A stretch of 64,000 nt of DNA, from positions 67,779 to 131,778 of the forward strand of contig JAWKZK010000011.1 in the NCBI GenBank assembly GCA_041396005.1, written 5' to 3'. This document shows, piece after piece, positions 1 through 64,000 of the stretch. The stretch comes from Halioglobus sp. GTDB taxonomy: Bacteria; Pseudomonadota; Gammaproteobacteria; Pseudomonadales; Halieaceae. Below the pieces are notes generated by a model. The model was not told the origin of the DNA. It ran no database searches and saw only the letters and a program-made list of their open reading frames with translations. Numbering within the stretch: the first letter of the stretch is position 1; each line of letters begins with the position of its first letter. The position numbers and the translations under genes are program-made.

Positions 1-502
1 GCTGGTAATACAGCTGGAATTCTCCGTTCTCCAGCGCGTCTTCCATTTTGTGCAGTAGCGCTGTCTCGGCATGCAGGTTGCGGGTGCGCTGCGGTGAATA
101 CACCTCGTACAGTTGCGGCGAATAACGGGCCTGGTTGAGGGCGATACCCGCCTGACGCATGGCGAGGTTTACATCGTCGTTCGCGCTGGAGAACAGCGAG
201 AAGCCGGCGCGCACGGAAAAATGCAGATTGGCGCCCAGGTGGTGGTGCGGCTCCTTGAAAAGGCGCTGCAGCTTGGAGGCGGCCAGCAGCAGTTCGCCTT
301 CCCCGCCGATATCCCTGAGCACGACGCAGACACGGTTGTGGTTCATCTTCCTGCATTCATCTTTTGCCCGTACCCAACCCTGCAGGCGGGTAAAAAATGC
401 ATCGCGCAGACCATTGAACGCCTCAGCGGCGCGCTGGTCCGAGGCGTCGTACTCGTCCGTGAGCTCCACGATGCCAATCACGTTCTCGCGCGTCTGCGGC
501 AT
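1..502 (-). CDS. Degenerate GGDEF + EAL domain protein, 5' part (runs off the window start)
   Basis: Hand-translated, not in the ORF track: MPQTRENVIGIVEL...KMEDALENGEFQLYYQ, the typical EAL-domain start. The GGDEF-like region lacks GG[DE]EF. The ATG overlaps the HD-GYP stop (TGATG at 500-504). Confidence 0.8.
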   Translation of the reverse strand, partial: MPQTRENVIGIVELTDEYDASDQRAAEAFNGLRDAFFTRLQGWVRAKDECRKMNHNRVCVVLRDIGGEGELLLAASKLQRLFKEPHHHLGANLHFSVRAGFSLFSSANDDVNLAMRQAGIALNQARYSPQLYEVYSPQRTRNLHAETALLHKMEDALENGEFQLYYQ

Positions 503-1683
503 CAGATAAAATACTCTTCGCTGTTGATGCCAAAGCTGCCATGCGGCAGTTCCTTGGCAATCCACCGCTCCCCCTCTGCGGCGATGCGCTGGTTGGCGAG
601 ATCAATCAGCCGCGGCGCATGCAGGCGCGCCTTGTCGCCGTCCAGCACGATCACGATCTCGGGTTTCAGCCGGCGTGTGCTGCTCTGGCTGACGACGATG
701 GCCACCTCTGCGGTATTCAGCTCAACCAGCGTCCCGGTGGGGAAAAGGCCGATTGCCTGCACAAACTGCTCTACCAGGGACTCCTGGAACTGGGTACCCT
801 TGCAGTCGAGCAGTTCCTGCGTTGCTTCATGCGACGTGCGCGCGCTGGCGTAGGGCCGGGCCGTGATCATTGCATCGTAGGTGTCTACCAGACCCGCGAT
901 GCGCGCCAGAAGCGGGATCGATGCACCCTCGATGCCGCGCGGATAGCCCGAGCCGTCCATGCGCTCGTGGTGGTTTTCGATAATGGAAATGATCTCGATA
1001 TCCACGTTCTTGGATTTGGCCGCCAGATCGGCGCCCATCAGAGGGTGTGCGCGGATGATCCTGCGCTGCTTGTCGGTCAGGTTCTCCGCCTGGTCGAGCA
1101 GTTCGGGCGGTAGTTGCGTCATACCCACGTCGCACATGGCGCAGCCCACGGCGAGCTTTTCCAGTTCATCGCGGTGCAGGCCGATGTGGCGCCCGAGAAT
1201 GGCGGCCCACACCGCCATGGACACACCGTGATGATAGCGATAGTCACCGCACTGCTTGAGTCGCACCAGGGCAGCGACTGCTTCCTGGTTCCGAAACACG
1301 CCCTGAATCAGCGGGTTGACGGCTTCCTTGACGGCATCGATGTCCTGGGAATGCCCTTTGCGCAGTGAATCGAACACCTTGTCCAGCGTTTCTGTGGCGC
1401 TGGCGAAGGACAGTTTCGTGCGCTCGAACTCATCGCGCAGGCGCAGCCGTTTTTTCGGACGGATGGCCGTGGGTTTCACCGCCAGCTCCAGATTTTGCCT
1501 GCGTCCCTTGTATTCGGCGTCCACGTACACGTGATCGACATAGTCCGAAACGTAGAGAATCTCCTCGGTGTCACGCACCACGAACCCCTGCAGGGCGAAT
1601 GGCGTTTTCAGCCATGGCCTGTCCAGCTCGGCAACGAACATGCCGGGCTTGAGATTCATCGCTGGTATTTTGACTAACCGCAC
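502..1683 (-). CDS. DUF3391 / HD-GYP domain protein (c-di-GMP phosphodiesterase family)
   Basis: N-terminal LKPGMFVAELDRPWLKTPF (DUF3391-like); HHERMDGSGYP motif; the HD dyad reads CD (AMCDVG). Confidence 0.9.
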   Translation of the reverse strand: MRLVKIPAMNLKPGMFVAELDRPWLKTPFALQGFVVRDTEEILYVSDYVDHVYVDAEYKGRRQNLELAVKPTAIRPKKRLRLRDEFERTKLSFASATETLDKVFDSLRKGHSQDIDAVKEAVNPLIQGVFRNQEAVAALVRLKQCGDYRYHHGVSMAVWAAILGRHIGLHRDELEKLAVGCAMCDVGMTQLPPELLDQAENLTDKQRRIIRAHPLMGADLAAKSKNVDIEIISIIENHHERMDGSGYPRGIEGASIPLLARIAGLVDTYDAMITARPYASARTSHEATQELLDCKGTQFQESLVEQFVQAIGLFPTGTLVELNTAEVAIVVSQSSTRRLKPEIVIVLDGDKARLHAPRLIDLANQRIAAEGERWIAKELPHGSFGINSEEYFI

Positions 1684-1873
1684 CTTAGTCCCTCGCGGAA
1701 CGCAGCTTCAGGGGGTCAGGTTAGGCAGCGGGAAATTCGAAGTCGATTAAATTGTGAACAAAAGTGAAGAAAATCAGCCGACGGGCGAGGGAGTGTGATT
1801 GGCGTCTCGCTTTGTATTGCGTAACGGGTAATTTTACGGCGGACGCGCCCGCCTGCGCCGCAATGTCGGGGCT

Positions 1874-2886
1874 TCAGCAGCTTGCGTCCTCACCGAGGTT
1901 GCAGTCGACGGTGTCGCCTGCAGACAGGCTGATGTCGTAGACCTGGCTGGTCGGCAGGGGTATCTGCAGGTCGTCCCAGTCCACCGGGTCGTCGTCGCCG
2001 GTATCGCAGGCAAAGGCGAGCCTGTAGTCGCCCGGGGCAGAAAACCGAACTCGTAGCGCAAGGCGTTATCGATGCCCGAGGGCGGCAGCACAGCAGCCAC
2101 CGCATAGGGTTGCTCCGCGTTTTCGGGCGCGCCGCCGTCGCTGCGAAAGACGTCGGCGAGGTTCTCGGTCACCACATCGGCGCCGCGGTACAGGTAGAGG
2201 CGATTGCCGCGCTCAGGGTCGGTCTTGGCGTCGCAGGGCGCAACCGAATCCAGCAGGGTGCTGTCCACGGTGCCGCGCAGGCGTGCGCTGTCGGCGTCAC
2301 TGACGATGCGGATTCCCTCGGTGCCCAGTCGGTAGTCGGCGCTGCGGGCGACCAGCGCGCGTGCCAGGTCGAACTCCACGGTGAAGCCGCTGCTGCCGCC
2401 GGGCACTCGAATGCCGCCGAGCTGGAGCACGGAGCCCGCCACGCTCAGGGGAACGCGCTCGCCATCGCGTTGCTGCACATAGGAGTTATTCACGTTGTCC
2501 TGCGTGCCGTTGACTACGGTGATCTCGATGCTGCTGTATTCGCCGGCGGCGAGATCGAGATTCGAGATCACCGGCACGCGGCGGGCGCCCGGGTAGTCGA
2601 GCAGGTTGATCGGTACCGTGGCGGAGTTGGCAACATTGATCGTGCCGTCGGCAATCGTGAACGTGGGCACGTCGACATCGTCCACGCGCGACCCTTTCAG
2701 TACGATCCGGTCCACCTCGATCACGACTTCATCCAGGTCCTCGGGCAGGGCGTCGGAGAAATACAGGCTGAAGGTCGCCCGCCCGTCATCGTCGTTATCG
2801 CTGGAGCAGTCGAAACCGCAGGTGCAACCGCCCAGCGACAGCAGCAAAGCCAGTGTGCCAAGGCGGTGTAAGACGGTGTTGTGCAT
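1874..2886 (-). CDS. DUF4382-like lipoprotein with a 1-bp frameshift near 2034-2037
   Basis: Lipobox LGGC; SDALPEDLDEVVIEV and FTVEFDL motifs. One extra C in the C4 run restores LPPGDYRLAFACDTGDDDP...CNLGEDASC, stopping at 1874. Confidence 0.7.
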
Positions 2887-3009
2887 GTGATTGTCGCGCT
2901 CCCTTGGGCGGGGTGATGGCCGCATTATGTAGGAGTCGCTCTCACTAGAGTAGGCGGTTTGCCCTGTGGCATGCCGCCTGCTCACCCGCGGGACCCCGGC
3001 AAACAGACC

Positions 3010-3840
3010 TTAGCGGATTCCTGCGGCTGTCTGGTAGGCGTGCGCATAGTCAATGCTGTCGCGATTGTCGATCAGCGTGCCGTTGGGTAGTTCCGAGGTG
3101 CGCGCACTGATCTCCAGCATCGCCTGGCCCAGTTCGCGGCCGGCAATGACGAGGTAGCCCGGTTTCAGCAGCGCCTCCGCCAGGTAGATCAGCGCGTTCG
3201 ATTGCTCGCTGGTCGGTCGGATAAACGCCGAGCGGTAGCTGTAAGTGCGCAGGTCACCGGCCGCCGCCATCCTGGCAAGCGTGCGTTCCGCGCGGCCTTT
3301 CTCCCGGGCCCAGTGCTGCGCGCCGTCCGGGTCCGTGCCCATGCCGGTCACGTAGTGGAAGGACATCGGGCCGGCCGTTCTCTCGGCCAGCCAGGCACCG
3401 ACAAAGGCCAGCGGGAAATCCACATGAATGCGCGTGTAGGTGGCGTCATCCACGTTGAGCGATGACGTGCCCAGGCCCCACAGTACGGTATTCACCTCTC
3501 CCAGTACGCCTGCGAGATCGCGGTAGTCGGTAAAATCCTGGTGCATGTGCACCTGCAGGCGCCCCGAGGCGGCGCCGGCTTCAATGCGCGGTGACGAGCT
3601 GCGCGTGACCACATGAATCGTTTTGACCGCCGGATCCTCCATCGCCGCTTTCAGCAGGCCGTCGCCAACGGACCCGGTGGCCCCGAAAACCATGACCACC
3701 GCGTTGGCCTGCGGGTTGCGTGCGGCGTTCGGGTCGGGCGTCAGCGTGCCCAGCGTCAGCCGGCCCCACAGATTGAACACAATAAGCAGTGCCGCCAACA
3801 GCCCCAGCGCGATGATGACGAGTTTTATGAGCAGCTTCAT
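3010..3840 (-). CDS. Membrane-anchored NAD(P)-binding Rossmann-fold protein (atypical SDR/epimerase-like)
   Basis: N-terminal TM helix; VFGATGSVGDGLL nucleotide-binding motif; ATGA overlap with the upstream gene. Confidence 0.75.
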   Translation of the reverse strand: MKLLIKLVIIALGLLAALLIVFNLWGRLTLGTLTPDPNAARNPQANAVVMVFGATGSVGDGLLKAAMEDPAVKTIHVVTRSSSPRIEAGAASGRLQVHMHQDFTDYRDLAGVLGEVNTVLWGLGTSSLNVDDATYTRIHVDFPLAFVGAWLAERTAGPMSFHYVTGMGTDPDGAQHWAREKGRAERTLARMAAAGDLRTYSYRSAFIRPTSEQSNALIYLAEALLKPGYLVIAGRELGQAMLEISARTSELPNGTLIDNRDSIDYAHAYQTAAGIR

Positions 3841-5330
3841 ACTTTGGGTTCCTTTCCTTCATCCGGTGGCGGGTGCCCTTCAGGGGGCGAATCGCCCTCT
3901 GGCGGTGAATCGCTCGACAGTCGCGGCGCGGTGTTCTGTCCGAGTGCCGCCTGCTGCGCTTGCGGCAGCTGGGCAAGACCGTCGGGCGGATACATGTGCA
4001 CGCCCGAGAGCGTGACATAGGCGGGACGCTGGCGGGGCCCGAGAAATCCGTAGAGCCAGACGCTGAGTATGCCGAGCAACAGCGCGCCCAGCAGCGTGCC
4101 GCCCAGCCACAGGCGATAGTCCGGACCGATGCGCATCGCCTCCGCGGCGGGCCGATCGATCACTGCCACCTGGGGATAGCGGTCCAGCGGATTGACCTGC
4201 ACTTCGATGAGTCGTGACTGGGCGGCCCGGTTCAATTCCTCCAGGCGAGCCAGATCTTCCACCAGCGCCTCGTGGGTGGCGTAGACAGTGGTAAATGCCG
4301 CAGCGTCACGCGAGTGTGTCTCCAGCTCCGCCTGCAGTTCCTCCACGGTCTGCTGCGCCGCCTCGAACTCGCGTCGCGCGATACCGAGTTGCAGCGCCTG
4401 GCCTTCCTCGTACACCAGCGCGAGCTCCGCTTCCAGCTCTTCGATGCGCGCGGGAATGTCGCGAAAACGCGGCTGCTTTTTCACGTATTCCATGGTGTAG
4501 TTTTTGGTCAAGGATTTGAGCTGTGAGTTGAGCTGGCGCAGTTCGGTTTCCATCGCGGCCACGCTGTCGCGTTCACTGACGGGCACAACCTTCCTGCCTG
4601 CGGCGATGGCGCTCTCCAGGGAACTGAGCTTGGCCTTGGCCTTCACCGCGTCTTCCGTGGCGGAATTGAGTGCGTCGTTGAGCCCCTCAAGCCGCGCCAT
4701 CACCGCGTTGTCACCGCTCTGTGCGGAGCTGATCGCATGCTCCTCGCGATAGTCCGCGAGCGCCAGTCGAGCCTCGGCGAGTTTCATTTCGAGGCCCGCC
4801 AGCTGATCGTGCACCAGGGCTACGGTCTGCTGCCGGTTTTCCTGCACATTGGTGGCGCGTATTTCCAGATACTCGTCGATCCACCGGTTCACCAGCTCTG
4901 GCAGCACACCGCGGTTGTCGCCCTCGGCGATCATCTCCACGAGGTTGGTATCGAGGACTGGCTCCACGCGCAGCGTGCGCTGCAGAAATGGCGCGTCCAC
5001 CCCGGGAAAGTCGAATTCGTCCAGGGCCTGTAACAAACGCGCGGTGACCTCGCCACCCAGCAGAATGCGCCGCTGAATAGCCACGCTCTGCACATCGGCT
5101 GACTGCGTCTCGCCGTCAACGGTCACCGGTGCCGTCATCAGCACGGTCGCGCTGGCGCGATACAGCGCGGGCTGCAGTGCCGTTACGGCGAGGCCCAGCA
5201 ATAGCGACAGGCAGAAAACCCAGAGAAAGATGCGCGCGCGCGGCGATCGTCGCCAGCTTTGGTACGGCGGGCCGTCCGCAAAGGGCGTACCACCCGGCAG
5301 GGCTTCCAGTCTCGGCAACTCCCTTTGCAT
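3837..5330 (-). CDS. GumC/Wzz-like polysaccharide chain-length determinant / co-polymerase
   Basis: TM1 followed by YRASATVL, a long periplasmic coiled coil, VAVIDRP, then TM2; no kinase domain. Start moved to MQRELP. Confidence 0.75.
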   Translation of the reverse strand: MQRELPRLEALPGGTPFADGPPYQSWRRSPRARIFLWVFCLSLLLGLAVTALQPALYRASATVLMTAPVTVDGETQSADVQSVAIQRRILLGGEVTARLLQALDEFDFPGVDAPFLQRTLRVEPVLDTNLVEMIAEGDNRGVLPELVNRWIDEYLEIRATNVQENRQQTVALVHDQLAGLEMKLAEARLALADYREEHAISSAQSGDNAVMARLEGLNDALNSATEDAVKAKAKLSSLESAIAAGRKVVPVSERDSVAAMETELRQLNSQLKSLTKNYTMEYVKKQPRFRDIPARIEELEAELALVYEEGQALQLGIARREFEAAQQTVEELQAELETHSRDAAAFTTVYATHEALVEDLARLEELNRAAQSRLIEVQVNPLDRYPQVAVIDRPAAEAMRIGPDYRLWLGGTLLGALLLGILSVWLYGFLGPRQRPAYVTLSGVHMYPPDGLAQLPQAQQAALGQNTAPRLSSDSPPEGDSPPEGHPPPDEGKEPKV

Positions 5331-5353
5331 GCCCGATCTCCCCCGCCCGCCGT

Positions 5354-6421
5354 TCAGGCAGCGCCTTTCGAAAGCGCTGGGGCTGCGCGCCCGGCGATCA
5401 TGGGCAGATCCAGGTAGGTCTTGATACCCGGCGCCGCTGCGCAGACGTAGGGAATGGCGCTCACGCAATGGTTTGCCGTGGCCACGATACCCGGGTTGCG
5501 CTCCAGCCCGGCGGCGATGGAGTCGGGATGCCAGCCATGGAACACCACGTGCGATGAGGGATCACCGCTCACCGCCACTTCAAAGCGTTCGCCCTCCGGG
5601 CCGAAATTCCAGGCGGGCTCCAGATCGCGCTCACCCATGAACCAGTTCACGCGCACGGTGATCACCGGCTGGCTGCGCACCGTGTACTGCCAGGTAAAGC
5701 GCTGCGCGGCCACGTGGCCGGGCTGTATCGGCCCGATCGGGGAATCGATGGGCCGCGTGGCCACGGCCACTTCGTGTCGTGCCACGGGTTCCGGGTCGAT
5801 ATCGAACTGCAGAGCGGTGGCAATCATATCCATGGACTGCTGGAAGCCGTTGCCGAGCAGGTCTACCATGGGGCTCTTCACGGCTTCTTCCGGCGTTTTG
5901 CCAAACAACATGATGTCGCTGATAACCGCGGCCGCGCCATAAGTGCGAATGTCGGAAAACTCCTCGGCGCGCACGTGCGTGATGGCGCCGGACAGTGCCG
6001 ACACCATCAACGGGAAGCGCTCGGTGATGCCGCCGGGATGAATGCCGGTGCCGTGCAGTGTGCTGTTGCCCGCGCGGCAGGCCGCCTCCAGTTCCGCCAC
6101 GTCGCGTGTGCCCGGGAAGAACCAGCCCAGGGGGGTAACCACGTTCTTGCCGGAGGCGAGCAGCCGCGCCACCAGTGCCGGATCGGGCATGATCGGGCTG
6201 TAAAGCACGCAGTCGGCCTCCAGTGCGACCAATGCGTCCACGTCGTCGCTCGCATGCACCCCCTGCGCTTCCAGCCCGCAAAGCTCGCCGACATCGCGGC
6301 CCACCTTGTCTGCGCTGTGCACCCAGCATCCTGCCAGTTCAAGCTCCGGGTGAGCTGCGATGCCTTGTATGGCCGCGCGCCCTACGCCGCCGGTTGCCCA
6401 CTGAATCACGCGTAATGCCAT
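5354..6421 (-). CDS. Dihydrodipicolinate-reductase-like (DapB_N / 2,4-diaminopentanoate dehydrogenase family) oxidoreductase
   Basis: VIQWATGGVG, LLASGKNVV, TGIHPGG, ATANHCVSAIPYVCAAAPGI motifs. Confidence 0.85.
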   Translation of the reverse strand: MALRVIQWATGGVGRAAIQGIAAHPELELAGCWVHSADKVGRDVGELCGLEAQGVHASDDVDALVALEADCVLYSPIMPDPALVARLLASGKNVVTPLGWFFPGTRDVAELEAACRAGNSTLHGTGIHPGGITERFPLMVSALSGAITHVRAEEFSDIRTYGAAAVISDIMLFGKTPEEAVKSPMVDLLGNGFQQSMDMIATALQFDIDPEPVARHEVAVATRPIDSPIGPIQPGHVAAQRFTWQYTVRSQPVITVRVNWFMGERDLEPAWNFGPEGERFEVAVSGDPSSHVVFHGWHPDSIAAGLERNPGIVATANHCVSAIPYVCAAAPGIKTYLDLPMIAGRAAPALSKGAA

Positions 6422-6430
6422 GGTTTGCTC

Positions 6431-7138
6431 CTATGCGTCCTTGCGGAGAGCGGAATCCAGGGGTTGCAGCGAACCCATGCCGCCACGTGGCTGCACGAAC
6501 AGACCCTCCGCGCTGGCGGTCATTACGCCATCGGCGAACATTTCCCCGGCGATGAAGTTTTTCCGGCCCTCGGTGCGTGAATATTTGCCCACCAGCTTCA
6601 ATTCCGTATTCAGCGGCGTGCGCTGGTGATAATTCACGTGCAGGTAGGCCGTCATGCCGGGCCGCTTGCCCATGAGCTGCGCCATGCCCAGGAACTGGTC
6701 GAAGAGGGCCGCCACAATGCCGCCGTGCACGCTGCCGGGCGGGCCCTCATAGGCCCAGCCGCACTCGGCACTGCCATAGGCCACATTGTCTTCGATGCGC
6801 ATGCTGACCGGCGGCGCAATGGGATTGCTCCAGCCCGCCATCGGGTTGAGCTCATGCGATATTTGTCCGTAGCTGCCGTGCTCGCCATTCTCCGCCCAGG
6901 ACCTGCGGCCATAGATGCGCGGCGAGTGGCGGAAATCCGCTGCCGTGGACTCCAGCTTCTCGGCGATCGCGTGCATTTCGTCGGTGTCGGGCGTGCTGGT
7001 TACCAGGACTTCGGTGAGCTGACGGATGGCATCGGCCACGCGCCGCTTGGCCACCCACTCGTCGTTGTAGGGTGGCGTGATCTCTTCGGAGGCAAACGGA
7101 TTGTGCAGGAGCGATTTCTCCAACTCGTGGTCTGTCAT
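6431..7138 (-). CDS. PaaI/hotdog-fold thioesterase
   Basis: YEGPPGSVHGGIVAALFDQFLG motif. Start moved to MTDHEL. Confidence 0.85.
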   Translation of the reverse strand: MTDHELEKSLLHNPFASEEITPPYNDEWVAKRRVADAIRQLTEVLVTSTPDTDEMHAIAEKLESTAADFRHSPRIYGRRSWAENGEHGSYGQISHELNPMAGWSNPIAPPVSMRIEDNVAYGSAECGWAYEGPPGSVHGGIVAALFDQFLGMAQLMGKRPGMTAYLHVNYHQRTPLNTELKLVGKYSRTEGRKNFIAGEMFADGVMTASAEGLFVQPRGGMGSLQPLDSALRKDA

Positions 7139-7303
7139 GCGCGCAGGGTCTGTAATGTCTGTAAGGTCGCTAGTGTAACCCAAAGCGGGCGCCTGCTGCG
7201 TGTGCCGTTGCAGCCCGTCCCAGAGCGCAACGGCAGCGGCAACCGGGCACTGATCGGCCGGCGCCCGGGATGCGTATACAGGGCCATGACCGGGGATTTG
7301 AAT

Positions 7304-7843
7304 ATGATTCGCTCAAGCTTGGTGGTTTGGGCGCTGGCACTGCTCGCAGGCTGCGCCGGCGTCACGGTGGAAGACTACCGCGGAAGGGAACCGACACTCC
7401 GCCTCGAAGCGTTCTTCGACGGGCCGCTCAGCGCGCACGGTGTCGTGAAAAACCGCTCGGGAAGGGTGATACGCAGCTTCAACGCCGAAATAGCGGCCTA
7501 CTGGGAGGGCGATACCGGTACGCTGGAGGAAGACTTCGTGTTTGACGACGGCGAGGAGCAGCGCCGCGTCTGGACGCTGACCCGCACGGGCGAGGGCAGT
7601 TACACCGGCACGGCCGGCGATGTGGTGGGTGAGGCGGCGTTGGCGCTTGCCGGCAACAGCCTGTTCATGGATTACGTGCTGCGCATTCCCTATGGTGATG
7701 ACAGTATCGACGTGCGCGTGGATGACCGTATGTACCTGGTGAGCCCCACCGTGCTGATCAATGAGTCGGTGATGAGCAAGTTCGGCGTGCGGGTGGGGTC
7801 GCTGCTTCTGGTGATTGAACGGCGTGGGCCTGGCGGGTCGTGA
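7304..7843 (+). CDS. DUF3833 family lipoprotein
   Basis: Lipobox LAGC; LEAFFDGPLSAHG, EEDFVFDDGEEQRRVW, VDDRMYL motifs; embedded in the 6626-7843 track ORF. Confidence 0.85.
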   Translation: MIRSSLVVWALALLAGCAGVTVEDYRGREPTLRLEAFFDGPLSAHGVVKNRSGRVIRSFNAEIAAYWEGDTGTLEEDFVFDDGEEQRRVWTLTRTGEGSYTGTAGDVVGEAALALAGNSLFMDYVLRIPYGDDSIDVRVDDRMYLVSPTVLINESVMSKFGVRVGSLLLVIERRGPGGS

Positions 7844-8031
7844 AGATTTCGCTCACGGAGTTCTGTTTACCGGATGAGCCGCTGCTGGTGATGATGCATG
7901 CGCTGGATTGCGCCCTGTATCAGGCGACAGTTGCGCCGCGCGGCGCGCAACACCCTGCTAGAGAGTGGAACGTAGGTTCGCGGTGCCCATGGGGTGCCGA
8001 CGGTGACGAGTTTTACTGGAGAAAGGGATGA
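7840..8031 (+). pseudogene. Probable truncated DUF6482-like remnant
   Basis: The start MKISLTE...HALDCALYQATV resembles small proteins found beside DUF3833 genes, but the ORF is only 63 aa and loses similarity midway. Confidence 0.35.
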
Positions 8032-9497
8032 GTAACCTGTTGACGCTGGATGAAGAGATCGCCGTGGATAGACCGCTGAACGAGGTATTTGCCTACGTAT
8101 CGGAATTCTCGCGGATTGAAGAATGGGACCCGGCGGTACAACGCGGCGTGAAGCTCACGCCGGGCAAGCCGGCAGTGGGGAGCGAATACCGGATCGAGAT
8201 GAAGGCCGGGTTCTCGCTGCACTACGTAATGCGTGAGCTTGAGCCCGATGCACGCATGCTCATGGATGTTACCTCGAAGGTGTTCAGCGCGCGCGAGGAA
8301 ATCCTGTTCAGGGAGCATCCCGAAGGCGGGTCGATCGTGCGCTACATCGCCACGTTCGATTTTCCCACGCCGCTGGCCACGGCCAACAAGCTGTACCCCG
8401 CGGTGATGGACAAGGTGGGCAAGAAAACCATGGAGGGGCTCAAGCGGGCGCTGGAAGACGATTTCGAGGCGCCGGAGCCCTCCACCTTGACGGAAATCGC
8501 TGACAAGCTGGTGCTGCCAGGGATCTGGCGGTTCACCCGCCTTGGCTATAAAGCCTCGCGCAAGCACTGGAACCCGGTGTCGGCCTACCTGGGCGACCGG
8601 CATGCGATCGTCACCGGCTGCACCTCGGGTGTCGGCCTGGCCACCGCGCAGGCGCTCGCGGCCATGGGCGCCACGCTGACGCTGGTGGCGCGCGATGCGC
8701 AGAAAGCGCGTAATGTGGCGGAAGATATTGTCAGGCAGTCGGGCAACCCGTCGGTACGCGTCGAACTGTGCGACATGAGCGTGATGTCCCAAGTGCATGC
8801 GCTGGCCGACCGGCTCCTGAGCCGGGCTGAACCGGTGCACATGCTGGTCAACAACGCTGGCGCGCTGTTCAACGAGAGGCAGCTGACGCCCGAGGGGCTG
8901 GAAAAAAGCTTTGCCCTGTTGCTGCTGGCGCCTTACATACTGACCGAGCGGCTGCACCCGCTGCTGAGTGTGGCGGACGACGCGCGGGTGGTAAACGTCT
9001 CTTCCGGCGGCATGTATTCGCAGAAAATTCACGTGGACGACCTGCAAACCGAGCGCGGAAAATATTCAGGGCCGGTGGCCTATGCGCGCGCCAAACGCGG
9101 CCTGATGATACTCACCGAACACTGGAGCGAGCGCTGGCGTCCGGACGGCATCGCGGTCAACGCGATGCACCCCGGCTGGGCCGACACACCCGGAGTGGAG
9201 AGCTCCCTGCCAGGATTCTATCGGCTGACGCGGCGTTGGCTGCGCAGCCCCGAGGAGGGCGCCGACACCGCGGTGTGGCTCGCGGCGTCCACCGAAGCGG
9301 GACGGGTGTCCGGCGAATTCTGGCTGGACCGGGATATCCACCCCAGCCACCTGTCGTCACGCACGCGGGAAACGCCCGTGGAGCGGGCACGGTTGCTGGA
9401 GGTGTTGGCGGAGCTCGCTGCAAGTACGCAGGACAAGGCTGGCAAGGGCGGCGCAGCAGCCAGGCGGCGCGGGAAAAAGACGCAGCGCAGTGGGTGA
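8028..9497 (+). CDS. SRPBCC domain fused to a DHRS12-like short-chain dehydrogenase
   Basis: N-terminal VFAYVSEFSRIEEWDP; TGCTSGVG, LVNNAG, YARAK, MHPGWADTPG motifs. Confidence 0.85.
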   Translation: MSNLLTLDEEIAVDRPLNEVFAYVSEFSRIEEWDPAVQRGVKLTPGKPAVGSEYRIEMKAGFSLHYVMRELEPDARMLMDVTSKVFSAREEILFREHPEGGSIVRYIATFDFPTPLATANKLYPAVMDKVGKKTMEGLKRALEDDFEAPEPSTLTEIADKLVLPGIWRFTRLGYKASRKHWNPVSAYLGDRHAIVTGCTSGVGLATAQALAAMGATLTLVARDAQKARNVAEDIVRQSGNPSVRVELCDMSVMSQVHALADRLLSRAEPVHMLVNNAGALFNERQLTPEGLEKSFALLLLAPYILTERLHPLLSVADDARVVNVSSGGMYSQKIHVDDLQTERGKYSGPVAYARAKRGLMILTEHWSERWRPDGIAVNAMHPGWADTPGVESSLPGFYRLTRRWLRSPEEGADTAVWLAASTEAGRVSGEFWLDRDIHPSHLSSRTRETPVERARLLEVLAELAASTQDKAGKGGAAARRRGKKTQRSG

Positions 9498-9535
9498 CGC
9501 TCGCCGGGAGGGTAGGCGCGATGTGGACGAGACGG

Positions 9536-10126
9536 TTATTGCGCAGGTGTGGGAGCGGTGAGGTGGCGGGCAAGCACTCGCCCTTCCAACGCCGCGGCGA
9601 GTGCGGGGGCGGGGGGCGAAGAGAGTTTGAGGGACGCTGCCAGGCCGGTGGCGAGCACGCGCTGATAATAGGGCAGGTGCGCCACAAAAAACGGCAGGTT
9701 CCCGAGAATATCGTCCTGCGATGCCAGGGCCTCGGTGAACCCGTCAACGAAATTCTGAAGTTTCTCACTCAGCGGTGCATTCTCCTCAACGGCGGTAAAT
9801 GCAACCTGCCAGGTCATATCGCTGCGCAGTGTGCAGGTGGCGACGAAGGTGCCCGGGAGGGCAGCGCCCCACTCTTCGGGTGAAATGAGCGACAACAGCC
9901 AGGTGTCGTCGCGGGAATAAAGGAAGTAACCGCGACCGACGACCGGGCGGAATTGAAAGCGAGCTGCGAGCACCAGCGACGACACGCAGTAGTCGCGAAA
10001 GAATTCCAGCGGGGGTTTGCGGCGCACGGAATCGGGATTAAACAGCGCAAGGTCGCCCAGGGTAGGGACGAGGCCCTTGCCCTGGGGATTGGGAGTTTTC
10101 TGCTGATTGGCGCTGGTAACAGGCAT
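9536..10126 (-). CDS. DUF2452-like protein
   Basis: NPQGKGLVP start; AARFQFRPVVGRGYFLY, LSLISPEEW, TLRSDMTW motifs. Confidence 0.65.
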   Translation of the reverse strand: MPVTSANQQKTPNPQGKGLVPTLGDLALFNPDSVRRKPPLEFFRDYCVSSLVLAARFQFRPVVGRGYFLYSRDDTWLLSLISPEEWGAALPGTFVATCTLRSDMTWQVAFTAVEENAPLSEKLQNFVDGFTEALASQDDILGNLPFFVAHLPYYQRVLATGLAASLKLSSPPAPALAAALEGRVLARHLTAPTPAQ

Positions 10127-10179
10127 GGGGAAAGGCTACGGCAGTGGGCGACGAGGGTGCACGTGCGAAGAGGACGTGG

Positions 10180-10764
10180 CTAGAGCACGGCTTCGATGGC
10201 AGCACGCAGCGCATCGCTGTCGGGCGAGGTGCTGCTGCCAAAATGCGCGGTGACCTTACCGTTGGCGTCGACCACGTACTTGTTGAAGTTCCAGGCAGGG
10301 GGTTCAGCCTGACGACCAAGTTCTGCGAAAACGGGGTTGGCGTTGGCGCCACGCACGGAACTGGGCGCCAGCATGGTGAACGTTACGCCATAGTTGACGT
10401 AGCACACGCGAGCGGCGGTCTCCTCGTCCCTGGCTGCCTGACGAAAATCGTCGCTGGCAAAACCGACCACCCGCAGGCCCTGCGCGCGATAGGTCTGGTA
10501 CAGCGTTTCCAGGCTTTTGAATTGCGGCGTAAAGCCGCAGTGGCTGGCGGTATTGACGATCAACAGCGGCTTGCCTTTGGCGACTGCGCACAGGTTTACG
10601 TTTTCGCTGGAGTGCAGTTTTCGCAGGTCGTGGTTGAGGTACTCGGGGCACGACTCTGCCGACGCCGTCAGCGGAGACAGTGTCGCGAGCAGCGAGCCCA
10701 GCAGCATGGCCGATATGCGCATGACGTCGCGATTATCGTTCAGGGGTTTGTGGAATGCTGGCAT
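10180..10764 (-). CDS. Exported glutathione peroxidase family protein
   Basis: LLIVNTASHCGFTPQF, GFASDDF, PAWNFNKYVV; signal peptide. The true start may be MRISAM at 10722. Confidence 0.9.
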   Translation of the reverse strand: MPAFHKPLNDNRDVMRISAMLLGSLLATLSPLTASAESCPEYLNHDLRKLHSSENVNLCAVAKGKPLLIVNTASHCGFTPQFKSLETLYQTYRAQGLRVVGFASDDFRQAARDEETAARVCYVNYGVTFTMLAPSSVRGANANPVFAELGRQAEPPAWNFNKYVVDANGKVTAHFGSSTSPDSDALRAAIEAVL

Positions 10765-10824
10765 GTTGATCTCCGTGTTGAAGCGTGGCGCAGGGGCATG
10801 GCGGCTGCGCCCGCAGCCGCAGCG

Positions 10825-11055
10825 TCAGCAGACCGACGTCGGCCGGGGCTCGCGCTTGCGGCGTGTATTGATATCCCAGACATACCACAGATAGCAGCGC
10901 GAAAACACGCCATTGAGTATGAGCGCAATGGATACCGCCACCACGAACCATTCCACGCCATTCATGGCGGGACGCGTAACGGCCCACAGCGCAAAAGCGA
11001 TACCGAACAGGAGCCGGATCACGCGCTCCAGGTTGCCAAGATTGGGTTCGATCAT
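10825..11055 (-). CDS. DUF2892 / YgaP-like small membrane protein
   Basis: NLGNLERVIRLLFG; two TM helices; C-terminal CYLWYVWDINT. Confidence 0.8.
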   Translation of the reverse strand: MIEPNLGNLERVIRLLFGIAFALWAVTRPAMNGVEWFVVAVSIALILNGVFSRCYLWYVWDINTRRKREPRPTSVC

Positions 11056-11208
11056 GTGTCACCTTCCACCGTTGCGTTGCTTTCAGAATGCCGTATATAC
11101 GCCGTGTCAGGGCAAACGGATGACCGGCAGGCGCGCAGCGCCCGGCGCCGCCGAGGCGCCGAACCCGGACGCGGATCAGGTGTGAAGCACTGCCCCGGGG
11201 GGTTGCCG

Positions 11209-12273
11209 CTAGCGAATGTGCCGAATCAGGAAGGGCGCCAGCGTTTCGCCGGACGGATCGGTGAGCGGAAACGCCGTGTCCTCGGAGTACGCCACGCTCG
11301 CCACGCCGACCTCGTCCGCGCGGTTTTTCACCGCGATGGCGTGCAGCCCGTGGTGCAGGAACAGGTTGAGCGGGTCGTCCAGCCCGGTGGCGTAATTCTG
11401 CACGTAGATGGGCGCGTCGCCGGCATCCATCAGGCCCAGCATGTCGATATTGGCGCGGTAGGCGGCATTCTCTTCACTGGTGATCGCCTCTAGGCTGTCA
11501 ACGCCGAGAAAGGTGAGCAGGTAGTTGGTGGCGCCCACAGCGGCGGCAAGCGTGGGTACGTCGGTACCGCCCAGCAGGTTGGCGAGCGGCTGTGTCACCG
11601 GCAGCAACACCTCCTCCCAGCGTAACAAATCGTAGGTCGCCTGCGTGGCCAGTAGCCCTACGGCCTTCACGCGTGTGGACTCGCGCAGTACCGGATCAGC
11701 ATTCTGCGGGTCGGCCATGTCATCATGCGTGCCCAGCCACAGGCTGGCGCCGGCGCCAGCCGAGCCGCCGTACAGGGCAACGTTTTGCGGATCTATGTTC
11801 AGGCTGGCGAAATGGTAACGCATGAACTGCAGGGCCCTGGCGGTATCTTCCAGCGAAGTGAGCACACCGCCCTGGGATACGGCCGAGGCAATATCCTCAT
11901 CGCTGTCGGGCACCTTGAGCAGCGTGTAGTTGATAGAAGCGTGCGCCACGCAGGACTGCAGGAATTCCCGCACCAGGGAATCGCGCACGCTGCTCTTGTC
12001 GCCGCCGGTAAAACCGCCGCCATGAATGTAGATCACCAGCGGCAGCGGGCCGTCGCAATCGGGCAGGTACACATCGAAAACGTTGCGCTCTTTCGACCCG
12101 TAGACCACGTCGGCCGCGAAGTCGGCGCTGATACCGGCGAGGTCGATGGGCGCATCGGAAAACGTGAGTTGCAGGGCGGGCCGCACCTCGGCGCCGCCGT
12201 TGTCGCCGCCGTCGCTGCAGGCGACCAGAAGCGCGAGAGTGGATGTCAGTAGCAGGCGTCTTATTGTTGGCAT
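11209..12273 (-). CDS. Alpha/beta hydrolase (BD-FAE/esterase-like) lipoprotein
   Basis: Lipobox LVAC followed by SDGGD; YIHGGGF and GGSAG motifs. Confidence 0.85.
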   Translation of the reverse strand: MPTIRRLLLTSTLALLVACSDGGDNGGAEVRPALQLTFSDAPIDLAGISADFAADVVYGSKERNVFDVYLPDCDGPLPLVIYIHGGGFTGGDKSSVRDSLVREFLQSCVAHASINYTLLKVPDSDEDIASAVSQGGVLTSLEDTARALQFMRYHFASLNIDPQNVALYGGSAGAGASLWLGTHDDMADPQNADPVLRESTRVKAVGLLATQATYDLLRWEEVLLPVTQPLANLLGGTDVPTLAAAVGATNYLLTFLGVDSLEAITSEENAAYRANIDMLGLMDAGDAPIYVQNYATGLDDPLNLFLHHGLHAIAVKNRADEVGVASVAYSEDTAFPLTDPSGETLAPFLIRHIR

Positions 12274-12391
12274 GATCTGGGATCCCGGGTGTCTGTAGGT
12301 TCAACATAGCGCAAACGACTTTTGCTGGCCATACTGTGCGCGTCCGTCGCGGTTTGCGCGGGCAGACCATCATCCACAAGAGGAGAAGCGC

Positions 12392-12799
12392 ATGCAGGTA
12401 AGCGGAGGCTGTTACTGCGGGAAAGTTCGCTATGAGGCCGAGGGAGAACCGGTGATGCGGGGCCTGTGCCACTGCCGGGAGTGCCAATACATCACCGGGG
12501 GCGGCGCCAACGTTGCGCTGGCCATGCCATTGGCGGGTTTCCGCTACGTGGCGGATGCGCCGAAAGGGTTTGCGCGCCAGGATCTGGACAACGCGGTGCT
12601 GCGCGAGTTTTGCCCCGAGTGTGGAACGCATCTCACCAGCCGGCCCCAGATGCTGCCAGACCTGGTGATCATCAAAGTGGGCACGCTGGACGACCCGAGC
12701 GTGTATGGCCAGCCCGATATGGCGCTGTATTGCAGCGAGCGGCAGCCTTTTCACTATCTGCCCGAGGGCTTGCCGCAGTTCGACCGCTTTCCCGAGTAG
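12392..12799 (+). CDS. GFA family protein (CENP-V/GFA zinc domain)
   Basis: GGCYCG, CHCRECQ, REFCPECGT motifs. Confidence 0.92.
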   Translation: MQVSGGCYCGKVRYEAEGEPVMRGLCHCRECQYITGGGANVALAMPLAGFRYVADAPKGFARQDLDNAVLREFCPECGTHLTSRPQMLPDLVIIKVGTLDDPSVYGQPDMALYCSERQPFHYLPEGLPQFDRFPE

Positions 12800-12847
12800 C
12801 GTGGCGTGTGGCTCCTGGTGCAAGCCGGGCGCTGAGACAGCCGCCCG

Positions 12848-14083
12848 CTAGCGGGCGCGATGCTCTGCAATGACCTCCCGGAACAGGCTCATGTACTCAT
12901 CGGCGACGCGCGGCAGGTGGTAGGCCGCGGCCGCGGTGGCGGCTGCGGCACCCAGGGCCTTGCGACGCGGCTCGTCCGCCAGCAATGCCAGAATGTCCTT
13001 TGCCCAGACTTCAGGCCGATCGTCGTGCACCAGTAGCCCGTTCACACCGTGCTGGATGAATTCCGGCACGTAGCAGCGGGCTGCGGCGATCACCGGGCGA
13101 CCTCGAATCAACAGCTCTATCAGGCCCCAGTTGCCGCTGCCGAACAGCACGGGGTACATGAACAGGTCCACAGCATGCAGCAGGTCGGAAAACCGGTTGT
13201 AGGGCAGTTTACCGGTGAGCGTGAAACGGCTGCGATCCACCTTGTAGCGGCGCATGAGGTGCTCGAGAAAGGTCATGCCCTTGTCCTTTCCATACTTGCG
13301 ATCCAGAAAGAGCTGCTCGTAGCCGTAGGTTGTGGCGGCCGGATCACCGATCACCACGAACTGGATATTGTCGTCCAGTTTGCTCAGGTGCGCGGCGGTG
13401 GCCATGAAACTGTCCAGGCCCTTGGCCGAACTCAGGTCACGCGCGGCGAAGCCCAGGGTTTGCTTGCCCGGGGGTAATTCCACGCCGCAGGGCACGCGCT
13501 CCGCGACCTTGTCTGGGTCCATGCCTTCGAAGCGGGCCACGATCTTGTGCTGCAGATAGTCCGGAAACATCTGCCGGGCATACTCCGTGGGCACCAGCGT
13601 GCGCGGGCTCTTGATCACCTCGTAGTAGGAGAGCATCTGCATGTTCTTGTCGATGAGGCGTTGCGGCTCCGTGGGCGGAAAGCGTGAATCCCAGCCGTGA
13701 TCCGCGTAGGAGGGAAATTCGATATAGGGAATGACCGGAATATCAAACTCGTCGTACAGAAAATGGGGCGAGCCGAGACTGCCGTGGGCCACGATCAGAT
13801 CCAGTTTGCGTTTTGCCAGGAACTCTTTCAGTGCGCGGAACAAACCGAGACTGATGCGCCCCGCGCGCTCAACCTTGCCCGAGTAGTAGTAGCTGTTGGC
13901 GGCCATCATGTTGCCGTCCGGCTGCAGGGGCAGCAGTTTCTGGTAGCGGGACTGGTTCTTTTTCATGTTGCCGGGCGTTGTCATGTACCACGCGTCAGCC
14001 GCGCCGGAAGTGTTCAGGTATTCGCAGAGATCGCTGAACTGCGAGGGGCAGACCGTGTGTACGAAGAGGATTTTCGGCTGCAT
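12848..14083 (-). CDS. Glycosyltransferase family 4
   Basis: ILFVHTVCPSQF; FAARDLSSAKG; E motif in WGLIELL...PEFIQHGVNGLLV. Confidence 0.85.
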   Translation of the reverse strand: MQPKILFVHTVCPSQFSDLCEYLNTSGAADAWYMTTPGNMKKNQSRYQKLLPLQPDGNMMAANSYYYSGKVERAGRISLGLFRALKEFLAKRKLDLIVAHGSLGSPHFLYDEFDIPVIPYIEFPSYADHGWDSRFPPTEPQRLIDKNMQMLSYYEVIKSPRTLVPTEYARQMFPDYLQHKIVARFEGMDPDKVAERVPCGVELPPGKQTLGFAARDLSSAKGLDSFMATAAHLSKLDDNIQFVVIGDPAATTYGYEQLFLDRKYGKDKGMTFLEHLMRRYKVDRSRFTLTGKLPYNRFSDLLHAVDLFMYPVLFGSGNWGLIELLIRGRPVIAAARCYVPEFIQHGVNGLLVHDDRPEVWAKDILALLADEPRRKALGAAAATAAAAYHLPRVADEYMSLFREVIAEHRAR

Positions 14084-14212
14084 AAAGGAACCTGGCGTGT
14101 GGCTATGGAGTCTATGTCACGGGAGTTGCAATGGGCCAGCCAGTGAAGATACCCTCTAGGCGCGAAAAGGCAACCGACCAAACCAGGCGCCTGCGGGCGC
14201 AAGCCGGAACGA

Positions 14213-14778
14213 ATGATGAGAATCTTTCCCAGTGTGAAAGCCGTGAACAGACTGATGATTTCAGGCTTGCTGTTCCTGGGCAGCCTGTCTGCCGGCGCCT
14301 CGCAGGCGCATGACGGGCCCGAGATCCAGGCGATAACCGATGACGGCAGGGCCGTGGTGTTGCGCAAGGACCACACCTGGGATTTCGTGGAGGTGCAGGC
14401 GGGCGATCCGGCCACGAGCGCCGTACTGACCGTAACGGAAGTGAAAGAAATGCACGAGGCCTGCGGCCTGCAGATTCGCCTGCAGAACAACATGACACAT
14501 CGTATTCGCAGCATCGTGCCGCGGTTCTCGGTATACAATGACAGGAACATCGAGTTCGACTCCAAGTCCCAGTCGTTTACCGCGGTGAAGCCCACCCGCA
14601 GCCAGTACAAGCGTATTCAGTTCAACGGCATCGGCTGTCACGAGATCAAGTGGGTGCGCGTGCATGACGCGGCTCGCTGCACCATTGGCGAAGTGGTGGA
14701 CATGTTCAACGAGGAGGAGGGCAGTGTCTGTCCTATATCTATGTTGAACCCAGCAACCTGATCAATATTTCCAAGTAA
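14213..14778 (+). CDS. Exported hypothetical protein (DUF3157-like N-terminus) with a probable 1-bp frameshift near 14720-14724
   Basis: Signal peptide; ITDDGRAVVLRKDHTWDF. A shifted frame continues CLSYIYVEPSNLINISK to TAA at 14778. Confidence 0.6.
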
Positions 14779-14813
14779 CGGCGTCCCCGACGCATTCACA
14801 GGGAACGCCCGCC

Positions 14814-15683
14814 ATGAAGTTTGTACTGTCTACCTCGTTCAGTAGCGTAGCGCATTTGACGCAACTTGCGCCGGTGGCCGATTCCCATGGCTGGCACGCG
14901 ATGTCGTTTTCGGACCACGTGGTGAATCCCGAACAGATCAGTACGCCGTATCCTTATACCGACGATGGCAGCCGCCGCTGGCAGCCGTTTACCGATTGGC
15001 CGGACCCGTGGGTGATGATCGGCGCGCTGGCGACGATCACCGAGCGGTTACGCTTCACCAACAATATTTTCGTGTTGCCCATGCGCAACCCGTTCCTCGT
15101 GGCCAAGGCCATCAGCACGGCGGCCATTGTTTCCAACAACCGGGTGACGCCTGCGATAGGGGTGGGCTGGTCGGCGGACGAGTTCGCGCTGATGGATGCC
15201 GATTTCAAAACACGCGGCAAGCGCACCGATGAGATGCTGGAGGTTCTGCGCCTGCTATGGACGGGAGAACTCGTGGAGTATCGGGGCAAGTATTACCAGT
15301 TCGACGCGCTGGAGATGAATCCGGCGCCCACCGCCTACATTCCCATCTGGGTGGGCGGCATTTCCGATGCGGCGATGCGCCGCGCCGCGCGCCTGGGCGA
15401 CGGCTGGGTGACCGATCTGCAAACCAGCGCTGACATTATCGAGTGCATCGAGCGCATCAAGGTATGGCGCAACGAGTATAGGCGCGCGGATCAGCCCTTC
15501 GACATCATGGCCACGCCCTCGGACGCCTGGGACGTGGACGGCTACAAGCGCCTGGCGGATGCCGGCGTGACGCATATCCTCACCATGCCGTGGCCGTTTT
15601 ACCATGGCGACACAGACAACGTGGACAAGAAGATCGACAGCGTAAAGCGCTACGCCGACGATATCATCAGCAAGTTCAACTAA
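14814..15683 (+). CDS. LLM-class (TIGR03619-like, nominally F420-dependent) oxidoreductase
   Basis: SDHVVNP, WPDPWVMIG, GVGWSADEF, WVGGISDAAMRRAARLGDGW. Confidence 0.88.
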   Translation: MKFVLSTSFSSVAHLTQLAPVADSHGWHAMSFSDHVVNPEQISTPYPYTDDGSRRWQPFTDWPDPWVMIGALATITERLRFTNNIFVLPMRNPFLVAKAISTAAIVSNNRVTPAIGVGWSADEFALMDADFKTRGKRTDEMLEVLRLLWTGELVEYRGKYYQFDALEMNPAPTAYIPIWVGGISDAAMRRAARLGDGWVTDLQTSADIIECIERIKVWRNEYRRADQPFDIMATPSDAWDVDGYKRLADAGVTHILTMPWPFYHGDTDNVDKKIDSVKRYADDIISKFN

Positions 15684-16521
15684 GCGAAGGCGCAGCGTCG
15701 TCTGCAGCGCGCCAGGCCTCCAGCAGGGGTCGCGTATCCCGTTGCCAGGGGTGGAAACCCTCGCGGTAGTATTCGCGGTAGGCCGGCCAGAGGCGGCGCA
15801 GAATGCCGCCGCGGGCGAACAGGAAGCGCCAGCCCTCGCGCCACAGCCGCAGGTTCCACAGCTTGCCGTCGCGGCGCAGCATGTGCACCACTCCGTACAG
15901 CACATCCACCATCAGGAAGAACGTGGCGCCGCGCATTGCGCGCCGGCGCAGCTTCTCGCTGCCGCCCATGGCGCGGAACACGTCGAAGGCCACGGCCTTG
16001 TGTTCCATTTCTTCCGCTGCATGCCAGTCCCAGAGCTCGCGCATCGCCGGTTCGGCCTCGCCGATCATGGGGTTGTCCGGCGCCAGGGCAGATTCCGCCA
16101 TGATCGCGGTGAGGTGTTCCAGCGCCGCGGTAACGGCGAGTTGCTCCAGCGGTGAAAGCCGTTTCTGTGCGGTGCCGATGTTTTTCGAAAGGCGCCGCTC
16201 CTGCGCGGCAAGATCGTAGCCACGCGCGGTGCATAGTGTTTCGTTGTAGCGCTGGTGCTCGCGGCGATGGTAGCCCTCCTGGCCGCAAAAGCCGCGAATC
16301 TCTTCCTGCAGCTTCGGGTCATCGATCTGGTCGGCGAAGTGACGCACGCTGTCAATGAAGAACTTTTCACCCTGTGGAAACGTGATGGACATGGCGTTGA
16401 ACCAAGCTGTCTTGAAGGCGTGGTTATCGAACCAGTCCCGTTGCAGGCATTCGGCAATGGCGTACTCGCGGTTGCGCGGCGTGATGGCCACGTCCTGCGG
16501 TGTGTGAGATTGCTGCTGCAT
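15676..16521 (-). CDS. Predicted metal-dependent hydrolase (PF10118-like)
   Basis: FPQGEKFFIDSVR, QEGYHRREH, WHAAEEMEHKAVAFDV. Confidence 0.9.
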   Translation of the reverse strand: MQQQSHTPQDVAITPRNREYAIAECLQRDWFDNHAFKTAWFNAMSITFPQGEKFFIDSVRHFADQIDDPKLQEEIRGFCGQEGYHRREHQRYNETLCTARGYDLAAQERRLSKNIGTAQKRLSPLEQLAVTAALEHLTAIMAESALAPDNPMIGEAEPAMRELWDWHAAEEMEHKAVAFDVFRAMGGSEKLRRRAMRGATFFLMVDVLYGVVHMLRRDGKLWNLRLWREGWRFLFARGGILRRLWPAYREYYREGFHPWQRDTRPLLEAWRAADDAAPSLS

Positions 16522-16547
16522 CGGTGACCCTCCCGGGAAATCCCCGC

Positions 16548-17348
16548 CTAGCCCATACCGCCCCAGGCGCGTGGCATCTGCATGTTGAGGCGCTCCAGGC
16601 CGCCGTTCACGCCGAGGATGTCGCCGGTGACATAGCTCGCCGCGGGAGAGCAGAGATACAGCGCGCCAAGCGCAATATCCTCGACCTCGCCCAGCCGGCC
16701 CATGGGTGTCAGATCCACCATGGTCTGTTCTATCTCCGGCGTCAATACCGTGTTGAGCGCATCGGTTTTGGTGGAACCCACGGCGATCGCGTTCACGCGC
16801 ACCTTCGGCGCGAATTCCTGCGCCAGTTCCTGTGTCAGCAGCGACAGCGCGCCCTTGGCGGTGCCGTAGGCGGCGAAGCAGGGTGTGGGCTTGTGGCCGG
16901 CGATGGAGGAAATGTTAAGGATCGCGCCGCTGCCGGCGGTATCCACCATGACGGGCGCACAGATGCGCGACATCTCGAAGGCGCTGGCAACGTTGAAACG
17001 GAAGGCGCCGATAAACTCCTTGGTGGTGGTTTGCGACACCGGTTTCGGTGGGAACCCCCCCGCGTTGTTGACCAGAATGTCGATGCGCCCGAATTCCTGC
17101 ACGGCCCGGTCAGCGAGATTCTGCAACTGGCCGTCTTCCATGACGTCGGTGAGTACGACCAGTGCCCGCTGCCCGAGCGCGCGGACAGACTGGGCAACCT
17201 GCTCCAGGTCGGATTCGGTGCGCGCGCCGATGACCACGTCCGCGCCGGCCTCCGCGAAGGCCCGCGCGATCGCCGCGCCGATCCCCTTGCCTGCACCGGT
17301 GATCACTGCCACCTTGCCCTTGAGACTGAACTGATCCATGAGTGCCAT
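16548..17348 (-). CDS. Classical SDR oxidoreductase (7-alpha-hydroxysteroid dehydrogenase/FabG-like)
   Basis: TGAGKGIG, NNAGG, YGTAK; GGGAGA RBS upstream of MALMDQ. Confidence 0.9.
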   Translation of the reverse strand: MALMDQFSLKGKVAVITGAGKGIGAAIARAFAEAGADVVIGARTESDLEQVAQSVRALGQRALVVLTDVMEDGQLQNLADRAVQEFGRIDILVNNAGGFPPKPVSQTTTKEFIGAFRFNVASAFEMSRICAPVMVDTAGSGAILNISSIAGHKPTPCFAAYGTAKGALSLLTQELAQEFAPKVRVNAIAVGSTKTDALNTVLTPEIEQTMVDLTPMGRLGEVEDIALGALYLCSPAASYVTGDILGVNGGLERLNMQMPRAWGGMG

Positions 17349-17497
17349 GCGTTTCTCCCGTGTCATGTGAGCCATCTGTGTGACAGCTTACGCGAGGGTG
17401 GCCGATTTTTCGCGCCAGTCAAGCCCCGCAGCGGTTCTGATATGCTGCGGGTATACCTGACTGCACAGCGCGACTCGCAACGAACGGATGCCCGCAC

Positions 17498-18505
17498 ATG
17501 GAACTCTGCCTGACCTACGACATGCGTGCGCCGGATTTCGGCGCCGCGCGTCGCGACCTCTACGATTGCGCACTGGACCAGGTGGCCTGGGCGGACGATG
17601 TCGGTTTTGATGTCGTGGGCCTCGGCGAGCACCACTGCGCGCCGGATGGTTACAACCCGTCGCCGCTGGTGCTCGCCAGTGCGATGGCCGCGCGCAGCCG
17701 GCGCATCAAACTGCGTACGTCGGTGCTGCTGGCGCCGCTCTACGACCTGCCGAAACTCGCCGAGGACACAGCGGTGTTGCAGACCCTCAGCAATGGTCGC
17801 CTGCTGCTGGGCATCGGCGCGGGTTACCGGCCCGCGGAGTTCACGGCGTTCGGCCGCTCGCTGGACGAGCGCTGGCGAGCGATGGGTGAGGTGTGCGAGT
17901 TCCTGCGCCTTGCCTGGCGCGGCGAAACGTTCGAGTGGCAGGGCCGGGCGGTGACGATCACGCCGCGTCCGGAGCCGTTTCCGCCGCCGATCCTGCTGGG
18001 CGGCAGTTCCCCCGCTGCGGCGCGGCGCGCCGCCCGCATCGCCGACGCCTGGTTTCCGCCGCTGGACGCGCGCCTCTGGCAGCCGTATCGCGATGAGTGC
18101 CTGAAGCGAAACATGCCGGACCCTGGCGAGTATCCGCGCCAGGGCCCGATATTCCTGTGGATCGCGGAGGATCCCGCGCGCGCCTGGGACCTTGTCATGC
18201 CGCACGTGCTGCACCAGTTGCAGTCCTACAGCGCCTGGACCGAGGAGGCGTTCGGTGCGCCCGCCGGGCCCTACGCCGCGAGAATGATGCCCGAGACGAT
18301 CAAGGCCAGCGGCGCCTACCGGGTGGTCACACCACAGGAGGCGCTGGCGCTGCTGGAGGAACTCGGCGAGCACGCCGTGCTGTATCTCAACCCGCTACTG
18401 GCGGGTATCGACCCCGGGGAAGCGTGGCGCATGCTGCGCCTGTTTGAACGCAGCGTGCTGCCGCACATACCCCGGCGAACGTCGCAAGGCAAGGGCGCTA
18501 CCTAA
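17498..18505 (+). CDS. LLM-class flavin-dependent oxidoreductase
   Basis: LGEHHCAPDGYNPSP, LLLGIGAGYRPAEF, ILLGGSS. Confidence 0.9.
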   Translation: MELCLTYDMRAPDFGAARRDLYDCALDQVAWADDVGFDVVGLGEHHCAPDGYNPSPLVLASAMAARSRRIKLRTSVLLAPLYDLPKLAEDTAVLQTLSNGRLLLGIGAGYRPAEFTAFGRSLDERWRAMGEVCEFLRLAWRGETFEWQGRAVTITPRPEPFPPPILLGGSSPAAARRAARIADAWFPPLDARLWQPYRDECLKRNMPDPGEYPRQGPIFLWIAEDPARAWDLVMPHVLHQLQSYSAWTEEAFGAPAGPYAARMMPETIKASGAYRVVTPQEALALLEELGEHAVLYLNPLLAGIDPGEAWRMLRLFERSVLPHIPRRTSQGKGAT

Positions 18506-18510
18506 GAGGT

Positions 18511-19061
18511 TTAGTCGAAAGGAACAGGCCGCGGTGTAGCATCGGCGGAAGGCGGCAGTATCGGCAGGGCGAACCGCGGCTGGTCAACGGTCAGGCTCTT
18601 GAGGAACGGGACAATCTGTGCGTTCTCTTCCGGCGTGTACTGATCACCCAACTGCAGGCGCCCCATGAGATCCACGGCTTCGGCCAGGGTATCCACCGCG
18701 CCGTCATGGAAGAACGGATAGTTAAGTTCCACATTACGCAGGGTGGGAACCTTGAAACTGAATCGGTCCGCGTCCTTGCCGGTTACCGCGTAGCGGCCCT
18801 CCGCGGGGTTGTCGGTCTGGTAAGGCTCTATCAGACCCATGCACTGAAACGTGGTGCCGCCGGGGCGGCGCCGTTGTGGCAGGCGCTGCAGCCGCTGCTC
18901 TTGAATAGTTCGTAGCCTGTGTGTTCATCCGCGTTGATCGCCGTCTTGTCGCCCAGCACACCGATGGCAAGGGTGTGGCTGAAGGCCATGTCCTTGGGGT
19001 TGGCGATCGGACCGCCCGCCTGCTCATTTAGATTTGCTGCGCGGCCGTCCCAGAACTGCTC
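18511..19061 (-). pseudogene. Diheme cytochrome c peroxidase (CcpA/MauG family) pseudogene
   Basis: QFWDGRAANLNEQAGGPIANP, GCSACHNG, FKVPTLRNV, PFFHDG. The N-terminal heme domain is absent, there is an internal in-frame deletion at 18953/18954, and a frameshift near 18861-18866. Confidence 0.9.
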
Positions 19062-19070
19062 CCCGACTCC

Positions 19071-19529
19071 TTACTGTAGATAAATCCCGTGGCTGGCCAG
19101 CCAGCGTTCATCGAGCACCCACTCCACCCTGTCCACGTCTTCCTGCTCTTTCACCAGGGCAGCCGCGCGGGACTGAACCTGCGCCAATCGCTCCTGCGCC
19201 TCCATGAGGCGCGGCGAGTCTATTGCAAGATCTCGCAACTCGGGATACATCACGCGCAAACCCTGCAGCGCGGACATCTGCGCCGAGCGGGGGCTCGACA
19301 TCCTCGCGACGCCGTTGTCCAGCGCCAGTACCCGGAACTGATAGGGATAGGCAGCCAGATCCGCATCCGCTTCCAGAAGGTCATTGAGTTGTGACGCGCG
19401 AAAGTCGAGGCTCAATAACCACCACGCCAGGCCGATGACTGCTGCACCGGCGAGCAGGTAAAGATAGCGCTGCGTAAAATCATCAAGCGTTCCTGTCTGG
19501 CCCGCATCTGCCATGTAGCGCATCTCCAT
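19071..19529 (-). CDS. Single-TM hypothetical protein
   Basis: TM helix followed by LNDLLEADADLAAYPYQFRV...SSPRS...WVLDERWL. Start uncertain (19529 or 19514). Confidence 0.7.
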   Translation of the reverse strand: MEMRYMADAGQTGTLDDFTQRYLYLLAGAAVIGLAWWLLSLDFRASQLNDLLEADADLAAYPYQFRVLALDNGVARMSSPRSAQMSALQGLRVMYPELRDLAIDSPRLMEAQERLAQVQSRAAALVKEQEDVDRVEWVLDERWLASHGIYLQ

Positions 19530-19576
19530 TTCGAGGCTTTTGTGGAAATGTTTTCCACGAGTGCCTGGGCTCCCTA

Positions 19577-19616
19577 TAATATTAGTTGACTCTAATAAAA
19601 GCAAACTCTAATATTA
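19577..19616. promoter_or_regulatory. AT-rich inverted repeats, candidate ArsR-family operator
   Basis: TAATATTAG (19577-85) / CTAATATTA (19608-16), with an internal ATTAG-N6-CTAAT, between divergent genes. Confidence 0.45.
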
Positions 19617-19645
19617 AGTCCGAGCGGCAGGCAGGAGCTACGGCT

Positions 19646-19939
19646 TTGGATATTGCGGGGATGCAGGAAAACGCCCAGGAGGCTGCTGCCCTGCTGAAAT
19701 CGCTGGCCAACACCAGCCGCCTTGTGGTGCTGTGCGCACTGGTGACCCGGGCGCACACGGTAGGCGAACTGGAGGAACTGACCGGACTCAGTCAGTCGGC
19801 TATCTCGCAGCACCTGGCCCGGCTGCGCGAGGACGAACTGGTCAGTACGCGCCGCGAGGCGCAGCGCATTTACTACTCATTGGAAAACCCCAACGTGAAG
19901 GCCATATTGACGACCTTGCATCGTATTTACTGCTCTTGA
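19646..19939 (+). CDS. ArsR/SmtB family regulator of BigR/SqrR/HlyU type
   Basis: AAALLKSLAN..RL.VLC, SQSAISQHLARLR, C-terminal IYC; TTG start after GGAG. Confidence 0.9.
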   Translation: MDIAGMQENAQEAAALLKSLANTSRLVVLCALVTRAHTVGELEELTGLSQSAISQHLARLREDELVSTRREAQRIYYSLENPNVKAILTTLHRIYCS

Positions 19940-19962
19940 TGATGCCTCGCGTCACCGGCATT

Positions 19963-21870
19963 CTATTGCAGGTTGCGTTGGATAAACGCCAGCAACGGCG
20001 CAATCACCTGGTTGCTCTCGTCGTCGTCTGCGGTGACGATGTCCACGTGAGCATAGCCCTCCGAGATGTAGACCTCGAAACCGCCCGCCGCGTCGCCGAA
20101 AGCGGGGAAGGCCGGGCTGGGGTTCGCGCGGTCTACCACCCGCGGCGTGGTGCCATCGCAGCTCGGCGCGGCGCAGGGCGCGATGGCGTCGGCAAAACCC
20201 AGCCACACCGCCGGCACCGGTGTCAGCCCGTTGCTGCCGCCGAAGGCGATCACCGGGATGTCGATGTTGGTGGCCTGGGTGCGGTAGTCGATATCGCCGC
20301 GGCCCCGGCCCACGGGCGGGGGTGCGGATAGCGGCGTGGTATCCAGCCCCAGGCCGTTGGTCACCGCAAGGCCGGAAGAGGCGTAATACCACTCGGAAAA
20401 GTTGGTGCCGCCGCGGAAAAAGATCGGCAGCATGCGCCCTTCGAGATCGGAGGGCTCCGCCTCCACCCCCCAGACACCCGCGCCGGCCAGGCTGGTGGGC
20501 GCCGGGCCATTGTCGGTGAACGCCTCGGCCGGTATGCCGTCGCTTTTACTCAGCCAGGTGGCGACGCCGTTTTCCACCGGGCCGTCGAAGCCCACCGAGG
20601 TTGCCACGAAGCTTGCCAGCGAGGCGGCCACGCCGTCGTCATCCAGGAATTTTCCCAGCAGGGCGCTGGAGGAGGCGTCGCCGCCGCCCACCAGTGGCGC
20701 CAGAATGGTGAGCTGGGGCACCCTGGCGATGGCGTTGTTGCCGGCGATGCCGTTCTGGTCCTGCTGCAGAATGGATTGCACACCGTCGCCCACGGCCAGC
20801 GCGTCGATGGCATTCACTTCGGAGATGGCGAGCAACTGGGGTGAGAGCAGCCCCGCAACCTCGGCGTAGGCGCCGCGGGGTTGCACGCAGCGGGTGTTGG
20901 CGAAAGCGGCGCAATCCGTCGCGGCGGTGTCGCTGGTGCAGGCGGTGTTGCCATCGATGCATCGCGGAGCCTGGTCGCGCACCGCGCCGTACAGTCCACC
21001 GTCGAAGCTGGCCTCGATCAGGTCCAGGGTCTCCTCGCTCACCGGCTCGTCCGAGAGACTGCCGCCGCCTCCCTCGAGCAGCACCAGGCCGCGCAGCCTG
21101 GCGTAGCCCGGCTGGGGCGCGCCCGAACCGAAGCTGAAGTCGGTAGCCGCGTAGCGGGCGGTGTAGCCGGTGCCCGCGGAGTGTCCGCCGAGGAAGACGT
21201 TTGCGCCGCGCGCCGCAGCACGCGCGGCCTCAACCACCGCGTCGATATCCTGCGAGTGCACCAGCGTGGTCCACTGCGCCATGAAGGCGGTGTCGCTGCT
21301 GCTGTTGTAAAACTCGGCCCGGCGGTTCGGCCCCTCGACCAGCGCCTGGCTCAGGTTGAGCCCGAGGGCGTCACCGAACAGGAAGTCCAGCCCTACCAGC
21401 GGGTCGTTCAGTTCCTCCGCGATATCGAGGCCCACCGTGTCTTCCAGAAAACTCGAGCGTCGGTCTACCGCCCACACTTCCAGCACCAGCGAGGTGTCGG
21501 CCGCCGCGCGACGCAGCAGGTTTTCCGCCAGCAGGTAGAAGGTGGACGCCCCCCCCTCGAAGCCGGGTATCAGCACCAGAATCGCATCCGGCTGCCGGTT
21601 TTCATTGTTCGACAGGAAGTAGCGCGTGTAGCGCGCCTTGTTGAAGTTGATGTCCTGGCCGGCGAACTGACGCAGCAGCTTCGGGTTGCTCACAAGCACG
21701 CCCGGTGAGCCGGGCGTAAAGGCGGGTTGCGCCACGCTGGGCAGATCGACAGTGGCCTGCAGGAAGGCGTTATCACCCGGCATCACCGGGGTGGGTGAAT
21801 CGCTGCCGTCCGAGCAGCCGGTCAGCGACCCGATGAGGGCAAGGGCAGTCACGAGACAAGGCATGCGCAT
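19963..21870 (-). CDS. Large alpha/beta hydrolase lipoprotein
   Basis: Lipobox LTGC followed by SDGSD; IPGFEGGA, GGHSAG nucleophile elbow, GYAHVD. Start moved to MRMPCL. Confidence 0.8.
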   Translation of the reverse strand: MRMPCLVTALALIGSLTGCSDGSDSPTPVMPGDNAFLQATVDLPSVAQPAFTPGSPGVLVSNPKLLRQFAGQDINFNKARYTRYFLSNNENRQPDAILVLIPGFEGGASTFYLLAENLLRRAAADTSLVLEVWAVDRRSSFLEDTVGLDIAEELNDPLVGLDFLFGDALGLNLSQALVEGPNRRAEFYNSSSDTAFMAQWTTLVHSQDIDAVVEAARAAARGANVFLGGHSAGTGYTARYAATDFSFGSGAPQPGYARLRGLVLLEGGGGSLSDEPVSEETLDLIEASFDGGLYGAVRDQAPRCIDGNTACTSDTAATDCAAFANTRCVQPRGAYAEVAGLLSPQLLAISEVNAIDALAVGDGVQSILQQDQNGIAGNNAIARVPQLTILAPLVGGGDASSSALLGKFLDDDGVAASLASFVATSVGFDGPVENGVATWLSKSDGIPAEAFTDNGPAPTSLAGAGVWGVEAEPSDLEGRMLPIFFRGGTNFSEWYYASSGLAVTNGLGLDTTPLSAPPPVGRGRGDIDYRTQATNIDIPVIAFGGSNGLTPVPAVWLGFADAIAPCAAPSCDGTTPRVVDRANPSPAFPAFGDAAGGFEVYISEGYAHVDIVTADDDESNQVIAPLLAFIQRNLQ

Positions 21871-22044
21871 AGCGGGCACTCTGTTGTTGTGGATGTTGTT
21901 GTGGATTATGTGAGTAAGGGTGTGAGAGCAGTATAGAAGAATCTGGCGCGGCTGCAGCGCCAGATGGCCACCCGGGGGATGCGCCGCGGTGCGCACTGGC
22001 CTACACTAGGCGGAGCTTTCACGATAACAACAACAGGTTGAGCG

Positions 22045-23202
22045 ATGGTTCGCAAACTCTCCGCGGCACTGCTGGCCCTCGCGTCTATCGCGTTGTCCGG
22101 CTGTAGCGATGGCAGTGACGGCAGTCAGGCCGGCGCGGCACTGCCGGTACCTTCCGATTTCAGCGACGCCGATGCCAGCCTTGAGGCCTTTGTGGCTGCG
22201 CATCCCGGGTTCAGCGGTGCCGCCTATATCGTGGTAGACCGTTCGCGCGGCGTGATCCACCAGCGCGCGGTGGGTGACTACACCGTAGACACGGTGGTGA
22301 TGCTCGCATCCACCAGCAAAGTGCCGTCCTCGATGCTCCTGATGGCGCTGGCGGAAGACGATGACAACGTCGATTTCGAGATAGACCGCGCGATTGACGA
22401 TTACCTGCCCTGGATGGGTGTGTGGCCGGGGCGCACCGCTGAACAGCTCGTTTCCAACACCTCGGGCATCCCCGGCCTCGGCCAACTCGCCGGCTATGGC
22501 GCTCACCTGTGCCAGTTTTCTCCCGCCGGCCAGTTGCGTGACTGCGGGCAGGTGATTTATGAAACGCCGCTGGATGCGCTCAGCAGTTTTCCGCCCGGCA
22601 CCGGCTTCGATTACGGCGGCAGCCCCTGGCAGCTCGCGGGTGCGGTCGCTGAAGTGGTGGGCGGTGCAAGCTGGAACCAGCTGTTCGACGCCTACATTGG
22701 CCAACCCTGCGAACTGGAGGTGTTTCGCTACGGCAACAACCTCGCCGTGTTTGCGGACTGGAGCGGCGACCCGGACAGCCTGCAGGGTCTGGATAACCCG
22801 AATATCGAGGGCGGGGCGATCAGCAATCTGGCGGATTACGCCAGGTTGATTTCGCTGCATCTCAACGAGGGCCGCTGCGGGGATACGCAGGTGCTCAGCC
22901 CCGAGGCCGTTGCCTTTATGCGCCGTGATCGTGCCTGGGCCACCGGCACGGTGGCGCGAGACGCATGGGGCTATGGCATGGGCTGGTGGATCGAACCGCC
23001 CGAGGATGTCGATGCCGCGCCCACCCTGTTTCGCGACCCGGGTGCTTTCGGTGCGCTGTCGTGGATCGATATCGAGCGCGGTTTCGGCGGCTTCATGGCG
23101 ATCCAGTCAAAAGCACTCGAGGACGGTTCCGACGCCAGCGGCTATGGCTCCAGGGAGTTGATTCCCCTGTTGCAGGCCGCCTACGACGCGGTGCGACCCT
23201 AG
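22045..23202 (+). CDS. Serine hydrolase (beta-lactamase family) lipoprotein
   Basis: Lipobox LSGC followed by SDGSD; ASTSK (SxxK); FDYGG; YGMGWW; PGAFG. Confidence 0.9.
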   Translation: MVRKLSAALLALASIALSGCSDGSDGSQAGAALPVPSDFSDADASLEAFVAAHPGFSGAAYIVVDRSRGVIHQRAVGDYTVDTVVMLASTSKVPSSMLLMALAEDDDNVDFEIDRAIDDYLPWMGVWPGRTAEQLVSNTSGIPGLGQLAGYGAHLCQFSPAGQLRDCGQVIYETPLDALSSFPPGTGFDYGGSPWQLAGAVAEVVGGASWNQLFDAYIGQPCELEVFRYGNNLAVFADWSGDPDSLQGLDNPNIEGGAISNLADYARLISLHLNEGRCGDTQVLSPEAVAFMRRDRAWATGTVARDAWGYGMGWWIEPPEDVDAAPTLFRDPGAFGALSWIDIERGFGGFMAIQSKALEDGSDASGYGSRELIPLLQAAYDAVRP

Positions 23203-23262
23203 CGGCGACCCGCGCCCGGCACCGGGCCGCGCCTCGTGGGCTACCAGGCGGGAGGAGAGGAG

Positions 23263-24693
23263 ATGAAACGCAGAGCTTTTTTACGCTATAGCGGCCTCGG
23301 CGCGGCTGGCGCGGCCACGGCAGCCACGCTGGGTGGCTGTGCCGATGACGCGCCGTCGGTCAAATTCTGGCAACAGGGCAATTTCCGGCCAGTGAAGGAC
23401 GAGGTCAGCGTCAGTGAGCTGACCATCGAAGGGTCCATTCCGCCAGAGCTCTCGGGCCTGTATGTGCGCAACGGCACCAACGCCGCAAGCGGCACGGCGG
23501 AACACTTCTTCGGCGGCGATGGGATGTTGCACGGACTGCGCCTGGAAGGCGGGCGCGCGCTCTGGTATCGCAACCGTTACGTCGATACGCCGGTGTACCG
23601 CCAGGAAACCGGCGGCTTTGGCGCGCCGAAGGCCGAGGATACCACCAGCGCGGTGTCGCTCATCTATCATGGTGGGCGCCTGATGTCGCTCGGCGAGTTC
23701 GGTTACCCGTACCTCATTGATCCGGGCGACCTGTCAACGCTGGGCGTGTTCAACTACGATGGCAAACTGACCGGCAATATGACGGCGCACCCGCGGATAG
23801 ACCCGCACACTGGCGAGATGCTGTTTTTCGGCTACAACGTGATGCAGCCCTACCTGACCTACATGCGCGCGGACGCCGCCGGCAACATGCTGCAGGTTGA
23901 ACCCCTGGAATTGAGCGGTCCGAGCATGATGCACGATTTTGCCGTGACGGAAAATCATGTGGTGTTCATGGAGATGCCGGTGCGTTTCTCCTGGTGGCAG
24001 GCGCTCACCGGCAGCGCGCTGCCTTTCAAGTGGGATGACGGCGCGCCCTGTCGCGTGGGTGTAATGCCGCGCACGGGCAGCAACGCCGATCTGCGCTGGT
24101 TCGATATTCCCCCGTGCTTCGTATTTCACATCATGAATTCGTTTGAGCGCGGGAACGAAGTGATGGTGGACGCTGCCCGCTACGATCACCTCTGGGTGAA
24201 AAACTCGCACGACTTTTTCCATCCGGCCCGGCTGTCGCGTTTCACGATGAACCTGAAAACCGGCAAGGCCTCGGTTGAGCGGATTTTCGATGCCGCCATG
24301 GAGTTCCCGCAGGTGAATCGCAGCCAGTGGACGCTGCCTTACCGCTACGGTTACAGCCTTGCGGTGGACGAAGTGAATGACGCGCCCGAGCGCATCAATC
24401 TCGCGCGCGGCGGTATTCGCAAGTACGACCTGAGTACGGGAGACGCGCAGGAATGGGCGTCAGGCGTGAACCTGGTGCCCGGCGAGGCGCTTTTCATTCC
24501 GGCGGCGGATGGCGGCCTGGAAGACGATGGCTATCTGGCCAGCTTCGTGTACGACAGGCACGCGGATGTGAGTAGTTTCTGTCTGTTCGACGCCACTCGC
24601 GTGGCCGCGGGACCGATCGCGACGGTGCGTCTGCCGGTGCGTGTGCCGGTGGGATTCCACGGCCTTTGGGTTCCGGATTTCGCGCTCGCTTGA
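23263..24693 (+). CDS. Carotenoid/stilbene cleavage oxygenase (RPE65 family) with Tat lipoprotein signal
   Basis: MKRRAFL...LGGC; FGGDGMLH; four Fe-ligand His motifs TAHP, MHDF, FHIMN, GFHG. Confidence 0.92.
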   Translation: MKRRAFLRYSGLGAAGAATAATLGGCADDAPSVKFWQQGNFRPVKDEVSVSELTIEGSIPPELSGLYVRNGTNAASGTAEHFFGGDGMLHGLRLEGGRALWYRNRYVDTPVYRQETGGFGAPKAEDTTSAVSLIYHGGRLMSLGEFGYPYLIDPGDLSTLGVFNYDGKLTGNMTAHPRIDPHTGEMLFFGYNVMQPYLTYMRADAAGNMLQVEPLELSGPSMMHDFAVTENHVVFMEMPVRFSWWQALTGSALPFKWDDGAPCRVGVMPRTGSNADLRWFDIPPCFVFHIMNSFERGNEVMVDAARYDHLWVKNSHDFFHPARLSRFTMNLKTGKASVERIFDAAMEFPQVNRSQWTLPYRYGYSLAVDEVNDAPERINLARGGIRKYDLSTGDAQEWASGVNLVPGEALFIPAADGGLEDDGYLASFVYDRHADVSSFCLFDATRVAAGPIATVRLPVRVPVGFHGLWVPDFALA

Positions 24694-24800
24694 GGACCGG
24701 GCCACTCGTTGCCGCTTGTGGCTAAAGGAAGACGTGACCGACTGTTCGCTCGGAACGGTCCGCCAGGGCAGCGCGCGAGCGCCTGCACAAAATTCGAACC

Positions 24801-24828
24801 AAAAAAAAGCGGCTACCGAGGTAGCCGC
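24801..24828 (-). terminator. Rho-independent terminator after the porin gene
   Basis: Stem GCGGCTAC / GTAGCCGC with a 4-nt loop, followed by T8 on the minus strand. Confidence 0.85.
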
Positions 24829-24854
24829 CCTGTCCTGACGATGTCGCCCAGTGC

Positions 24855-25667
24855 CTAGAAACGCGCGCTGGCCGTGAACACGTAGGAATCGGTCTCGAAG
24901 TCGGTGTCTTCCACTTCCGCTTCGGTGTAGGCGATGCCTACAGACACGCTGTCGGTGATGAAGTACTCGGCGAATGCCAGGTACTGCTCCAACTCCTCGC
25001 CACCGTCTTCGGTATTGCTGTAACCGCCGCCGATGCCGAAGTTGCGAGTGATGTACCAGGTGGCGTCGATTTCGTAAACGTCCACGTCGTCGTTGTCGCT
25101 GAACTCTTCGTCATCGTCGATATCGGTGATGCCGTAGGCGCCGTGCAGCTTCAGGCCGCCATCGTTGCCGAAGGTCCACAGGTGATCCACGTCTACGCGG
25201 TAGCTGTCGACATCGCCGCCGGCGTCAGCGTCGCTGTTGCTGTAGCTGAAGACCAGGGTGGTGGTGTCCCACAGGTACTTACCCACGCCGATGGAGTAGT
25301 TGTCTACTTCAAAGCCGCCCGGCTCGTCACGCGTGTAGGCCAGGTCCACGATCCAGCTGCCGGTCTCCTTGGTCACGTAGCGGCCGCCGATCCCATAGCT
25401 TTCCAGCTCGATGTCGTTGGCGCTGTCTACGTCGGTTTCACCGTCGGAGTAGAACACAGACAGTGAGGACGCCTGGTCGATGAACGCAGCTTCACCCAGC
25501 GGACCCTTGCTGTCGTCTACCGGCATCAGGAATGCGGTGCCGCCGAGCGTGATGGAGCTTACATCGCCGCCAGAAATGCCGGCGTCGGCCTGAAAGCGGT
25601 AATCCGCCTGGGCGGTTGCTGAAAGAGCCAGACCAAGACCGGCCACGATTGCAGTTTTCTTGAACAT
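24855..25667 (-). CDS. Putative outer-membrane porin (Porin_7-like beta-barrel)
   Basis: Signal peptide; alternating beta-strand pattern; acidic loops; C-terminal ASARF. Confidence 0.8.
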   Translation of the reverse strand: MFKKTAIVAGLGLALSATAQADYRFQADAGISGGDVSSITLGGTAFLMPVDDSKGPLGEAAFIDQASSLSVFYSDGETDVDSANDIELESYGIGGRYVTKETGSWIVDLAYTRDEPGGFEVDNYSIGVGKYLWDTTTLVFSYSNSDADAGGDVDSYRVDVDHLWTFGNDGGLKLHGAYGITDIDDDEEFSDNDDVDVYEIDATWYITRNFGIGGGYSNTEDGGEELEQYLAFAEYFITDSVSVGIAYTEAEVEDTDFETDSYVFTASARF

Positions 25668-25915
25668 TGTCGTCTCCTTGCGGGTTCTATTGGTGTATTC
25701 CCAGTCGTTGTAGTTATCGGGATTGGCGACATCCTAAGCGCCAGACGGGCCCGTACCTAGTGGAAATTAGGGGCACTATTTACTTCTTTTTTCCTGCAAA
25801 AACTTACACTTAATCCGGATCTACGGGTTTTGGTGTCAGTGAACGCTAACCTCCGCGCATTGCAAAGCCAGGGAGCAACAATTATGTTTAGCCCTTTGCC
25901 AAACGGAGCGGCACT

Positions 25916-26278
25916 ATGGAAACCCTCGTGGTATGGCTACCCAGAATCGGTGCCGGTATTACGTTTCTGATCGGCCTCGTCGGTTTTTTCAAACCGCGGC
26001 TGTTCCTGGACCAGGTCAACATAGAGCTCACCAGCCCCATGGCCTTTTCAGAGGCGCGTGCGGTGTTTGGCGGGCTGAACATCGGCGGGGCGGTGGCTGC
26101 CTTCACGCTCGGGGAGCCAGCGATATTCACCGCGCTGGGCATGGCCTGGGCGGCGGTGACGCTGGCGCGGGTGTGGTCGATCGCTGTCGACGGCATCGGC
26201 GTGAAAGCCTCGGTGCCCGCCCTGGTTTTCGACGGCGCCCTGTGCTTCCTGTTTCTCAGCCCATTGTTGCTGGCCTAG
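25916..26278 (+). CDS. DUF4345-like membrane protein
   Basis: Four TM helices; SEARAVFGG; LARVWSIAVDG. Confidence 0.75.
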   Translation: METLVVWLPRIGAGITFLIGLVGFFKPRLFLDQVNIELTSPMAFSEARAVFGGLNIGGAVAAFTLGEPAIFTALGMAWAAVTLARVWSIAVDGIGVKASVPALVFDGALCFLFLSPLLLA

Positions 26279-26297
26279 ACCCGCGCGTTTGGGCAGC

Positions 26298-27032
26298 ATG
26301 AGCAGGGTGGCCGTGGTCACGGGGGGCGCGCGCCGGATAGGCGCCGCCATCGCCCGGCAATTGCACGCGACCGGCTTTGATATCGCGCTGCATTACCGCA
26401 GCTCACAGACCGACGCAGAACGATTGCGCGACGAACTCTGTGCGCTGCGCGCCGGCTCCTGCGAACTGTTCGCCGCAGACCTTGGCGACCTGGCACACGT
26501 TAATGCGCTGGCGCAAGCCCTGGTCAGTCAGTATCCGCGGATAGACCTGCTGGTGAATAACGCCTCTGGTTTCGAGCCCACGCCCATCCGCGGCTGCACC
26601 CCCGAGCAGTTCGATCAAATGCTCGGCGCCAACCTGCGCGGGCCGTACTTCCTGATCCAGGGGCTGCTGCCCGCTCTGCGGGATGGCGCCAGCATCGTGA
26701 ATCTGCTGGACGTGCACATAGAGCGTCCACTGCGCGATTACAACGCCTATGGGGCCGCGAAAGCGGGGTTGGCGTCGCTCACTCGAAGCCTGGCACTGGA
26801 GCTGGGTCCTGCGGTGCGGGTTAACGGCGTGGCGCCGGGCGCGATTCTCTGGCCGGAAGACGAGGCCGCCTACGATGCCGAAACCCGCAAGCGCACGATC
26901 GCCCAGACACCGCTCGCGCGCCTGGGAGAGCCCTCCGACATTGCGCGCACGGTAGCGTTTCTGGCCTGCGAGGCGCCGTTTATCACCGGACAGGTGATCG
27001 TCGTGGATGGCGGCCGGGGATTGGCCTCCTGA
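26298..27032 (+). CDS. folM: Pteridine reductase / dihydromonapterin reductase
   Basis: TGGARRIG, IALHYRSS, VNNASGF, YGAAKAGL, VNGVAPGAILWP. Confidence 0.85.
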   Translation: MSRVAVVTGGARRIGAAIARQLHATGFDIALHYRSSQTDAERLRDELCALRAGSCELFAADLGDLAHVNALAQALVSQYPRIDLLVNNASGFEPTPIRGCTPEQFDQMLGANLRGPYFLIQGLLPALRDGASIVNLLDVHIERPLRDYNAYGAAKAGLASLTRSLALELGPAVRVNGVAPGAILWPEDEAAYDAETRKRTIAQTPLARLGEPSDIARTVAFLACEAPFITGQVIVVDGGRGLAS

Positions 27033-27066
27033 CGAAGCGGTACGTTCGGGCCTTCGCCCGGGGCCA

Positions 27067-27492
27067 CTACCAGGCGAGCAAGGCAGCGCGCACGATCAGC
27101 GCGATCAGTACCAGCGACGACAGCGAAAACAGCACAAAGCGCACCTCGATCTTGTTCCACAGCGTTTGCTGCAGGCTGTGCACCACGCGCAGCGCCACGT
27201 AGGCCCAGGCGAGCGTGACGTTGAGGCCGCTGCCGGCGCCCAGCAGCGCCAGTGTCAGCGCCACCGCGTAGAACAGCGTGGGCTGTTCCAGCAGGTGATT
27301 GTAGTTGTCTGCCTTCCAGCGCACGCGCGCCGGCAGTTCCGCCATCTGCTCGCCCTTGGGGCGGTTGGGATCCATCTGCATGCCGGCTTTCTGAATGGCG
27401 GGGATGCGCGTGGCGTACATCCAGGCCCAGATAATACTGGTCCAGATCAGCAGGGCGACGACGGGTTGCAGGATGTCAGACGCTACAGGCAT
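27067..27492 (-). CDS. MAPEG family membrane protein
   Basis: WMYATRIPA, ADNYNHLLEQPTLFY, YVALRVVHS. Start moved to MPVASD. Confidence 0.9.
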   Translation of the reverse strand: MPVASDILQPVVALLIWTSIIWAWMYATRIPAIQKAGMQMDPNRPKGEQMAELPARVRWKADNYNHLLEQPTLFYAVALTLALLGAGSGLNVTLAWAYVALRVVHSLQQTLWNKIEVRFVLFSLSSLVLIALIVRAALLAW

Positions 27493-27640
27493 GGCGTGTT
27501 CCTTATTGTAGGAGGGCGTCGTTATGATGCGCCGGCACCGTCGCGTACACAAGTAACCGCCGCGCGGCACCGGACTGTCATGGCAATTTAATGTGACGAG
27601 GCTATGCTTGTCATACCCATCCCGGAGGCGAAGAACCCCC

Positions 27641-29362
27641 ATGACCCAATCATCGCATTTGAAACGCCGTACCCTGATCAAGGGCATGGCAGCCAGTACC
27701 CTGTTGCCCCTGCTCGGCGCCAATCTCGTGGGCTGTTCAGACGGATCAGACAATCTCGGCAACTCGGTTCTCGCCGATTTTCTGCACGGCGTTGCCTCCG
27801 GTGACCCTCTGACCGACCGGGTGATCCTGTGGACACGCCTGACTCCGCGTGGCGAAGGCCTGGTGCGGGTGGCCTGGGAGGTGAGCACGGACGAGAGCTT
27901 TTCGAATATCGTCGCCAGCGGTAGCGGTACTACCTCGGCGGAGGTGGATTACACGGTAAAGGTAGATGCCGAGGGCCTGCAGCCGGGTTCCCAGTACTAC
28001 TACCGCTTCAGCAGCGACGACACGGTCTCGCCGCTGGGTAGAACCCGAACCCTGCCGGCGGGCAGCGCTGCGGCCGCGAGCTTCGCGGTGGTGTCCTGCA
28101 GCAACTATCCCGCAGGATTCTTCAATGTCTACCGCGAAGTCGCGCAGCAGGAGCTCGACGCGGTGCTGCATCTGGGCGATTACCTCTACGAATATGCCCC
28201 CGGGGGTTACGCCAGCGCCAACGCGGAGGCCTATGGGCGGGTTGTACAACCGCCCAACGAGCTGTTCTCGCTGGCCGACTATCGCACCCGCTATGCGCAG
28301 TACCGCACCGACGAGGACCTGCAGGCGGCCCATGGCCGTCACCCTTTCATCACCGTGTGGGACGATCACGAAATAGCCAACGATGCCTGGCGCGACGGCG
28401 CGGAAAACCACGATCCCGCCACCGAGGGCGATTACGCGGCGCGGAAAATGGCGGCCATCCAGGCCTGGTACGAGTGGCAGCCCGTGCGCCCGCCCACGGA
28501 TGTGAACGAGGTGATCTATCGTCGCTTCCAATACGCCGACCTGCTCGACCTGCTGATGCTCGACACGCGCATCATCGGCCGCGACGAGCAGTTCGTGTAC
28601 CCGGATTTTGTCAGCGGCGGCATGATCGACGTGGCCGCCGCCAGGGCGGCGTTCGGCGACAGCAACCGCAGCCTGCTCGGCGAGGAACAACGGGCCTGGC
28701 TGCGGGAACAACTGGCGGGGAGCGCCGCCCGCTGGCAGGTGCTGGGCCAGCAGGTGCTGGGCGGCCGCTATCACCTGCCCGCGCCGATTCTGGAGGCGCT
28801 GGACCCCGCGCTGTCGGGCGATGATCCGCTCGCTAAGGGCACCGCGGCGGTACTCGCCGCGGTGGCCGCCAAGACCACGCCCGAGGCATCGCGCACGCCC
28901 GAGCAGCAGGCGCTGCTGGATTCAGCGATCCCCTACAACCTGGATGCCTGGGACGGCTACGAGTACGAGCGCGACCAGCTACTTTCCTATGCGATCGATG
29001 TGGGTTCGAAACTCGTGGTGCTGGCGGGCGATACCCACAACGCATGGAGCAGCCAGCTCACCACCCCGGACGGACGCATCGCCGGTGTTGAGTTCGGTTG
29101 CGCCAGTGTAAGTTCGCCGGGTTTTGATTCGGTGCTGGGGCTGGAGGCCTCCGGCCTCTTCACGCCGCTGATCATTACCCTGGTGGACGATCTCAAGCGG
29201 GTAAACCTGGTGGATCGCGGTTACCTGCACCTGCGCTTCACGCCCGATGCCGTGGATGCCAGCCATCGTTTCGTGAGTACCATCGAATCGCGCGAGTACA
29301 CCGTGGATGCGGCGAAAACCATCGCCCAGTCCATCAGCCGCAGCGATATGCTGATGACCTGA
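27641..29362 (+). CDS. phoD: Alkaline phosphatase D family, Tat lipoprotein
   Basis: KRRTLIKG; LVGC followed by SDGSD; HGVASGDP, HLGDYLYE, WDDHEIAND, DAWDGY, GDTHNAW. Confidence 0.95.
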   Translation: MTQSSHLKRRTLIKGMAASTLLPLLGANLVGCSDGSDNLGNSVLADFLHGVASGDPLTDRVILWTRLTPRGEGLVRVAWEVSTDESFSNIVASGSGTTSAEVDYTVKVDAEGLQPGSQYYYRFSSDDTVSPLGRTRTLPAGSAAAASFAVVSCSNYPAGFFNVYREVAQQELDAVLHLGDYLYEYAPGGYASANAEAYGRVVQPPNELFSLADYRTRYAQYRTDEDLQAAHGRHPFITVWDDHEIANDAWRDGAENHDPATEGDYAARKMAAIQAWYEWQPVRPPTDVNEVIYRRFQYADLLDLLMLDTRIIGRDEQFVYPDFVSGGMIDVAAARAAFGDSNRSLLGEEQRAWLREQLAGSAARWQVLGQQVLGGRYHLPAPILEALDPALSGDDPLAKGTAAVLAAVAAKTTPEASRTPEQQALLDSAIPYNLDAWDGYEYERDQLLSYAIDVGSKLVVLAGDTHNAWSSQLTTPDGRIAGVEFGCASVSSPGFDSVLGLEASGLFTPLIITLVDDLKRVNLVDRGYLHLRFTPDAVDASHRFVSTIESREYTVDAAKTIAQSISRSDMLMT

Positions 29363-29387
29363 TGACAGGTTGCGCCTCGCGCACCTG

Positions 29388-30827
29388 CTACGCCTTCTCA
29401 CCCGCGTGCACCGCGGGCCGCCGGCCGCGCCAGGGCGCCGCGTCTTCCAGTTGCGCAGCCAGGCTCAGCAGCAGGGCATCGTTGCCGTAGGCGGCGCTGA
29501 ACATCATGCCCAGGGGCAGGCCGCTGTCGGTCCAGGCCAGCGGCAGCGAGATGGACGGTTGTCCGGTCTGGTTGTACAGGCCCGTATCGCCCATGAAGCT
29601 GAACAGGCGCTCGCCGTATTCCTCGGGCGGCGCCTCGCCGATGAAGCCGGTGAGTACCGGCGGACTCGACAGGGTAGGCCCCAGGATCACATCGTAGCGC
29701 TGGTGAAACTGCCCGAGCTGGCGGGCGAGCTGGTGGTTGCTGCGCACTGCGCCCAGGTAGTCGGGCGCGCTGATGCCCTCGCCCAGGGCCAGGGTCAGCC
29801 GCGTACCGTCCTCGATGTCGAGTTGCTCAAGCGTCGTGCCCAGCGCCATGGCACGCTCGCGCAGCGTATACAGCGTGTTCACGCAGATCACCGTGAACAT
29901 GGCGGAGGCAGCGGCCTCGCCGTCGAAGTCGGGGCGCGCCTCCTCCACGCTGTGGCCCAGCCCTTCCAGCAGTGCGATGGTGCGCTGGAGCCCCTTCAGT
30001 ACCTCCGGCTGGAATTCACCGGGCCCGAATTTGGAATGGCATACGGCGATGCGCAGTGTTCCGGGCGCCGCGCTCGCGGCGTCCAGGAAGCGGCCGGCGG
30101 GCGGGGGCGCGGTGTAGTAATCGCCGACATCCGGTCCGGCGGTGGCGTCCAGCATGGCCGCGGTGTCGCGCACGCTGCGGCTGACAATATGGCTGGTGGT
30201 TTGCCCGGCCCAGCCCTCGGAGTTTGTCGGACCCATGGGAATACGGCCGCGGCTGGGCTTGAGACCCACCAGAGCGCAGCAGGATGCGGGAATGCGAATC
30301 GAGCCGCCGCCGTCCGACGCGTGCGCCATGGGCACCACGCCCGACGCCACGGCGGCCGCGGCGCCGCCGCTGGAACCGCCCGGTGTTCTGGCGGTGTCCC
30401 ACGGGTTGCAGGTGGGGCCGAACGCCGCCGGTTCCGTGACCGGGTTGAGACCCAGTTCCGGGGAGTTGCTGCGCCCGAAGCACACCAGGCCGGCCTGCCG
30501 GTAGCGCTGTGCCAGCGTGCTGTCACTGTCGCACACGTGGTCGCGCCACGCGCCGCTGCCGTTACTCATCGGTGTGCCGGCCATGGCGATGTCGAGGTTC
30601 TTCAGCAGGAAGGGCACGCCGGCGAATGGACCCTGCGGTACGCCCGTCGCAACGGCTTCGCGCGCCTCGTCGTACCAGGTGTGCACCACCGCGTTGAGGC
30701 GGCCGTTCACCCGCTCGGTGCGCGCGATCGCCTCTTCCAGGAGTTCGCCGGCGCTCACTTCCCCATCGCGTACCAGCGCCGCCAGGCCCAGTCCGTCGTA
30801 CTCGTCGTATTGCGCAAAGCCTGCCAT
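29388..30827 (-). CDS. Amidase (amidase-signature family)
   Basis: GVPFLLKNL, GGSSGG, ASDGGGSIRIPASCC. Start moved to MAGFAQ. Confidence 0.92.
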   Translation of the reverse strand: MAGFAQYDEYDGLGLAALVRDGEVSAGELLEEAIARTERVNGRLNAVVHTWYDEAREAVATGVPQGPFAGVPFLLKNLDIAMAGTPMSNGSGAWRDHVCDSDSTLAQRYRQAGLVCFGRSNSPELGLNPVTEPAAFGPTCNPWDTARTPGGSSGGAAAAVASGVVPMAHASDGGGSIRIPASCCALVGLKPSRGRIPMGPTNSEGWAGQTTSHIVSRSVRDTAAMLDATAGPDVGDYYTAPPPAGRFLDAASAAPGTLRIAVCHSKFGPGEFQPEVLKGLQRTIALLEGLGHSVEEARPDFDGEAAASAMFTVICVNTLYTLRERAMALGTTLEQLDIEDGTRLTLALGEGISAPDYLGAVRSNHQLARQLGQFHQRYDVILGPTLSSPPVLTGFIGEAPPEEYGERLFSFMGDTGLYNQTGQPSISLPLAWTDSGLPLGMMFSAAYGNDALLLSLAAQLEDAAPWRGRRPAVHAGEKA

Positions 30828-30980
30828 GCGTTCGCTCCCTGTGGTTGGCGTGGAGTGGTTCCGCTGTACTGTAACGCTACTTCCGCTATCGCACCAAGGG
30901 TCGTTACCACTGGTGTTTCGGCGGCTGTCTGCTATGTTGGATCGGGCTTGAACACACCCTAACAAGAGGCGGGCAACCCG

Positions 30981-32246
30981 ATGCGACGATTTTTCCTGCT
31001 GGTTCTGTTTTCCCTCACCGCCGCGTGCAGCGGCGCGTCCAAACCGCTGGATGCGCCGCCCATGGCAGACGGCCTCGCGGCCCCGGAGCCGCTGGCTTGG
31101 TGGAGTCGTGCCGCGATCGACGCCTACATCCGTTTTTCGTCCTGGCGCGGGGAGCGCTCGGGCTACATCGTGCTGCTGGCACGCGACGGTGTGCCGGTGT
31201 ACGCCAATGCGGCGGGCTGGAAGAACATTGAAGCGCGCACGCCCATGACCCTGGACACCGAGGTGCGCATCGCTTCAATGACGAAACCGGTCACAGCGGT
31301 GGCGGCCATGCTGCTGGTGGAACAGGGGCTGCTGGGCCTGGACGATCCGGTGGCCGAGTATCTCCCGGCGTTTGCCCGGCTGCGGGTGGCCACCTCGCAA
31401 ACCGCCGGCGCCGACGGCAGTTTCGCTTCGCGGCCTGCCGCCACCCCCATGACGGTCAGGCACCTGTTGATGTTCGCTTCGGGGATCGGGCCCGGCATGG
31501 GCGAGTCCACCGATCTGACGTCGCTCTGGGAGGCCAGGGGTATACACGGTCAGGCCGATGGCGATCTCCGGCAGCGGGTTGATCGCCTGGCCGCGCTGCC
31601 GCTGTTTGAGGAACCGGGAACCCGCTGGCGCTACGGCGCCTCCGCCGATGTGCTGGCCGCCGTCGTGCAGCAGGTGAGCGGGCGCAATATCGGCGACTTC
31701 ATGCAGGAGCGAATCTTCGAGCCGCTCGGCATGGCGCATACCCGCTTCGAGCCGCCCGTCGCGGAGCGCGGGAACATGGCGACTGTGTACCGGCAGGACA
31801 GCAACGGCGATCTCGTGGAGGCCGATATTCACTACGCGCCTGACTGGCAGCCCGGTGGCGGCGGCCTGGTGTCCACCGTATCGGACTACATGCGCTTTGC
31901 GCTGATGCTGTACAACGGCGGCGAGTATCGTGGCGTGCGCATCCTGCAGCAGGCCACGGTCGACGAGATGCGGCGTGTGCATGTGCCCGAGGGCGTGCTG
32001 GCCGAACAGGGGATTGCCGGCGTCGGCTGGGGCCTTGGTATGGCGGTGGTCAGCAACGCCGAGGCGTCACGAACGCCCGATCGCAACGGGGATTTCTGGT
32101 GGTCGGGGTTCTACGGTACGCAGTTTTTCGTCAGCCCCGAAACCGGCCTGGTGGGCGTCATCATGACGCAGAACAAGCCCGGTGAGTTCTCCGGCATCAA
32201 CTACCAGCCCTACATTGTGCAGGGGCTGGCACTGGCCGGTTTGTGA
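30981..32246 (+). CDS. Serine hydrolase (beta-lactamase family) lipoprotein
   Basis: Lipobox TAAC; IASMTKP; WRYG; GGGGLVST; WWSGFYGT. Confidence 0.9.
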   Translation: MRRFFLLVLFSLTAACSGASKPLDAPPMADGLAAPEPLAWWSRAAIDAYIRFSSWRGERSGYIVLLARDGVPVYANAAGWKNIEARTPMTLDTEVRIASMTKPVTAVAAMLLVEQGLLGLDDPVAEYLPAFARLRVATSQTAGADGSFASRPAATPMTVRHLLMFASGIGPGMGESTDLTSLWEARGIHGQADGDLRQRVDRLAALPLFEEPGTRWRYGASADVLAAVVQQVSGRNIGDFMQERIFEPLGMAHTRFEPPVAERGNMATVYRQDSNGDLVEADIHYAPDWQPGGGGLVSTVSDYMRFALMLYNGGEYRGVRILQQATVDEMRRVHVPEGVLAEQGIAGVGWGLGMAVVSNAEASRTPDRNGDFWWSGFYGTQFFVSPETGLVGVIMTQNKPGEFSGINYQPYIVQGLALAGL

Positions 32247-32297
32247 GCCGGTTATTCCAGGCAGGACTCAGCCACATCGAACCGGTGGCTGGCGCGC

Positions 32298-33209
32298 TCA
32301 GCCGGGCGCATGGGTTGTTTCAGCGAGTGTATCCAGGTAGCGCCTGATGGCGCGCCATGCTGCCTGCGCTTCCGGCACGCCGGCGTTGACCAGCCCGTGC
32401 CAGCCGTGAATGGCGCCCGGCCAACTCTCCAGGGTCACATCGACGCCCGCGCGGATGGCGTTGCAGCCAAGCGTCAGCGCTCCCTCGCGCATTGTATCGT
32501 GCTCGCCAATCTGCAGATACAGTGGCGGCAGACCGCTTGGGTCGGCATAGGCCGCAGACACCTGCGGCGCATCCAGTGGCAGGGCGCCTGCGAGGTAGTC
32601 GGTGGCTCGATTGCGAACCCACTGTGGGGTAAGGAACGGGTCGGGTCCTGCAGACCCGCTGTCTGCTACCGCCAGGTCGAACCAGCCGGTGAGTGAAACA
32701 AACGCCGCAGGCATCGGAGAGCCCGCATCGCGCAATCGTTGCAACAGGCCCATGGCCAGGCTGCCGCCGCAGGATTCACCGAACAGCACGCAGCGAGCCG
32801 GATCCACGCCACTGTGCAGCAGCCCGCGCCAGGCGTTGTAGCAGTCGTCGTGCGCGGCCGGATAGGGATGTTCCGGCGCCAGGCGGTAATCCGGCATCAC
32901 GACTCGACAGCCCGTCTGCTCGGCAATGATACCGGCATAGAAGTGGTACTCGTCGACTGGCGTGGAGACGAACGCGCCGCCGTGGCAGTGGAAGGCCATC
33001 CACCGTTCGTCGCTGCCGGCGAGTGCGTACACGCCGCAGCGCACGCCGCCAAAGTGCCGGATCTGCACATCGAGGTGCTCGCTAACCGGTTGGCCGTGAA
33101 AGGGCGCGAACATTTTCCGCACAGCCCGGTAGTCGGCAGCCGGGTCTGCGAAGTTCCCGGGGATGGTGCTGATCAGCGCCCGTAGTGCATCGCTTGCGTG
33201 TGTTGTCAT
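32298..33209 (-). CDS. Alpha/beta hydrolase, HSL-family esterase
   Basis: HGGAF, DYRLAPEHPYPA, GESCGG, GAIHGW. Start moved to MTTHAS. Confidence 0.9.
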   Translation of the reverse strand: MTTHASDALRALISTIPGNFADPAADYRAVRKMFAPFHGQPVSEHLDVQIRHFGGVRCGVYALAGSDERWMAFHCHGGAFVSTPVDEYHFYAGIIAEQTGCRVVMPDYRLAPEHPYPAAHDDCYNAWRGLLHSGVDPARCVLFGESCGGSLAMGLLQRLRDAGSPMPAAFVSLTGWFDLAVADSGSAGPDPFLTPQWVRNRATDYLAGALPLDAPQVSAAYADPSGLPPLYLQIGEHDTMREGALTLGCNAIRAGVDVTLESWPGAIHGWHGLVNAGVPEAQAAWRAIRRYLDTLAETTHAPG

Positions 33210-33361
33210 ATCTACTCCGCACAGGTGTGGCCCGCAGTATACGCGTGCATGCGCGTAGCCCGTGCCGGTTGGTAGCACCGGCGTCTTCGGCTATATTGGC
33301 GCGTGGGCCGCACGACGTGCTGCCCGAACAGGCGATTTTCTATGACGGATGGATATTCCCG

Positions 33362-34012
33362 ATGACGGAGCACGGCGGTACTTTTTTGCGTGAGCTGAGA
33401 CGCCGCAAGGTCCTGCGCAGTTGTCTGTACTACGTTGCTGCCTGCGCTGTCGCGCTGTTCGTGGCGGGCGAATTCGTTTTTCCGGGCATGCAGCGCAACA
33501 TGGAACCCGTGTTTAGCGCGATGTTGTACTCATCCATCCTGGGGCTGCCGCTGGTGGCGATCCTGGCATGGTACCTGCAGGTCACGCCCCGCGGCATCGT
33601 GCGCACGACCTCGTTCGTGGAGCGTCGCGTGCTGCGTAACATGGCGCCCATCAACGATCAACGTCATCAGGGCGACCCCGCTGCCGATGAGCGCCGCGCG
33701 CAACCGGGCGACTATCGCTGGATCGTGGCCGCCGAGACAGGCCCGCTGGCGGGTTTGCAGTACGGAATCACACAGCCCGTTGAACTGGGCCGCTCGCTGG
33801 AATGCGACATCGCGATTGTGAGCCAGCATGTCGCCCCACGCCACGCCCGCCTCGCGGTGCAGGACAACCAGTTGCTGGTAGAAGATCTCGGTTCTGGTTC
33901 CGGCACCTTTGTGAACGGCAGGGTGATCGAGGGGCGACACGTGCTCGTCGCCGGCGACGAATTGCGCCTGTATGACGTGATATTCCGCGTGTCCGAAAAG
34001 GCTACTGCGTAA
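33362..34012 (+). CDS. Membrane-anchored FHA-domain protein
   Basis: LRELRRRKV followed by two TM helices; C-terminal LGRSLECDI..VAPRHARL..DLGSGSGTFVNG. Confidence 0.85.
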   Translation: MTEHGGTFLRELRRRKVLRSCLYYVAACAVALFVAGEFVFPGMQRNMEPVFSAMLYSSILGLPLVAILAWYLQVTPRGIVRTTSFVERRVLRNMAPINDQRHQGDPAADERRAQPGDYRWIVAAETGPLAGLQYGITQPVELGRSLECDIAIVSQHVAPRHARLAVQDNQLLVEDLGSGSGTFVNGRVIEGRHVLVAGDELRLYDVIFRVSEKATA

Positions 34013-34118
34013 AAAAACGCCTCCGCCCGACCCCCCAGGACGTTGCCGCCCCTAAAACCGCGTCTCCCGCAAGGCCGTGTCGCCTGGGGGGCGGCCCGAC
34101 AAAGTGTGAACTGGTTCA

Positions 34119-34135
34119 TGTCGGCGATTTTTACA
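34119..34135 (+). promoter_or_regulatory. Candidate enhancer (bEBP, possibly PrsR) site
   Basis: TGT-N11-ACA (TGTCGGCGATTTTTACA) about 80 bp upstream of a sigma-54 promoter. Confidence 0.5.
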
Positions 34136-34210
34136 GAATCACGCTCCAGGGCCGGGTATTAACTAGGCCGCCTAAAGGAAAACTCAAGTAAATCAATATG
34201 ATAAGAACTT

Positions 34211-34226
34211 TGGATCGATAATTGCT
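34211..34226 (+). promoter_or_regulatory. Sigma-54 (-24/-12) promoter of the PEP-CTERM gene
   Basis: TGGATCGATAATTGCT, which has the GG-N10-GC spacing. Confidence 0.7.
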
Positions 34227-34307
34227 TTCCTTCAGAGCCTGAGAGAAAAAACAGCAACGCGCAGTAGCCACCCGGGTGGTGCTGCATTCGAGAGACAAGG
34301 AAGGGGT

Positions 34308-35129
34308 ATGACAATCAAAGTATGGAAAGCGGCCTGTATGGCCGTGATCGGTAGCGTCGCCGCGCTGCACGCAGCGCCTGGCCTGGCCGCCATCCAGACC
34401 CAAACCTGGGATTTCAGCAATTCCAGCCAGAGTTTTTCCGGTACGGGATTTGGCAACTCGCTGAACCTGACCTCCTCCGATGGTGTTAACCTGACGATCA
34501 CCGGCTGGTCCGATACCAATGATGTCAGCGGCCCTGACAGAATCGAGACGGCGAAGCTGATCTGGGCGCAGAACAGTGCGCTGGGCATCCAGAACCGCGA
34601 CGAGGACACCAATTCCCCGAACCACTCTATCGACAGCATCACCTCCGATGCCGATGGCGAGTTTGACATGCTGCTGCTGCAGTTCGACACGGCCGTTCGC
34701 CTGACCGGCATCGACCTGAACTGGGCTGTGGGCGGTAATGCTGCCAACCGCGCCGATGTGTCCATTCTGGCCTATGACGGCAGCGGCTCCACGTCGCTTG
34801 GCGGCAGCACCTGGGCCAACGTGCTGTCCAGCAACGGTGGCAACTACGATTCCGTAGGCAATTATGCCAACGTGGGTCTGAGCTACTACGCAGTGAATCC
34901 TGCCCAGGTGGAATCCACCACCTGGCTGGTAGGTGTATACAACCCGGTATTCGGTAGCGGCGGTGACGCCGGCGACGATGGCTTCAAGCTCGGCCTCATC
35001 ACCACCGAAACTGATGATCCCCAGGATGATCCGCCCGGCGAAGTGCCGGTGCCCGGCAGCGTTCCCCTGATGCTGCTTGGTTTGGTGCTTCTGCGCCGTC
35101 GGATCTCCGCCCTCGGAGGGAAGGCCTAG
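34308..35129 (+). CDS. PEP-CTERM exosortase-dependent surface protein (XDP1-like)
   Basis: Signal peptide; S/G/N/D-rich body; LGIQNRDED..SPNHSID; tail VPVPGSVPLMLLGLVLLRRR. Confidence 0.88.
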   Translation: MTIKVWKAACMAVIGSVAALHAAPGLAAIQTQTWDFSNSSQSFSGTGFGNSLNLTSSDGVNLTITGWSDTNDVSGPDRIETAKLIWAQNSALGIQNRDEDTNSPNHSIDSITSDADGEFDMLLLQFDTAVRLTGIDLNWAVGGNAANRADVSILAYDGSGSTSLGGSTWANVLSSNGGNYDSVGNYANVGLSYYAVNPAQVESTTWLVGVYNPVFGSGGDAGDDGFKLGLITTETDDPQDDPPGEVPVPGSVPLMLLGLVLLRRRISALGGKA

Positions 35130-35156
35130 CCCCGGGTCTTTCCTCCACCCCTATTC

Positions 35157-35190
35157 AAAAAGCGGAATTTGCAAATTCCGCTTTTTTTTT
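35157..35190 (+). terminator. Rho-independent terminator, perfect palindrome
   Basis: AAAAAGCGGAATTTGCAAATTCCGCTTTTT followed by further T residues. Confidence 0.85.
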
Positions 35191-35249
35191 GCCTGCGTTA
35201 CCATCGCGTGTCACCGTGGGCCACGCCCGGATTCCGGAGGATTGAAGCC

Positions 35250-38063
35250 TTGAACAGGACGATGAGCTGCTTGCTGGCCCTGCTGTTGGTTTGCAGCGCT
35301 GGGGCGTTTGCCCAGTCGGAAGGCGCGTATTACGAGCAGGGGGTACAGGCTTACGCCGAAGGCGAATACGCGGAAGCCTACATTCACCTGAAAAACGCGC
35401 TGCAGGCAGACCCCAATATGGTGTCGGCTCGTTTGCTGCTGGCGAAAGTGCATTTCAATGCAGGCAATGTGCACGGCGCTGCCAAGGAATCCGAGGAGGC
35501 ATTGCTGCTGGGAGCGGATATCAATCTGGTTCTGCCGGTTTACGGTCCGGCACTGATCGTGCTCAGGCAGACCGACAAGTTGTTCGAACTGGAGAAAGTG
35601 GCGGACGAGTTCACGCCGGAAACGCAGTTTGAGTGGGCTTTGCTGAAAGGGCAGGGTTACCTGCAGCGCTCGGAGCCGGATCTTGCCCGACGTGAATTCG
35701 AACGCGCGGCCGAGAAGTTCCCCAACGATGTGCGCTCCAATAATACGCTGGCGGCGTTGTACATTGATAACGGCATGCTGGAAGAGGCCGCGGGCCTGCT
35801 GGAAAAATCCCTGCTGCTGGACGCGAACAATGTCAAAACGCTGGAACTGTCGGCGGAACTGGCGATTGCCGAGGAACACTACGATAAGGCCCTGCGCCTG
35901 CTCAATGCTGCCTATGAACAGGACAGCGCAGACCTGCGTGTGTTGCGCAGCCTGGCGCGGGTACATTTGCTGCAGGGCAACGAGCAGGAGATGGAGCGGT
36001 ACCTCGAACTGATTCTGGAGCAGTCGCCGGATGATCCGGCAGCCACCCTGTTGATCGCGATCACCTCTATTGACCGGGGCGACACCGAAATAGGCGATGC
36101 CATGCTCAGCGAGCTGAGCCAGAAGCTGTCGCGGGTGGACGCGCTGCGCCTGCAGACCACCGATGGCATGCTGTTCATCCAGGCTGCGTCCGATTATGTG
36201 CGCGGCAGTGATCGCAGCGCGATCGACCTGTTCAACACCTATCTGGCGCGTAACCCCTCCGATCTTGCGGCCATCAGCATGCTGGTGGATCTCTACCTGC
36301 GCAATGGCGAAAGCCGTCGCGCCAACACCCTCTTGAGCGACTCACGCGAATTTATTACCAACGATCTTGCGCTGTCGCTGCAGCTTCTGCACCTGTATAT
36401 CCAGAACGGCAGCGTGCTGAACGCCCGGGAGTTGCTGGAGGACCTGCGCAAGAGCACTGACGATAATCCTTTCGTAACGATTCTCGAGGCGGAACTGGAG
36501 CGCAGTCAGGGCAGGCCCGCCGAGGCGCTCGCCGTGCTGGATTCGCGTGACTTTGCCGACGATCCGCCGCTCTCCGCCGGGCTGCTGCGCGGCGCATTGC
36601 TGCTGGATCTCGGGCGCCTGGAGGAAGCGCGCGAGGTGGCGTCCGGGCTGCAGCTTAGCGCTGCCGACGAACTGCGGGTGCAGAACTTTGCAGCCATTGT
36701 CTACCTGCGCAGCGGGCGCCTGAAGGATGCGGAGCGCGCTGTGAATGCCGCTCTCAAGCTGTCGCCGAGCGACCAGGAAGCGCGCTTCAGCCAGGCCATG
36801 CTGCTCAAGCAGCGTGGCAAGCGCGAAGAAGCGGCGCGCCTGTTGAACGAAATACTGGAAGATCGTCCCAGTCACACCAAGTCGATTCTGTTGATGGCGC
36901 AGATCCTCTTTGAACAGGGACGCTCGGAAGAGGCCATCGACTGGAGCAAAAAAGTCTATGTGTATGACAAAACATCGACCCTGCCCGACGAATTCCAGGT
37001 GGGCGTTTATGCGCAGCAGGGAGATTGGGAAGAGGCGCTTACAGCCTTCCTTGCGCTGAGCAAAGCGGACCCGTTAAGCGATGTGTACCTGGTGCAACTG
37101 GCGGAAATCTATCTGCGTCTGGGCGATCTCGAAGTGGCACAGCGGCCGCTGCGCAGGCTGTTCGTGCTGTGGAAGGACGACCCGGCCAAATTGCGCAGGT
37201 TGGCAGACCTGCAGATCGCCGCGCAGAACCCTGCCGAGGCGCGCCTCACGCTCGAAGCCGCGTTGAAGCTGGAGCCTGAATCCCTCGACTCCCGCCTGTC
37301 ACTGGTGCGCCTGGACATTGCACAGGAGCGCTACGCGGCGGCGGAAGACCGTCTCGACGCGCTGTTCGAGTTGATTGGCGACAACGCCGAGGTTGCGCTG
37401 TTGTACGGCGAGGTGGCGCTGGCCGAAGGCGAGCGCGAAACCGCGCGTGCCCACTACCTGCAGGCGCTGGCGCTGGATCCGAAGCAGTCGCAGGCCGTGT
37501 TGCGCCTGTATGACCTCAGCCTGCAGGGCGTTGGCGGCGAGGAGTTTACCGCCACGCTTGAGAAAATCCTGCAGCAGGCATCGCTGCCGCCGTGGCAGGT
37601 GCGCCTGCTGGCGGACAGTTACCTGGTGCAGGGTAGATCGGACCGCGCCCAACGCTACTACGAGACGCTCCTGGAACACCCGGACTACGGTACGGATACC
37701 GGCGTGCTGAACAATCTGGCGAATATCTATGCCGAGGACGATCTGGACAAGGCACTGGCAACCGCGATGCGTGCGGTGGAAAGCGGCGGCGAAAAGAGCT
37801 ACGCCCTGCTGGACACCATCGGCTGGATACTCACCCGCCAGGGCAAGGAAGCGGACGCGTTGCCCTACCTGCGCAAGGCCTACAGTATCAACTCGCGTGA
37901 CCCGGAGGTTCGCTACCACACGGCGGTGGCATTGCTGGGCCTGAAGCGCGAGGCGGAGGCGTTGACCGAGTTGCGCGCCGCGCTGGCGGGCGATGCAGAG
38001 TTTGCTGGTCGTGCGGACGCGCAAACGTTGCTGGATTCACTGACCGACGACCCCGTGCCCTAG
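35250..38063 (+). CDS. prsT: PEP-CTERM system TPR-repeat protein (PrsT-like)
   Basis: Signal peptide; AYIHLKNALQ...ARLLLAK..GN; many TPRs; ending LNNLA...LDTIGWIL...PEVRYH; adjacent to a PEP-CTERM gene. Start at TTG 35250 or ATG 35262. Confidence 0.8.
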   Translation: MNRTMSCLLALLLVCSAGAFAQSEGAYYEQGVQAYAEGEYAEAYIHLKNALQADPNMVSARLLLAKVHFNAGNVHGAAKESEEALLLGADINLVLPVYGPALIVLRQTDKLFELEKVADEFTPETQFEWALLKGQGYLQRSEPDLARREFERAAEKFPNDVRSNNTLAALYIDNGMLEEAAGLLEKSLLLDANNVKTLELSAELAIAEEHYDKALRLLNAAYEQDSADLRVLRSLARVHLLQGNEQEMERYLELILEQSPDDPAATLLIAITSIDRGDTEIGDAMLSELSQKLSRVDALRLQTTDGMLFIQAASDYVRGSDRSAIDLFNTYLARNPSDLAAISMLVDLYLRNGESRRANTLLSDSREFITNDLALSLQLLHLYIQNGSVLNARELLEDLRKSTDDNPFVTILEAELERSQGRPAEALAVLDSRDFADDPPLSAGLLRGALLLDLGRLEEAREVASGLQLSAADELRVQNFAAIVYLRSGRLKDAERAVNAALKLSPSDQEARFSQAMLLKQRGKREEAARLLNEILEDRPSHTKSILLMAQILFEQGRSEEAIDWSKKVYVYDKTSTLPDEFQVGVYAQQGDWEEALTAFLALSKADPLSDVYLVQLAEIYLRLGDLEVAQRPLRRLFVLWKDDPAKLRRLADLQIAAQNPAEARLTLEAALKLEPESLDSRLSLVRLDIAQERYAAAEDRLDALFELIGDNAEVALLYGEVALAEGERETARAHYLQALALDPKQSQAVLRLYDLSLQGVGGEEFTATLEKILQQASLPPWQVRLLADSYLVQGRSDRAQRYYETLLEHPDYGTDTGVLNNLANIYAEDDLDKALATAMRAVESGGEKSYALLDTIGWILTRQGKEADALPYLRKAYSINSRDPEVRYHTAVALLGLKREAEALTELRAALAGDAEFAGRADAQTLLDSLTDDPVP

Positions 38064-38087
38064 CGCGGCACCCGGGCGAGCGGCGCG

Positions 38088-40754
38088 TCAGGGCGCGGCG
38101 GCGGTGTGTGCGTGCCAGCCATCGCCCTCGGCGTCCAGCAGCACCGGGTTGGCGAACGCGAAAGGGATCGCGCCGGGCGCCACGGTGGCGTATGCCGGCG
38201 TCGGCTGTCCCAGCACCTCGACGAATACAAATCCGTCTTCGCTGATCGGCAGCGCCTCGGCCACGGTTTGGCCCGGCGCGATGGCCAGCGTCTTCCACAG
38301 CCCGCCATTGAGCCAGATACGCAGTGTGTCGACAGCCACCCAGGGTGCGGCATCTACCGAGACGGTGAGTGTTCCCGCCGTCCCGCTGTGAGTACCCCCG
38401 GGCCCGGTACCGTCCACGTCCACGCGCAGTATGGGGCCGGTGGTGCCGTAGAGGTTGCCGGCGGCCAGCGCGCGCATGACCCGTCCGACCTTTACGCTGT
38501 CGTCCGCGAGTGCGCCTGCGGCAGACGCATCAAAAAACCCCTCAGCGTCTTCGAGCGCCAGCATATTGCGCGGATACGCCACGAGGTGATGGCTCTTGTG
38601 CGAATCGCTGTTGGCGGTGGCTACCTTGTACACGCCCTGCCTCAGCAGTGCGAACCAGTCGCCGCGCACCTGCTGGTAGAGTTCCAGGTCGGTGCCGTTG
38701 AGCAGTTCGATCGCATCGAAATCGATATCGCGATAGGCGCTGCCCGGGTGCTGCTCCAGCAGCGATGCGTTGGGTGCCTCCTGGAGGTCTTTGGCCGGCT
38801 CGAATGCCGCGCCCTGTGACAGGTGGTCGAAGAACGCGCCATCGTCGTCCTGTGCCGTGGAGCGCGGATGATTCAGCTGAAACAGGCTGTTCCGGAAACG
38901 CGCCTTGTAGGCGCTGATCACTTCTCCCAGGCGCTTGCCTTCGAAGTGCAGGTTGCCGCGCATGAACTCGCCAGGCGCAGGCACCACCGGAAACACGTTG
39001 CTGTGCCCGATGGTGTAGGGCGTGCGCGGGCTGCGCGCCATGCCCGTGACCTCGACACCGGGGAAACTGAACAGCACCTGTTGCAGGCCCATGTCAGCAA
39101 TGGTCGGCGCGAGATCGTAGAGCACGTTGTGCTCCGTGGGTACCAGTACCTCGCAGCCCTGTGCCACGAAGTCTCTGACGCGTTGTTGCGCGGTGAGGCT
39201 GGAATCGAAACTGATGCCGCTGTGCACGTGAAAGTCGGCGCTGATAAGGCCCTCGCTTTCCACCGCGCGCCGGGGTGGCGCGATGGCGAGCACGCTGCGC
39301 GTGCCTGCCACCAGTTCCAGTGCCGCCTCGGTGACGTTGAACTCCGGCCCCCGGCTTGCGAGTACGCGATAACTGCCGGCGGGCAGTGCCAACTCCCGCG
39401 GGTCACCCGGCCCGCCCGACAGGCTCAGGCGATGACTTTCGGCGGCCACGAGGTGGCGCTCCCCGGCAACGCTGGCAGAAGTCAGTTCGTCGTTGAAGAC
39501 CGGCTGGCCGGCGTCGCTGGTGAACACCAGGCTCATGGCCTCTCCCCGGGGCAGTTCCACCACGGCGGGCGCGCCGGTGTCTATCACGCCGAGTTCGGTG
39601 AGTGGCGCTGCCAGTGCCACCGATTGTTGCGTGCTGCTCCAGGGCGTGCGTACGTCCAGGGTGATAGCGGTGATGCCCCGGGGCAGGCGCAGCGTGAAAT
39701 CGCCGCTGGCATCCGGGCGCGCAAAGTTGAGTTCCCGGCCCGCGGTATCGCGCGCGGTCACGCTGGCATCCAGGGTATCGAGGCGGCCCTGCACGCTGTG
39801 GCCGGTATACAGGGCGTTCAGCGTGGCGGCGGCGTCGGCGCTCGCGGCTGCCGTGATCGACTGGCGAAGGATCAGGCTTTCGCCCGTTTCCAGGTCAAAC
39901 AGCTGTCCAAGCGCGAGGCTTATCACGCCGGGCGCGCGGCTCCAGAAGCGCGGAAAGGGCCGTGTGAAGGCGGCGAAAAGGCTGAACGTGTCACCGGACA
40001 CCAGTAGCGTGTGCACGGGTTCTTCGTTGCCCTGCGCGTCACGCAGCAGGGCCTCGTGCAGGCGCAGGGTGTAGCTGATGTCTGCGCCGGTGTTGCGGCT
40101 GCCGATCAGCACCTGGGTATCGGCGGGGCTCACCGCGTTGAGCAGCGACAGGTAGTCGCTGGTGTCCACGGCCGGCTGGCTGAAGCCGGTGGTATAGGCA
40201 ACGTCCTGGCTGTCCACCGTGAAGGGCGTGAGCGAGCTGCCAGGGTGTAGCACCAGTGAGCCGAACATGCGCAGCGCGTCGCCGGCCTGCACACGCGTGA
40301 GGCGCGTTTCAACCTGCAGGGTGTCAGGCTGCGCAGCGTCCATGACATAGCGAACGACGGTTTGCACGCCGGCGTGCTCGCCGCGCGTTTCCAGCCAGGC
40401 CGTTGTGCTGCCCACGCCCGCGCTGATGCCGGTGGTGCGCGGAATCTGGTCTTTCTGCAGGTTGAGTTGCGCGTGGGCCACGTTCCACTGGTCGTTGGCG
40501 CGCTCACAGTGCCACAGGTCTACCAGCGCCGCGCCATGCAGCGCCAGGTAGGTGGGATGGCCGGCGTCCGAGACCACGGCGCACAGTTCGCCGTTGCTGA
40601 GGAACCAGTCATTGGCGCCGCCAATTGCGGCCATGCCGCCCGCAGGCAGGCGGTGCAGTGTTTCAGGCGTGAGTTGAGCGGCGAAAAATTCAGGCGCCTG
40701 CGCCTGCGCCTGGGGCGTCAGGAAGAGGGCAATAGTCAGCAACAGTTTCTTCAA
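38088..40754 (-). CDS. Exported CehA/McbA-like (PHP-fold) metallohydrolase
   Basis: Signal peptide; ADFHVHSG, PTEHN, QLNHPR, IELLNG, ANSDSH. Confidence 0.8.
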   Translation of the reverse strand: MKKLLLTIALFLTPQAQAQAPEFFAAQLTPETLHRLPAGGMAAIGGANDWFLSNGELCAVVSDAGHPTYLALHGAALVDLWHCERANDQWNVAHAQLNLQKDQIPRTTGISAGVGSTTAWLETRGEHAGVQTVVRYVMDAAQPDTLQVETRLTRVQAGDALRMFGSLVLHPGSSLTPFTVDSQDVAYTTGFSQPAVDTSDYLSLLNAVSPADTQVLIGSRNTGADISYTLRLHEALLRDAQGNEEPVHTLLVSGDTFSLFAAFTRPFPRFWSRAPGVISLALGQLFDLETGESLILRQSITAAASADAAATLNALYTGHSVQGRLDTLDASVTARDTAGRELNFARPDASGDFTLRLPRGITAITLDVRTPWSSTQQSVALAAPLTELGVIDTGAPAVVELPRGEAMSLVFTSDAGQPVFNDELTSASVAGERHLVAAESHRLSLSGGPGDPRELALPAGSYRVLASRGPEFNVTEAALELVAGTRSVLAIAPPRRAVESEGLISADFHVHSGISFDSSLTAQQRVRDFVAQGCEVLVPTEHNVLYDLAPTIADMGLQQVLFSFPGVEVTGMARSPRTPYTIGHSNVFPVVPAPGEFMRGNLHFEGKRLGEVISAYKARFRNSLFQLNHPRSTAQDDDGAFFDHLSQGAAFEPAKDLQEAPNASLLEQHPGSAYRDIDFDAIELLNGTDLELYQQVRGDWFALLRQGVYKVATANSDSHKSHHLVAYPRNMLALEDAEGFFDASAAGALADDSVKVGRVMRALAAGNLYGTTGPILRVDVDGTGPGGTHSGTAGTLTVSVDAAPWVAVDTLRIWLNGGLWKTLAIAPGQTVAEALPISEDGFVFVEVLGQPTPAYATVAPGAIPFAFANPVLLDAEGDGWHAHTAAAP

Positions 40755-40899
40755 TTTTACGGCGCCTCGTCGTGTGAAAATCAGTGGCGGTTATCTGGAT
40801 GCGGGCACAGGCCGGCATGCGTAGCAACCGGGACTGGACCATGCCGGGCCCCTGCACGCTTCGGTATTCGAGCGGCTCGCGTGCATGCAGCGCGCGGCG

Positions 40900-42003
40900 T
40901 CACTCGATCTGCCAGCGGGCGTCGAGAAACGCGAGAATATCGGTATAGCCGCGTTTGCGGGCGTTTTCGTCGCGCCCCACATAGTAGCCATAACCCACAC
41001 AGTCGCGAAAACGCTTGCCGCTGGAGAAGCGCGCGGCCATTTTGCGCGCGTGCGAGGCGTCCAGAGCATAGTCGGTCAGCGGCTCGCCGTTGAGGAATGC
41101 CTTGCCGCGCGCGTCGTAGCGTACCTCGCAACCGGCGAGGTAGGGCGACTCTTCGGAGAAGAACCGCGCCTGGCTGTTCTCCCAGGCGTGGCCGACACCC
41201 TCGTACACGTGGGCGGTGACCGCAGCGCCAAGGTCGCGCAGTGCCTGCTCGCGGCGCGCGCAGGCGGCGAGATCATTGGAGGCATCGTCGGTGCCGCGCA
41301 GGGTCAGGAGCGGAGCGCCGGTGGTTTGCGTGGATTGCAGGTTTTGAAAGCAGGGGCCGTAATTGTCGATGTGCAGGTCGAACGGCGGAGACTGGCCCGC
41401 AAGCGCGCGCTGGATGCGAGAATCCATGGCCAGGCGCGCCGCCATGCCGCCGTAGGAGAAACCGATAATGCCGATACGCTGCGCGTCGATCTTCGCGCTG
41501 GTGCCGAGCAGACGCAACGCCGCGTAGGCGTCGGCGATCAGGTCGAACTCGGTCACGGAGGCCGTGCGCACCAGGTAATTGGCATCCTCATCGAAACCGC
41601 GCGGCGCATAATACTCCACGACGAAGGCGGCGATTCCGTGCTCGTTGAACAGCCGGGCGTAGTCGTGTTCGCGCCCTTCGGCAATGCCGCCGCTGCCGGG
41701 CACGATCACCATCGCCGGTACCGGCGAGGTGGCGCTCGCACCTTCCGGGTACGACAGGTAGCCCATACCGGTGGTGGGTCGCGCCAGCTCCATGGCGTTG
41801 AGAATCACTTCCAGGTCATAGGGGCTGCTGGTTGGGTAGTAGATCACCCCGCTGTCGTCCGGAGCGAGGGTCGCCTGCGGCGCCGGCCAGTCCGGGTAGT
41901 CGGGCAGTGTCCTGGCGATCAGCCACGCCTGCACCGGTTGCAGTAACAGTACGGCGGCGGCGATGGCGATCAGTACGCCGAGTGTCAGCAGGAGTCTTTT
42001 CAT
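40900..42003 (-). CDS. Dienelactone hydrolase family protein, exported or membrane-anchored
   Basis: GFSYGG, GTDDASN, YEGVGHAW. Start moved to MKRLLL. Confidence 0.85.
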   Translation of the reverse strand: MKRLLLTLGVLIAIAAAVLLLQPVQAWLIARTLPDYPDWPAPQATLAPDDSGVIYYPTSSPYDLEVILNAMELARPTTGMGYLSYPEGASATSPVPAMVIVPGSGGIAEGREHDYARLFNEHGIAAFVVEYYAPRGFDEDANYLVRTASVTEFDLIADAYAALRLLGTSAKIDAQRIGIIGFSYGGMAARLAMDSRIQRALAGQSPPFDLHIDNYGPCFQNLQSTQTTGAPLLTLRGTDDASNDLAACARREQALRDLGAAVTAHVYEGVGHAWENSQARFFSEESPYLAGCEVRYDARGKAFLNGEPLTDYALDASHARKMAARFSSGKRFRDCVGYGYYVGRDENARKRGYTDILAFLDARWQIE

Positions 42004-42052
42004 CGGTGCGGGCTCCAGTGTGTGTGGGCGATGATCGCCATGGATCGGCGCA

Positions 42053-43627
42053 CTAGCGCGGCGCGAAAATATCCGAGCTGGCGGCATGGGCCTTGATCAG
42101 CTCGGCGTCTGCGGGCAAGAGGAACCCCTTGCTCACCGCATCGTCGGCGGCCGTGGCAACTGCGGCGACATACGCTGCGTTGTCGGGATACAGCGAGGCC
42201 AGGGTCGCCGCATCGAACAGCTCGGTGGTGCCGGAGAGGAAACAGAAATTGCGGTCTTCCGGGTTGAAAGGATCCTGCGGTTGACCCTCCCCCGAGAGGA
42301 TGGCGATCGGCACATCCACGTAGGGCGTGCGCACGCCGCCCAGTACGTTGCCCAGGTTGTCCAGTTCGAAACGCGGCGGTTCACCGGATACCGCGAGCCG
42401 CTCGGCGGTGGGCGCCGGCGTGCCGTCAACGATCCAGCGGTTGAGCGCCGACATGGCGGCTTTTGCCACCCAGTGCTGCGGGCCGGCGTTCACCGGCACG
42501 GGACATTCGATGATGCCCGGTATCGGGTTGGCGTTCTCTACCACGGCGGCAACGCGCGGGTTGGTGCCCACGTCCACGCGGTTATCGAGAAAGGTATAGA
42601 GGTCCGCATGGGCGGTGCCCGCCACTTCCCACAGGCGAAACAGCTCGCTATCGGGCTGGTTGCTCGGCCAGGAGCCGAGAATGAACAGATCCGTCTCGGT
42701 TTGCAGCATCAGCACCGGCACGCCGAGATCGTCGCGTACGCGCACGATATCGGGGGTGGCAACCACCACGTCCTCGAAAAAGCCGCCCTGCAGCGGCGCG
42801 CTGCCTGACAGTCGACTGTGGACAAAGTAGCCGTCGAACAGCGCGTGCAGCGGGGCGAACGCGTTGACGTAGGTCATCATGCGGTCTGCCGATTGCGATT
42901 CGCCCGCGGCGATCAGGCGCTCGGGCTGCAGCGCGCCCAGCGGCTGCGGGCCACCGGCCATCGGTGCGCGCAGGGCCTGCGCAATCTGTGAATAGATATC
43001 ATAGGAGAATGCGTCGCCCGGGTGCGAGAGGCCGGCAGTGGCATAGCGCGTGGCGTCTGCGCCGGGCACAAGCGCGGCGGCGCTGCCGTCATTCAGGGCT
43101 TGTACCCCCTCGCGCTGCGCCGATACCCCCACCCAGGCATAGCCGCTGCGAATCAGCTCCGTGTGCAACATGCCCCAGTCGGGTCCGGAATCGAACCCCG
43201 CGCTTACGTTCAGCCATTCCACTACCACACTGCCGTTAAAGTCCGCCGGGTCAGTTGGGCGGATCACCACGATCCGGGTTCTATAATCGGCCGCGTGGCT
43301 GGCCTGCACCTGCCAGCGTCCGTCGGGTTTGAGCTCGTTGCGGTTGGTGTACGCGTTTGCCGTGCCGGCGACGAAGAACTCGTCGCGCTGGTAGCCGAGA
43401 CTGGCCAGCGGAAAGAAGGTGCTCACCAGAACAGGCTCTCCCGGAACGGGCCCTTCCAGCGCTGCGGCGGGCACCTGTACGGCCGCCGGGTTGCCGGCCC
43501 CGGGCACGCCGAGCGTCGGGCGCAGCGCATCGCTGCCGTCGCTGCAGCCTGGCAATGCCATGCCCGCAGTGACGGCGAGACCCAGGAGAAAACGGCGGGT
43601 GCCTGGCCAGCGAGAGAATGCGTTCAT
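42053..43627 (-). CDS. Alpha/beta hydrolase domain lipoprotein (Abhydrolase_10-like)
   Basis: LPGC followed by SDGSD; VVVEWLNVSAG, GESQSA, WEVAGTAHAD, GNVLGGVRTP. Confidence 0.85.
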   Translation of the reverse strand: MNAFSRWPGTRRFLLGLAVTAGMALPGCSDGSDALRPTLGVPGAGNPAAVQVPAAALEGPVPGEPVLVSTFFPLASLGYQRDEFFVAGTANAYTNRNELKPDGRWQVQASHAADYRTRIVVIRPTDPADFNGSVVVEWLNVSAGFDSGPDWGMLHTELIRSGYAWVGVSAQREGVQALNDGSAAALVPGADATRYATAGLSHPGDAFSYDIYSQIAQALRAPMAGGPQPLGALQPERLIAAGESQSADRMMTYVNAFAPLHALFDGYFVHSRLSGSAPLQGGFFEDVVVATPDIVRVRDDLGVPVLMLQTETDLFILGSWPSNQPDSELFRLWEVAGTAHADLYTFLDNRVDVGTNPRVAAVVENANPIPGIIECPVPVNAGPQHWVAKAAMSALNRWIVDGTPAPTAERLAVSGEPPRFELDNLGNVLGGVRTPYVDVPIAILSGEGQPQDPFNPEDRNFCFLSGTTELFDAATLASLYPDNAAYVAAVATAADDAVSKGFLLPADAELIKAHAASSDIFAPR

Positions 43628-43641
43628 AGCATGGATTCCTG

Positions 43642-43677
43642 TTGTGATGGTGTCGGTTCTTGTGATGGTGTCGGTTC
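43642..43677. repeat. Perfect 18-bp tandem duplication in a gene leader
   Basis: TTGTGATGGTGTCGGTTC twice, 15 bp upstream of the 43627 start. Confidence 0.9.
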
Positions 43678-43810
43678 CCGCGCAGCATAGCGTGCCGCGC
43701 GCCCGTTGGCATGGTGTCTCTGTGTTGTACCATGGATTGGAGGCAGGTCCATCTCGCTGGCGTGAGGGGTAGCGGTCTACATCTTCGTCTGTTCGCCAGG
43801 CGTGTCTTTG

Positions 43811-44260
43811 CTACAGGCCTTCGGCATTCTCCGGCAGGTAGGCCTTGAACACATCGCCCAGATTCGCATTGTCGTGATTCGGTACACGGTAGTAGGTACG
43901 AATCTCTACCGAGCTGTCGTCACCGAAGCGGTAGGTTTCGAGGCTGAACTGAAGCTGTGGCCCGTCCGGCCCCTCGAAGTGGTTCTCCAGGCACCAGGCC
44001 ACTTCGTTGCCGCAGACGAACAGCGTGCCGGGCTGGATACGAAACCGCACGCGAGGCTGGAACAGGTCCCAGGACTCTTCGCAGCACTCCTTGAAGCCGA
44101 ATTTTTCCGGCGTGCCGACCGGGTCGAGCATCCGAAACTCGCCGCGGGCGACGCTGCGCCAGTTGTCGATCCAGGCCTGCTTGTCGCCAGCGTTCCAGAG
44201 TTCAGGGTAACGTTGCGCCCAGTTGAGCAGCGCGTGCTTGTGCGGATAAGCCATGGCCAT
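43811..44260 (-). CDS. SnoaL/NTF2-like protein
   Basis: WNAGDKQAW...DPVGTP; GGAG RBS. Confidence 0.75.
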   Translation of the reverse strand: MAMAYPHKHALLNWAQRYPELWNAGDKQAWIDNWRSVARGEFRMLDPVGTPEKFGFKECCEESWDLFQPRVRFRIQPGTLFVCGNEVAWCLENHFEGPDGPQLQFSLETYRFGDDSSVEIRTYYRVPNHDNANLGDVFKAYLPENAEGL

Positions 44261-44268
44261 ATCTCCTG

Positions 44269-46527
44269 TCAAAAATCGTAGCGCAGCTCGATGCCCAGGG
44301 TACGGTTGGCGTACTTGGGCACCGAGTGAATGTAGCCGTGCGGGATAAGCTCCGAAGCCTGCGCGAAGATGAGCGTGGCGTAGTTCTTGTCCAGCACGTT
44401 TTTCACGAACGCCGTGACCTGGTAGCCGCTGTCGGTACCGGCGATACCGGCGCGCACATCGAGTATGGCGTAGGCGTCCTGGCGGGTGTACTGATCCTGC
44501 GATATTTCAAACAGCGTATCGTCCTGCGCGCGCAGGTCCGCGCCCAGGCGCAGCTCCGCCGGCATCGACGTGAGTGCGTGGCGATAGTCGGTGCTGAGAT
44601 TGAGTTTCCATTCGGGTGTGTAGGGTAATTGCCCGCCCGCGAGATCCTGGAATCCCAGCGGGCATTCGCCGCGGAACTTCTGTCCGGCGCTACAGTTGCC
44701 TGCGGGATAATCGTCGATACTGCCGTCGGTATAGCTGAGGCCGCCGGTGATCGTCCAGTTGTCCAGTGGCCGGGTGATGAACTCGATCTCCACGCCCTGT
44801 GTTGATACCTCGCCAGCGTTCACCAGCAGGAAGGATTCCGGCAGCAAATCGTTCGGGTCTTCATCCACCAGCGCCTGTGCCTGAAAATCCGTGTACTCGG
44901 CATAGAACGCGCTGACGTTCAGAATCAAGCGGTTGTCCAGCCAGGTGGACTTGTAGCCCAGCTCGAAAGCGTCACTGGTTTCTGCGGCGATCACGCGGCC
45001 GCCGGCCACCACCGAGGTATCGAACGCGGGGCCCTTGTAGCCGCTGACGTAACTGATGTACGTCATGGCCGCCTCGCTGACATTCCATTGCAACGCGATC
45101 TTGGGGGAGATGTCGCTTTCGCTGAGGGTGTTGTTTACCTGGCCCTCCGGGCCGAACACGATGTTGTCGGTGCCCACCGCGCTGGTGCGGTACTTGAGCT
45201 TGTCCTCGGTATAGCGTGCGCCGAGGGTGAGCTGCCAGTCTTCATTCAGGTTGTAGTTCAACTCTCCGAAGATAGCGAAGTTGGTACTCGACACGCGGGT
45301 GTCGGTTATTCGCGTGGTGGGCGGCAGCAGCGGTGCCAACAGCGCCGTGGTGGTGATGTTGCCGGAATCGGAATCCTGGTCGAAGTAAAACAGGCCGGCC
45401 ACGTAGGAACCCCAGGCGGCGGGCGCCGAGGCAATACGCAATTCTTGAGACAGCTGTTGCACCTCGTTGTGTGGCGGTACGTTGAAGGTGAGCGCGAGCG
45501 GATTGCTTGGGCGATTGTCGAGATCGACGATGCCTTCGTAGTCCCAGTCGCGCCAGGCGGAGATGGAGGTGAGCACGTGCTCGGCAACCGACCAGTCCAC
45601 CGTGAGTGAATGGCCGCTGGCGCGGGTCTTGTTGAAAGTGGGCTGATCGTTGTTCACGTCCTGGTTGCCTTTGGAGGGCACCACCGGCAGCTGCTCGGCA
45701 AGCAGAGCGGCCTGCTGGGCAGATTCGCGGATATCGCGCACTGACAGCGTGTTGCAGTCGCACTCGCCGTCGCTGACATCGCTGCTCCACTCAAGCTCCA
45801 GGTCCTCGCTCGCTGCCCACAGCAGTTTGCCGCGAAGGTTGTAATTCTCCGCGCTGTTTACTTTCTTGCCATTGAATCGGTTCTCGGCATAACCGCCGTC
45901 GTCGAGCACTGAACCGGTAATGCGATAGCCGAGACTGTCGGTGATCGGCCCGGAGAAGGTCGCGTCCAGGCGGTATTCGTCGTCTTCTATCGCCGTGCCC
46001 GAAACCGTGCCGCTGAACTCCGCTGTCGGATCGCGGGTGATGATGTGGATCACGCCACCCGAAGCGTTCTTGCCGTACAGCGTGCCCTGCGGGCCGCGCA
46101 GCACTTCCACACGTTCGATGTCGACCAGCTCCAGAAAGGCCATGCCGGAATTGCTCATGACCACGCCGTCTAGCATGGTGGATACGCTCGGCTCCACGGC
46201 GGTGCTGAAGGCCTGTGTGCCGATGCCGCGAATATTGAAACTGGAGGTGGAAGGCCCGGAACTCGCCTGCACATTCAGCGTGGGTATCAGCGTGGACAGA
46301 TCGGCGGCGTTACGCAACTGGGCTTCAGCCAACGCCTTGCCGGTGAGCAGCGATACGCCCACGGCGACATCCTGCAGGTTTTGCTCGCGCTTGCGCGCGG
46401 TCACCACCAGTTCTTCCAGCAGAGCCGTCTGGCTGGCCCGTTGGGTTTGCGCGATGGCCGCTAATGGCAGCGTGGCGTGTGCAAGCAGGGCGGCCGCCAG
46501 CGGCAGCGTGCAGTAGCGTAGTGTCAC
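44269..46527 (-). CDS. TonB-dependent receptor
   Basis: LEELVVTARKREQ TonB box; VLRGPQGTLYGKNASGG plug motif; C-terminal LRYDF. GTG start after GAGGAG. Confidence 0.95.
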   Translation of the reverse strand: MTLRYCTLPLAAALLAHATLPLAAIAQTQRASQTALLEELVVTARKREQNLQDVAVGVSLLTGKALAEAQLRNAADLSTLIPTLNVQASSGPSTSSFNIRGIGTQAFSTAVEPSVSTMLDGVVMSNSGMAFLELVDIERVEVLRGPQGTLYGKNASGGVIHIITRDPTAEFSGTVSGTAIEDDEYRLDATFSGPITDSLGYRITGSVLDDGGYAENRFNGKKVNSAENYNLRGKLLWAASEDLELEWSSDVSDGECDCNTLSVRDIRESAQQAALLAEQLPVVPSKGNQDVNNDQPTFNKTRASGHSLTVDWSVAEHVLTSISAWRDWDYEGIVDLDNRPSNPLALTFNVPPHNEVQQLSQELRIASAPAAWGSYVAGLFYFDQDSDSGNITTTALLAPLLPPTTRITDTRVSSTNFAIFGELNYNLNEDWQLTLGARYTEDKLKYRTSAVGTDNIVFGPEGQVNNTLSESDISPKIALQWNVSEAAMTYISYVSGYKGPAFDTSVVAGGRVIAAETSDAFELGYKSTWLDNRLILNVSAFYAEYTDFQAQALVDEDPNDLLPESFLLVNAGEVSTQGVEIEFITRPLDNWTITGGLSYTDGSIDDYPAGNCSAGQKFRGECPLGFQDLAGGQLPYTPEWKLNLSTDYRHALTSMPAELRLGADLRAQDDTLFEISQDQYTRQDAYAILDVRAGIAGTDSGYQVTAFVKNVLDKNYATLIFAQASELIPHGYIHSVPKYANRTLGIELRYDF

Positions 46528-46699
46528 GGGAACTCCTCGGCGCTGTTTGTTGTTATGCTGCGCGTGGCCTAAGCATAGGCCAAAGCGGGCTACTCCACCA
46601 ACAGCAAAAAGTGCTTTAATACTCCGCTGCGATACCAGGCCACACACACCAATAATCAGGCACTCATGGCGTTGCGCCGCAACCCTCCGGAGGTATCCC

Positions 46700-48202
46700 A
46701 TGCGAACATTCAAGGCGTTTTCAGCGCTTGCTCTTGGCGCGGTTTGTATCCTTTCGTTGGCGGTGGGCTGCAGCGATGGCAAACCCTCCCCTCAGGTGCT
46801 GGAACGCTCGCGCACAACGCCCGACTGGTACGACGATGCCAAGCTCGGGATTTTTATTCACTGGGGGCCTGCCTCGGTGCCGGCTTTCGCGGAAGGCGAG
46901 CCGTTGCGCCCCGGCGAGTTGGAGGAAATGCTCCTGCACGATTCCGGGCGCCAGCAGTTGCCCTATGCCGACTGGTACCTGTACAGCCTGCGGCTGCCGG
47001 GCAGCGCCACTGCGCTGCACCATGCGCAGGAATATGGCGATGCGCCCTACGAGGCCTTTGGTCCCGAGTTTGAGCAGCGCGTCAACGCCGCCTGGGATCC
47101 GGCGGCCTGGGCGGAGCTGTTTGCCGCGACGGGCGCGAAGTATGTGGTGCTGGTATCCAAGCACCACGACGGCTACACCCTTTGGCCCAGCGATGTACCC
47201 AACCCGAATCACGCGGACTGGGGCGCCCGCCGCGACCTGGTGGGCGATCTCGCCGCCGCGGTGCGCGAGCGCGGCATGCGCTTTGGTGTGTACTACTCCA
47301 CCGGGCTGGACTGGAGTTTCGAGCTGGTGACGGAGGGCGACCTGGTGCGCGATATGATACGCAGCGCGCCCACCGGTGAAGGCTACGCCAACTATACCCA
47401 TGCGCACCTGCGCGAACTCATAGACCGCTATCTCCCGGATGTGCTCTGGGCGGATATTGCCTACCCTACCAAAGGTCGCCTGGACGATCTGCTGGCGTAC
47501 TACTTCGACGCGGTGCCAGACGGCACGGTGAATGATCGCTGGGGTGCGCTGGACACGTTCTCCGGTGTTGCCGACATACCGGGCAGCGGGACTGTGATGA
47601 AGGCGCTCGCGCGCTGGCTCACCGCCAACGTGGACCCGCTGGCGGATGACCCTGCGCGCATTGGCTTCAAAACCGCCGAGTACGACAGCCTGCCCGGCAT
47701 TGCGCCCTTCAAGTGGGAGGCGACTCGCGGCCTGGGGGGGTCTTTCGCCTTCAACCAGCGTGAAACGGCCGACGACATGCTGAGCGCGGATGAGCTGGTG
47801 CGCTTCGTCGTGGACACGGTGGCGAAAAACGGGAACGTGCTGATCAACGTGGGCCCCGACAGCCACGGACGCATTCCGGCGATTCAGCGGGCGCCGCTGC
47901 GCGGCCTCGGTGCTTGGATCAGGGTAAACGGCGAGGCCCTTTACGGCACGCGCCCGTGGCAGCGCTTCGGTAACCTGCGGGGCCGTGAACTGCGCTACAC
48001 CCGCTCGCCAACCGCGCTGTATGCGATTGTGTCGGGCGCCGTGGGCAGTGCATTCACAATCGAACACCCGGGTGTGGAATGGTCGGAGGTGTCGGTGCTG
48101 GGCGCCGAGTTGAGCGGGGTTGAGCAGGAGGGCGGCATGCTTACCCTGTCGCTGGCCGCGCCGATGACCGGCCCGGCAGCGGTGGTGCGCTTTGTGCTTT
48201 AG
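46700..48202 (+). CDS. Glycoside hydrolase family 29 (alpha-L-fucosidase) lipoprotein
   Basis: AVGC followed by SDG; WYDDAKLGIFIHWG, KHHDGYTLWPS, WAD, VAKNGNVLINVGP. Confidence 0.92.
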   Translation: MRTFKAFSALALGAVCILSLAVGCSDGKPSPQVLERSRTTPDWYDDAKLGIFIHWGPASVPAFAEGEPLRPGELEEMLLHDSGRQQLPYADWYLYSLRLPGSATALHHAQEYGDAPYEAFGPEFEQRVNAAWDPAAWAELFAATGAKYVVLVSKHHDGYTLWPSDVPNPNHADWGARRDLVGDLAAAVRERGMRFGVYYSTGLDWSFELVTEGDLVRDMIRSAPTGEGYANYTHAHLRELIDRYLPDVLWADIAYPTKGRLDDLLAYYFDAVPDGTVNDRWGALDTFSGVADIPGSGTVMKALARWLTANVDPLADDPARIGFKTAEYDSLPGIAPFKWEATRGLGGSFAFNQRETADDMLSADELVRFVVDTVAKNGNVLINVGPDSHGRIPAIQRAPLRGLGAWIRVNGEALYGTRPWQRFGNLRGRELRYTRSPTALYAIVSGAVGSAFTIEHPGVEWSEVSVLGAELSGVEQEGGMLTLSLAAPMTGPAAVVRFVL

Positions 48203-48252
48203 CGGGCGTACTGGCCGCGCGGTGCAACACCGCGCCGCCTGACCCGCACCGG

Positions 48253-49293
48253 CTATTGGGCGGCGAGCGCGCCCAGCGGCTGCGCCGCGCTCTGGCGCAG
48301 GCGATAGTTGTAGCGCAGCACCGAAAAGCCCAGCAGCAGCTTGCGCCACAGCGGTGCGTCGGCGGCGGCTTCCATGAGGTCGTCGGGAAACAGGCTCTGG
48401 TACGTGGGAATGCCGTATTTGGCGCGGATATCTTCCAGCTGGGTGTCCCACTCGTCTTCCCAGGGAATGTCCATCATCACCGGTGCCGCGCGCCCGTGTT
48501 GCCAGCCCTCGTTGATGATCTGCATCAGCACGGTGAAACCGCGCTGGTCGTTGAAGGTGCCGATGGCCATGGCTGCCGCGAGAAACATCGACGAATAATT
48601 GTGGCCGAACTGCGCCAGCTGGAACGCCGAGATGGCGATCTCGCCGGTTCCCGTGGTTTTATACCCGGCTACCAGGTGCCAGACCTCATGCATCTGCAGA
48701 ATGCGGGCGTTCAGGTAGTGCAGCACGTGCGGCAGGTTGCTCAGGCCAATGTCATCGCGCTTGAGCACTTCCGGATCGTAGCCGTTATCCAGGATCAGCC
48801 GATGCAGGGCGTGGCCCAGCGTGCCCGGCGCGCATAGCGCGAGTGCGCTCATGTCGGTATAGCCGGGAATGGGGTTGCGCTGCGCCGCGGCCGCGCCGGG
48901 ATGGTTCAGCGCGTGCTGCTCGGCCAGCGGGCCGAAGTCCTCATGCAGCTCTGCACCCAGCGAGGCGACCGCCACGGTAATGCTGATGGCGTCGTAGCCT
49001 TCCTCCGGGCCCTCCACCACCTTCCAGAAGGCCTCCCAGAAGCTCTCGGTAAGCGGCGCTTCCGACAGGCCCTGCGGTATCGGCGGCGTGGGCCCCGAGC
49101 CCAGCCAGGCCGAGGCGATGTTGTCACACACCGCCGGCGTGGCGTCGGGGCAGGCAAAGGCCACCCAGGCCATCACTGCGGTGAGCTGCACGCGCCCTTC
49201 CAGTTTGCCGCGTTTGGCAGCGGCCACAGCCCGGGCAATGGTGGCTGCGTCGGTATACCGCGTGAGTTGCTGAAGTTGCTCCCGGTTGTTCAT
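48253..49293 (-). CDS. Coq4-family (HDxxH-like) protein
   Basis: PGTLGHA, QMHEVWHLVAGY....GEIAISAFQLAQ, GWQHGR, MDIPWE. Confidence 0.75.
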   Translation of the reverse strand: MNNREQLQQLTRYTDAATIARAVAAAKRGKLEGRVQLTAVMAWVAFACPDATPAVCDNIASAWLGSGPTPPIPQGLSEAPLTESFWEAFWKVVEGPEEGYDAISITVAVASLGAELHEDFGPLAEQHALNHPGAAAAQRNPIPGYTDMSALALCAPGTLGHALHRLILDNGYDPEVLKRDDIGLSNLPHVLHYLNARILQMHEVWHLVAGYKTTGTGEIAISAFQLAQFGHNYSSMFLAAAMAIGTFNDQRGFTVLMQIINEGWQHGRAAPVMMDIPWEDEWDTQLEDIRAKYGIPTYQSLFPDDLMEAAADAPLWRKLLLGFSVLRYNYRLRQSAAQPLGALAAQ

Positions 49294-49355
49294 TGCGCCT
49301 CCTCGCAGACGGACAATGCCGCTGCTCTGCGTGTTCTATGGCCTGTTATCGTTCT

Positions 49356-49387
49356 CGCGCCATGCGCCTTACGCGCCATGCGCCTTA
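49356..49387. repeat. Perfect 16-bp tandem duplication upstream of the Coq4-like gene
   Basis: CGCGCCATGCGCCTTA twice. Confidence 0.9.
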
Positions 49388-49486
49388 AAGTATACGCCAT
49401 GGGGACAAAACCGCACACAAGACCCGATACCACCAAACACAGCCCGCCAATCGCGTGTGCGTGCCAAAACCGGTCTGGGGCCCAGT

Positions 49487-49744
49487 TTAAAAAAAGTACT
49501 TGTAGGCGGCATAAATAGCGGCGACGCCGATGGCGAGTATGACGATACGGCCGATACCCGTTTCGGCGTTGGGCGGCTGCAGCGATGTGATCTCGGGGTG
49601 CGCATTCACATAGTCATCAACCAGGGCTTTGGCACTTTTTAGGTCAATGCCCTTGTGCGCACGAAGCATCTTGATGGCACTGATCTTGCGGCCTGCCTTA
49701 AGCTCAGCCACCACGTCATCCGGCAGATCGATTGGGGTGGTCAT
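49487..49744 (-). CDS. Small protein with a ribosomal L7/L12-C-like domain and a C-terminal TM helix
   Basis: GRKISAIKMLR...DLKSAKALVD motif followed by a hydrophobic tail. Confidence 0.65.
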   Translation of the reverse strand: MTTPIDLPDDVVAELKAGRKISAIKMLRAHKGIDLKSAKALVDDYVNAHPEITSLQPPNAETGIGRIVILAIGVAAIYAAYKYFF

Positions 49745-49863
49745 CGGCAAACCTCGCTGGGCCACGGTGAGGCTACTGTGCCGCCTGCAAAGACTTTGCG
49801 CTGATAGTCTTTATGAACACCAAGGCAGCCATTGTGATCGTCGTCCTGCAACTGGCTCGCTCG

Positions 49864-49958
49864 GGCAACAATGGCGAAGCCATGCCCTGGCAAGTGCGGA
49901 GCGCTGGCCGACCGAGCGAGCTTGCGAGCGACCTGATCGCCTGTGACGCATTATTAGC
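49864..49958 (-). mobile_element. Eroded attC remnant at the distal end of the array
   Basis: Top strand GCTAATAATGCGTCACAGGCG...GCTCGCAAGCTCGC...: an attC-like left arm with AAC changed to AAT, and no matching right arm. Confidence 0.4.
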
Positions 49959-50346
49959 AGCCACATGACACAATCCGGCCTGCTTTGCCCTCCGTACCTT
50001 CGGTGGCATAACCGTCACGCTTCCACCAATCGATGCCACCCATCAGCTCTTTGACCGTAAACCCGAGCCTCGCCAAATTGAGCGCACCCTTCGTCGACGC
50101 GTTGCAACCGATGCCATCGCAGTACGTAACATACATCGCGGATCTGTCGAGGTGCAAGGTGCTTTCCTCGGTCATGACGCGGTGCGGGATATTCAATGCA
50201 TTCGGAATATGCTCGCGTTCGTATGCCTCCGAAGAGCGTGCATCGATAACCTTCACCTTCGCTTTTTCCTGCAAAGTCTCAAACAAATCCGATGAATCAA
50301 TCTCGAATTGGAGCTTGGCTTCATAAAAACTGATTTGATCAACCAT
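49954..50346 (-). CDS. Rhodanese-like domain protein (cassette)
   Basis: VIDARSSEAYEREHIPNA, YCDGIGCNASTKGA, LMGGIDWW. Confidence 0.9.
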   Translation of the reverse strand: MVDQISFYEAKLQFEIDSSDLFETLQEKAKVKVIDARSSEAYEREHIPNALNIPHRVMTEESTLHLDRSAMYVTYCDGIGCNASTKGALNLARLGFTVKELMGGIDWWKRDGYATEGTEGKAGRIVSCGC

Positions 50347-50364
50347 TGGCACGATCCTTTTCAC

Positions 50365-50439
50365 GTATAACGCGTCAATAACCGGCGCAGCGTTGCGGCG
50401 TCCGGCGCCGTAGCCCCAAAGTTCATTGCCATGTTGGCA
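50365..50439 (-). mobile_element. attC site (canonical)
   Basis: TGCCAAC-ATGGC-AATGAACT...GGTTATT-GACGC-GTTATAC; L boxes pair with one extrahelical G. Confidence 0.9.
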
Positions 50440-50458
50440 CTTTGAATCCCAGGCGAAT

Positions 50459-50809
50459 TCATGACCTCAGAATCTTTTCCATAGATCTGCCCTTGGCAAG
50501 CTCATCGATCAGTTTATCGAGGTAGCGAATATTGCGCATGAGTGGGTCTTCGACCTCCTCAACACGAACCCCACATACCACTCCCCTGATGAGGGATGCG
50601 CTGCGATTGATTGCCGGCGCCTCGGCAAAGAATGCGGCCACGTCATTCTCGCTGCCAACCTGCTTTGCCAGGTCGTCAGCGCTGAAAGCTGTGAGCCAAC
50701 AAATAATCTGAACGACCTCCTCTTCTGTTCGTTTCTTCTTCTCGGCTTTCTGGACATAGAGAGAATAGATCTTTGAGAAAGCCATAGAGAAGACTTTGTG
50801 ATCAGACAT
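50459..50809 (-). CDS. DUF2200 family protein (cassette)
   Basis: [51 protein letters not shown]. Confidence 0.9.
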
Positions 50810-50827
50810 TTCTTCGTCTCCCGAGTG

Positions 50828-50853
50828 CGCCAACGCTTCAATCCTTGGCCACG
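50828..50853 (-). mobile_element. attC right half only
   Basis: Top strand CAAGGAT-TGAAGC-GTTGGCG; the left arm is missing. Confidence 0.6.
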
Positions 50854-50893
50854 GAAAAACCTCGAAATGTATTCTCCCGTACCGATCAAGTAA

Positions 50894-51529
50894 CTAGACG
50901 TATTGAACGCGGTTGCGAACTCTTCTCAATCGTGTCTGCAAGAGCAACAGAGCCATAACTAGCAATGCTGCTGTTGGTGGCGTAGAAATTTCATGCAATT
51001 CCGCATCAATACGCAAGGAAATATCGTACCCGGTGCTCGTTCGCCACTCCCAGTTTGACCAGGTTCCTCTCGCTGCGCCATTCTCAAGAGGCTTGGGGGA
51101 GTCCATGGGCATAAACCCCCTGAATGTCTGAAATTCATCGACGCCAAAAACAATCCAGTAGTTGCCAGAAGCAAGATCAAGATCAATATCATAGACCCCA
51201 TTGTAGCCACCTTGAGGGCTCCCAAAACGATAATCCGCTTTTGAGTCGAAATAGACATCCAGGTCATTGGGCTTGTCATCGAGAGAACCGAGAACCATCA
51301 GGTTGAATGTGCCAACAATGACTTCCCCGCTCATCCAGCCTTCAATGCTGTTGAGCGTATACGGCGAATCCAAAGTTATATACCCAGCAAGTTCCTGTAC
51401 GCCGGCTCTCAAGGTTCCACCAGCATTCTTTTGAATTGGCTCGCCGGTATCGATGATTAGAGATGCAAAAGTCCATGGGGCATTTAGCATGAGAATTGCG
51501 AGGGTATAGGCTTTCAATATTGGCGGCAC
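50894..51529 (-). CDS. Exported protein with a PEP-CTERM-like C-terminal sorting tail (inside the cassette array)
   Basis: Signal peptide ending in FA; tail EISTPPTAALLVMALLLLQTRLRRVRNR; GTG start after AAGGA. Confidence 0.7.
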   Translation of the reverse strand: MPPILKAYTLAILMLNAPWTFASLIIDTGEPIQKNAGGTLRAGVQELAGYITLDSPYTLNSIEGWMSGEVIVGTFNLMVLGSLDDKPNDLDVYFDSKADYRFGSPQGGYNGVYDIDLDLASGNYWIVFGVDEFQTFRGFMPMDSPKPLENGAARGTWSNWEWRTSTGYDISLRIDAELHEISTPPTAALLVMALLLLQTRLRRVRNRVQYV

Positions 51530-51569
51530 CTGGGTGTTCCTTATTGCTCTTCCACCTGATTATGTTAGC

Positions 51570-51735
51570 TGAGAACGAAAGCGTTCGCCTGATTAATGTC
51601 CGCTCATCTGGAAGGTGCTTTCGCCAGCGCAATGTTTCGAGACATGAAGTGTGCCCAGTGAAGCTCGCGGCAGCCCGCGCGCTGTAAACGCGTCCGGCTA
51701 GCGAAGGGAGTGCGCTACCCGCACCTGTTGAGGTG
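51570..51735 (-). mobile_element. Degenerate attC-like sequence(s)
   Basis: CCTCAAC left core at 51727-33; GCGTCCGG central motif shared with the 50365 and 53976 sites; right core damaged; possible GTTCTCA core at 51570-76. Confidence 0.45.
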
Positions 51736-51967
51736 CCTCACGGAGCCTACTACGACCAGTGCGCCACAACGCCCATAACGTCGGCCGAACCAGTACTGCA
51801 GCCTCAGGTACAGATACAACTAGTAGACGATCGCTGGGACAGCTCTCGAATAGACACAGAATCCGGGGTGCTGAGCATGCTCCCCAACCAGAGGTTTTCA
51901 GACTGGCTGTACAGGCGAAGACCGCACCCGCCAGGGCGTATGTGTTGTCGAGCCTCCAGTCAGTAGA

Positions 51968-52420
51968 CTAGTAGACTTCGTAGGTAAAAAGATTCCAAAC
52001 GTTGGGAACGGGAACTGCAACGCCGTTTTCTTCGTAGGGTGCATATTCGAACTGGGCTGCGGCCTCCAGAGCAGAATTTGAGAAAACGCCTTCGGGATAT
52101 TCATCGATAATTCGTAGATTTTCCATGTCGCCCGATTCCGTAATATTGTAGACCACCAGCACCCATCCTGTTTTTCTCCGATCTAGTGCTCTAGGCGGGT
52201 AGCCAGGCGCGACTTTTTTGGTGGGAAGGTAGTTTCCGACTGGAAGATCGATACCCCGAGACCTGGCTTCCTTTGCCTGGGCCTGCGACGCACGAAGGTT
52301 TACGGATTGATCGAGGCCATAAGCAGACAGGCCAGGAAGGGGGGTCTTCCTTGTAGCTTCGCCCGTATTGGCGCAGGCCACTAGCGTCGAAACCAGGAGG
52401 ATTATCAATAGTCCATTCAT
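51968..52420 (-). CDS. TonB C-terminal domain lipoprotein (cassette)
   Basis: Lipobox LVAC; PGYPPRAL...GWVLVVYNITESG..N.RII....VFSNSALEAAAQFEYAP. Confidence 0.85.
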   Translation of the reverse strand: MNGLLIILLVSTLVACANTGEATRKTPLPGLSAYGLDQSVNLRASQAQAKEARSRGIDLPVGNYLPTKKVAPGYPPRALDRRKTGWVLVVYNITESGDMENLRIIDEYPEGVFSNSALEAAAQFEYAPYEENGVAVPVPNVWNLFTYEVY

Positions 52421-52456
52421 ATGTTCACTGCTCGGCCGGTTCTGTAACGCTAAGGA

Positions 52457-52504
52457 AGCCAACGCCGGTAAGCTTTTGGTGAGCGATTGACCGTCTGGTT
52501 ATGG
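52457..52504 (-). mobile_element. attC site, shortened
   Basis: CCATAAC core overlapping the upstream stop codon; GTTGGCT core; only 48 bp, with weak L-box pairing. Confidence 0.65.
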
Positions 52505-52813
52505 CTCTCGGGTAATGATCTCATAGACTGCGGATATCCCACCATCCAGAAAGGTGTTCACGATAAAGGGTACGATCGCTCCTATCATCAGCCCCCAGAA
52601 CAACGAGAATACCAACGAGTTTTCCTTTCTCGATTGTGTTGGCCAGATGGACTCCAATTGCAGTGCGACGATGATCATCACGAGTGCTGACAAGCCAACA
52701 AAATAACCAATCACCGGGGATGCCGATGATCCGAGTATAACCAGGACCACAACGATCAACACGCCAAGCAAAGACTTCACTTGTGGCCTTGCAAGACCAT
52801 GGCCTCTAAACAT
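52499..52813 (-). CDS. Small three-TM hypothetical protein (cassette)
   Basis: Hydrophobic ORF; its stop TAA lies in the attC core CCATAAC; the 5' core GTTATGG is complementary. Confidence 0.7.
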   Translation of the reverse strand: MFRGHGLARPQVKSLLGVLIVVVLVILGSSASPVIGYFVGLSALVMIIVALQLESIWPTQSRKENSLVFSLFWGLMIGAIVPFIVNTFLDGGISAVYEIITREP

Positions 52814-52839
52814 ATTTACGTTGACCCTGCGGCAAAGTG

Positions 52840-52894
52840 CCATAACGCCTCAAGAAGAGCGGTTAAACCGCTCCGGTTGAGCGACATGTTAGGC
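52840..52894 (-). mobile_element. attC site
   Basis: GCCTAAC...GAGCGGTTTAACCGCTC hairpin...GTTATGG; 55 bp. Confidence 0.85.
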
Positions 52895-53326
52895 GGCATC
52901 GGGCACCAAACGCTTGGCGTAGAAGATGTTTGAATGCCCTTGTGGATGGTCGGCGACGGTCGCTCGCTTTTCGTAGCCAAGCCGCTTGTAGAACCAGGGT
53001 GCCTGGAAGCTGTGAGACGAGACGAGTACGACCGCGCAACCCTTGCTCCTTGCGTTGTCCTCGGCGCCTTGCAACAGCGCCCTACCAAGTCCTTGCCTTC
53101 GTTGTGCCTCAGCTACCCAGAGATGCGAGATGAAGCAGCAGCCGCCCCAGGTATACCCGGAGATGCCCGCGAGGATGGCGCCCAAGTTGTTTCGCTGGAT
53201 CAGGCTGAACGACTCTCCATCGAAGTACCCCGTCACCTTGGAGTTGAACTCATAGATGCGGTCTGCCAGGAATGCCTCAATCTCCTGGCAGTCGCCAACA
53301 CGAAGTTCGATGGGAGGGTGTTTCAT
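52889..53326 (-). CDS. GNAT family N-acetyltransferase (cassette)
   Basis: LWVAEAQRRQGLGRALL, SSHSFQAPWFYKRLGYE. Confidence 0.92.
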   Translation of the reverse strand: MKHPPIELRVGDCQEIEAFLADRIYEFNSKVTGYFDGESFSLIQRNNLGAILAGISGYTWGGCCFISHLWVAEAQRRQGLGRALLQGAEDNARSKGCAVVLVSSHSFQAPWFYKRLGYEKRATVADHPQGHSNIFYAKRLVPDAA

Positions 53327-53329
53327 GCC

Positions 53330-53383
53330 GCCTAACGCCGCAGGCTGAGGCCGCTGTAAGTCCGTTGCTGCGCCCTGTTAGCT
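53330..53383 (-). mobile_element. attC site
   Basis: AGCTAAC...GTTAGGC; 54 bp; contains the upstream stop codon. Confidence 0.85.
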
Positions 53384-53956
53384 TTCATTTAACAGCACGT
53401 ACTCTCTGATGCCATTTACTAAACTCTGTGGATTTTCTTTGTAGAAGTTGGATGCCCATATCTCAACATTTCTTAAGAAATCAGTAAGATCCTTTTTGGC
53501 AGATAGTATCAAGTCACTTACTTCTGTTTGGCTAAATTCTATACTGATAGCCTTTTCATTGGCAGGCTCATCGCTCCACAATGTAATCTGATCTCCATTA
53601 AATATAAATGTAGGGCTTGGATCGTGCCCCATCCAATTGCTCTTATGCTGAGGCAGGCCTTCAATTACATCTTTCCAATCCTGAAAGTCTGCACAGCAAG
53701 ACGGTTTGATGGACACTCCATTTTTCTCGAATAGCGCACCACCACCAAGCGCTATTTCCTCGCTCAGATAAAGAGCACTAATAAACTCTGAATCTAAAGC
53801 CAATTCATTGAACTCGAGTAAAGACCCTATAAAAACTCCAATCTCATTTTGAGTGGTATTTCCATCTAAGATGATGGTTCCTGTGCGTTTCGGGAATTCC
53901 ACCTTAAATGCGTATTTCTCAACATCGAAATAATAGATATCGAAACATATCTTCAT
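53378..53956 (-). CDS. Hypothetical protein (cassette), AT-rich
   Basis: 192-aa ORF with PSCC..FQDW and WMGHDPSP motifs; bounded by complementary cores GTTAGCT / AGCTAAC. Confidence 0.8.
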   Translation of the reverse strand: MKICFDIYYFDVEKYAFKVEFPKRTGTIILDGNTTQNEIGVFIGSLLEFNELALDSEFISALYLSEEIALGGGALFEKNGVSIKPSCCADFQDWKDVIEGLPQHKSNWMGHDPSPTFIFNGDQITLWSDEPANEKAISIEFSQTEVSDLILSAKKDLTDFLRNVEIWASNFYKENPQSLVNGIREYVLLNES

Positions 53957-53975
53957 TTATTTAACGCTCTAAGGA

Positions 53976-54059
53976 AGCTAACGCCTACCGCTGCGGCGCG
54001 GAAACCGCGCAGCGGTTTTTGCGTCCGGCCCCGCAGGTGCGCACAGCCGGTTGTTATGT
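53976..54059 (-). mobile_element. attC site
   Basis: ACATAAC...GTTAGCT; 84 bp; GC-rich internal stem. Confidence 0.85.
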
Positions 54060-54329
54060 GTGTTTCTTAACCCCGTGATCATAGTCAATCTGCTCCTCAC
54101 TACCTGTAGCAATATAGTCGCTTATTCCTTGGCGCTTGTGCCCTGGCAACGACGGAGGTGGATTTGACATCCAGCCATAGAACACCAAACCGACTAGTGG
54201 GATAAGAAGAACGATACTCCAAAGTGTCTTCGCATATAAAGGTCGATAACTACGCCATAGAAAGAAATATGTGAATAGAACAATCACATAATTCACGGCG
54301 AGAAAAACTATAGCTCCAAGGTTATCCAC
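54054..54329 (-). CDS. Small two-TM protein, PLDc_N-like (cassette)
   Basis: KTLWSIVLLIPLVGLVFY motif; stop codon in the attC core. Confidence 0.7.
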   Translation of the reverse strand: MDNLGAIVFLAVNYVIVLFTYFFLWRSYRPLYAKTLWSIVLLIPLVGLVFYGWMSNPPPSLPGHKRQGISDYIATGSEEQIDYDHGVKKHT

Positions 54330-54335
54330 GATGCC

Positions 54336-54821
54336 TCAGCCCACATAACGCTTCAGGTTGCGGCGGTACGCCGTCCGCAACCCTGACTGGTTATGGTGCA
54401 CATATTGAACCCCACGATGAGCAACCCACACTCCAAGAAGCGTACCAATCACGTAAGGAATGCCAAAACTAAGCAGAGTACCTAGGGCGAGAATGTCGAA
54501 TGAAATGAAAAGGAGCGACGATATGTGGGCATCCGTTGGTATGACCATGACCAGAGCTAGAAATAGGCCAAAGGAATAGAGACTTAAGACGACTACTGCT
54601 AGGCCATAGAGCACTCCTAAAAAATTTAGGAAAAATCCCGAGGCAAAGCGATGAAACATGAACTTGGCTTGCAGGTACCACGCCCATGCGACTGCAAGAA
54701 GAGTTAGAGGGACGCCGTAGAAGGTAAACAAAAATAGTGATTTGATCACAAGGCAAATCGCTGCAGAGCTCAACCCAGCACCTATTGCAGCGACGATAGC
54801 GGCCTCAGTGCGCGGGCTCAA
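54336..54821 (-). CDS. Four-TM hypothetical membrane protein (cassette) that reads through its attC
   Basis: Hydrophobic ORF with a TTG start; the last about 20 codons are encoded by the attC sequence. Confidence 0.7.
   Translation of the reverse strand: MSPRTEAAIVAAIGAGLSSAAICLVIKSLFLFTFYGVPLTLLAVAWAWYLQAKFMFHRFASGFFLNFLGVLYGLAVVVLSLYSFGLFLALVMVIPTDAHISSLLFISFDILALGTLLSFGIPYVIGTLLGVWVAHRGVQYVHHNQSGLRTAYRRNLKRYVG
54343..54396 (-). mobile_element. attC site (canonical)
   Basis: CCATAAC-CAGTC-AGGGTTGC...GCAACCT-GAAGC-GTTATGT; 54 bp. Confidence 0.92.
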
Positions 54822-54827
54822 CGTGCA

Positions 54828-54881
54828 CCATAACGCCAGCGGTTGCGGCTGTAGGTCGTCAGTAACCCGTATTTGTTATGT
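54828..54881 (-). mobile_element. attC site (canonical)
   Basis: ACATAAC-AAATA-CGGGTTAC...GCAACCG-CTGGC-GTTATGG; 54 bp. Confidence 0.9.
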
Positions 54882-54900
54882 TTCTGGGAAGCTGGTAAAG

Positions 54901-54927
54901 TGTGTATATATTTCATATTTATACACA
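54901..54927 (+). promoter_or_regulatory. Palindromic operator of vapBC
   Basis: TGTGTATA-N11-TATACACA, 11 bp upstream of the vapB ATG. Confidence 0.7.
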
Positions 54928-54938
54928 TAGGTAATGTT

Positions 54939-55133
54939 ATGAGAACCAACATTGTCATAGATGATCAATTAATGGCAGATGCTCTAAAGGCTACTGGATT
55001 GAGCACCAAGAAGGAAGCTGTTGAGGAAGGCCTGAGGCTACTTATTCGGAGAAAGAAACAACAGAAAATCCGAAAGCTGCGAGGAAAGCTGAAGTGGGAA
55101 GGTAACCTGGATGAGATGCGAGACGCCTCGTGA
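54939..55133 (+). CDS. vapB: VapB antitoxin (DUF2191 type)
   Basis: MRTNIVIDDQLMADAL...TKKEAVEEGLRLL; GTGA overlap with vapC. Confidence 0.92.
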   Translation: MRTNIVIDDQLMADALKATGLSTKKEAVEEGLRLLIRRKKQQKIRKLRGKLKWEGNLDEMRDAS

Positions 55134-55531
55134 TACTTGTCGATACCAGCGTATGGATCGACTATTTTAATGGTATTGAGAATGCACAAACCCATTCGCT
55201 GGATACCGCCCTAGAAGAAGGCACAGTTGCCATAGGTGATCTAATCTTTCTGGAGGTACTTCAAGGCTTCAAAAACGACAAAGATTTCCGAACAGCAAAG
55301 AGCACACTGAAGACACTGGATATATATGAATTACTGGGCAAAAAAATGGCCTTAAAGAGTGCCGAATATTATCGCACACTGCGAAAAAAGGGAATCACGA
55401 TACGAAAAACGAACGATGTGATAATCGCTACTTTTTGCATTGAGAATAGAATCCCTCTTCTTTTTAGTGATAGAGATTTTTTTCCATTCGTCGATCATCT
55501 GAAACTACGCGCCGTAGTCGAGGAAACATAA
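55130..55531 (+). CDS. vapC: VapC PIN-domain toxin
   Basis: ILVDTSVWIDYF, LEVLQG, TNDVIIA, LLFSDRDF. Confidence 0.95.
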   Translation: MILVDTSVWIDYFNGIENAQTHSLDTALEEGTVAIGDLIFLEVLQGFKNDKDFRTAKSTLKTLDIYELLGKKMALKSAEYYRTLRKKGITIRKTNDVIIATFCIENRIPLLFSDRDFFPFVDHLKLRAVVEET

Positions 55532-55585
55532 CGCTTCAAGCACCGGCGGTGAAAAATGGAGCCGGCTGAGCTACTCTTGACTGTG
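55526..55585 (-). mobile_element. Array-proximal attC (right half intact, left half degenerate)
   Basis: Top strand CGGTGCT-TGAAGC-GTTATGT; same TGAAGC spacer as the 50828 and 54343 sites. Confidence 0.65.
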
Positions 55586-55604
55586 TTTAAAAGGGGATCT
55601 TGCC

Positions 55605-56546
55605 ATGCGAATGAGCCTGCGCAGTCCAGGCTTGCTGCTTTCCCTGTTTGCGGTCTGCGCGCTGGTCATGCCGGTTCAGGCACAGTGTCAGGGCGGCAGC
55701 TTTGAAGTACATGCTGTGCACATTTCGCCGGCTGTCGTCATTGAGGAGCAGCCCGTCACGGTGACGGTAACGGGCTTCAACCTGCTGGCGGGCGGTTTTG
55801 AGCCATACCAGGGCAGCCTGCTGATCGCCGATCCGGCGCTGTACGACGTGGCGGTGGAAGGCGCCCGAGTGACACTCACTTATCAGGAGCCGATCTGGGA
55901 TCTGTGTATAGATCCCACACCGCCCTTGGGCGCCAATTACCCGCAGCGGCGGCAGTTTCAGCTGCCGGGCCTGGCGGAGGGAGATTACCTGCTGGTAGTG
56001 GACTACGGCATCGCGCGCAACTGCGGTGGCACCGTTTCTCAGAGCGTCGAGCGGAAGTTGAGGGTTTACCGGGAGGAGCCCGCGCAGCGGCTTTTCAATC
56101 ATGAAACCCCCGAGCAGGGTCAAACGGTGAGCGGTGTGGGTCTCATTCGCGGCTGGGTGTGCTACAACGATGATTGGCGGGCGGGTGGCACGGCGCCAGT
56201 GGTGAGCAGCCTCGGCTACCGAGTGGATAACGGGCCGGTAAAGGCTCTGGCCGCCGGCACCAGCCGAACAGATACTGCGTCAGTGTGCGGCGAGTACAAC
56301 ACAGCCACGGGCTACGGCGCGGTGGTGTACTGGGGCAGTTTCGGTGTGGGCGAGCACGAGTTCACGCTGCTGGTGGACGGCGAGCCGGTGGAAACCACGG
56401 TGTTCAACGTGGTCGCGCCGCCGGAGGGTTTTCTGAAGGGTGTGCAGGCTGGCGCCACGGTGGCCGATTTTCCCGTCCCCGGGCGCAGCGTGCGCGTGGA
56501 GTGGTCCGAGGCGGACCAGAACTTTGTGATTACCGAATTTAATTAA
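55605..56546 (+). CDS. Exported hypothetical protein
   Basis: Signal peptide; C-terminal domain ETP..G.TVSGVGLIRGWVC...GTSRTDTASVCG...EWSEADQNFVI; not an integrase. Confidence 0.75.
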   Translation: MRMSLRSPGLLLSLFAVCALVMPVQAQCQGGSFEVHAVHISPAVVIEEQPVTVTVTGFNLLAGGFEPYQGSLLIADPALYDVAVEGARVTLTYQEPIWDLCIDPTPPLGANYPQRRQFQLPGLAEGDYLLVVDYGIARNCGGTVSQSVERKLRVYREEPAQRLFNHETPEQGQTVSGVGLIRGWVCYNDDWRAGGTAPVVSSLGYRVDNGPVKALAAGTSRTDTASVCGEYNTATGYGAVVYWGSFGVGEHEFTLLVDGEPVETTVFNVVAPPEGFLKGVQAGATVADFPVPGRSVRVEWSEADQNFVITEFN

Positions 56547-56550
56547 CGGC

Positions 56551-57660
56551 CTATTCGGAAACCGAGTTCCAGTTACCCTCCACATCGTCTATCTGAGATT
56601 CAACCCATTCACCCACCGTGACGCCTTCCACGGCCACGTCCAGCTCTCCCAGCAGGAAGGTGTGCGAGGCGCCCGGGGCGATGAAGCTGCGCATGCGTTC
56701 CGGGTTGCGGCTTTCCAGTTCCGCCATGGCGCTGCGCAGTATGGATTCAAACGCCGGGCCGCCGATGCCGAGGAAGAAGGTGCCGATGGTGAAATCCTGC
56801 GCGTAGCTGAGCATACCCAGGCGCACGTCCGGGTCTTGCTTGAGCTGCCAGTCGAGGAAGCCTGTGGGGTCGCCCTGCACGGTGCACTCGGCGCAGCTTG
56901 CCGGGAAGAAGCCGCCGATGTTCCAGTAGTCGATCACCTGCTGGTTGAAGGCCGCATCGTCGGGTCGGTTGATGCCTACACCTGAATCGTTGATCACGTC
57001 GATGGGTACGCCGGGGTACAGCTGGCGCACCAGCGGCAGCGCGAAGATGCTGCCGTAGCCGCCGCCGCTCACGCCGGCCAGCACGATGCGTCGCGGCGCC
57101 GGGAAGGTTTGTACCGCCACGTCCAGCGCGGCGGAGAGGTTGTGCAGCCCGCGGTGGAAGCGGTCCGGCGTGCCGTCTTCGTCCGAGTCTACGTCTGCGT
57201 CGCTGGCGAACAGGCCGCCGTCGCAGTAGGGCAGGTACACGGTGCTGATGCCCGCCAGCGGGTTGGCCGCCAGTGTCGGGTTGAGAATGCCGGCGCTGGG
57301 AATACCCGGTGCCGCGGAGGACGTGGCGGAACAGAAGTCGAACCAGCACGCGCCGCCGCCCTGCAGGAAGATCATCAGGTCTTCGGTGCCCTCGTCGCGG
57401 GTGGCCATGGTGTAGGGGCCGCCGTTGAGGCACAGCGGACCGTCGCCCTCACCGAACTGATGGTTGATCACGTTGCCGTCCGGGGTGCTCAGCATGGGTG
57501 AATACAGGCCGAGGTAGCGGGTTACCCCCTGGTCAATCAGTTCCTGGAAGGGCACCGCGTTGCCGCCGCCCGCGCCGTTGTCGTTGCCGTCCGAGCAGCC
57601 TGCGGCTGTCAGCGCCAGTGCTGCGAGTGAGAGAGCGCCTGCGCGGCGCAGGTGTTGCAT
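56551..57660 (-). CDS. Pectin acetylesterase-family hydrolase lipoprotein
   Basis: AAGC followed by SDGND; CLNGGPY, IFLQGGGAC, LPYCDG, GVSGGGYG, NDSG. Confidence 0.85.
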   Translation of the reverse strand: MQHLRRAGALSLAALALTAAGCSDGNDNGAGGGNAVPFQELIDQGVTRYLGLYSPMLSTPDGNVINHQFGEGDGPLCLNGGPYTMATRDEGTEDLMIFLQGGGACWFDFCSATSSAAPGIPSAGILNPTLAANPLAGISTVYLPYCDGGLFASDADVDSDEDGTPDRFHRGLHNLSAALDVAVQTFPAPRRIVLAGVSGGGYGSIFALPLVRQLYPGVPIDVINDSGVGINRPDDAAFNQQVIDYWNIGGFFPASCAECTVQGDPTGFLDWQLKQDPDVRLGMLSYAQDFTIGTFFLGIGGPAFESILRSAMAELESRNPERMRSFIAPGASHTFLLGELDVAVEGVTVGEWVESQIDDVEGNWNSVSE

Positions 57661-57807
57661 GAAATCAGTCACGGTGAGTGCCTCTGCTTGGCTGTTATGT
57701 GAACGGGATAGTACAGCAAGCCCGGGCGAATAGCTGCCTGCTGTCCCGGTAGTGAACAACAGGGAAGGCCAAGGAAGCGCCGCGCCCCGAGAGGCGCGGC
57801 GCTGTCG

Positions 57808-60579
57808 TCAGGGCTGGTAACCGCGCTGGATACCCTGGTCGATCCACTGGCCGATCACCTGACACTCCTGGCGCGTGGCGGAGGTCTTGTGCGCGGGCCC
57901 GAAATCGATGTCGTTGTCGTACTGCGCGTCCGTACGGCCGTCCTGTCGTGAGCCCATGCATTTCCAGTACAGCAGCGAGTCCCGCGCCAGTTTCGAAACC
58001 CACTTGCTGGTATAGGGGCGTGGCAGGCGGTAGCTGCCGTTCAGTGTGGGTTGGCGCTGGGCCCAGGCCCAGTCGATCTGGTCGTAGTCCCAGGCGATGC
58101 GTGAATCGAGCAGGCCGTCCTCGTCATGCATGTCGCCATGGCAGGTTGAGCATTTGTTCAGGAGGATGGGTTTCACATCCTCCCAGGTGGTGCGGAAGCC
58201 ATTGTTCGGCATCGGCCGGTTGCTGCGCGCGGCGATAGTATTGGCAAACCGCTCCTCGGCGCTTGCAGCAAGCTGCGCGGCGCGTTCCTCGGAGTGCCCG
58301 TCGTGGCAGCCGTGGCAGGTGCGCGTTTCGCCCTTCTGCAGCGAATGCAGCTTATCGTCGTGCGCGATGGTCATGCCGTCCTTGTCCTGGCCCACAATCT
58401 GCAACGGTGTCTCGCAGGGTACGCGCATGCGCACGGAACCGTCCGCCTCGATCGGCTGGTAGCCCTGCACACGCAGGCTTTTGAAGCCGTGGTTGTTGAT
58501 GGTGTTGGCGAATTCCTCCTGGTTGCCATCGGAGTAGCTGCGGTCCCACATTTCCACCTCGAACACCGTGAGGTAGTGCATGTTGCGCGCGTGGAAGCCC
58601 TTGTCTTCCGTGTTGATGGCGCAGCCCTGCGCAGAGCACTGCTGGTACAGCGTGCGTTCCCAGTCGTAGGGTTCGGCAGGCTGCAATTCGGCCCTGCGCG
58701 CGTCAACGACCTGAAGAAAACACGCGTTTCCAGTAAGGGGTCTGGGCCGCTCGGGCTCGGGCTGACCCCAGAGATCCTGGTAACTGGCCACTGCGTCGGC
58801 ATCATATACATGCCAGCGCGCATCGCCGGCAATTTGCTCCATCTGGCGTGTGTCAAATGAATCTGTCACCTGGTCTACTTTGACGCGATAGATACCTTTC
58901 TGGCATAGCGGCTCACCCCCCGTGTACTGGGCATTGGCCTTTTCGACAAAGGTGGCCTCGAAGCACAGGCCCCGGCCGTGGGTGATCATGTAGTCGTCGG
59001 TATTGGGCAGCGCGCTGGCATAGCCTGCCTTGCCCATCACCTTGCCGCTTCGATTCCGCCGCGGCTCGTGCGAGTCGGCGTCATTGCCATAAGGAGTCAG
59101 CGCGATGAAATCGGAGGGAATGTATTTTCCGGAGCCTTCCCGCTCGCTTGAGTAGATGCCGTGCTCGAAGTTATTCAGTCGCGAGATGCCCTCCACGCTA
59201 CCACCGCGATAATTGAACCCGTAAACGATTCCCATGCTGCCAACGTGATTCGCACGATAGTAGTTGGTGGCCGCGAGGTAATCCCTGCGGATCTCGGCGA
59301 CGGAGCGTACTGCGCGCAACGCGGATGCGCCTTCTCCGCCCGTGATTGACTTGTCAAGCCAATCTCGAGTTTTCAGCAGCGGACTGCCGTGTCCGCCGAG
59401 GACAACGCCACCTTCGGCACCATTGCCGTCCATCTGGCAAAGCCACCATTTATTGGCTTCGGTTCCCGGCGAGTTCGAGTGACGATTGGGACTGTCAAAC
59501 GCCTCGTTCGCGTGGCCATTCCAGCAGGAGTAGATGATGTCGCCGTTGGTCATCACCGTGGGCGACAGCGCCATGGTTTCGTGCGGCGTGAGATTCTTCG
59601 CACCGGTGCCATCGATCTTCATGGTCCAGATCTGCATGGCCTTGCCAGCATCGCGGTAGCCGTAGTACTGAGAGACGCCGTACGCCGTGCCAAACCACCT
59701 TGGCGTGCCGTTGGCGTAGCGCCCACGATGCTGGTTGAACTGGCTCTTGTGCGGGAACAGGTTCCCGCGATTGCTGGAAAATACCAGCGTGTTGTTGTCC
59801 AACCACTCAGGTTGGCGGTCTATACTTCTCCCATCATATCCTGGAACAGGCTTGCTCACGCCGCTGTCGAGGTCATAGATAAAAATCCTGGCGTGCGTGA
59901 GCGCGGGAATCTCCTTGATACCGAGCTTGACACGGCCATGGTAGGTATCCACCAGCGTGCTGGCGTAGCCCACGGAGTAGGCTATTTTTCGACCGTCCGG
60001 GCTGACTCTTGCCTCCTGCGCAACGCAGATGTCCGGCGATGTCGTGCAGTTATAGAGTACATGGACGTTTCCCTGCAGGTCGTCGAGCACAACATCCGCT
60101 TCGGCGATACCGCCATTGATGCGGCCGACATCGCTGGCGTGTTGCCAGCTTGAAGCATCCATAATGCTGCTGCCGGGCACGGGGTTAACGGCGCGCGGCT
60201 GGCGCGTGTAGACGATGCCTGTTGTCGGCTGAGGTGAGGTCACGGGGGGCGGGGTTGCGTCGGTCACGGGCGCGGGTGCTGGTGCCGGTGTGGGCGCGGG
60301 CGCGGGCGCGGGTGCTGGTGCCGGTGTGGGTGCAGGCGCTGGAGCAGGCGCTGGAGCAGGCGGCGCGGGTGGTTTGGCTGCCTCCGCTTGCTGTTGCGCG
60401 AGAAGGCGATGCAGATAATTCCCCCAGATGAGTTCGCGTAACCACTGCGGTAGTCTTTCCTGGTTTTGCACCAGGAAATTCTCGAACGAATTTCTAGCGG
60501 CAACCGGTTCGGTGGCAAACAAAGTGCCGAGCAATAGCACCACGACTGATGCGCGGATAAGGTGTTTGAACTGTATCAC
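57808..60579 (-). CDS. Large exported hydrazine-synthase-alpha-like protein (TolB-like propeller + HZS-alpha middle domain + two CxxCH)
   Basis: Signal peptide; (PA)n linker; ARVSPDGRKIAY; PIEADGSVRMRVP..P.Q...DKDG...LQKGETRTCHGCH; CSTCH. Start uncertain (60579 or 60606). Confidence 0.75.
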   Translation of the reverse strand: MIQFKHLIRASVVVLLLGTLFATEPVAARNSFENFLVQNQERLPQWLRELIWGNYLHRLLAQQQAEAAKPPAPPAPAPAPAPAPTPAPAPAPAPAPTPAPAPAPVTDATPPPVTSPQPTTGIVYTRQPRAVNPVPGSSIMDASSWQHASDVGRINGGIAEADVVLDDLQGNVHVLYNCTTSPDICVAQEARVSPDGRKIAYSVGYASTLVDTYHGRVKLGIKEIPALTHARIFIYDLDSGVSKPVPGYDGRSIDRQPEWLDNNTLVFSSNRGNLFPHKSQFNQHRGRYANGTPRWFGTAYGVSQYYGYRDAGKAMQIWTMKIDGTGAKNLTPHETMALSPTVMTNGDIIYSCWNGHANEAFDSPNRHSNSPGTEANKWWLCQMDGNGAEGGVVLGGHGSPLLKTRDWLDKSITGGEGASALRAVRSVAEIRRDYLAATNYYRANHVGSMGIVYGFNYRGGSVEGISRLNNFEHGIYSSEREGSGKYIPSDFIALTPYGNDADSHEPRRNRSGKVMGKAGYASALPNTDDYMITHGRGLCFEATFVEKANAQYTGGEPLCQKGIYRVKVDQVTDSFDTRQMEQIAGDARWHVYDADAVASYQDLWGQPEPERPRPLTGNACFLQVVDARRAELQPAEPYDWERTLYQQCSAQGCAINTEDKGFHARNMHYLTVFEVEMWDRSYSDGNQEEFANTINNHGFKSLRVQGYQPIEADGSVRMRVPCETPLQIVGQDKDGMTIAHDDKLHSLQKGETRTCHGCHDGHSEERAAQLAASAEERFANTIAARSNRPMPNNGFRTTWEDVKPILLNKCSTCHGDMHDEDGLLDSRIAWDYDQIDWAWAQRQPTLNGSYRLPRPYTSKWVSKLARDSLLYWKCMGSRQDGRTDAQYDNDIDFGPAHKTSATRQECQVIGQWIDQGIQRGYQP
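60265..60375 (-). repeat. Pro-Ala/Thr low-complexity linker
   Basis: Encodes PPAPPAPAPAPAPAPTPAPAPAPAPAPTPAPAPAP. Confidence 0.9.
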
Positions 60580-60889
60580 TGCGAAGCCCCCGGGATCGTA
60601 TCCCATTTGTTGAAACGCAGGGCTGGCCCGGGTGCGGTTGGTTTTTTTTGCCGGGCTTGTGGGAAAGATGCTAACCGCTGGAAACGGAAAAAGATGGTTA
60701 ATTGTGCAGAAATCTCCACTCTTTTTTCTTATATGATGAAACAACCGCCGTTTATATCTGTGCTAATCCTGCGAGCGTTGAGAAGCGACGTCGAACTTGT
60801 GGGAAGGGTTGCCGGCGCGTGTGGCGTGCGTCGAGGGCGAGGTCCTGCAGGGCCCCAGCCTATGGCATCCGAAGGCCTTCTGTGTTTCA

Positions 60890-60908
60890 CTAAATGAGAA
60901 TAGTTTGC
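60890..60908 (+). promoter_or_regulatory. Probable Fur box
   Basis: CTAAATGAGAATAGTTTGC (11/19 to GATAATGATAATCATTATC), 42 bp upstream of an iron-binding protein gene. Confidence 0.65.
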
Positions 60909-60950
60909 GTTTGCAGGCGATCGTCTACTACACACTATCGAGAGGTAATC

Positions 60951-62012
60951 ATGCGTGTCATCTCTTCGGGTTCCGGCTTGAGGCCGACCCTGCGTCGCTG
61001 TGCGGCGATATTTTGCGCCAGCGCCCTGAGCCTTTTGTGGGGCGGAGCGGCCGCCGGCAAGGAGTCGGTGAATGTCTATTCCGCGCGGCAGGAAGCACTG
61101 ATCAAGCCGGTGCTGGACAAGTTCACCGCGAGTAGCGGGATTGCAGTGAATCTGGTGACCGGTGATGGCGACGCGCTGCTGACTCGCCTGGCCAACGAAG
61201 GGCGCAACTCGCCCGCTGACGTGCTGCTCACGGTGGATGCGGGCAGGCTTTACCGTGCGCGCGAGGCCGGTGTGCTGCAGCCGGTGAAATCCGCGTATCT
61301 GGAGCAGGCGATACCCGCACACCTGCGCGACGGCGAGGGCTATTGGTATGGCCTGTCAGTGCGTGCTCGCGTGCTGGCCTACTCGAAAGAGCGCGTGAAA
61401 CCGTCGGAGCTCAGCACCTATGAAGCGCTCGCGGAACCCGCGTGGCGGGGCAGGATCTGCATCCGCTCCTCCGGCAATATTTATAACCAGAGCATGGTGG
61501 CGGGCATGCTGGCCACCGAGGGTGAGACGGCCACCGACAAGTGGTTGCAGGGCCTGGTGGCGAACCTCGCGCGGCCCCCGCGCGGCGGCGACCGCGACCA
61601 GATCAAGGCAGTGGCCGCGGGCCAGTGCGACGTGGCCGTGGTGAACAGCTATTACTACGGCGCCATGCTGCAATCCGAGGATGGGGCGGAGCGCGAGGCC
61701 GCGGCGGCGGTCGGCCTGTTCTTTCCCAACCAGCAGGGGCGCGGCACGCACATCAACATCAGCGGTGCGGGCGTGACCGCTGCCGCGAAAAATGTGGCCG
61801 GCGCCGTGGCATTGATCGAGTATCTCGCCACGCCCGAGGCGCAGCGCTGGTACGCCGAGCGCAACAATGAATACCCGGTGCGTACCGACGTGACTCCGGA
61901 TGCGCTGCTGACCTCCTGGGGTGAATTTAAAGCCGATGCCCTGGACGTCACTGAACTCGGCCGTCGCAATGCGCAGGCGGTGATGGCGATGGACAGGGCG
62001 AATTGGAAGTAG
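60951..62012 (+). CDS. fbpA: Fe(III) ABC transporter substrate-binding protein (FbpA/FutA)
   Basis: VNVYSARQEAL, SPADVLLTVDAGRL, ICIRSSGNIYNQS, VNSYYYG. Confidence 0.92.
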   Translation: MRVISSGSGLRPTLRRCAAIFCASALSLLWGGAAAGKESVNVYSARQEALIKPVLDKFTASSGIAVNLVTGDGDALLTRLANEGRNSPADVLLTVDAGRLYRAREAGVLQPVKSAYLEQAIPAHLRDGEGYWYGLSVRARVLAYSKERVKPSELSTYEALAEPAWRGRICIRSSGNIYNQSMVAGMLATEGETATDKWLQGLVANLARPPRGGDRDQIKAVAAGQCDVAVVNSYYYGAMLQSEDGAEREAAAAVGLFFPNQQGRGTHINISGAGVTAAAKNVAGAVALIEYLATPEAQRWYAERNNEYPVRTDVTPDALLTSWGEFKADALDVTELGRRNAQAVMAMDRANWK

Positions 62013-63703
62013 CGTCTACCTCCGCGCCTGCTCGCCGCGTGGCGGGCTGGCGCGCCGGTTTCGGCTGGCGCGCCGCGATGGTCGTGACGGCGGGCGTTAT
62101 CACGCTGCCGGTGCTGGTGATCGTCGGCAGCCTGCTGCAGGGCTTCAGCCCGGTGTGGCAGCATCTGCTGGATACCGTACTCGCGGACTACGTGCTCAAC
62201 TCGCTGCTCCTGATGCTTGGGGTGGGTGCCGGCACGCTGGTGCTCGGCGTGGGCAGTGCATGGCTGACCGCAATGTGCGAGTTTCCCGGGCGCCGCTGGT
62301 TCAACTGGGCGCTGCTGCTGCCCATGGCCATGCCGGCCTATATCATCGCCTACACCTATACGGGCATGCTGGATTACGCGGGCCCCGTGCAGACTGCGTT
62401 GCGCGAGCTGTTCGGTTGGCGCTTCGGGGATTACTGGTTCCCGGAGATACGCTCCCTGGGCGGCGCGGTGTGCATGCTCTCGCTGGTGCTGTACCCGTAT
62501 GTGTACCTTCTCACGCGGGTCGCCTTCCTCGAGCAATCCAGCGCCGTGCTGGAGGCGAGTCGCAGCCTTGGTCGCGGGCCCTGGCAGACGCTGTTCACGG
62601 TGGCATTACCGATGGCGCGTCCGGCGATTGCCGCCGGCGTCAGCCTGGCCCTGATGGAGACACTGGCGGATTACGGCACGGTGCAGTATTTCGGCGTGAG
62701 CACCTTTACCACGGGCATCTTCCGCACCTGGTATGGTCTTGGCGAGTTGCAAACGGCGGCACAGCTGGCGGCATTCCTGCTGCTGTTTGTGTTCGTGCTG
62801 TTCGTGCTGGAGCAGCACTCGCGTCGACGCCTGCGGTTTCATCCGTCTTCAGCACGGCAGTTACCGCGCCGGCTGCATCTGTATGGCTGGCGCGCAGCCC
62901 TGGCATGCACCGCGGCGCTGCTCGTGGTCATGGCCGGCTTTCTGTTACCCGCGGCGCGCCTCCTGGCCTGGGCGGTGGAGCGCGCGGGGCACACCGATTT
63001 GCCGGCGTTCGGGCAATTGATGGCCTCGAGCTTCGGGCTGGCCGCAACGGCGTCGCTGGCCTGTCTCCTCTGTGCGCTGCTACTGGGCTACGGCAAGCGG
63101 CTGCATCCTGGCCCGCAGGAGCGGCTCGCGGTGCGTCTGTCCTCCATGGGCTACGCAGTGCCCGGCACCGTGATTGCGGTCGGCGTGCTGATACCGTTTG
63201 CCTGGCTGGACAATCGTGTGGACGAATTCATGCGCGCGCAGTTCGGGTTGTCCACCGGGCTGTTGCTGAGTGGCACGCTGGCGGCGCTGGTGTTCGCATA
63301 TGTCGTGCGGTTCTTGTCGGTGTCGCTGCAAACGGTAGAGGCGGGCCTCACGCGTATCCGCCCGAGTATCGACGAATCGGCCCGTTCGCTCGGACATGCG
63401 CCGCTGGCGGTGTTTCAGCGTATTCACCTGCCCATGCTGAAAGGCTCCCTGGCCACTGCGTTGCTGCTGGTGTTTGTGGATGTTCTCAAGGAGTTGCCAA
63501 CCACACTCATACTGCGTCCGTTCAACTTCAACACGCTGGCGGTGCGCGCTTACGAGCTGGCGTCGGATGAACGCCTCGCCGATGCCGCGCTGCCCGCCTT
63601 GGCGATTGTGCTGATCGGCTTGCTGCCGGTGCTGCTGATGTTGCGCACCAGCAGCGCCGCCGACAGTACCGTGCGGCCCACCGCAGAGGCCGTCCATGCG
63701 TAA
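62003..63703 (+). CDS. fbpB: Fe(III) ABC transporter permease
   Basis: Two permease repeats with EASRSLG and ESARSLG EAA loops; LRPFNFNTLAVRAY. Start uncertain. Confidence 0.92.
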   Translation: MEVASTSAPARRVAGWRAGFGWRAAMVVTAGVITLPVLVIVGSLLQGFSPVWQHLLDTVLADYVLNSLLLMLGVGAGTLVLGVGSAWLTAMCEFPGRRWFNWALLLPMAMPAYIIAYTYTGMLDYAGPVQTALRELFGWRFGDYWFPEIRSLGGAVCMLSLVLYPYVYLLTRVAFLEQSSAVLEASRSLGRGPWQTLFTVALPMARPAIAAGVSLALMETLADYGTVQYFGVSTFTTGIFRTWYGLGELQTAAQLAAFLLLFVFVLFVLEQHSRRRLRFHPSSARQLPRRLHLYGWRAALACTAALLVVMAGFLLPAARLLAWAVERAGHTDLPAFGQLMASSFGLAATASLACLLCALLLGYGKRLHPGPQERLAVRLSSMGYAVPGTVIAVGVLIPFAWLDNRVDEFMRAQFGLSTGLLLSGTLAALVFAYVVRFLSVSLQTVEAGLTRIRPSIDESARSLGHAPLAVFQRIHLPMLKGSLATALLLVFVDVLKELPTTLILRPFNFNTLAVRAYELASDERLADAALPALAIVLIGLLPVLLMLRTSSAADSTVRPTAEAVHA

Positions 63704-64000
63704 CCAGTTGGAGCTGCGAGAAGTGACGGTGCGTTACGGCGAGGTCACAGCGGTGGATGCAGCGAGCCTGAGTGTGCAGCGGGGCCAGATCGGCTGTCTG
63801 TTAGGGCCGTCGGGCTGCGGTAAAACCACGCTGCTGCGCGCCATCGCGGGGTTCGAACCGCTCAGCGGCGGCGACATCCTGCTGGGCGGCGCGCTGATCG
63901 GTTCGCCGCTGGGCCAGGTGCCGCCCGAGCAGCGTCGGGTGGGTATGGTGTTTCAGGATTTCGCGCTGTTTCCCCACCTCGACGTGCGACGCAACATTGC
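63696..64000 (+). CDS. fbpC: Fe(III) ABC transporter ATP-binding protein, 5' part (runs off the window end)
   Basis: Hand-translated MRNQLELREV...LLGPSGCGKTTLLRAIAGFE...GMVFQDFALFPHL. Confidence 0.9.
   Translation, partial: MRNQLELREVTVRYGEVTAVDAASLSVQRGQIGCLLGPSGCGKTTLLRAIAGFEPLSGGDILLGGALIGSPLGQVPPEQRRVGMVFQDFALFPHLDVRRNI

Follow-up and report, generated by a model that had tools for sequence, protein, structure and literature searches.

Hydrolytic lipoproteins from unrelated families of the marine Halieaceae bacterium Halioglobus sp. (genome of 4.05 Mb) begin, from the lipidated cysteine onward, with a near-fixed hexapeptide, C-S-D-[G/S]-x-D. The evidence supports this tag as a class-specific feature of lipoprotein mature N-termini that is maintained by selection. 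Most likely, it is not a new kind of signal but the Halieaceae version of a published type II secretion system (T2SS) motif.

A class-specific tag on lipoproteins

In a 64-kb window, the whole stretch of DNA that was analysed, a sequence-only reading had picked out seven such hexapeptides, and we recovered all of them at the same coordinates and on the same strands (Table 1). Each is preceded by an n-region with K or R, a hydrophobic core and a lipobox, making for credible, regex-based lipoprotein signal peptides; G, S, D or N account for 5 to 7 of residues +2 to +8 in every one of these carriers but that with CSDGKPS, which has 4. The use of both Sec and Tat signals was also borne out: the PhoD site sits behind a twin-arginine signal, and a tagged PhoX-like carrier elsewhere in the genome is likewise twin-arginine in appearance. 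The proposed assignments to the BD-FAE/alpha-beta esterases, the beta-lactamase family, PhoD, Abhydrolase_10, GH29 and pectin-acetylesterase-like enzymes hold, but the count of three alpha/beta hydrolases is only partly verified because the 635-aa protein has no Pfam match. Hydrolase lipoproteins do not all bear the tag, an example being the second beta-lactamase-family protein, which had correctly been described as lacking it. The oxygenase start CADDAP, missing from the earlier list, is an acidic variant of the tag.

Table 1. Tagged lipoproteins of the window, with one acidic variant and one contrast case
Protein	Coordinates	Strand	Mature N-terminus and signal
BD-FAE / alpha-beta hydrolase esterase, lipoprotein	11209..12273	-	CSDGGD at 12202-12219
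635-aa lipoprotein, no Pfam match	19963..21870	-	CSDGSD at 21799-21816, then Pro-rich linker
Beta-lactamase-family serine hydrolase, lipoprotein	22045..23202	+	CSDGSD at 22102-22119
RPE65-family oxygenase	23236..24693	+	CADDAP, Cys at 23338; twin-arginine lipoprotein signal
PhoD phosphodiesterase/phosphatase	27641..29362	+	CSDGSD at 27734-27751; Tat (twin-arginine) signal and lipobox
Beta-lactamase-family lipoprotein, contrast case without tag	30981..32246	+	CSGASK
Abhydrolase_10 lipoprotein	42053..43627	-	CSDGSD at 43529-43546
GH29 alpha-L-fucosidase, lipoprotein	46700..48202	+	CSDGKP (shortened tag) at 46769-46786
Pectin-acetylesterase-like lipoprotein	56551..57759	-	CSDGND at 57580-57597

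Lipoproteins were called genome-wide with our own ORF finder and a PROSITE-like regular expression, not with SignalP or LipoP. Among the ~200 lipoproteins so predicted, CSDG was observed 19 times where independent positions would predict 1.9, far above chance. Across the whole proteome, 19 of 25 CSDG occurrences mark the +1 position of a lipoprotein, 12 of 15 SDGSD occurrences directly follow a lipobox cysteine, and the DNA pattern for CSDGSD gave 15 matches versus 1 for a reversed control. Depending on the scan, 25 to 28 carriers show, by regex, K/R in the n-region, a hydrophobic core and the lipobox [LVA]-x-[AGS]-C; the looser scan returned 28 C-S-D-[G/S/N] lipoproteins, mostly with D at +6. 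The observation is real and stronger than first reported, with ~28 carriers in the genome. The window holds 7 of the 28 where 0.44 would be expected (Poisson P=4e-7, though island genes are not independent). The G/S/D/N content of positions +2 to +8 is bimodal in the genome, with 34 proteins at 6/7 or above and a main mode of 1-2. Ser codons at +2 are divided between the AGY (15) and TCN (13) families, in agreement with conservation at the protein level. Spread of a duplicated DNA cassette, or gene conversion, was rejected because the carriers have only 15-33 nt in common around the motif and mix Ser codon families.

The ~28 carriers are nearly all esterases, phosphatases, glycosidases and amidases. 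Tagged cargo in this genome includes GDPD, PhoD, PhoX, esterases, alpha/beta hydrolases, GH10, GH29 and penicillin amidases, to which four other genomes add 5'-nucleotidase, lipases and PI-PLC. The tag is absent from BamB/C/D/E, Lpp-like proteins, NlpD, RlpA, MltD, OprM-type proteins, Wza and efflux adaptors; housekeeping lipoproteins of the outer membrane, including periplasm-facing ones, lack it.

Conservation and lineage distribution

Across Halieaceae orthologues the tag is kept, while the linker behind it diverges in sequence and length. Among 14 PhoD orthologues, S at +2 and D at +3 are each present in 13, G or S at +4 in all 14 and D at +6 in 12, whereas no residue at +7 occurs in more than 4. 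Likewise, orthologues of the tagged beta-lactamase-family protein in seven Halieaceae retain CSD[GS][SN][DN]. In one genus the PhoD orthologue has lost the acids (CSSGSG); further afield, PhoD relatives from other genera are soluble, Tat-exported proteins. Genera also differ in dialect, with CSDGSD in the host genus versus CSDSSDR in another; variants with adjacent acids, such as CSDSDD in another genus and the CADDAP of Table 1, are rare.

The tag is multi-copy in some Halieaceae genera only; other genera of the family hold 0-1 copies, and outside the family we found at most one match per genome among 251 genomes sampled from the order. This census used a 23-position HMM, which replaced a DNA-pattern census of seemingly negative genera; the pattern misled, since it overlooks variants such as CSDSDD.

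Type II secretion and GspN as the candidate route

In December 2025, Roberts, Gura and Sandkvist (mBio 2025, PMC12802150) reported that T2SS/GspN-dependent surface lipoproteins of Acinetobacter baumannii need a motif directly after the cysteine, which is two-branched: GGG or ND(N/D), that is, Gly/Ser- or Asn/Asp-rich. Their cargo comprises GDPD, nucleotidase, nucleosidase, phosphatase, alpha/beta hydrolases, esterase and arylsulfatase; MtrC (CGGSDGNN) and OmcA (CGGSDGKD) of Shewanella and a B. pseudomallei start (CGGDDG..) are Gly/Asp hybrids, and the motif is insufficient alone, a second signal in the folded domain also being required (PMC12802150). The tag is therefore not an instance of an undescribed kind of signal. 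A literature search on CSDG and lipoproteins returned nothing relevant.

On balance we favour, at somewhat better than even, the reading that C-S-D-[G/S]-x-D represents this motif in a Halieaceae dialect, and that the "unknown flippase" of the sequence-only reading is the T2SS with GspN. No such flippase is needed, as the genome encodes a T2SS including GspN: a scan limited to gspE through gspN found the block gspE-F-G-(H)-I-J-K-L-M-N on contig C6, with nothing more than an N-methylation-motif match in the gspH slot, and GspN (PF01203), at 111 bits, lies well above its cut-off of 29.6. The published motif has more than four Gly/Ser or Asn/Asp residues after the lipobox cysteine (P2'-P8'), as do six of the seven carriers in the window. 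The G/S/D/N alphabet of CSDGSD and its position right after the cysteine are those of the T2SS motif, and GDPD, nucleotidase, phosphatase, esterase and alpha/beta hydrolase cargo is common to both systems. Moreover, folded Tat-exported cargo fits a T2SS route.

The best explanation for the genome's repertoire is that it uses two branches, as Acinetobacter does: acidic CSDGSD on ~28 scavenging hydrolases and poly-Gly CGGGG[G/S] on 8 proteins, including an MtrC homologue. MtrC homologues of 29 other Halieaceae genomes begin CGGGGGG or a close variant; the host's own mtrC is fragmented and stands behind a CGGGGG lipoprotein start. An MtrC-type cytochrome in the Gly branch is a further likeness to the T2SS/GspN motif system. 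As a positive control for equating CSDG with the surface, MtrC failed; its CGGGGGG start first spoke against a surface model and then matched the two-branched motif.

Several observations argue against this assignment. The exact consensus differs, SD[GS]xD versus ND(N/D), with Ser taking the place of Asn or Gly at +2 and acids fixed at +3 and +6 rather than a loose N/D run; one PhoD orthologue has dropped the acids; and acids at +2/+3 also mark inner-membrane efflux adaptors, so the tag may signal Lol avoidance only. The Halieaceae cargo is also larger (~28 plus 8), includes Tat-dependent lipoproteins and, for the acidic tag, is confined to some genera with their own dialects. Phylogenetic profiling gives the T2SS reading no support: tag abundance tracks neither GspN nor GspL across Halieaceae because both are near-universal, GspN being found in 33/34 genomes, including genera with 0-1 tagged proteins. 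This result is uninformative rather than contradictory because low-tag genera still have a CGGGGG MtrC. Our literature search found no proteomic localisation data for Halieaceae. A close precedent is PulA, the Klebsiella pullulanase, a lipidated hydrolase that escapes Lol and is displayed by the T2SS in dependence on PulN (= GspN) (PMC12802150), although its Lol-avoidance Asp is at +2 before a Ser-rich stretch, where the Halieaceae tag has Ser at +2 and the acid at +3.

We infer both the export route and the final location of the tagged enzymes. The precursor would leave the cytoplasm via Sec, or via Tat for PhoD, be lipidated at the lipobox cysteine and fold in the periplasm. There, residues +2 to +6, being small and acidic, might keep it off LolCDE or pass it to the AsmA-like GspN, after which the folded enzyme would move outward through the T2SS secretin and remain fastened by its lipid and Pro-rich linker on the outside of the outer membrane or on vesicles. 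Of the proposal of a sorting signal to the cell surface, the class-specific tag kept by selection stands, and surface display is probably its best reading; the novelty of the signal does not stand.

Halieaceae (OM60/NOR5 clade) abound in coastal waters and react to phytoplankton blooms. Most of the hydrolysis in seawater is cell-bound, but the position of the enzymes on Gram-negative cells has rarely been established. If the tag does mark lipoproteins for T2SS/GspN display, surface ectoenzymes of this clade (among them PhoD, PhoX, GDPD, 5'-nucleotidase, esterases and xylanase) could be predicted from sequence alone, a mechanism whose reports have so far come mainly from pathogens and Shewanella would extend to environmental bacteria, and Tat-dependent lipoproteins would join its cargo. 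A bolder claim, which we hold to be rather doubtful, is that the near-invariant hexapeptide and its genus-wide dialect shifts in unrelated proteins reflect sequence-specific reading by a co-evolving receptor, GspN or another partner, and hence a true peptide address, not a rule of charge or flexibility. By gaining this tag, a major family of coastal bacterioplankton would then have made surface-tethered ectoenzymes out of many of its phosphatases, esterases and glycosidases. The dialects offer a natural experiment for identifying the component that reads the motif.

Alternative readings of the tag

A serious rival to the T2SS reading, if an unlikely one, is plain Lol avoidance, in which a lipid anchor would hold the enzymes to the periplasmic side of the inner membrane near uptake transporters and they would never cross the outer membrane. 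In other bacteria, many of the carrier families work in the periplasm, which counts for it. The genome's lipidated efflux adaptors bear an acid at +2/+3 (CAEEAP, CSEPPA, CDGEPQ, CDHSTT, CSESSE), the last being an E-for-D copy of CSDSSD, and positions +2 to +4 are free of acids in housekeeping outer-membrane lipoproteins; however, the actual hexapeptide CSD[GS]xD is on none of the adaptors. The enterobacterial Lol-avoidance signal, Asp at +2, does not apply, with Ser there in 28/28 carriers. A parallel is P. aeruginosa, of the same GTDB order, whose sorting information lies at +3/+4 and not at +2 (Narita and Tokuda 2007; Lewenza 2008; PMC6469965). There, GGG and GDD are reported to bring about Lol avoidance (Lewenza 2008, cited through PMC12802150), and TriB (CGDEP) and IcmP (CGDDK) are tabulated among inner-membrane lipoproteins (PMC6469965). 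Those signals are short, heterogeneous and found on efflux adaptors and cell-wall enzymes, in contrast to a fixed hexapeptide on scavenging hydrolases, whose five conserved positions and genus dialects exceed the needs of a charge rule. Furthermore, a lipid anchor is of little use to a periplasmic enzyme, the distant PhoD relatives are soluble Tat proteins, and the substrates of GH10 endoxylanase and lipases are too large for ready entry into the periplasm. Most of the Lol-avoidance evidence does not separate the two readings because the T2SS route, too, begins with Lol avoidance.

That the tag has no address function and is the start of a flexible, protease-resistant low-complexity tether, made uniform by composition bias and common linker ancestry, appears improbable. 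In its favour, S, G, D, N and P generally abound in lipoprotein tethers, a single transition (GGC to AGC) separates G from S at +4 so that the dialects could come from drift, and one orthologue is acid-free (CSSGSG). Against this, the order of residues and not composition alone is fixed, as the SDGSD counts show; the tag persists in orthologues with freely varying linkers, its Ser codons fall into two families, it is strictly absent from housekeeping lipoproteins, and outside Halieaceae no sampled genome of the order gave more than one match.

Very improbable, in our estimate, is the model of the sequence-only reading, in which an analogue of the Bacteroidota lipoprotein export signal (LES) is read by an outer-membrane translocon unrelated to the T2SS. 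Slam (DUF560, PF04575) was rejected as the reader, since it has no match in the two genomes with the most tagged proteins (G000 and G139). No dedicated Lol paralogue emerged either: LolC/E was found as the canonical pair alone and LolA once, and where additional LolCE-like pairs occur, they do not follow the tag. When 187 genes neighbouring carriers were compared all against all, no gene family recurred except a few TonB-dependent receptors. The minimal LES has a polar or basic residue and then two consecutive acids at +3/+4 to +5, as in K-(D/E)2, Q-A-(D/E)2 and SDDDD (Lauber et al. 2016, PMC5080379), whereas CSDGSD and CSDSSD bear single acids at +3 and +6. LptZ, so far the sole export factor linked to the LES route, works with the Lpt machinery and is reported to be specific to Bacteroidota, another phylum (PMC13692018). 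What stands of the analogy is a resemblance: both are N-terminal acidic tags on nutrient-degrading lipoproteins, surface-displayed in the LES case, and the SDDDD of B. fragilis also opens with S-D.

Occurrence of the tag

All seven hexapeptides that the sequence-only reading had listed for the window lie where it placed them, each preceded by a lipobox and, ahead of that, a hydrophobic core and an n-region with positive charge. Its family calls agree with Pfam for most carriers (BD-FAE/alpha-beta esterase, beta-lactamase family, PhoD with a twin-arginine signal, Abhydrolase_10, GH29 and pectin-acetylesterase-like), but could not be backed for the 635-aa carrier, which has no Pfam match. The tag, C-S-D-[G/S/N] counted from the lipobox cysteine as +1 and typically CSDGSD, is not universal among hydrolase lipoproteins, as exemplified by an untagged beta-lactamase-family member (see the table). 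The tagged beta-lactamase-family gene is followed directly by one for a carotenoid/stilbene cleavage oxygenase of the RPE65 family, which has a twin-arginine signal and lipobox and carries an acidic variant of the tag; our lipobox regular expression overlooked this lipoprotein. The window also encodes two large proteins, one of 888 aa with a signal-peptide-like N-terminus and no Pfam match, the other of 978 aa, beside the tagged esterase at 56551 and matching only a hydrazine-synthase-alpha-like middle domain.

The window spans C11:67779-131778 of a 4.05-Mb draft genome of 62% GC, which orthologue searches assign to Halieaceae (OM60/NOR5 clade), with a Halioglobus MAG as the best match that bears a name. 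In this source genome, a purpose-built codon-usage ORF caller gave 3,635 genes (91% coverage), and a PROSITE-like lipobox scan gave about 200 lipoprotein candidates, false positives among them. CSDG occurs 19 times among these candidates, compared with 1.9 expected under independent positions, with exact CSDGSD in 12 and CSDSSD in four. Proteome-wide, 19 of 25 CSDG and 12 of 15 SDGSD occurrences sit directly at a lipoprotein cysteine. A looser scan yielded 28 carriers of C-S-D-[G/S/N], seven of them in the window (0.44 expected), and the G/S/D/N content of positions +2 to +8 is bimodal genome-wide, reaching at least six of seven in 34 proteins. Because the +2 serine codons are mixed (AGY in 15 carriers, TCN in 13) and DNA similarity among carriers is confined to 15-33 nt around the motif, the tag is conserved at the protein level, as had been proposed.

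Carriers of the source genome comprise esterases and alpha/beta hydrolases, members of the beta-lactamase family, PhoD, PhoX, GDPD with Calx-beta, GH10 and GH29, as well as three penicillin amidases and two pectin-acetylesterase-like proteins. The others are an M19-like peptidase, a lactonase-like protein, a PQQ propeller, a beta-helix protein, DUF4397 and several that match no family. The tag is absent from forty non-carrier lipoproteins picked by hand, including BamB to BamE and an Lpp-like protein, and therefore reflects no general tether bias; this bias and occurrence in periplasm-facing housekeeping lipoproteins, both named beforehand as findings that would speak against a signal, were not observed. 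One efflux-adaptor lipoprotein has an N-terminal region that is identical across genomes of three different genera, which suggests recent transfer of a mobile cassette for efflux or metal resistance.

Features of the window and of the source genome (C, contigs; L, loci) with mature N-termini
Feature	Location	Mature N-terminus
635-aa carrier	window 19963-21870	
Untagged beta-lactamase-family lipoprotein	window 30981	CSGASK
RPE65-family oxygenase	window 23236-24693 (+)	CADDAP
888-aa protein	window 38088-40754 (-)	
978-aa protein	window 57808-60744 (-)	
Poly-Gly class	C3:220670, C4:223756, C20:14757, C13:149827, C9:48256, C6:2842, C2:93682, C1:217666	CGGGG[G/S]
MtrC decahaem cytochrome homologue	C1:217666-219724	
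LolC/E, split	C2:239539-240754	
LolC/E, intact	C2:237640-238857	
Efflux adaptor ORF, 428 aa	C3:269391-270074 and three other genomes (L119, L123, L124, L137)	CDGEPQ
Other efflux adaptors		CAEEAP, CSEPPA, CSPAPG
BamB		CSTISG
BamC		CGFLMG
BamD		CSGNDE
BamE		CGFVGF
Lpp-like		CASTSQ
NlpD		CGGNSR
RlpA		CSTLPP
MltD		CQSLPE
OprM-type		CTVVGP
Wza		CATPQK

Distribution among Halieaceae

For the hydrolase at 22045, CSD[GS][SN][DN] is kept in orthologues from seven Halieaceae; relatives from an actinobacterium (CSGGET) and a less closely related gammaproteobacterium (CSPPTE) have no tag. Of 14 PhoD orthologues with 58% identity or more, 13 have S at +2, 13 have D at +3, 12 have D at +6 and all have G or S at +4, while the commonest residue at +7 occurs in at most four and linker length varies. 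More distant PhoD relatives from other genera are either lipoproteins without the tag or soluble Tat proteins.

At E<=1e-3, an HMM of 23 positions covering the end of the signal peptide and the tag matched 27 proteins in the source genome, 22 in one congener and 11 in another, eight, seven and seven in three other genera, and none or one in each of the remaining twelve genomes. No genome outside Halieaceae had more than one match (251 genomes, 123 genera of the order). Each of the 33 matches retrieved for four other genomes is a genuine lipoprotein; their families include penicillin amidases, tannase-like DUF6351, Abhydrolase_10, GDPD, 5'-nucleotidase/metallophosphoesterase, PI-PLC and lipases. 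One other genus has almost only the form CSDSSDR. The tag has genus-level dialects: CSDGSD in the source genus versus CSDSSD in genome G036, where seven of eight tagged lipoproteins (L169-L176) have CSDSSD, followed by R in six and S in one. The +4 serine codon there is mostly AGC, one transition from GGC. An orthologue in the cultured Pseudohalioglobus lutimaris HF004 likewise starts CSDSSD.

Sorting motifs and candidate readers

Surface lipoproteins of Acinetobacter baumannii that depend on the T2SS carry a two-branched motif directly after the cysteine, GGG or ND(N/D), and include glycerophosphodiester phosphodiesterase, nucleotidase, nucleosidase, phosphatase, esterase, alpha/beta hydrolases and arylsulfatase; the mature N-terminus is CGGSDGNN in MtrC and CGGSDGKD in OmcA of Shewanella, and CGGDDG in a Burkholderia protein (Roberts, Gura and Sandkvist, mBio, December 2025; PMC12802150). 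Both branches recur in the source genome, on enzymes of similar classes. Its parallel to the GGG branch is a second stereotyped class of eight lipoproteins, CGGGG[G/S], including an S8 protease, a Big_1 invasin-like protein, DUF1800, DUF5666, a di-haem peroxidase-like protein and an MtrC start. In Shewanella, MtrC is a surface lipoprotein that depends on the T2SS, and S. oneidensis MR-1 has GspN as well as T2SS-dependent lipoproteins. MtrC homologues of 29 Halieaceae, tag-rich genera included, start CGGGGGG or a close variant, which had seemed to speak against a surface role of the tag until it was set beside the two-branched motif. Note that in-frame TGA codons break mtrC of the source genome into several frames, through either pseudogenization or faulty assembly; MtrC is intact in most other Halieaceae.

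We lean, if modestly, towards the tag being a Halieaceae dialect of the motif for T2SS/GspN-dependent lipoprotein sorting, a reading in which we infer both route and final location; a literature search found no localization data for Halieaceae lipoproteins. Such a route would accommodate the Tat-exported, folded PhoD carrier. The main rival, inner-membrane retention alone, is in our view less likely yet serious. Efflux adaptors of the source genome have an acid at +2/+3 (CSESSE in one), and lipoprotein sorting in Pseudomonas uses +3/+4. A T2SS route would itself begin with Lol avoidance. The Bacteroidota export signal, with which an analogy had first been drawn, is only a look-alike, as it requires two acids side by side and LptZ, so far the sole export factor tied to that signal, is reported to be Bacteroidota-specific.

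GspN is near-universal in Halieaceae and so does not account for the expansion of the acidic branch in only some genera. The source genome has a gspE-to-gspN block with gspN clearly present (in a scan without gspC and gspD), its gspH slot matching only the N-methylation motif. Slam was not found in the heaviest tag users, nor did any gene family recur beside carriers. No Lol paralogue linked to the tag was found, LolC/E and LolA being canonical; one of the two LolC/E genes is seemingly split by an in-frame TGA in the draft assembly, and the other is intact.

Follow-up and report, generated by a model that had tools for sequence, protein, structure and literature searches.

A cassette array without its own integron integrase in Halioglobus, most likely descended from a complete chromosomal integron

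The low-GC segment at 49863-55591 of the 64-kb window (the whole stretch of Halioglobus sp. DNA that was analysed) is a genuine but ordinary integron cassette array of ~10 one-gene cassettes, read with the minus strand as its top strand and lacking its own integrase, that is, a CALIN. We are strongly inclined to see it as the remainder of a formerly complete integron, whose cassettes would have been inserted by an integrase, from which intI and, in this genome, attI too would have been lost, and which would now be a passive, drifting store. A CALIN has been defined as a cluster of two or more attC sites without an integron integrase, with neighbouring sites less than 4 kb apart (Cury 2016, IntegronFinder, PMC4889954). 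Of the known CALINs, 83% have fewer than six sites and only 6.6% more than 10 (Cury 2016, PMC4889954); about half co-occur with a complete integron, and 95% are without a nearby intI pseudogene (PMC4889954). The array, on contig C11, resembles these in having ~11 attC sites, an absence of intI from the surrounding 4 or 10 kb, non-resistance cassettes, a complete integron elsewhere on the chromosomal contigs of its genome and no intI pseudogene nearby, although it is larger than most CALINs. It adds one more case to an already known class (Cury 2016).

The attC bit scores given here come from two covariance models of our own and not from the model of IntegronFinder. Model R1 was built from six attC sites of this genome's main, integrase-linked array, and R2 from 31 attC sites in the intI-linked arrays of seven Halioglobus genomes, with the window sequence excluded. 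The model secondary structure was drawn manually, since no usable one came from running RNAalifold on the main-array sites aligned with MAFFT. In the training arrays, the L-box helix covaries, with all five pairs changed on both sides, and 91% of L-box cells are paired; sliding the partner brings this down to 28-41%. Both models put the array sites top in the window, every one on the minus strand, where scores are 20-60 bits compared with 6-7 bits on the plus strand. Seven sites, spaced 0.4-2.5 kb apart on the same strand, reach E<0.05 (whole window) with R2: S4 (60.1 bits), S3 (37.1), S2 (26.8), S1 (21.0), S5 (19.8), S6 (19.8) and S10 (18.4). Two sub-threshold matches, at 51656-51734 (13.5 bits) and 52442-52504 (10.8 bits), fit in position, and together with S11, recognised by homology, and S9, recognised by eye, they bear out the roughly 11 sites counted in the first-pass annotation. 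That annotation had made its reading depend on whether a covariance model scores these sites, and the independent models R1 and R2 do so. Simply scanning the window and the whole genome for AAC...GTT hairpins proved unspecific, the genome being GC-rich; an Rfam scan returned matches at chance level only, with no attC-type family, and the model matches at C17:96772 and at window position 28745 look like chance in GC-rich DNA.

At the proximal (right) end, S1 (55526-55591, minus; R'' TTTAAAC, R' GTTATGT; E 0.0045 over the whole window) has 9/9 modelled pairs with two 1-nt insertions in the R'' arm, and its L''/L' stem fits with a 1-nt shift. S2 (54828-54881, minus, 54 nt) and S3 (54343-54396, minus, 54 nt; E 2.3e-7, DNA MFE -17.4) form one sequence family by nhmmer. 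S3 is the best-preserved site and the only one with 9/9 modelled pairs and no indel; its L''/L' stem is canonical, with 5/5 pairs and the extra base ninth after AAC, and G053, G014 and other genomes also have its type in their arrays. S4 (53976-54059, minus, 84 nt; E 1.7e-13) is without the 3-nt R''-L'' spacer and belongs to an attC type widespread in the genus: it matches main-array site M2 (nhmmer E 8.4e-10), and dozens of copies of 75-99% identity lie in intI-adjacent arrays across Halioglobus. S5 (53330-53383, minus, 54 nt) and S6 (52840-52894, minus, 55 nt; MFE -12.3), like S2, have two L-box mismatches and hence 3/5 stem pairs; S6 has a good hairpin and atypical arm geometry. The R''/R' boxes (TAAC/GTTA) pair in 4/4 positions in S2-S7 and in 3/4 in S1 and S10. 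Most sites between 52840 and 54881 had been described as intact and 54-55 nt long. The length holds for S2, S3, S5 and S6 and fails for S4; 'intact' suits S3 and is too strong for S2, S5 and S6 with their mismatches and for the spacerless S4. With L-box mismatches or indels in most of the sites, their competence for recombination is in doubt.

Toward the distal end, the eroded site S7 (52442-52504, minus) has two R'-like boxes in succession, GTTGGCT and GTTACAG. A non-coding stretch with eroded or halved sites (51530-51967, minus) includes S8b (51656-51734, minus), which retains R'' and has a mutated R'; arrays of G059, G003, G056 and others contain attC copies similar to the segment 51650-51729. 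S9 (50828-50920, minus; TCGCAAC ... GAAGCGTTGGCG) is a candidate degenerate attC seen by eye only, has no R2 score and overlaps the 3' end of a 211-aa ORF. S10 (50365-50439, minus, 75 nt; E 0.022) is of a type also found in intI-linked arrays of G047 and G018. S11 (49863-49959, minus), at the distal array end, is a truncated long-type attC (~135 nt) identified by own-genome BLAST and by alignment to full copies on C16 and C6; its R'' is degenerate (AAC to AAT plus an insertion), and the 3' third with R' is gone. The decay gradient proposed along the array finds partial support: position order correlates with R2 score (Spearman rho -0.84, p 0.0014), with attC type as a confounder and without a monotonic trend.

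The cassettes themselves carry the mark of integrase. By rule, crossover takes place between G and TT, so that the 5' core of a cassette is complementary to R'' in the attC of that cassette. Six consecutive cassettes had been reported to follow this rule, and a script check confirms 7/7 complementarity between each 5' core and its own 3' core (GTTATGT/ACATAAC twice, GTTATGG/CCATAAC twice, GTTAGCT/AGCTAAC and GTTAGGC/GCCTAAC), a pattern that would result if an integrase had inserted the cassettes one by one. Within single sites, R'' and R' match at only 3-6 of 7 positions, and of the 180 different orders in which the observed cores can be arranged, just one gives the own-core pattern. The eroded S7 has an R'' (CCATAAC) that is complementary in 7/7 positions to the 5' core of its own cassette. 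The sites might instead be generic intergenic palindromes, such as REP-like elements or terminators, or the array an assembly chimera, a reading to which we give hardly any credence. S1, S2, S5 and S7 do fold weakly (DNA MFE -4 to -10), and the assembly is a draft of 28 contigs, but the own-core rule is satisfied six times, independent models and sequence homology link the sites to integrase-linked arrays, and the independent assembly of the sister species G018 has the same locus architecture. At least five attC sequence types of the array recur in arrays across the genus, many of them intI-adjacent.

GC3 is 0.39-0.72 in the cassettes compared with 0.75-0.83 in the flanks. The cassettes are without promoters and lie on the minus strand, except for a vapBC pair inverted at the proximal end. 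From proximal to distal, the minus-strand cassette ORFs encode a hydrophobic 161-aa protein without family match (54336-54821); a membrane-like protein of 91 aa (54054-54329); a 192-aa protein of unknown function (53378-53956), with the array minimum GC of 0.39, for which an exact-protein look-up gave no further record; a GNAT acetyltransferase (52889-53326; PF00583, E 3.5e-12), whose start codon lies a few nt past the 5' core and whose stop codon lies inside the R'' of S6; a membrane-like protein of 114 aa (52499-52843); a protein with a TonB C-terminal domain (51968-52462; PF03544, E 7.8e-12); a 211-aa protein without family match and with a hydrophobic and basic C-terminal tail (50894-51529); a DUF2200 protein (50459-50833; PF09966, E 6e-48), with a homologue of 85% nt identity in G007; and a rhodanese (49954-50364; PF00581, E 4.3e-16).

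The vapB-vapC toxin-antitoxin cassette (54940-55531, plus) consists of vapB (54940-55133; PF09957 VapB_antitoxin, E 1e-16) and vapC (55130-55531; PF01850 PIN, E 3.7e-11), which overlap by 4 nt and have the features of a type II VapBC system. Homologous cassettes in other Halioglobus genomes have 65-79% nt identity overall (72-79% for the best three), and the one in G003 sits between attC matches. A simple scan of 54300-55700 revealed neither a consensus promoter nor a terminator. The vapBC cassette is inverted and flanked by attC, like the toxin-antitoxin cassettes through which integron arrays are stabilised (Sci Adv 2024, PMC13108822). It probably makes it costly to lose the proximal part of the array, although here, unlike in those arrays, we infer the stabilising effect.

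The array is bounded on the right by an exported-protein gene (55605-56546, plus; 313 aa) of native GC, its ATG 14 nt from the R'' end of S1, which occupies the expected place of intI. With minus as the top strand, the missing intI and attI belong above 55.6 kb, where the first-pass annotation had placed them, and it is at this end that G018 has an attI-like remnant. C11 has no match to the integron-integrase profile TIGR02249, tblastn with IntI found no remnant in the 64-kb window better than E 0.5, and no attI is present in the window; the description of the array as integrase-less stands, and the adjoining intI and attI of a complete integron are wanting at this locus. On the left, a small ORF resembling the C-terminal domain of ribosomal L7/L12 (49487-49765, minus) is perhaps an old distal cassette, since it has only 57% aa identity between this genome and G018; as a distal cassette common to both it was rejected, the attC-like match downstream of it in G018 being weak (15.8 bits) and unconvincing by eye.

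The genome-wide search for intI that had been suggested revealed an intact copy at C9:196743-197681, adjoining dnaE2 (TIGR02249 430 bits, cut-off 265); the other matches to this profile, on C22 and C15, are Xer-like and below the cut-off. In Halioglobus, intI occupies a genus-conserved chromosomal site beside dnaE2. The main array of the intact intI is on C10, with attC sites homologous to those of the C11 array, and C16 carries another array without integrase, bounded at its end by an IS21. No additional attC sites were found at the contig ends of C1, C4, C17 and C9, and the start of C6 has one weak, long attC site. Given the intact intI and the attC types held in common, the earlier suggestion that the C11 array could still be mobilised in trans is plausible. 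Judging from sequence, such mobilisation could take place today: the C9 IntI could excise the better-preserved cassettes (S1-S6) through attC × attC recombination, and its own attI could then receive them. The main array and this one have no cassette in duplicate, and there is thus no sign of recent exchange.

Comparison with relatives bears on the origin of the array. CALINs are common, and their origin is debated, with loss of intI, rearrangement and secondary-site insertion as the candidates. In G018, the closest relative, the same flanking genes enclose an array in the same orientation, with one strong attC (45.6 bits) and no intI. All of its cassettes are different and without homologues in this genome, and in another relative, L036, the flanks are present and the array is absent, so that the objection of syntenic, vertically inherited genes does not apply. 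At the exact end where intI is expected, adjoining the orthologue of the exported-protein gene, G018 has ~181 nt that align collinearly to the attI region of this genome, as far as the crossover CTG|TTAT; the score of this local alignment is 54 compared with 18.7 +/- 2.3 for shuffles and 16-26 for other attI regions of the genus. Because the sister species combines the same flanks and different cassettes with attI-region homology, the array most likely goes back to a complete chromosomal integron that once occupied this locus. Loss of intI is read here from synteny with a single relative, the window holding no trace of attI or intI.

A recent rearrangement in this genome that moved the distal part of the dnaE2-linked integron here, away from intI, is unlikely. 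Rearrangement is named as a source of CALINs (Cury 2016, PMC4889954), attC types are held in common with the main array and the C16 array ends at an IS21, but no IS lies at either array end in the window, and the G018 array, with its same flanks and orientation, makes the array older than the species split. It is quite unlikely, too, that the locus never held an integron and that the genome's IntI inserted cassettes in trans at a secondary site (attG, 5'-GWT-3'). Insertion by IntI outside att sites has been demonstrated experimentally and proposed as a source of small CALINs (bioRxiv 10.1101/2022.09.11.507474), the genome encodes an intact IntI, and relatives differ in what lies between the flanking genes. 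However, by this route one would expect the proximal end to be a hybrid genome/cassette junction, where a whole attC (S1) is seen, and a complete distal attC, where the site lacks R'; 10 cassettes are, moreover, a large number for it, and G018 retains ~180 nt of attI region at the locus.

Under descent from a complete chromosomal integron, the integron integrase would have inserted the cassettes singly, and intI would then have been deleted; here attI would also have been deleted, together with any cassettes nearer the proximal end, up to the R'' end of S1, in an order that we infer, and the final attC at the distal end would have been truncated. The array would now be a passive store, its attC sites drifting because there is no local selection for recombination. 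Compared with CALINs generally, the attI region kept in the sister species is direct evidence that the array arose through intI loss. The locus, common to two species of which one has attI but no intI, would make a clean case of integrase loss followed by slow attC erosion.

The array resembles the sedentary chromosomal integrons of Gammaproteobacteria (Vibrio superintegron, Xanthomonas, Shewanella) in its genus-typical attC families, its cassettes of mostly unknown function and its inverted toxin-antitoxin cassette, as well as in the conserved intI site, beside dnaE2 in Halioglobus; in contrast to them, it lacks its own intI, attI and Pc promoter and shows partial erosion of its sites. Our literature search found no paper on integrons in Halioglobus, a marine genus of the Halieaceae with a genus-wide chromosomal integron by dnaE2 and its own attC families, some very short (54-57 nt). 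The current understanding of integron function is unchanged by these findings.

A variant of intI loss, possible but rather doubtful, concerns the dnaE2 locus as well. The intI of this genome looks like a mosaic with respect to the copy at the G018 dnaE2 locus, being 88% identical at the 3' end and only 70% in the 5' two-thirds, and the attI regions of these two integrons are unrelated. Such a combination would be in keeping with two platforms on one chromosome having undergone gene conversion or recombination (a 'platform swap'): the array would be a fossil second integron that lost its head stepwise, only intI in G018, where attI and the region next to intI persist, and both intI and attI here, and the same attI lineage would now head the dnaE2-linked integron. 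A simple inversion between two intI genes was rejected as the source of the mosaic, since it would break the observed left-flank synteny. If a platform swap did occur, the exported-protein gene of G018 would today have the former intI promoter region upstream of it.

Two covariance models built without any sequence from the window recover the attC array on its minus strand, confirming the observation made in the first-pass annotation. With the model derived from the six attC sites mapped at the start of contig C10 (M1-M6; model R1), the six top matches in the 64-kb window were S4, S3, S2, S6, S1 and S5 (sites being numbered S1-S11 from the proximal, right-hand end), all on the minus strand and at coordinates agreeing with those read by eye; this model also detects dense arrays adjoining intI in other Halioglobus genomes. 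The second model (R2), derived from 31 attC sites of intI-adjacent arrays in seven genomes, scored S4 at 60.1 bits, S3 at 37.1, S2 at 26.8, S1 at 21.0, S5 and S6 at 19.8 each and S10 at 18.4 (E-values of 1.7e-13 to 0.022), followed by one unrelated match and then by two eroded sites, 51656-51734 at 13.5 bits and 52442-52504 at 10.8 bits. On the plus strand the same sites reach only 6-7 bits, and the orientation of the array is therefore clear. Junctions on the minus strand take the form xxxTAAC ... GGCGTTRRRY. Every pair of the 5-bp L-box stem shows covariation among the 31 sites used for training, with 91% of cells paired versus 28-41% when the partner is slid. By BLAST against 47 genomes of the genus, at least five attC types of the array also turn up in other arrays, many of which adjoin intI: those of S3, S4, S8b and S10, and the R' half of S1. 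Dozens of S4-type copies were found, with 75-99% identity. In G001, a different Halioglobus species, S4-type sites match at 88-99% (C25:4041-4113 and other contigs), which indicates either strong conservation of the attC type or recent interspecies cassette exchange.

In the window, which spans C11:67779-131778, the array coincides with a drop in GC from 0.60-0.70 to 0.41-0.58 at 49.8-55.6 kb, and GC3 is 0.39-0.72 in the cassettes versus 0.75-0.83 in the flanking genes. This interval carries a plus-strand vapB-vapC pair and ten short minus-strand ORFs, including a rhodanese, a DUF2200 protein, a GNAT acetyltransferase, an ORF with a TonB C-terminal domain, a membrane-like ORF of 114 aa and ORFs of 211, 192, 91 and 161 aa of unknown function. 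In an unbroken run of six cassettes (S1 to S7), the 5'-terminal 7-mer is exactly complementary to R'' of the attC belonging to the same cassette, as had been claimed; these matches are 7/7 each, against no more than 3-6/7 between R'' and R' of a single site. Permuting just the observed cores yields the pattern in 1 of 180 orderings. Such own-core complementarity is the predicted product of insertion by crossover between G and TT.

The earlier description of the sites as intact and unusually short, within a decay gradient, holds only in part. S3 is the only site with all nine modelled pairs and no indel; S1 has all nine pairs plus two 1-nt insertions, S2, S5 and S6 carry two L-box mismatches each, and S4 lacks the 3-nt spacer after R''. 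Further along, S10 has one mismatch per box, S8b has lost R', and S7 is short and carries two R'-like boxes. The distal end is formed by S11, a copy of a long attC type (about 135 nt) that is truncated here: its R'' is degenerate and its 3' third, including R', is missing. The type is complete on contigs C16 and C6. Classical attC sites span 57-141 bp. The 54-55 nt length is real but not peculiar to this array, since integrase-linked arrays of the genus contain sites of 55-57 nt as well. R2 score declines along the array away from its proximal end (Spearman rho -0.84, p 0.0014), but the score also tracks attC type, two sites were assigned a floor value and the maximum is the fourth site, so that the gradient is only partly supported. 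The cassettes after S4 (53940-53982) and S7 (52442-52470) both start GTTRGCTTCCTTAG(A)GCGTTA, a second R'-like box about 15 nt past the first, which may be the remnant of a halved attC or a tiny ORF-less cassette.

The claim that no integrase accompanies the array also stands: a TIGR02249 search of the genome (4.05 Mb, 28 contigs) returned no intI on the array's contig (C11), tblastn found no IntI-like remnant within the 64-kb window, and an exported-protein gene with native GC flanks the array on the right. The genome encodes one integron integrase, at C9:196743-197681 (430 bits; cut-off 265), 555 bp from the contig end, and its cassette array continues at the C10 start. An intI above the cut-off occurs in 24 of 41 genomes of the genus. 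In several Halioglobus genomes (L029-L034) it adjoins the error-prone polymerase gene dnaE2, as on C9 (L006 6764-11760), where a small DUF2283-like ORF lies between the two. The dnaE2-adjacent site is a conserved chromosomal location of the genus integron.

In the closest relative, a sister species (G018), the same flanking genes (94% and 76% amino acid identity) lie 4.5 kb apart. Between them are four cassette-like ORFs, without homologues found anywhere in the Halioglobus sp. genome, and one strong attC (45.6 bits); the cassette complement differs wholly between the two species. In a third relative (L036) the flanks are present and the array is absent. The sister locus contains about 181 nt (L025 7700-7890, C3) collinear with the intI-attI region of the C9 integron and ending at the crossover CTG|TTAT. 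This segment has a whole-genome BLAST E-value of 1.7e-5, matches the attI core at 27 of 31 positions, keeps identical spacing between the two matching segments, and aligns locally with a score of 54 (shuffles, 18.7 +/- 2.3). Noise-level scores were obtained for the attI-proximal regions at seven further intI loci in the genus, both intI loci of the sister species among them, and for the window's own proximal end. The syntenic locus has no intI; the exported-protein gene begins at its expected place in the same orientation, and in the sister species that gene may now have the former intI promoter region upstream of it. From an attI-like segment without intI at a shared locus, we infer that the locus formerly held an integron head.

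The most economical reading of these sequences is that the array is a former integron whose intI was lost, attI having gone as well in Halioglobus sp. through a deletion up to S1. Had the array instead been built by insertion at a secondary genomic site, a hybrid proximal junction and a complete distal attC would be predicted, the opposite of the observed ends. The sister species shares the locus, which makes a recent split from the main array unlikely. The array now lacks a Pc promoter, and a sequence scan found no consensus promoter near its head. By inference from PMC13108822, the inverted vapBC probably disfavours loss of proximal cassettes. Excision of the S1-S6 cassettes by the C9 IntI would be possible in principle; BLAST of the array against the 47 genomes revealed neither duplicated cassettes nor any other trace of recent exchange.

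The array agrees with CALINs in definition and usual traits and is larger than most; about half of CALINs sit in IntI-encoding replicons, and 95% have no nearby intI pseudogene (Cury et al. 2016). Our literature search found no paper on integrons in Halioglobus. The interpretation given in the first-pass annotation is supported, and the findings that go beyond the routine are just two: the sister species' attI remnant and the possibly mosaic intI at the dnaE2 locus. The dnaE2-linked intI of the sister species (L067 4650-5497, C21) is a pseudogene that has lost about 200 nt internally; compared with the Halioglobus sp. intI (L006 10600-11650), identity is 88% at its 3' end and only 70.6% in its 5' part, and the two attI regions are unrelated. 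Such a mosaic pattern suggests recombination between integron platforms.

At the right edge (55585-55607), 14 nt separate S1 R'' from the ATG of the exported-protein gene, whose ribosome-binding site (AAGGGG) abuts R''. Judged from this layout, its promoter must lie within cassette DNA, in S1 or the vapC 3' end, or transcription must come from the same-strand vapBC. At the left edge, a small ORF (49487-49765) encodes an L7/L12 C-terminal-like domain and a C-terminal TM helix; its GC3 is intermediate (0.67), and it is only 57% identical to its sister-species counterpart, compared with 94% for the neighbouring flank gene. This ORF may be an old distal cassette that has become domesticated. The spacer between it and the Coq4-like gene holds a perfect 16-nt tandem duplication (49356-49387; CGCGCCATGCGCCTTA twice).

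Elsewhere in the genome, a full-length S11-type attC lies in low-GC DNA 1.5 kb from the start of C6 (C6:1498-1635) and may represent a further fragment of the main array. A second integrase-less array of low GC occupies C16:13300-17100 (L048 4300-8100), with minus-strand R2 matches at 33.4, 21.7, 20.9 and 16.2 bits. Among its cassette genes are a TA-like pair on the plus strand, a HigA-like antitoxin, a cold-shock protein, a GFA-like protein, a GNAT and a 229-aa ORF whose tail is PEP-CTERM-like, and the array terminates at an IS21 element (istA/istB).

Follow-up and report, generated by a model that had tools for sequence, protein, structure and literature searches.

The window, i.e. the whole stretch of 64,000 nt analysed here from contig C11 of the genome of Halioglobus sp., a marine bacterium of the Halieaceae, contains a low-GC block (~49.8-55.6 kb; 49.7% GC against 63.6% for the window) in which several attC sites and a gene that we call ORF_A are found (Table 1). 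ORF_A is real and intact; it codes for 211 aa from the GTG start given in the ORF list, or for 207 aa from the TTG start retained in the public gene call. Its GC content is 48.6% and its GC3 0.505, against 0.75-0.83 for host genes, and its orientation is that of the other cassettes of the block, so that the array-like GC content and orientation described in the initial annotation were both found again. No paralogue was detected in the genome (tblastn), and 60 relatives, among them 36 of the same genus, have no full-length homologue. Judged from the GC3 contrast and from this absence, ORF_A is a foreign, horizontally acquired gene. The region 50300-52600, scanned for sigma-70 promoters and terminators, contains no promoter- or terminator-like site, and no sigma-54 motif was found upstream of ORF_A, the count of the pattern being that expected by chance. 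ORF_A is, in short, a compact, promoterless single-gene unit of foreign composition. Rfam and tRNA scans of the window returned nothing.

Table 1. Position of ORF_A, of the attC and attC-like sites and of the nearby exosortase-related genes in the window
Feature	Coordinates	Strand	Remarks
XDP1, exosortase-dependent surface protein	34308..35129	+	NF041927 227 bits (cut-off 125); tail EVPVPGSVPLMLLGLVLLRRR
PrsT, XrtA/PEP-CTERM system TPR protein	35169..38063	+	TIGR02917 377 bits (cut-off 312)
Weak attC-like remnant after the DUF2200 gene	50363..50436	-	R2 9.4 bits; E 4.3 window-wide, 0.19 local
Putative decayed attC closing the ORF_A cassette	50828..50918	-	Imperfect R''/L''...L'/R' inverted repeat; sequence reading
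ORF_A	50894..51529	-	Exported beta-sandwich protein, 211 aa; divergent member of a PEP-CTERM ('choice-of-anchor R'-like) family
C-terminal tail of ORF_A	50897..50989	-	Residues 181-211; degenerate or variant PEP-CTERM signal; aligned with homologue tails
Signal peptide coding part of ORF_A	51464..51529	-	Residues 1-22; predicted cleavage after TFA; sequence reading and model
Weak attC-like remnant, likely 5' cassette boundary	51681..51735	-	R2 10.2 bits; arm-pairing score 9
Intact attC, host type	52838..52896	-	R2 42.2 bits, E 1.7e-8
Intact attC	53328..53385	-	R2 42.5 bits
Intact attC, long form	53974..54061	-	R2 50 bits
Intact attC	54341..54398	-	R2 52 bits; DNA folding z-score -4.14
Intact attC	54826..54883	-	R2 48.4 bits
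Degenerate first site, array head	55524..55594	-	R2 14 bits, E 0.3; abuts high-GC host DNA

The N-terminus of ORF_A consists of MPPILKAYTLAILMLNAPWTFA followed, past the predicted cleavage site, by SLIIDTGEP. Residues 3-15 are helical in the AlphaFold2 model, and Ala22, which suits the -1 position of a signal peptidase site, occupies a column in which 90% or more of the homologues agree, directly before the conserved IVDTG; the sequence, the model helix and the conserved Ala all indicate a signal peptide, as in PEP-CTERM proteins. The model (pLDDT 92.1) comprises a jelly-roll beta-sandwich (residues 23-178) and a tail helix (residues 185-208). When the whole protein was compared with Pfam and NCBIfam, no domain was matched, PEP-CTERM included. 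Foldseek matches in the PDB were of a generic kind (jelly-roll, carbohydrate-binding-module, PHR and phage-baseplate proteins, with query-normalised TM-scores of at most 0.53), and a profile search of PDB sequences gave nothing significant.

A word-indexed homologue search with ORF_A alone returned only ORF_A, and a search for related loci with the single protein returned nothing; an exhaustive phmmer search was needed. Run against 1.84 billion representatives, it gave 418 cluster representatives at E<=1e-3 (best non-self E of 1.2e-20), which are 200-220 aa long and align nearly end to end (residues ~5-205 of ORF_A). ORF_A has kept 12 of the 15 most conserved columns of a 54-sequence family alignment; D27, T28, G29, Y124 and W125, which belong to the IVDTG and YWVAFEV motifs, are conserved in it, and the family profile scores the copy in the window at 187.6 bits. 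Among the best 150 of the 418 representatives, 104 end in a PEP motif and 27 more in xPxP (131/150), with a helix and a basic cluster after it. Within the 54 aligned members, TIGR02595 matches 31, PEPxxWA-CTERM 11 and VPLPA-CTERM 10, others being matched by the VPDSG model, and some homologues are named 'PEP-CTERM sorting domain-containing protein' in their source records. The NF041539 model (choice_anch_R) is matched by 14 of the 54 (best E of 2.6e-7), whereas ORF_A itself does not reach an E of 0.01. We read ORF_A as a member of an unnamed family of wide distribution, with affinity to the NCBIfam 'choice-of-anchor R' family; to judge from their C-termini, nearly all members carry a terminal exosortase signal, either PEP-CTERM or one of its VPLPA, PEPxxWA and VPDSG variants. 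That ORF_A descends from a PEP-CTERM family can be taken as nearly certain.

The C-terminus of ORF_A reads ...AELHE-ISTPPT-AALLVMALLLLQT-RLRRVRNRVQYV, i.e. ISTPPT and 14 hydrophobic residues, then RLRRVRNR. The helix and basic cluster typical of exosortase substrates are both there, as TAALLVMALLLLQT followed by RLRRVRNR at the extreme C-terminus, and the tail aligns column by column with the VPEPxT...LLGxGL...RRK of the homologues. The motif is another matter: compared with V-P-E-P-x-T, the I-S-T-P-P-T of ORF_A has Ser for the first Pro and Thr for Glu, so that only the last Pro of a PEP- or VPxP-type motif is retained. No match to TIGR02595 or PF07589 was obtained at E<=10 with the whole protein or the isolated tail; a six-frame search of the genome with TIGR02595 at E<=1 likewise missed the tail, and none of the curated sorting-tail models reaches its cut-off on it. 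An HMM built here from the family tails did detect it, at 8.3 bits and rank 3 of 1759 frames, and the [VI]SxP motif recurs in 3 of the best 150 family representatives. With Ser and Thr at the positions of the first Pro and Glu, the tail is therefore either degenerate or a minor [VI]SxP variant. Since at least 90% of the 54 aligned sequences have Pro at the first-Pro position and since 8 of 9 host tails have it too, the Ser of ORF_A probably weakens recognition.

The genome has a single exosortase, an XrtA encoded on contig C4 (343 bits, cut-off 208) and fused to EpsI, in a system that includes a FemAB partner; exosortase and candidate substrate thus occur in the same host. In the window, XDP1, the tail of which scores 16.5-16.8 bits with TIGR02595, and PrsT lie 12.8-16.6 kb from ORF_A. 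Scanned with TIGR02595, the 9 host tails gave 12.9-25.6 bits each and the ORF_A tail no score at all. The host motif is VP[E/A/V/I/L]P, with Glu in only 1 of the 9.

These results support in part what the initial annotation had made of ORF_A. The layout that it described (signal peptide, ISTPPT, hydrophobic helix and RLRRVRNR) is confirmed by the sequence and by the AlphaFold2 helices, and the PEP-CTERM/PrsT system which it placed 13-16 kb away is real. Its designation of the tail as that of an exosortase substrate holds as regards homology with PEP-CTERM tails, but not as regards the curated models. The roles that it suggested, as a surface-layer subunit, in antigenic variation and in phage-receptor masking, are speculative.

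The block carries, all on the minus strand, five strong attC sites (42-52 bits, E from 1e-8 to 5e-11, between 52838 and 54883) and three weaker ones. They were scored with R2, a covariance model whose structure of 10 base pairs was set by hand; it is specific to the attC type of the host genus and is no judge of foreign attC types. A model based on the RNAalifold structure, R1, comprised 3 base pairs only and was discarded. The head of the array carries an inverted vapBC-like unit. On the 5' side of ORF_A, the likely boundary remnant has an R2 E-value of 2.7 over the window and of 0.12 over 2.8 kb. On the 3' side, the putative closing site has an R''-like CGCAAC and an L''-like GCGTTCAAT within the last 8 codons of ORF_A, while its L'/R' side consists of ATTGAAGC followed by GTTGGCG, 19 nt upstream of the ATG of the next ORF. 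R2 did not match this repeat in either a window-wide or a local search, and its folding z-score is -0.54 versus -4.14 for a true attC; none of the candidate remnant sites has a significant folding z-score. Its terminal arms pair at a score of 9.5, with true attCs at 6-13 and background AAC..GTT pairs reaching 9 in 17 of 784 cases (~2%) and 10 in 7 of 784 (~1%), but this arm-pairing score, which was devised here, is a rough guide only because it separates true attCs poorly from background, 4 of the 5 true sites being at 6-7.5. At each intergenic joint, as at the intact sites, a GCGTT(R)-type R' box precedes the following start codon by 10-25 nt. The attC remnants reported in the initial annotation on either side of ORF_A are therefore there, as a weak site and an inverted repeat, but they are degenerate, the 3' one escapes R2 and no integrase accompanies them in cis.

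The sole IntI of the genome (TIGR02249, 430 bits) is encoded at C9:196743-197681, and none was found in cis with the C11 array. A CALIN is a cluster of attC sites without an integron integrase (Cury et al. 2016). As IntI is found on C9 only and host genes flank the C11 array on both sides, the array is a CALIN, with at least five intact co-oriented attCs plus remnants, no intI in the contig region and low-GC single-gene units; it differs in nothing essential from other CALINs. Its attC type is that of the IntI-linked array of the genome and is common to 35 of 41 congeners. The array on contig C10 has 6 attC sites of the same type as the five in the window in its first 2.6 kb, and probably continues C9, on which intI sits ~0.5 kb from the contig end. 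No other mobility gene was found in the low-GC block. We read ORF_A as lying in the decayed, older half of the integrase-less array, where the flanking sites are remnants only, and consider that it is probably a true, if decayed, integron cassette. The homologues examined sit in ordinary chromosomal contexts; attC sites of the host type were found in none of 8 such contexts, with R2, which is genus-specific.

Taken together, ORF_A is best read as a horizontally acquired, exported protein of PEP-CTERM ancestry, carried as a decayed cassette in a CALIN and ending in a variant tail; we hold this reading to be reasonably probable. ORF_A would be exported by Sec, with cleavage of the signal peptide at Ala22 as the sequence and the family conservation suggest, and the mature protein would be a jelly-roll beta-sandwich of ~155 residues. 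It would stay in the inner membrane by its C-terminal helix, the basic cluster facing the cytoplasm. If XrtA accepts [VI]-S-x-P, the tail would be cleaved and ORF_A passed to the cell surface or to the exopolysaccharide matrix; if XrtA rejects the variant, ORF_A would remain a periplasmic protein anchored in the inner membrane. We are rather doubtful that the host XrtA still processes the tail.

An alternative explanation is that the signal is a relic. A decayed tail would no longer be recognised by XrtA and ORF_A, if made at all, would be a Sec-exported protein anchored C-terminally in the inner membrane, or else the cassette would be silent cargo that drifts in the decaying part of the array, far from the promoter. 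The lack of any sorting-HMM match, when all host tails have one, the replacement of a Pro conserved at 90% or more and of Glu, the degenerate attCs that flank the gene, in contrast to the five sites higher up that are intact, and the absence of promoter-like sites near it in the sigma-70 and sigma-54 scans all go in this direction. So does the cassette protein of contig C16 described below, which has also lost the first Pro relative to its close homologues and fits relaxed constraint. On the other hand, ORF_A is intact and full length and has a confidently predicted fold, most of its conserved residues and an intact tail helix and basic cluster; moreover, independent family members that are themselves intact also have [VI]SxP, and the host motif already allows any middle residue. 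We would give the relic explanation a little less than an even chance. Another sorting system inherited from the donor (MYXO-CTERM/myxosortase, GlyGly-CTERM/rhombosortase or LPXTG/sortase) is, in contrast, extremely improbable and already effectively refuted by motif content. The only HMM matches that would suggest it, MYXO-CTERM (15.6 bits, cut-off 20) and GC_trans_RRR (13.9 bits, cut-off 15.85), are below cut-off and span the helix-plus-Arg part only (profile positions 16-34 of 34 and 8-25 of 27, respectively). Cys, invariant in MYXO-CTERM according to two sources (10.1101/2023.06.07.544157; PMC11980579), is missing from the tail of ORF_A, as are Gly-Gly and LPXTG, and the tails of the homologues are of the exosortase type.

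The other question is whether ORF_A is a cassette at all. The 49.95-52.5 kb segment (rhodanese, DUF2200, ORF_A and a TonB_C lipoprotein) could be a separate low-GC insertion that abuts the true array, the latter being confined to 52.8-55.6 kb. No break separates the two parts, which share the same strand, a compact layout of one gene per unit and a GC content of ~50%, and the R' boxes at every joint of the segment are of the type seen at the intact sites. Against this, the R2 matches within the segment all have E-values of 0.12 or more, even in local searches, the candidate sites do not fold significantly, and the homologues of ORF_A have ordinary chromosomal surroundings. The arms at 50828-50918 and at 51683-51733 nonetheless pair like those of true attCs, as ~1-2% of the background pairs do, and the block has no further mobility gene. 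We consider a separate insertion unlikely and retain the decayed cassette.

Compared with the PEP-CTERM/XrtA system (Haft et al. 2006, PMC1569441; TIGR02595, PF07589, TIGR03109), ORF_A has the expected signal peptide and a tail made of a motif, a ~14-residue hydrophobic stretch and a basic cluster; its host has XrtA, PrsT, XDP1 and 8-9 PEP-CTERM proteins, and the family of its passenger domain bears bona fide PEP-CTERM tails. Like most PEP-CTERM genes (Haft 2006, PMC1569441), it also stands alone, with a large intergenic region before it. It differs by its motif, I-S-T-P instead of V-P-E-P and below the HMM cut-offs, by the lack of a sigma-54 site upstream, and by being foreign to the genus and part of an attC array, not of a lineage-specific paralogous expansion. 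With NF041539 (choice-of-anchor R), the family shares the principle of one beta-sandwich passenger with alternative anchors (PEP, PEPxxWA, VPLPA, VPDSG), but the membership of ORF_A is through transitive homology only. A third comparison is with the flocculation protein PepA and other XrtA-dependent matrix proteins, which act with exopolysaccharide in Zoogloea and Aquincola (PMC9012009, PMC9850573). These are likewise small secreted PEP-CTERM proteins, and their model, NF033554, is matched by 34 of the 54 family members; their passenger domain is, however, not homologous to that of the ORF_A family, and when host tails were scanned alone the match fell in the tail end of the model.

The spread of PEP-CTERM/exosortase proteins is generally ascribed for the most part to the expansion of paralogues inside a lineage (Haft 2006, PMC1569441). 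Integron cassettes are known to encode many secreted and envelope proteins whose function is unknown, as PMC10963911 also states. In a full-text search of ~8.4 million papers, nothing was found that links exosortase with integron; the terms 'PEP-CTERM' and 'integron' co-occur in a single paper, on cellulose-mediated floc formation, where 'integron' appears once. The proposal in the initial annotation that cassettes can supply exosortase-type proteins gained two further cases. One, in the same genome, is encoded on C16 between significant attCs and has the tail VSIP; the other, in a congener, has a Pfam-positive PEP-CTERM tail. With ORF_A, these make three cassette-borne exosortase-type proteins in one genus, which means that such proteins can travel as cassettes. 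As their use hinges on a sorting enzyme encoded by the host, they are an example of host-contingent cassette function. There is nevertheless no enrichment: 20 arrays of the genus, sampled regardless of content (~225 attC hits), contained no clear PEP-CTERM cassette and one array-edge gene, and with none or one for so many attC hits, cassettes are not enriched for exosortase-type proteins. The edge gene (congener G018, L046 947-1582) encodes a PEP-CTERM protein, but it was not counted as a cassette: its GC content is intermediate and no attC was found between it and the first cassette. Given this lack of enrichment, the degenerate signal of ORF_A and its standing as a candidate substrate only, the effect would be modest. 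A bolder view, which we put forward as speculative and on balance improbable, is that the cassette arrays of Halieaceae form a common stock from which exosortase-dependent surface or matrix proteins can be drawn ready-made, and that [VI]-S-x-P, found in both cassette-borne copies of this genome (ISTP in ORF_A, VSIP on C16), is not decay but a functional alternative, or a deliberately attenuated signal by which a foreign substrate can coexist with the host XrtA. The homologues of the C16 protein, at 63-84% identity, carry VPLP instead of VSIP.

As the initial annotation had described, ORF_A is a real open reading frame, which codes for 211 aa from a GTG or, in the public gene call, for 207 aa from a TTG. 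Its product begins with MPPILKAYTLAILMLNAPWTFA followed by SLIIDTGEP, and ends with AELHE-ISTPPT-AALLVMALLLLQT-RLRRVRNRVQYV. The proposal that it is an integron-borne exosortase-type protein holds in part. ORF_A is a new, divergent PEP-CTERM-family passenger, probably a decayed cassette, within a CALIN (an attC cluster without integron integrase); its tail escapes the profile models.

The check set beforehand, scoring of the tail with PEP-CTERM models, failed. No curated PEP-CTERM or other tail model, TIGR02595 and PF07589 included, recognised either the whole protein or the 47-residue tail; the only hits, MYXO-CTERM (15.6 bits against a cut-off of 20) and GC_trans_RRR (13.9 against 15.85), were sub-threshold, with alignments confined to the helix-plus-Arg part. 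All nine host PEP-CTERM tails gave 12.9-25.6 bits with TIGR02595 in the same scan. The PEP-CTERM descent of ORF_A is decided by homology. When 1.84 billion cluster representatives were searched exhaustively with phmmer, 418 relatives (E<=1e-3) of 200-220 aa emerged, aligned almost end to end, some publicly named 'PEP-CTERM sorting domain-containing protein'. Among the tails of the best 150 of these 418, 104 display PEP and 27 xPxP; after the motif come a helix rich in Gly and Leu and then RRK. TIGR02595 is matched by 31 of 54 aligned members, PEPxxWA-CTERM by 11, VPLPA-CTERM by 10, VPDSG-CTERM by 3 and the 'choice-of-anchor R' domain NF041539 by 14. In the family alignments the I-S-T-P-P-T of ORF_A occupies the V-P-E-P-x-T columns; its tail is therefore derived from one of PEP-CTERM type, with Ser for the first Pro (conservation of that column, at least 90%) and Thr for Glu. 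The former change is not unique to ORF_A (VSAP or VSEP in 3 of the best 150 family representatives), and Glu is found in only one of the nine host tails, which read VP[E/A/V/I/L]P. When 129 family tails were made into an HMM, the tail of ORF_A ranked third of 1759 open frames from cassette arrays, at only 8.3 bits.

The AlphaFold2 model (54-sequence alignment, mean pLDDT 92.1) has helices at both termini (residues 3-15 and 185-208) and, between them, an all-beta sandwich (23-178). This is a jelly roll of generic type, matched most closely by carbohydrate-binding modules, PHR domains and phage baseplate modules (query-normalised TM-score <=0.53); a profile search of PDB sequences found no solved relative. 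A role at the surface in glycan or matrix binding is plausible if PEP-CTERM matrix proteins are taken as a guide; roles as S-layer subunit, in antigenic variation or in phage masking are speculation.

The genome contains no paralogue of ORF_A, and 60 relatives (36 of the same genus) gave generic tail matches only and no full-length homologue; the closest homologue anywhere, on a Tara Oceans scaffold, is 36% identical. As to whether homologues are flanked by attC sites, eight homologue contexts are ordinary chromosomal loci devoid of host-type attC, which is weak negative evidence because the covariance model used, R2, is specific to the attC type of this genus. On three unrelated contigs (L009, L010 and L012), a gene of 404-443 aa, in one case with a weak Metallophos match, lies exactly 24 nt before the ORF_A homologue, an arrangement that points to a conserved operon of two genes in some of the family, absent in the window.

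The host is a member of the Halieaceae; a neighbouring transporter gene has its best matches in an uncultured Halieaceae bacterium (79%) and Halioglobus sp. (75%). The genome encodes a single exosortase, XrtA fused to EpsI (343 bits, cut-off 208), adjoined by a FemAB-family partner. Two proteins of the PEP-CTERM system, XDP1 and PrsT, are encoded 12.8-16.6 kb from ORF_A, in agreement with the 13-16 kb first reported. Most proteobacterial PEP-CTERM genes are reported to have a sigma-54 motif upstream (Haft 2006, PMC1569441). A sigma-54-like TGGATCGATAATTGCT is present at 34211-34226 (+), about 80 nt 5' of XDP1, a hint only, as matches to the pattern are just as frequent in the window as chance would give; neither a sigma-70 nor a sigma-54 promoter-like site was found 5' of ORF_A.

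Features of the window and of the loci compared (window positions unless a contig or locus is named)
Feature	Location	Strand	Remarks
XDP1	34308-35129		227 bits
PrsT	35169-38063		377 bits
Weaker attC	50363-50436		9.4 bits (R2)
ORF_A	50894-51529	-	211 aa
Weaker attC, ORF_A flank	51681-51735		10.2 bits (R2)
TonB_C-domain protein	51968-52462	-	cassette; lipoprotein-like signal
Five strong attCs	52838-54883		co-oriented; 42-52 bits (R2)
PIN (VapC-like) toxin	55130-55531	+	cassette, oriented against array
Weaker attC	55524-55594		14 bits (R2)
Integron integrase, sole in genome	C9 (L014) 196743-197681		430 bits; ~0.5 kb from contig end
C16 secreted cassette protein, 211 aa	L056 5831-6466	-	attCs on both sides (35.3 and 25.1 bits)
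G018 protein, 235 aa, signal peptide	L035 7704-8411	-	between attCs (E 0.008 and 0.009); flanking hits 8448-8517 and 7510-7573

ORF_A (48.6% GC, GC3 0.505, versus GC3 of 0.75-0.83 for adjoining host genes and 62.1% GC for the genome) is part of a block of low GC (49.7%, against 63.6% in the remaining window) that spans about 49.8-55.6 kb. R2 was built from five sites of the window and six of contig C10. The cassettes of the array encode a rhodanese, a DUF2200 protein, ORF_A, the TonB_C protein, a GNAT, several proteins of unknown function and the PIN toxin. Since host genes flank the array on both sides and the only integrase lies on another contig, the array is a CALIN. The start of C10 (1-2600, locus L013) carries a classic array of at least six cassettes with strong attCs of the window type; C9 and C10 probably join to form the resident chromosomal integron.

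The attC sites flanking ORF_A are remnants, and 'between attC remnants' was a fair description. On the 5' side is the weak site of 10.2 bits. On the 3' side is an imperfect repeat, CGCAAC-CGCGTTCAAT...ATTGAAGC-GTTGGCG, made up of the final eight codons (VRNRVQYV) together with the 65 nt after them; it ends 19 nt before the ATG of the next gene. Its terminal arms pair as well as true attC arms (score 9.5; among 784 background AAC..GTT pairs, 17, about 2%, reach 9 and 7, about 1%, reach 10). The repeat is not matched by the attC covariance model, and it folds no more stably than shuffled sequence (z -0.54 versus -4.14 for a true attC). On balance, we favour ORF_A being an integron cassette, with some reserve. 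The 440 nt of non-coding sequence 5' of ORF_A (51530-51968) contain several R'-like boxes (GTTGGGG ~51893, GTTATGG ~51778, GCGTTTACA ~51687) and look like what is left of one or two cassettes since emptied.

The attC type of the window is common to 35 of 41 congeners; one of them has as many as 71 matches, many on its small contigs. It appears that this Halieaceae genus possesses chromosomal integrons as a rule. Two further cassettes encode exosortase-type proteins. In the same genome, contig C16 carries a third small array (~13000-17000; locus L056 3000-7000; attCs of 35.3, 25.1 and 22.3 bits, E 2e-7 to 4e-4) adjoining an IS21-like istA/istB pair. The tail of its secreted protein, VVSIPTTLALMSVGLPLIFWSKGRRR, consists of VVSIPTT, a helix and GRRR; the cassette takes in its upstream region, with a sigma-70-like TTGACA...TATAxx, which is conserved in its homologues of 63-84% identity. 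In congener G018, a low-GC array (C31:12000-22045; 45-50% GC, eight attC matches) includes a 235-aa protein with a partial Lcl_C/DUF1566 domain and the tail VPVPATAWLIGSALIGLVWSRRKN (Pfam PEP-CTERM 21.5, cut-off 20.7). Twenty arrays of the genus, chosen without regard to content (about 225 attC matches), held no clear PEP-CTERM cassette. One array-edge gene was left uncounted: in G018, L046 (C1:181000-187000) 947-1582 (+) encodes a TIGR02595-positive PEP-CTERM protein (tail SSVPLPSTVPLFLLGLLGVALRRRHR) heading an attC array, with intermediate GC and no attC separating it from the first cassette; it may be a host gene or the first cassette itself. From the C16 and G018 cases and the twenty-array sample, we conclude that cassettes can carry exosortase-type proteins, at about the rate of the genomic background (9 PEP-CTERM genes of roughly 3700, an estimated rather than computed total).

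A full-text literature search, covering about 8.4 million papers, found no link between exosortases and integrons; 'PEP-CTERM' and 'integron' occur together only in a floc-formation paper, 'integron' once. The interest of these cases is that integron cassettes do serve as vehicles for exosortase-type proteins. Homologues of the C16 protein (84, 78 and 63% identity) end in VVPLPTT, IVPLPTT and VVPLPGT tails where it has VSIP, and therefore the Pro-to-Ser change of ORF_A recurs in an unrelated passenger: both cassette copies of this genome have Ser for the first Pro of the motif.
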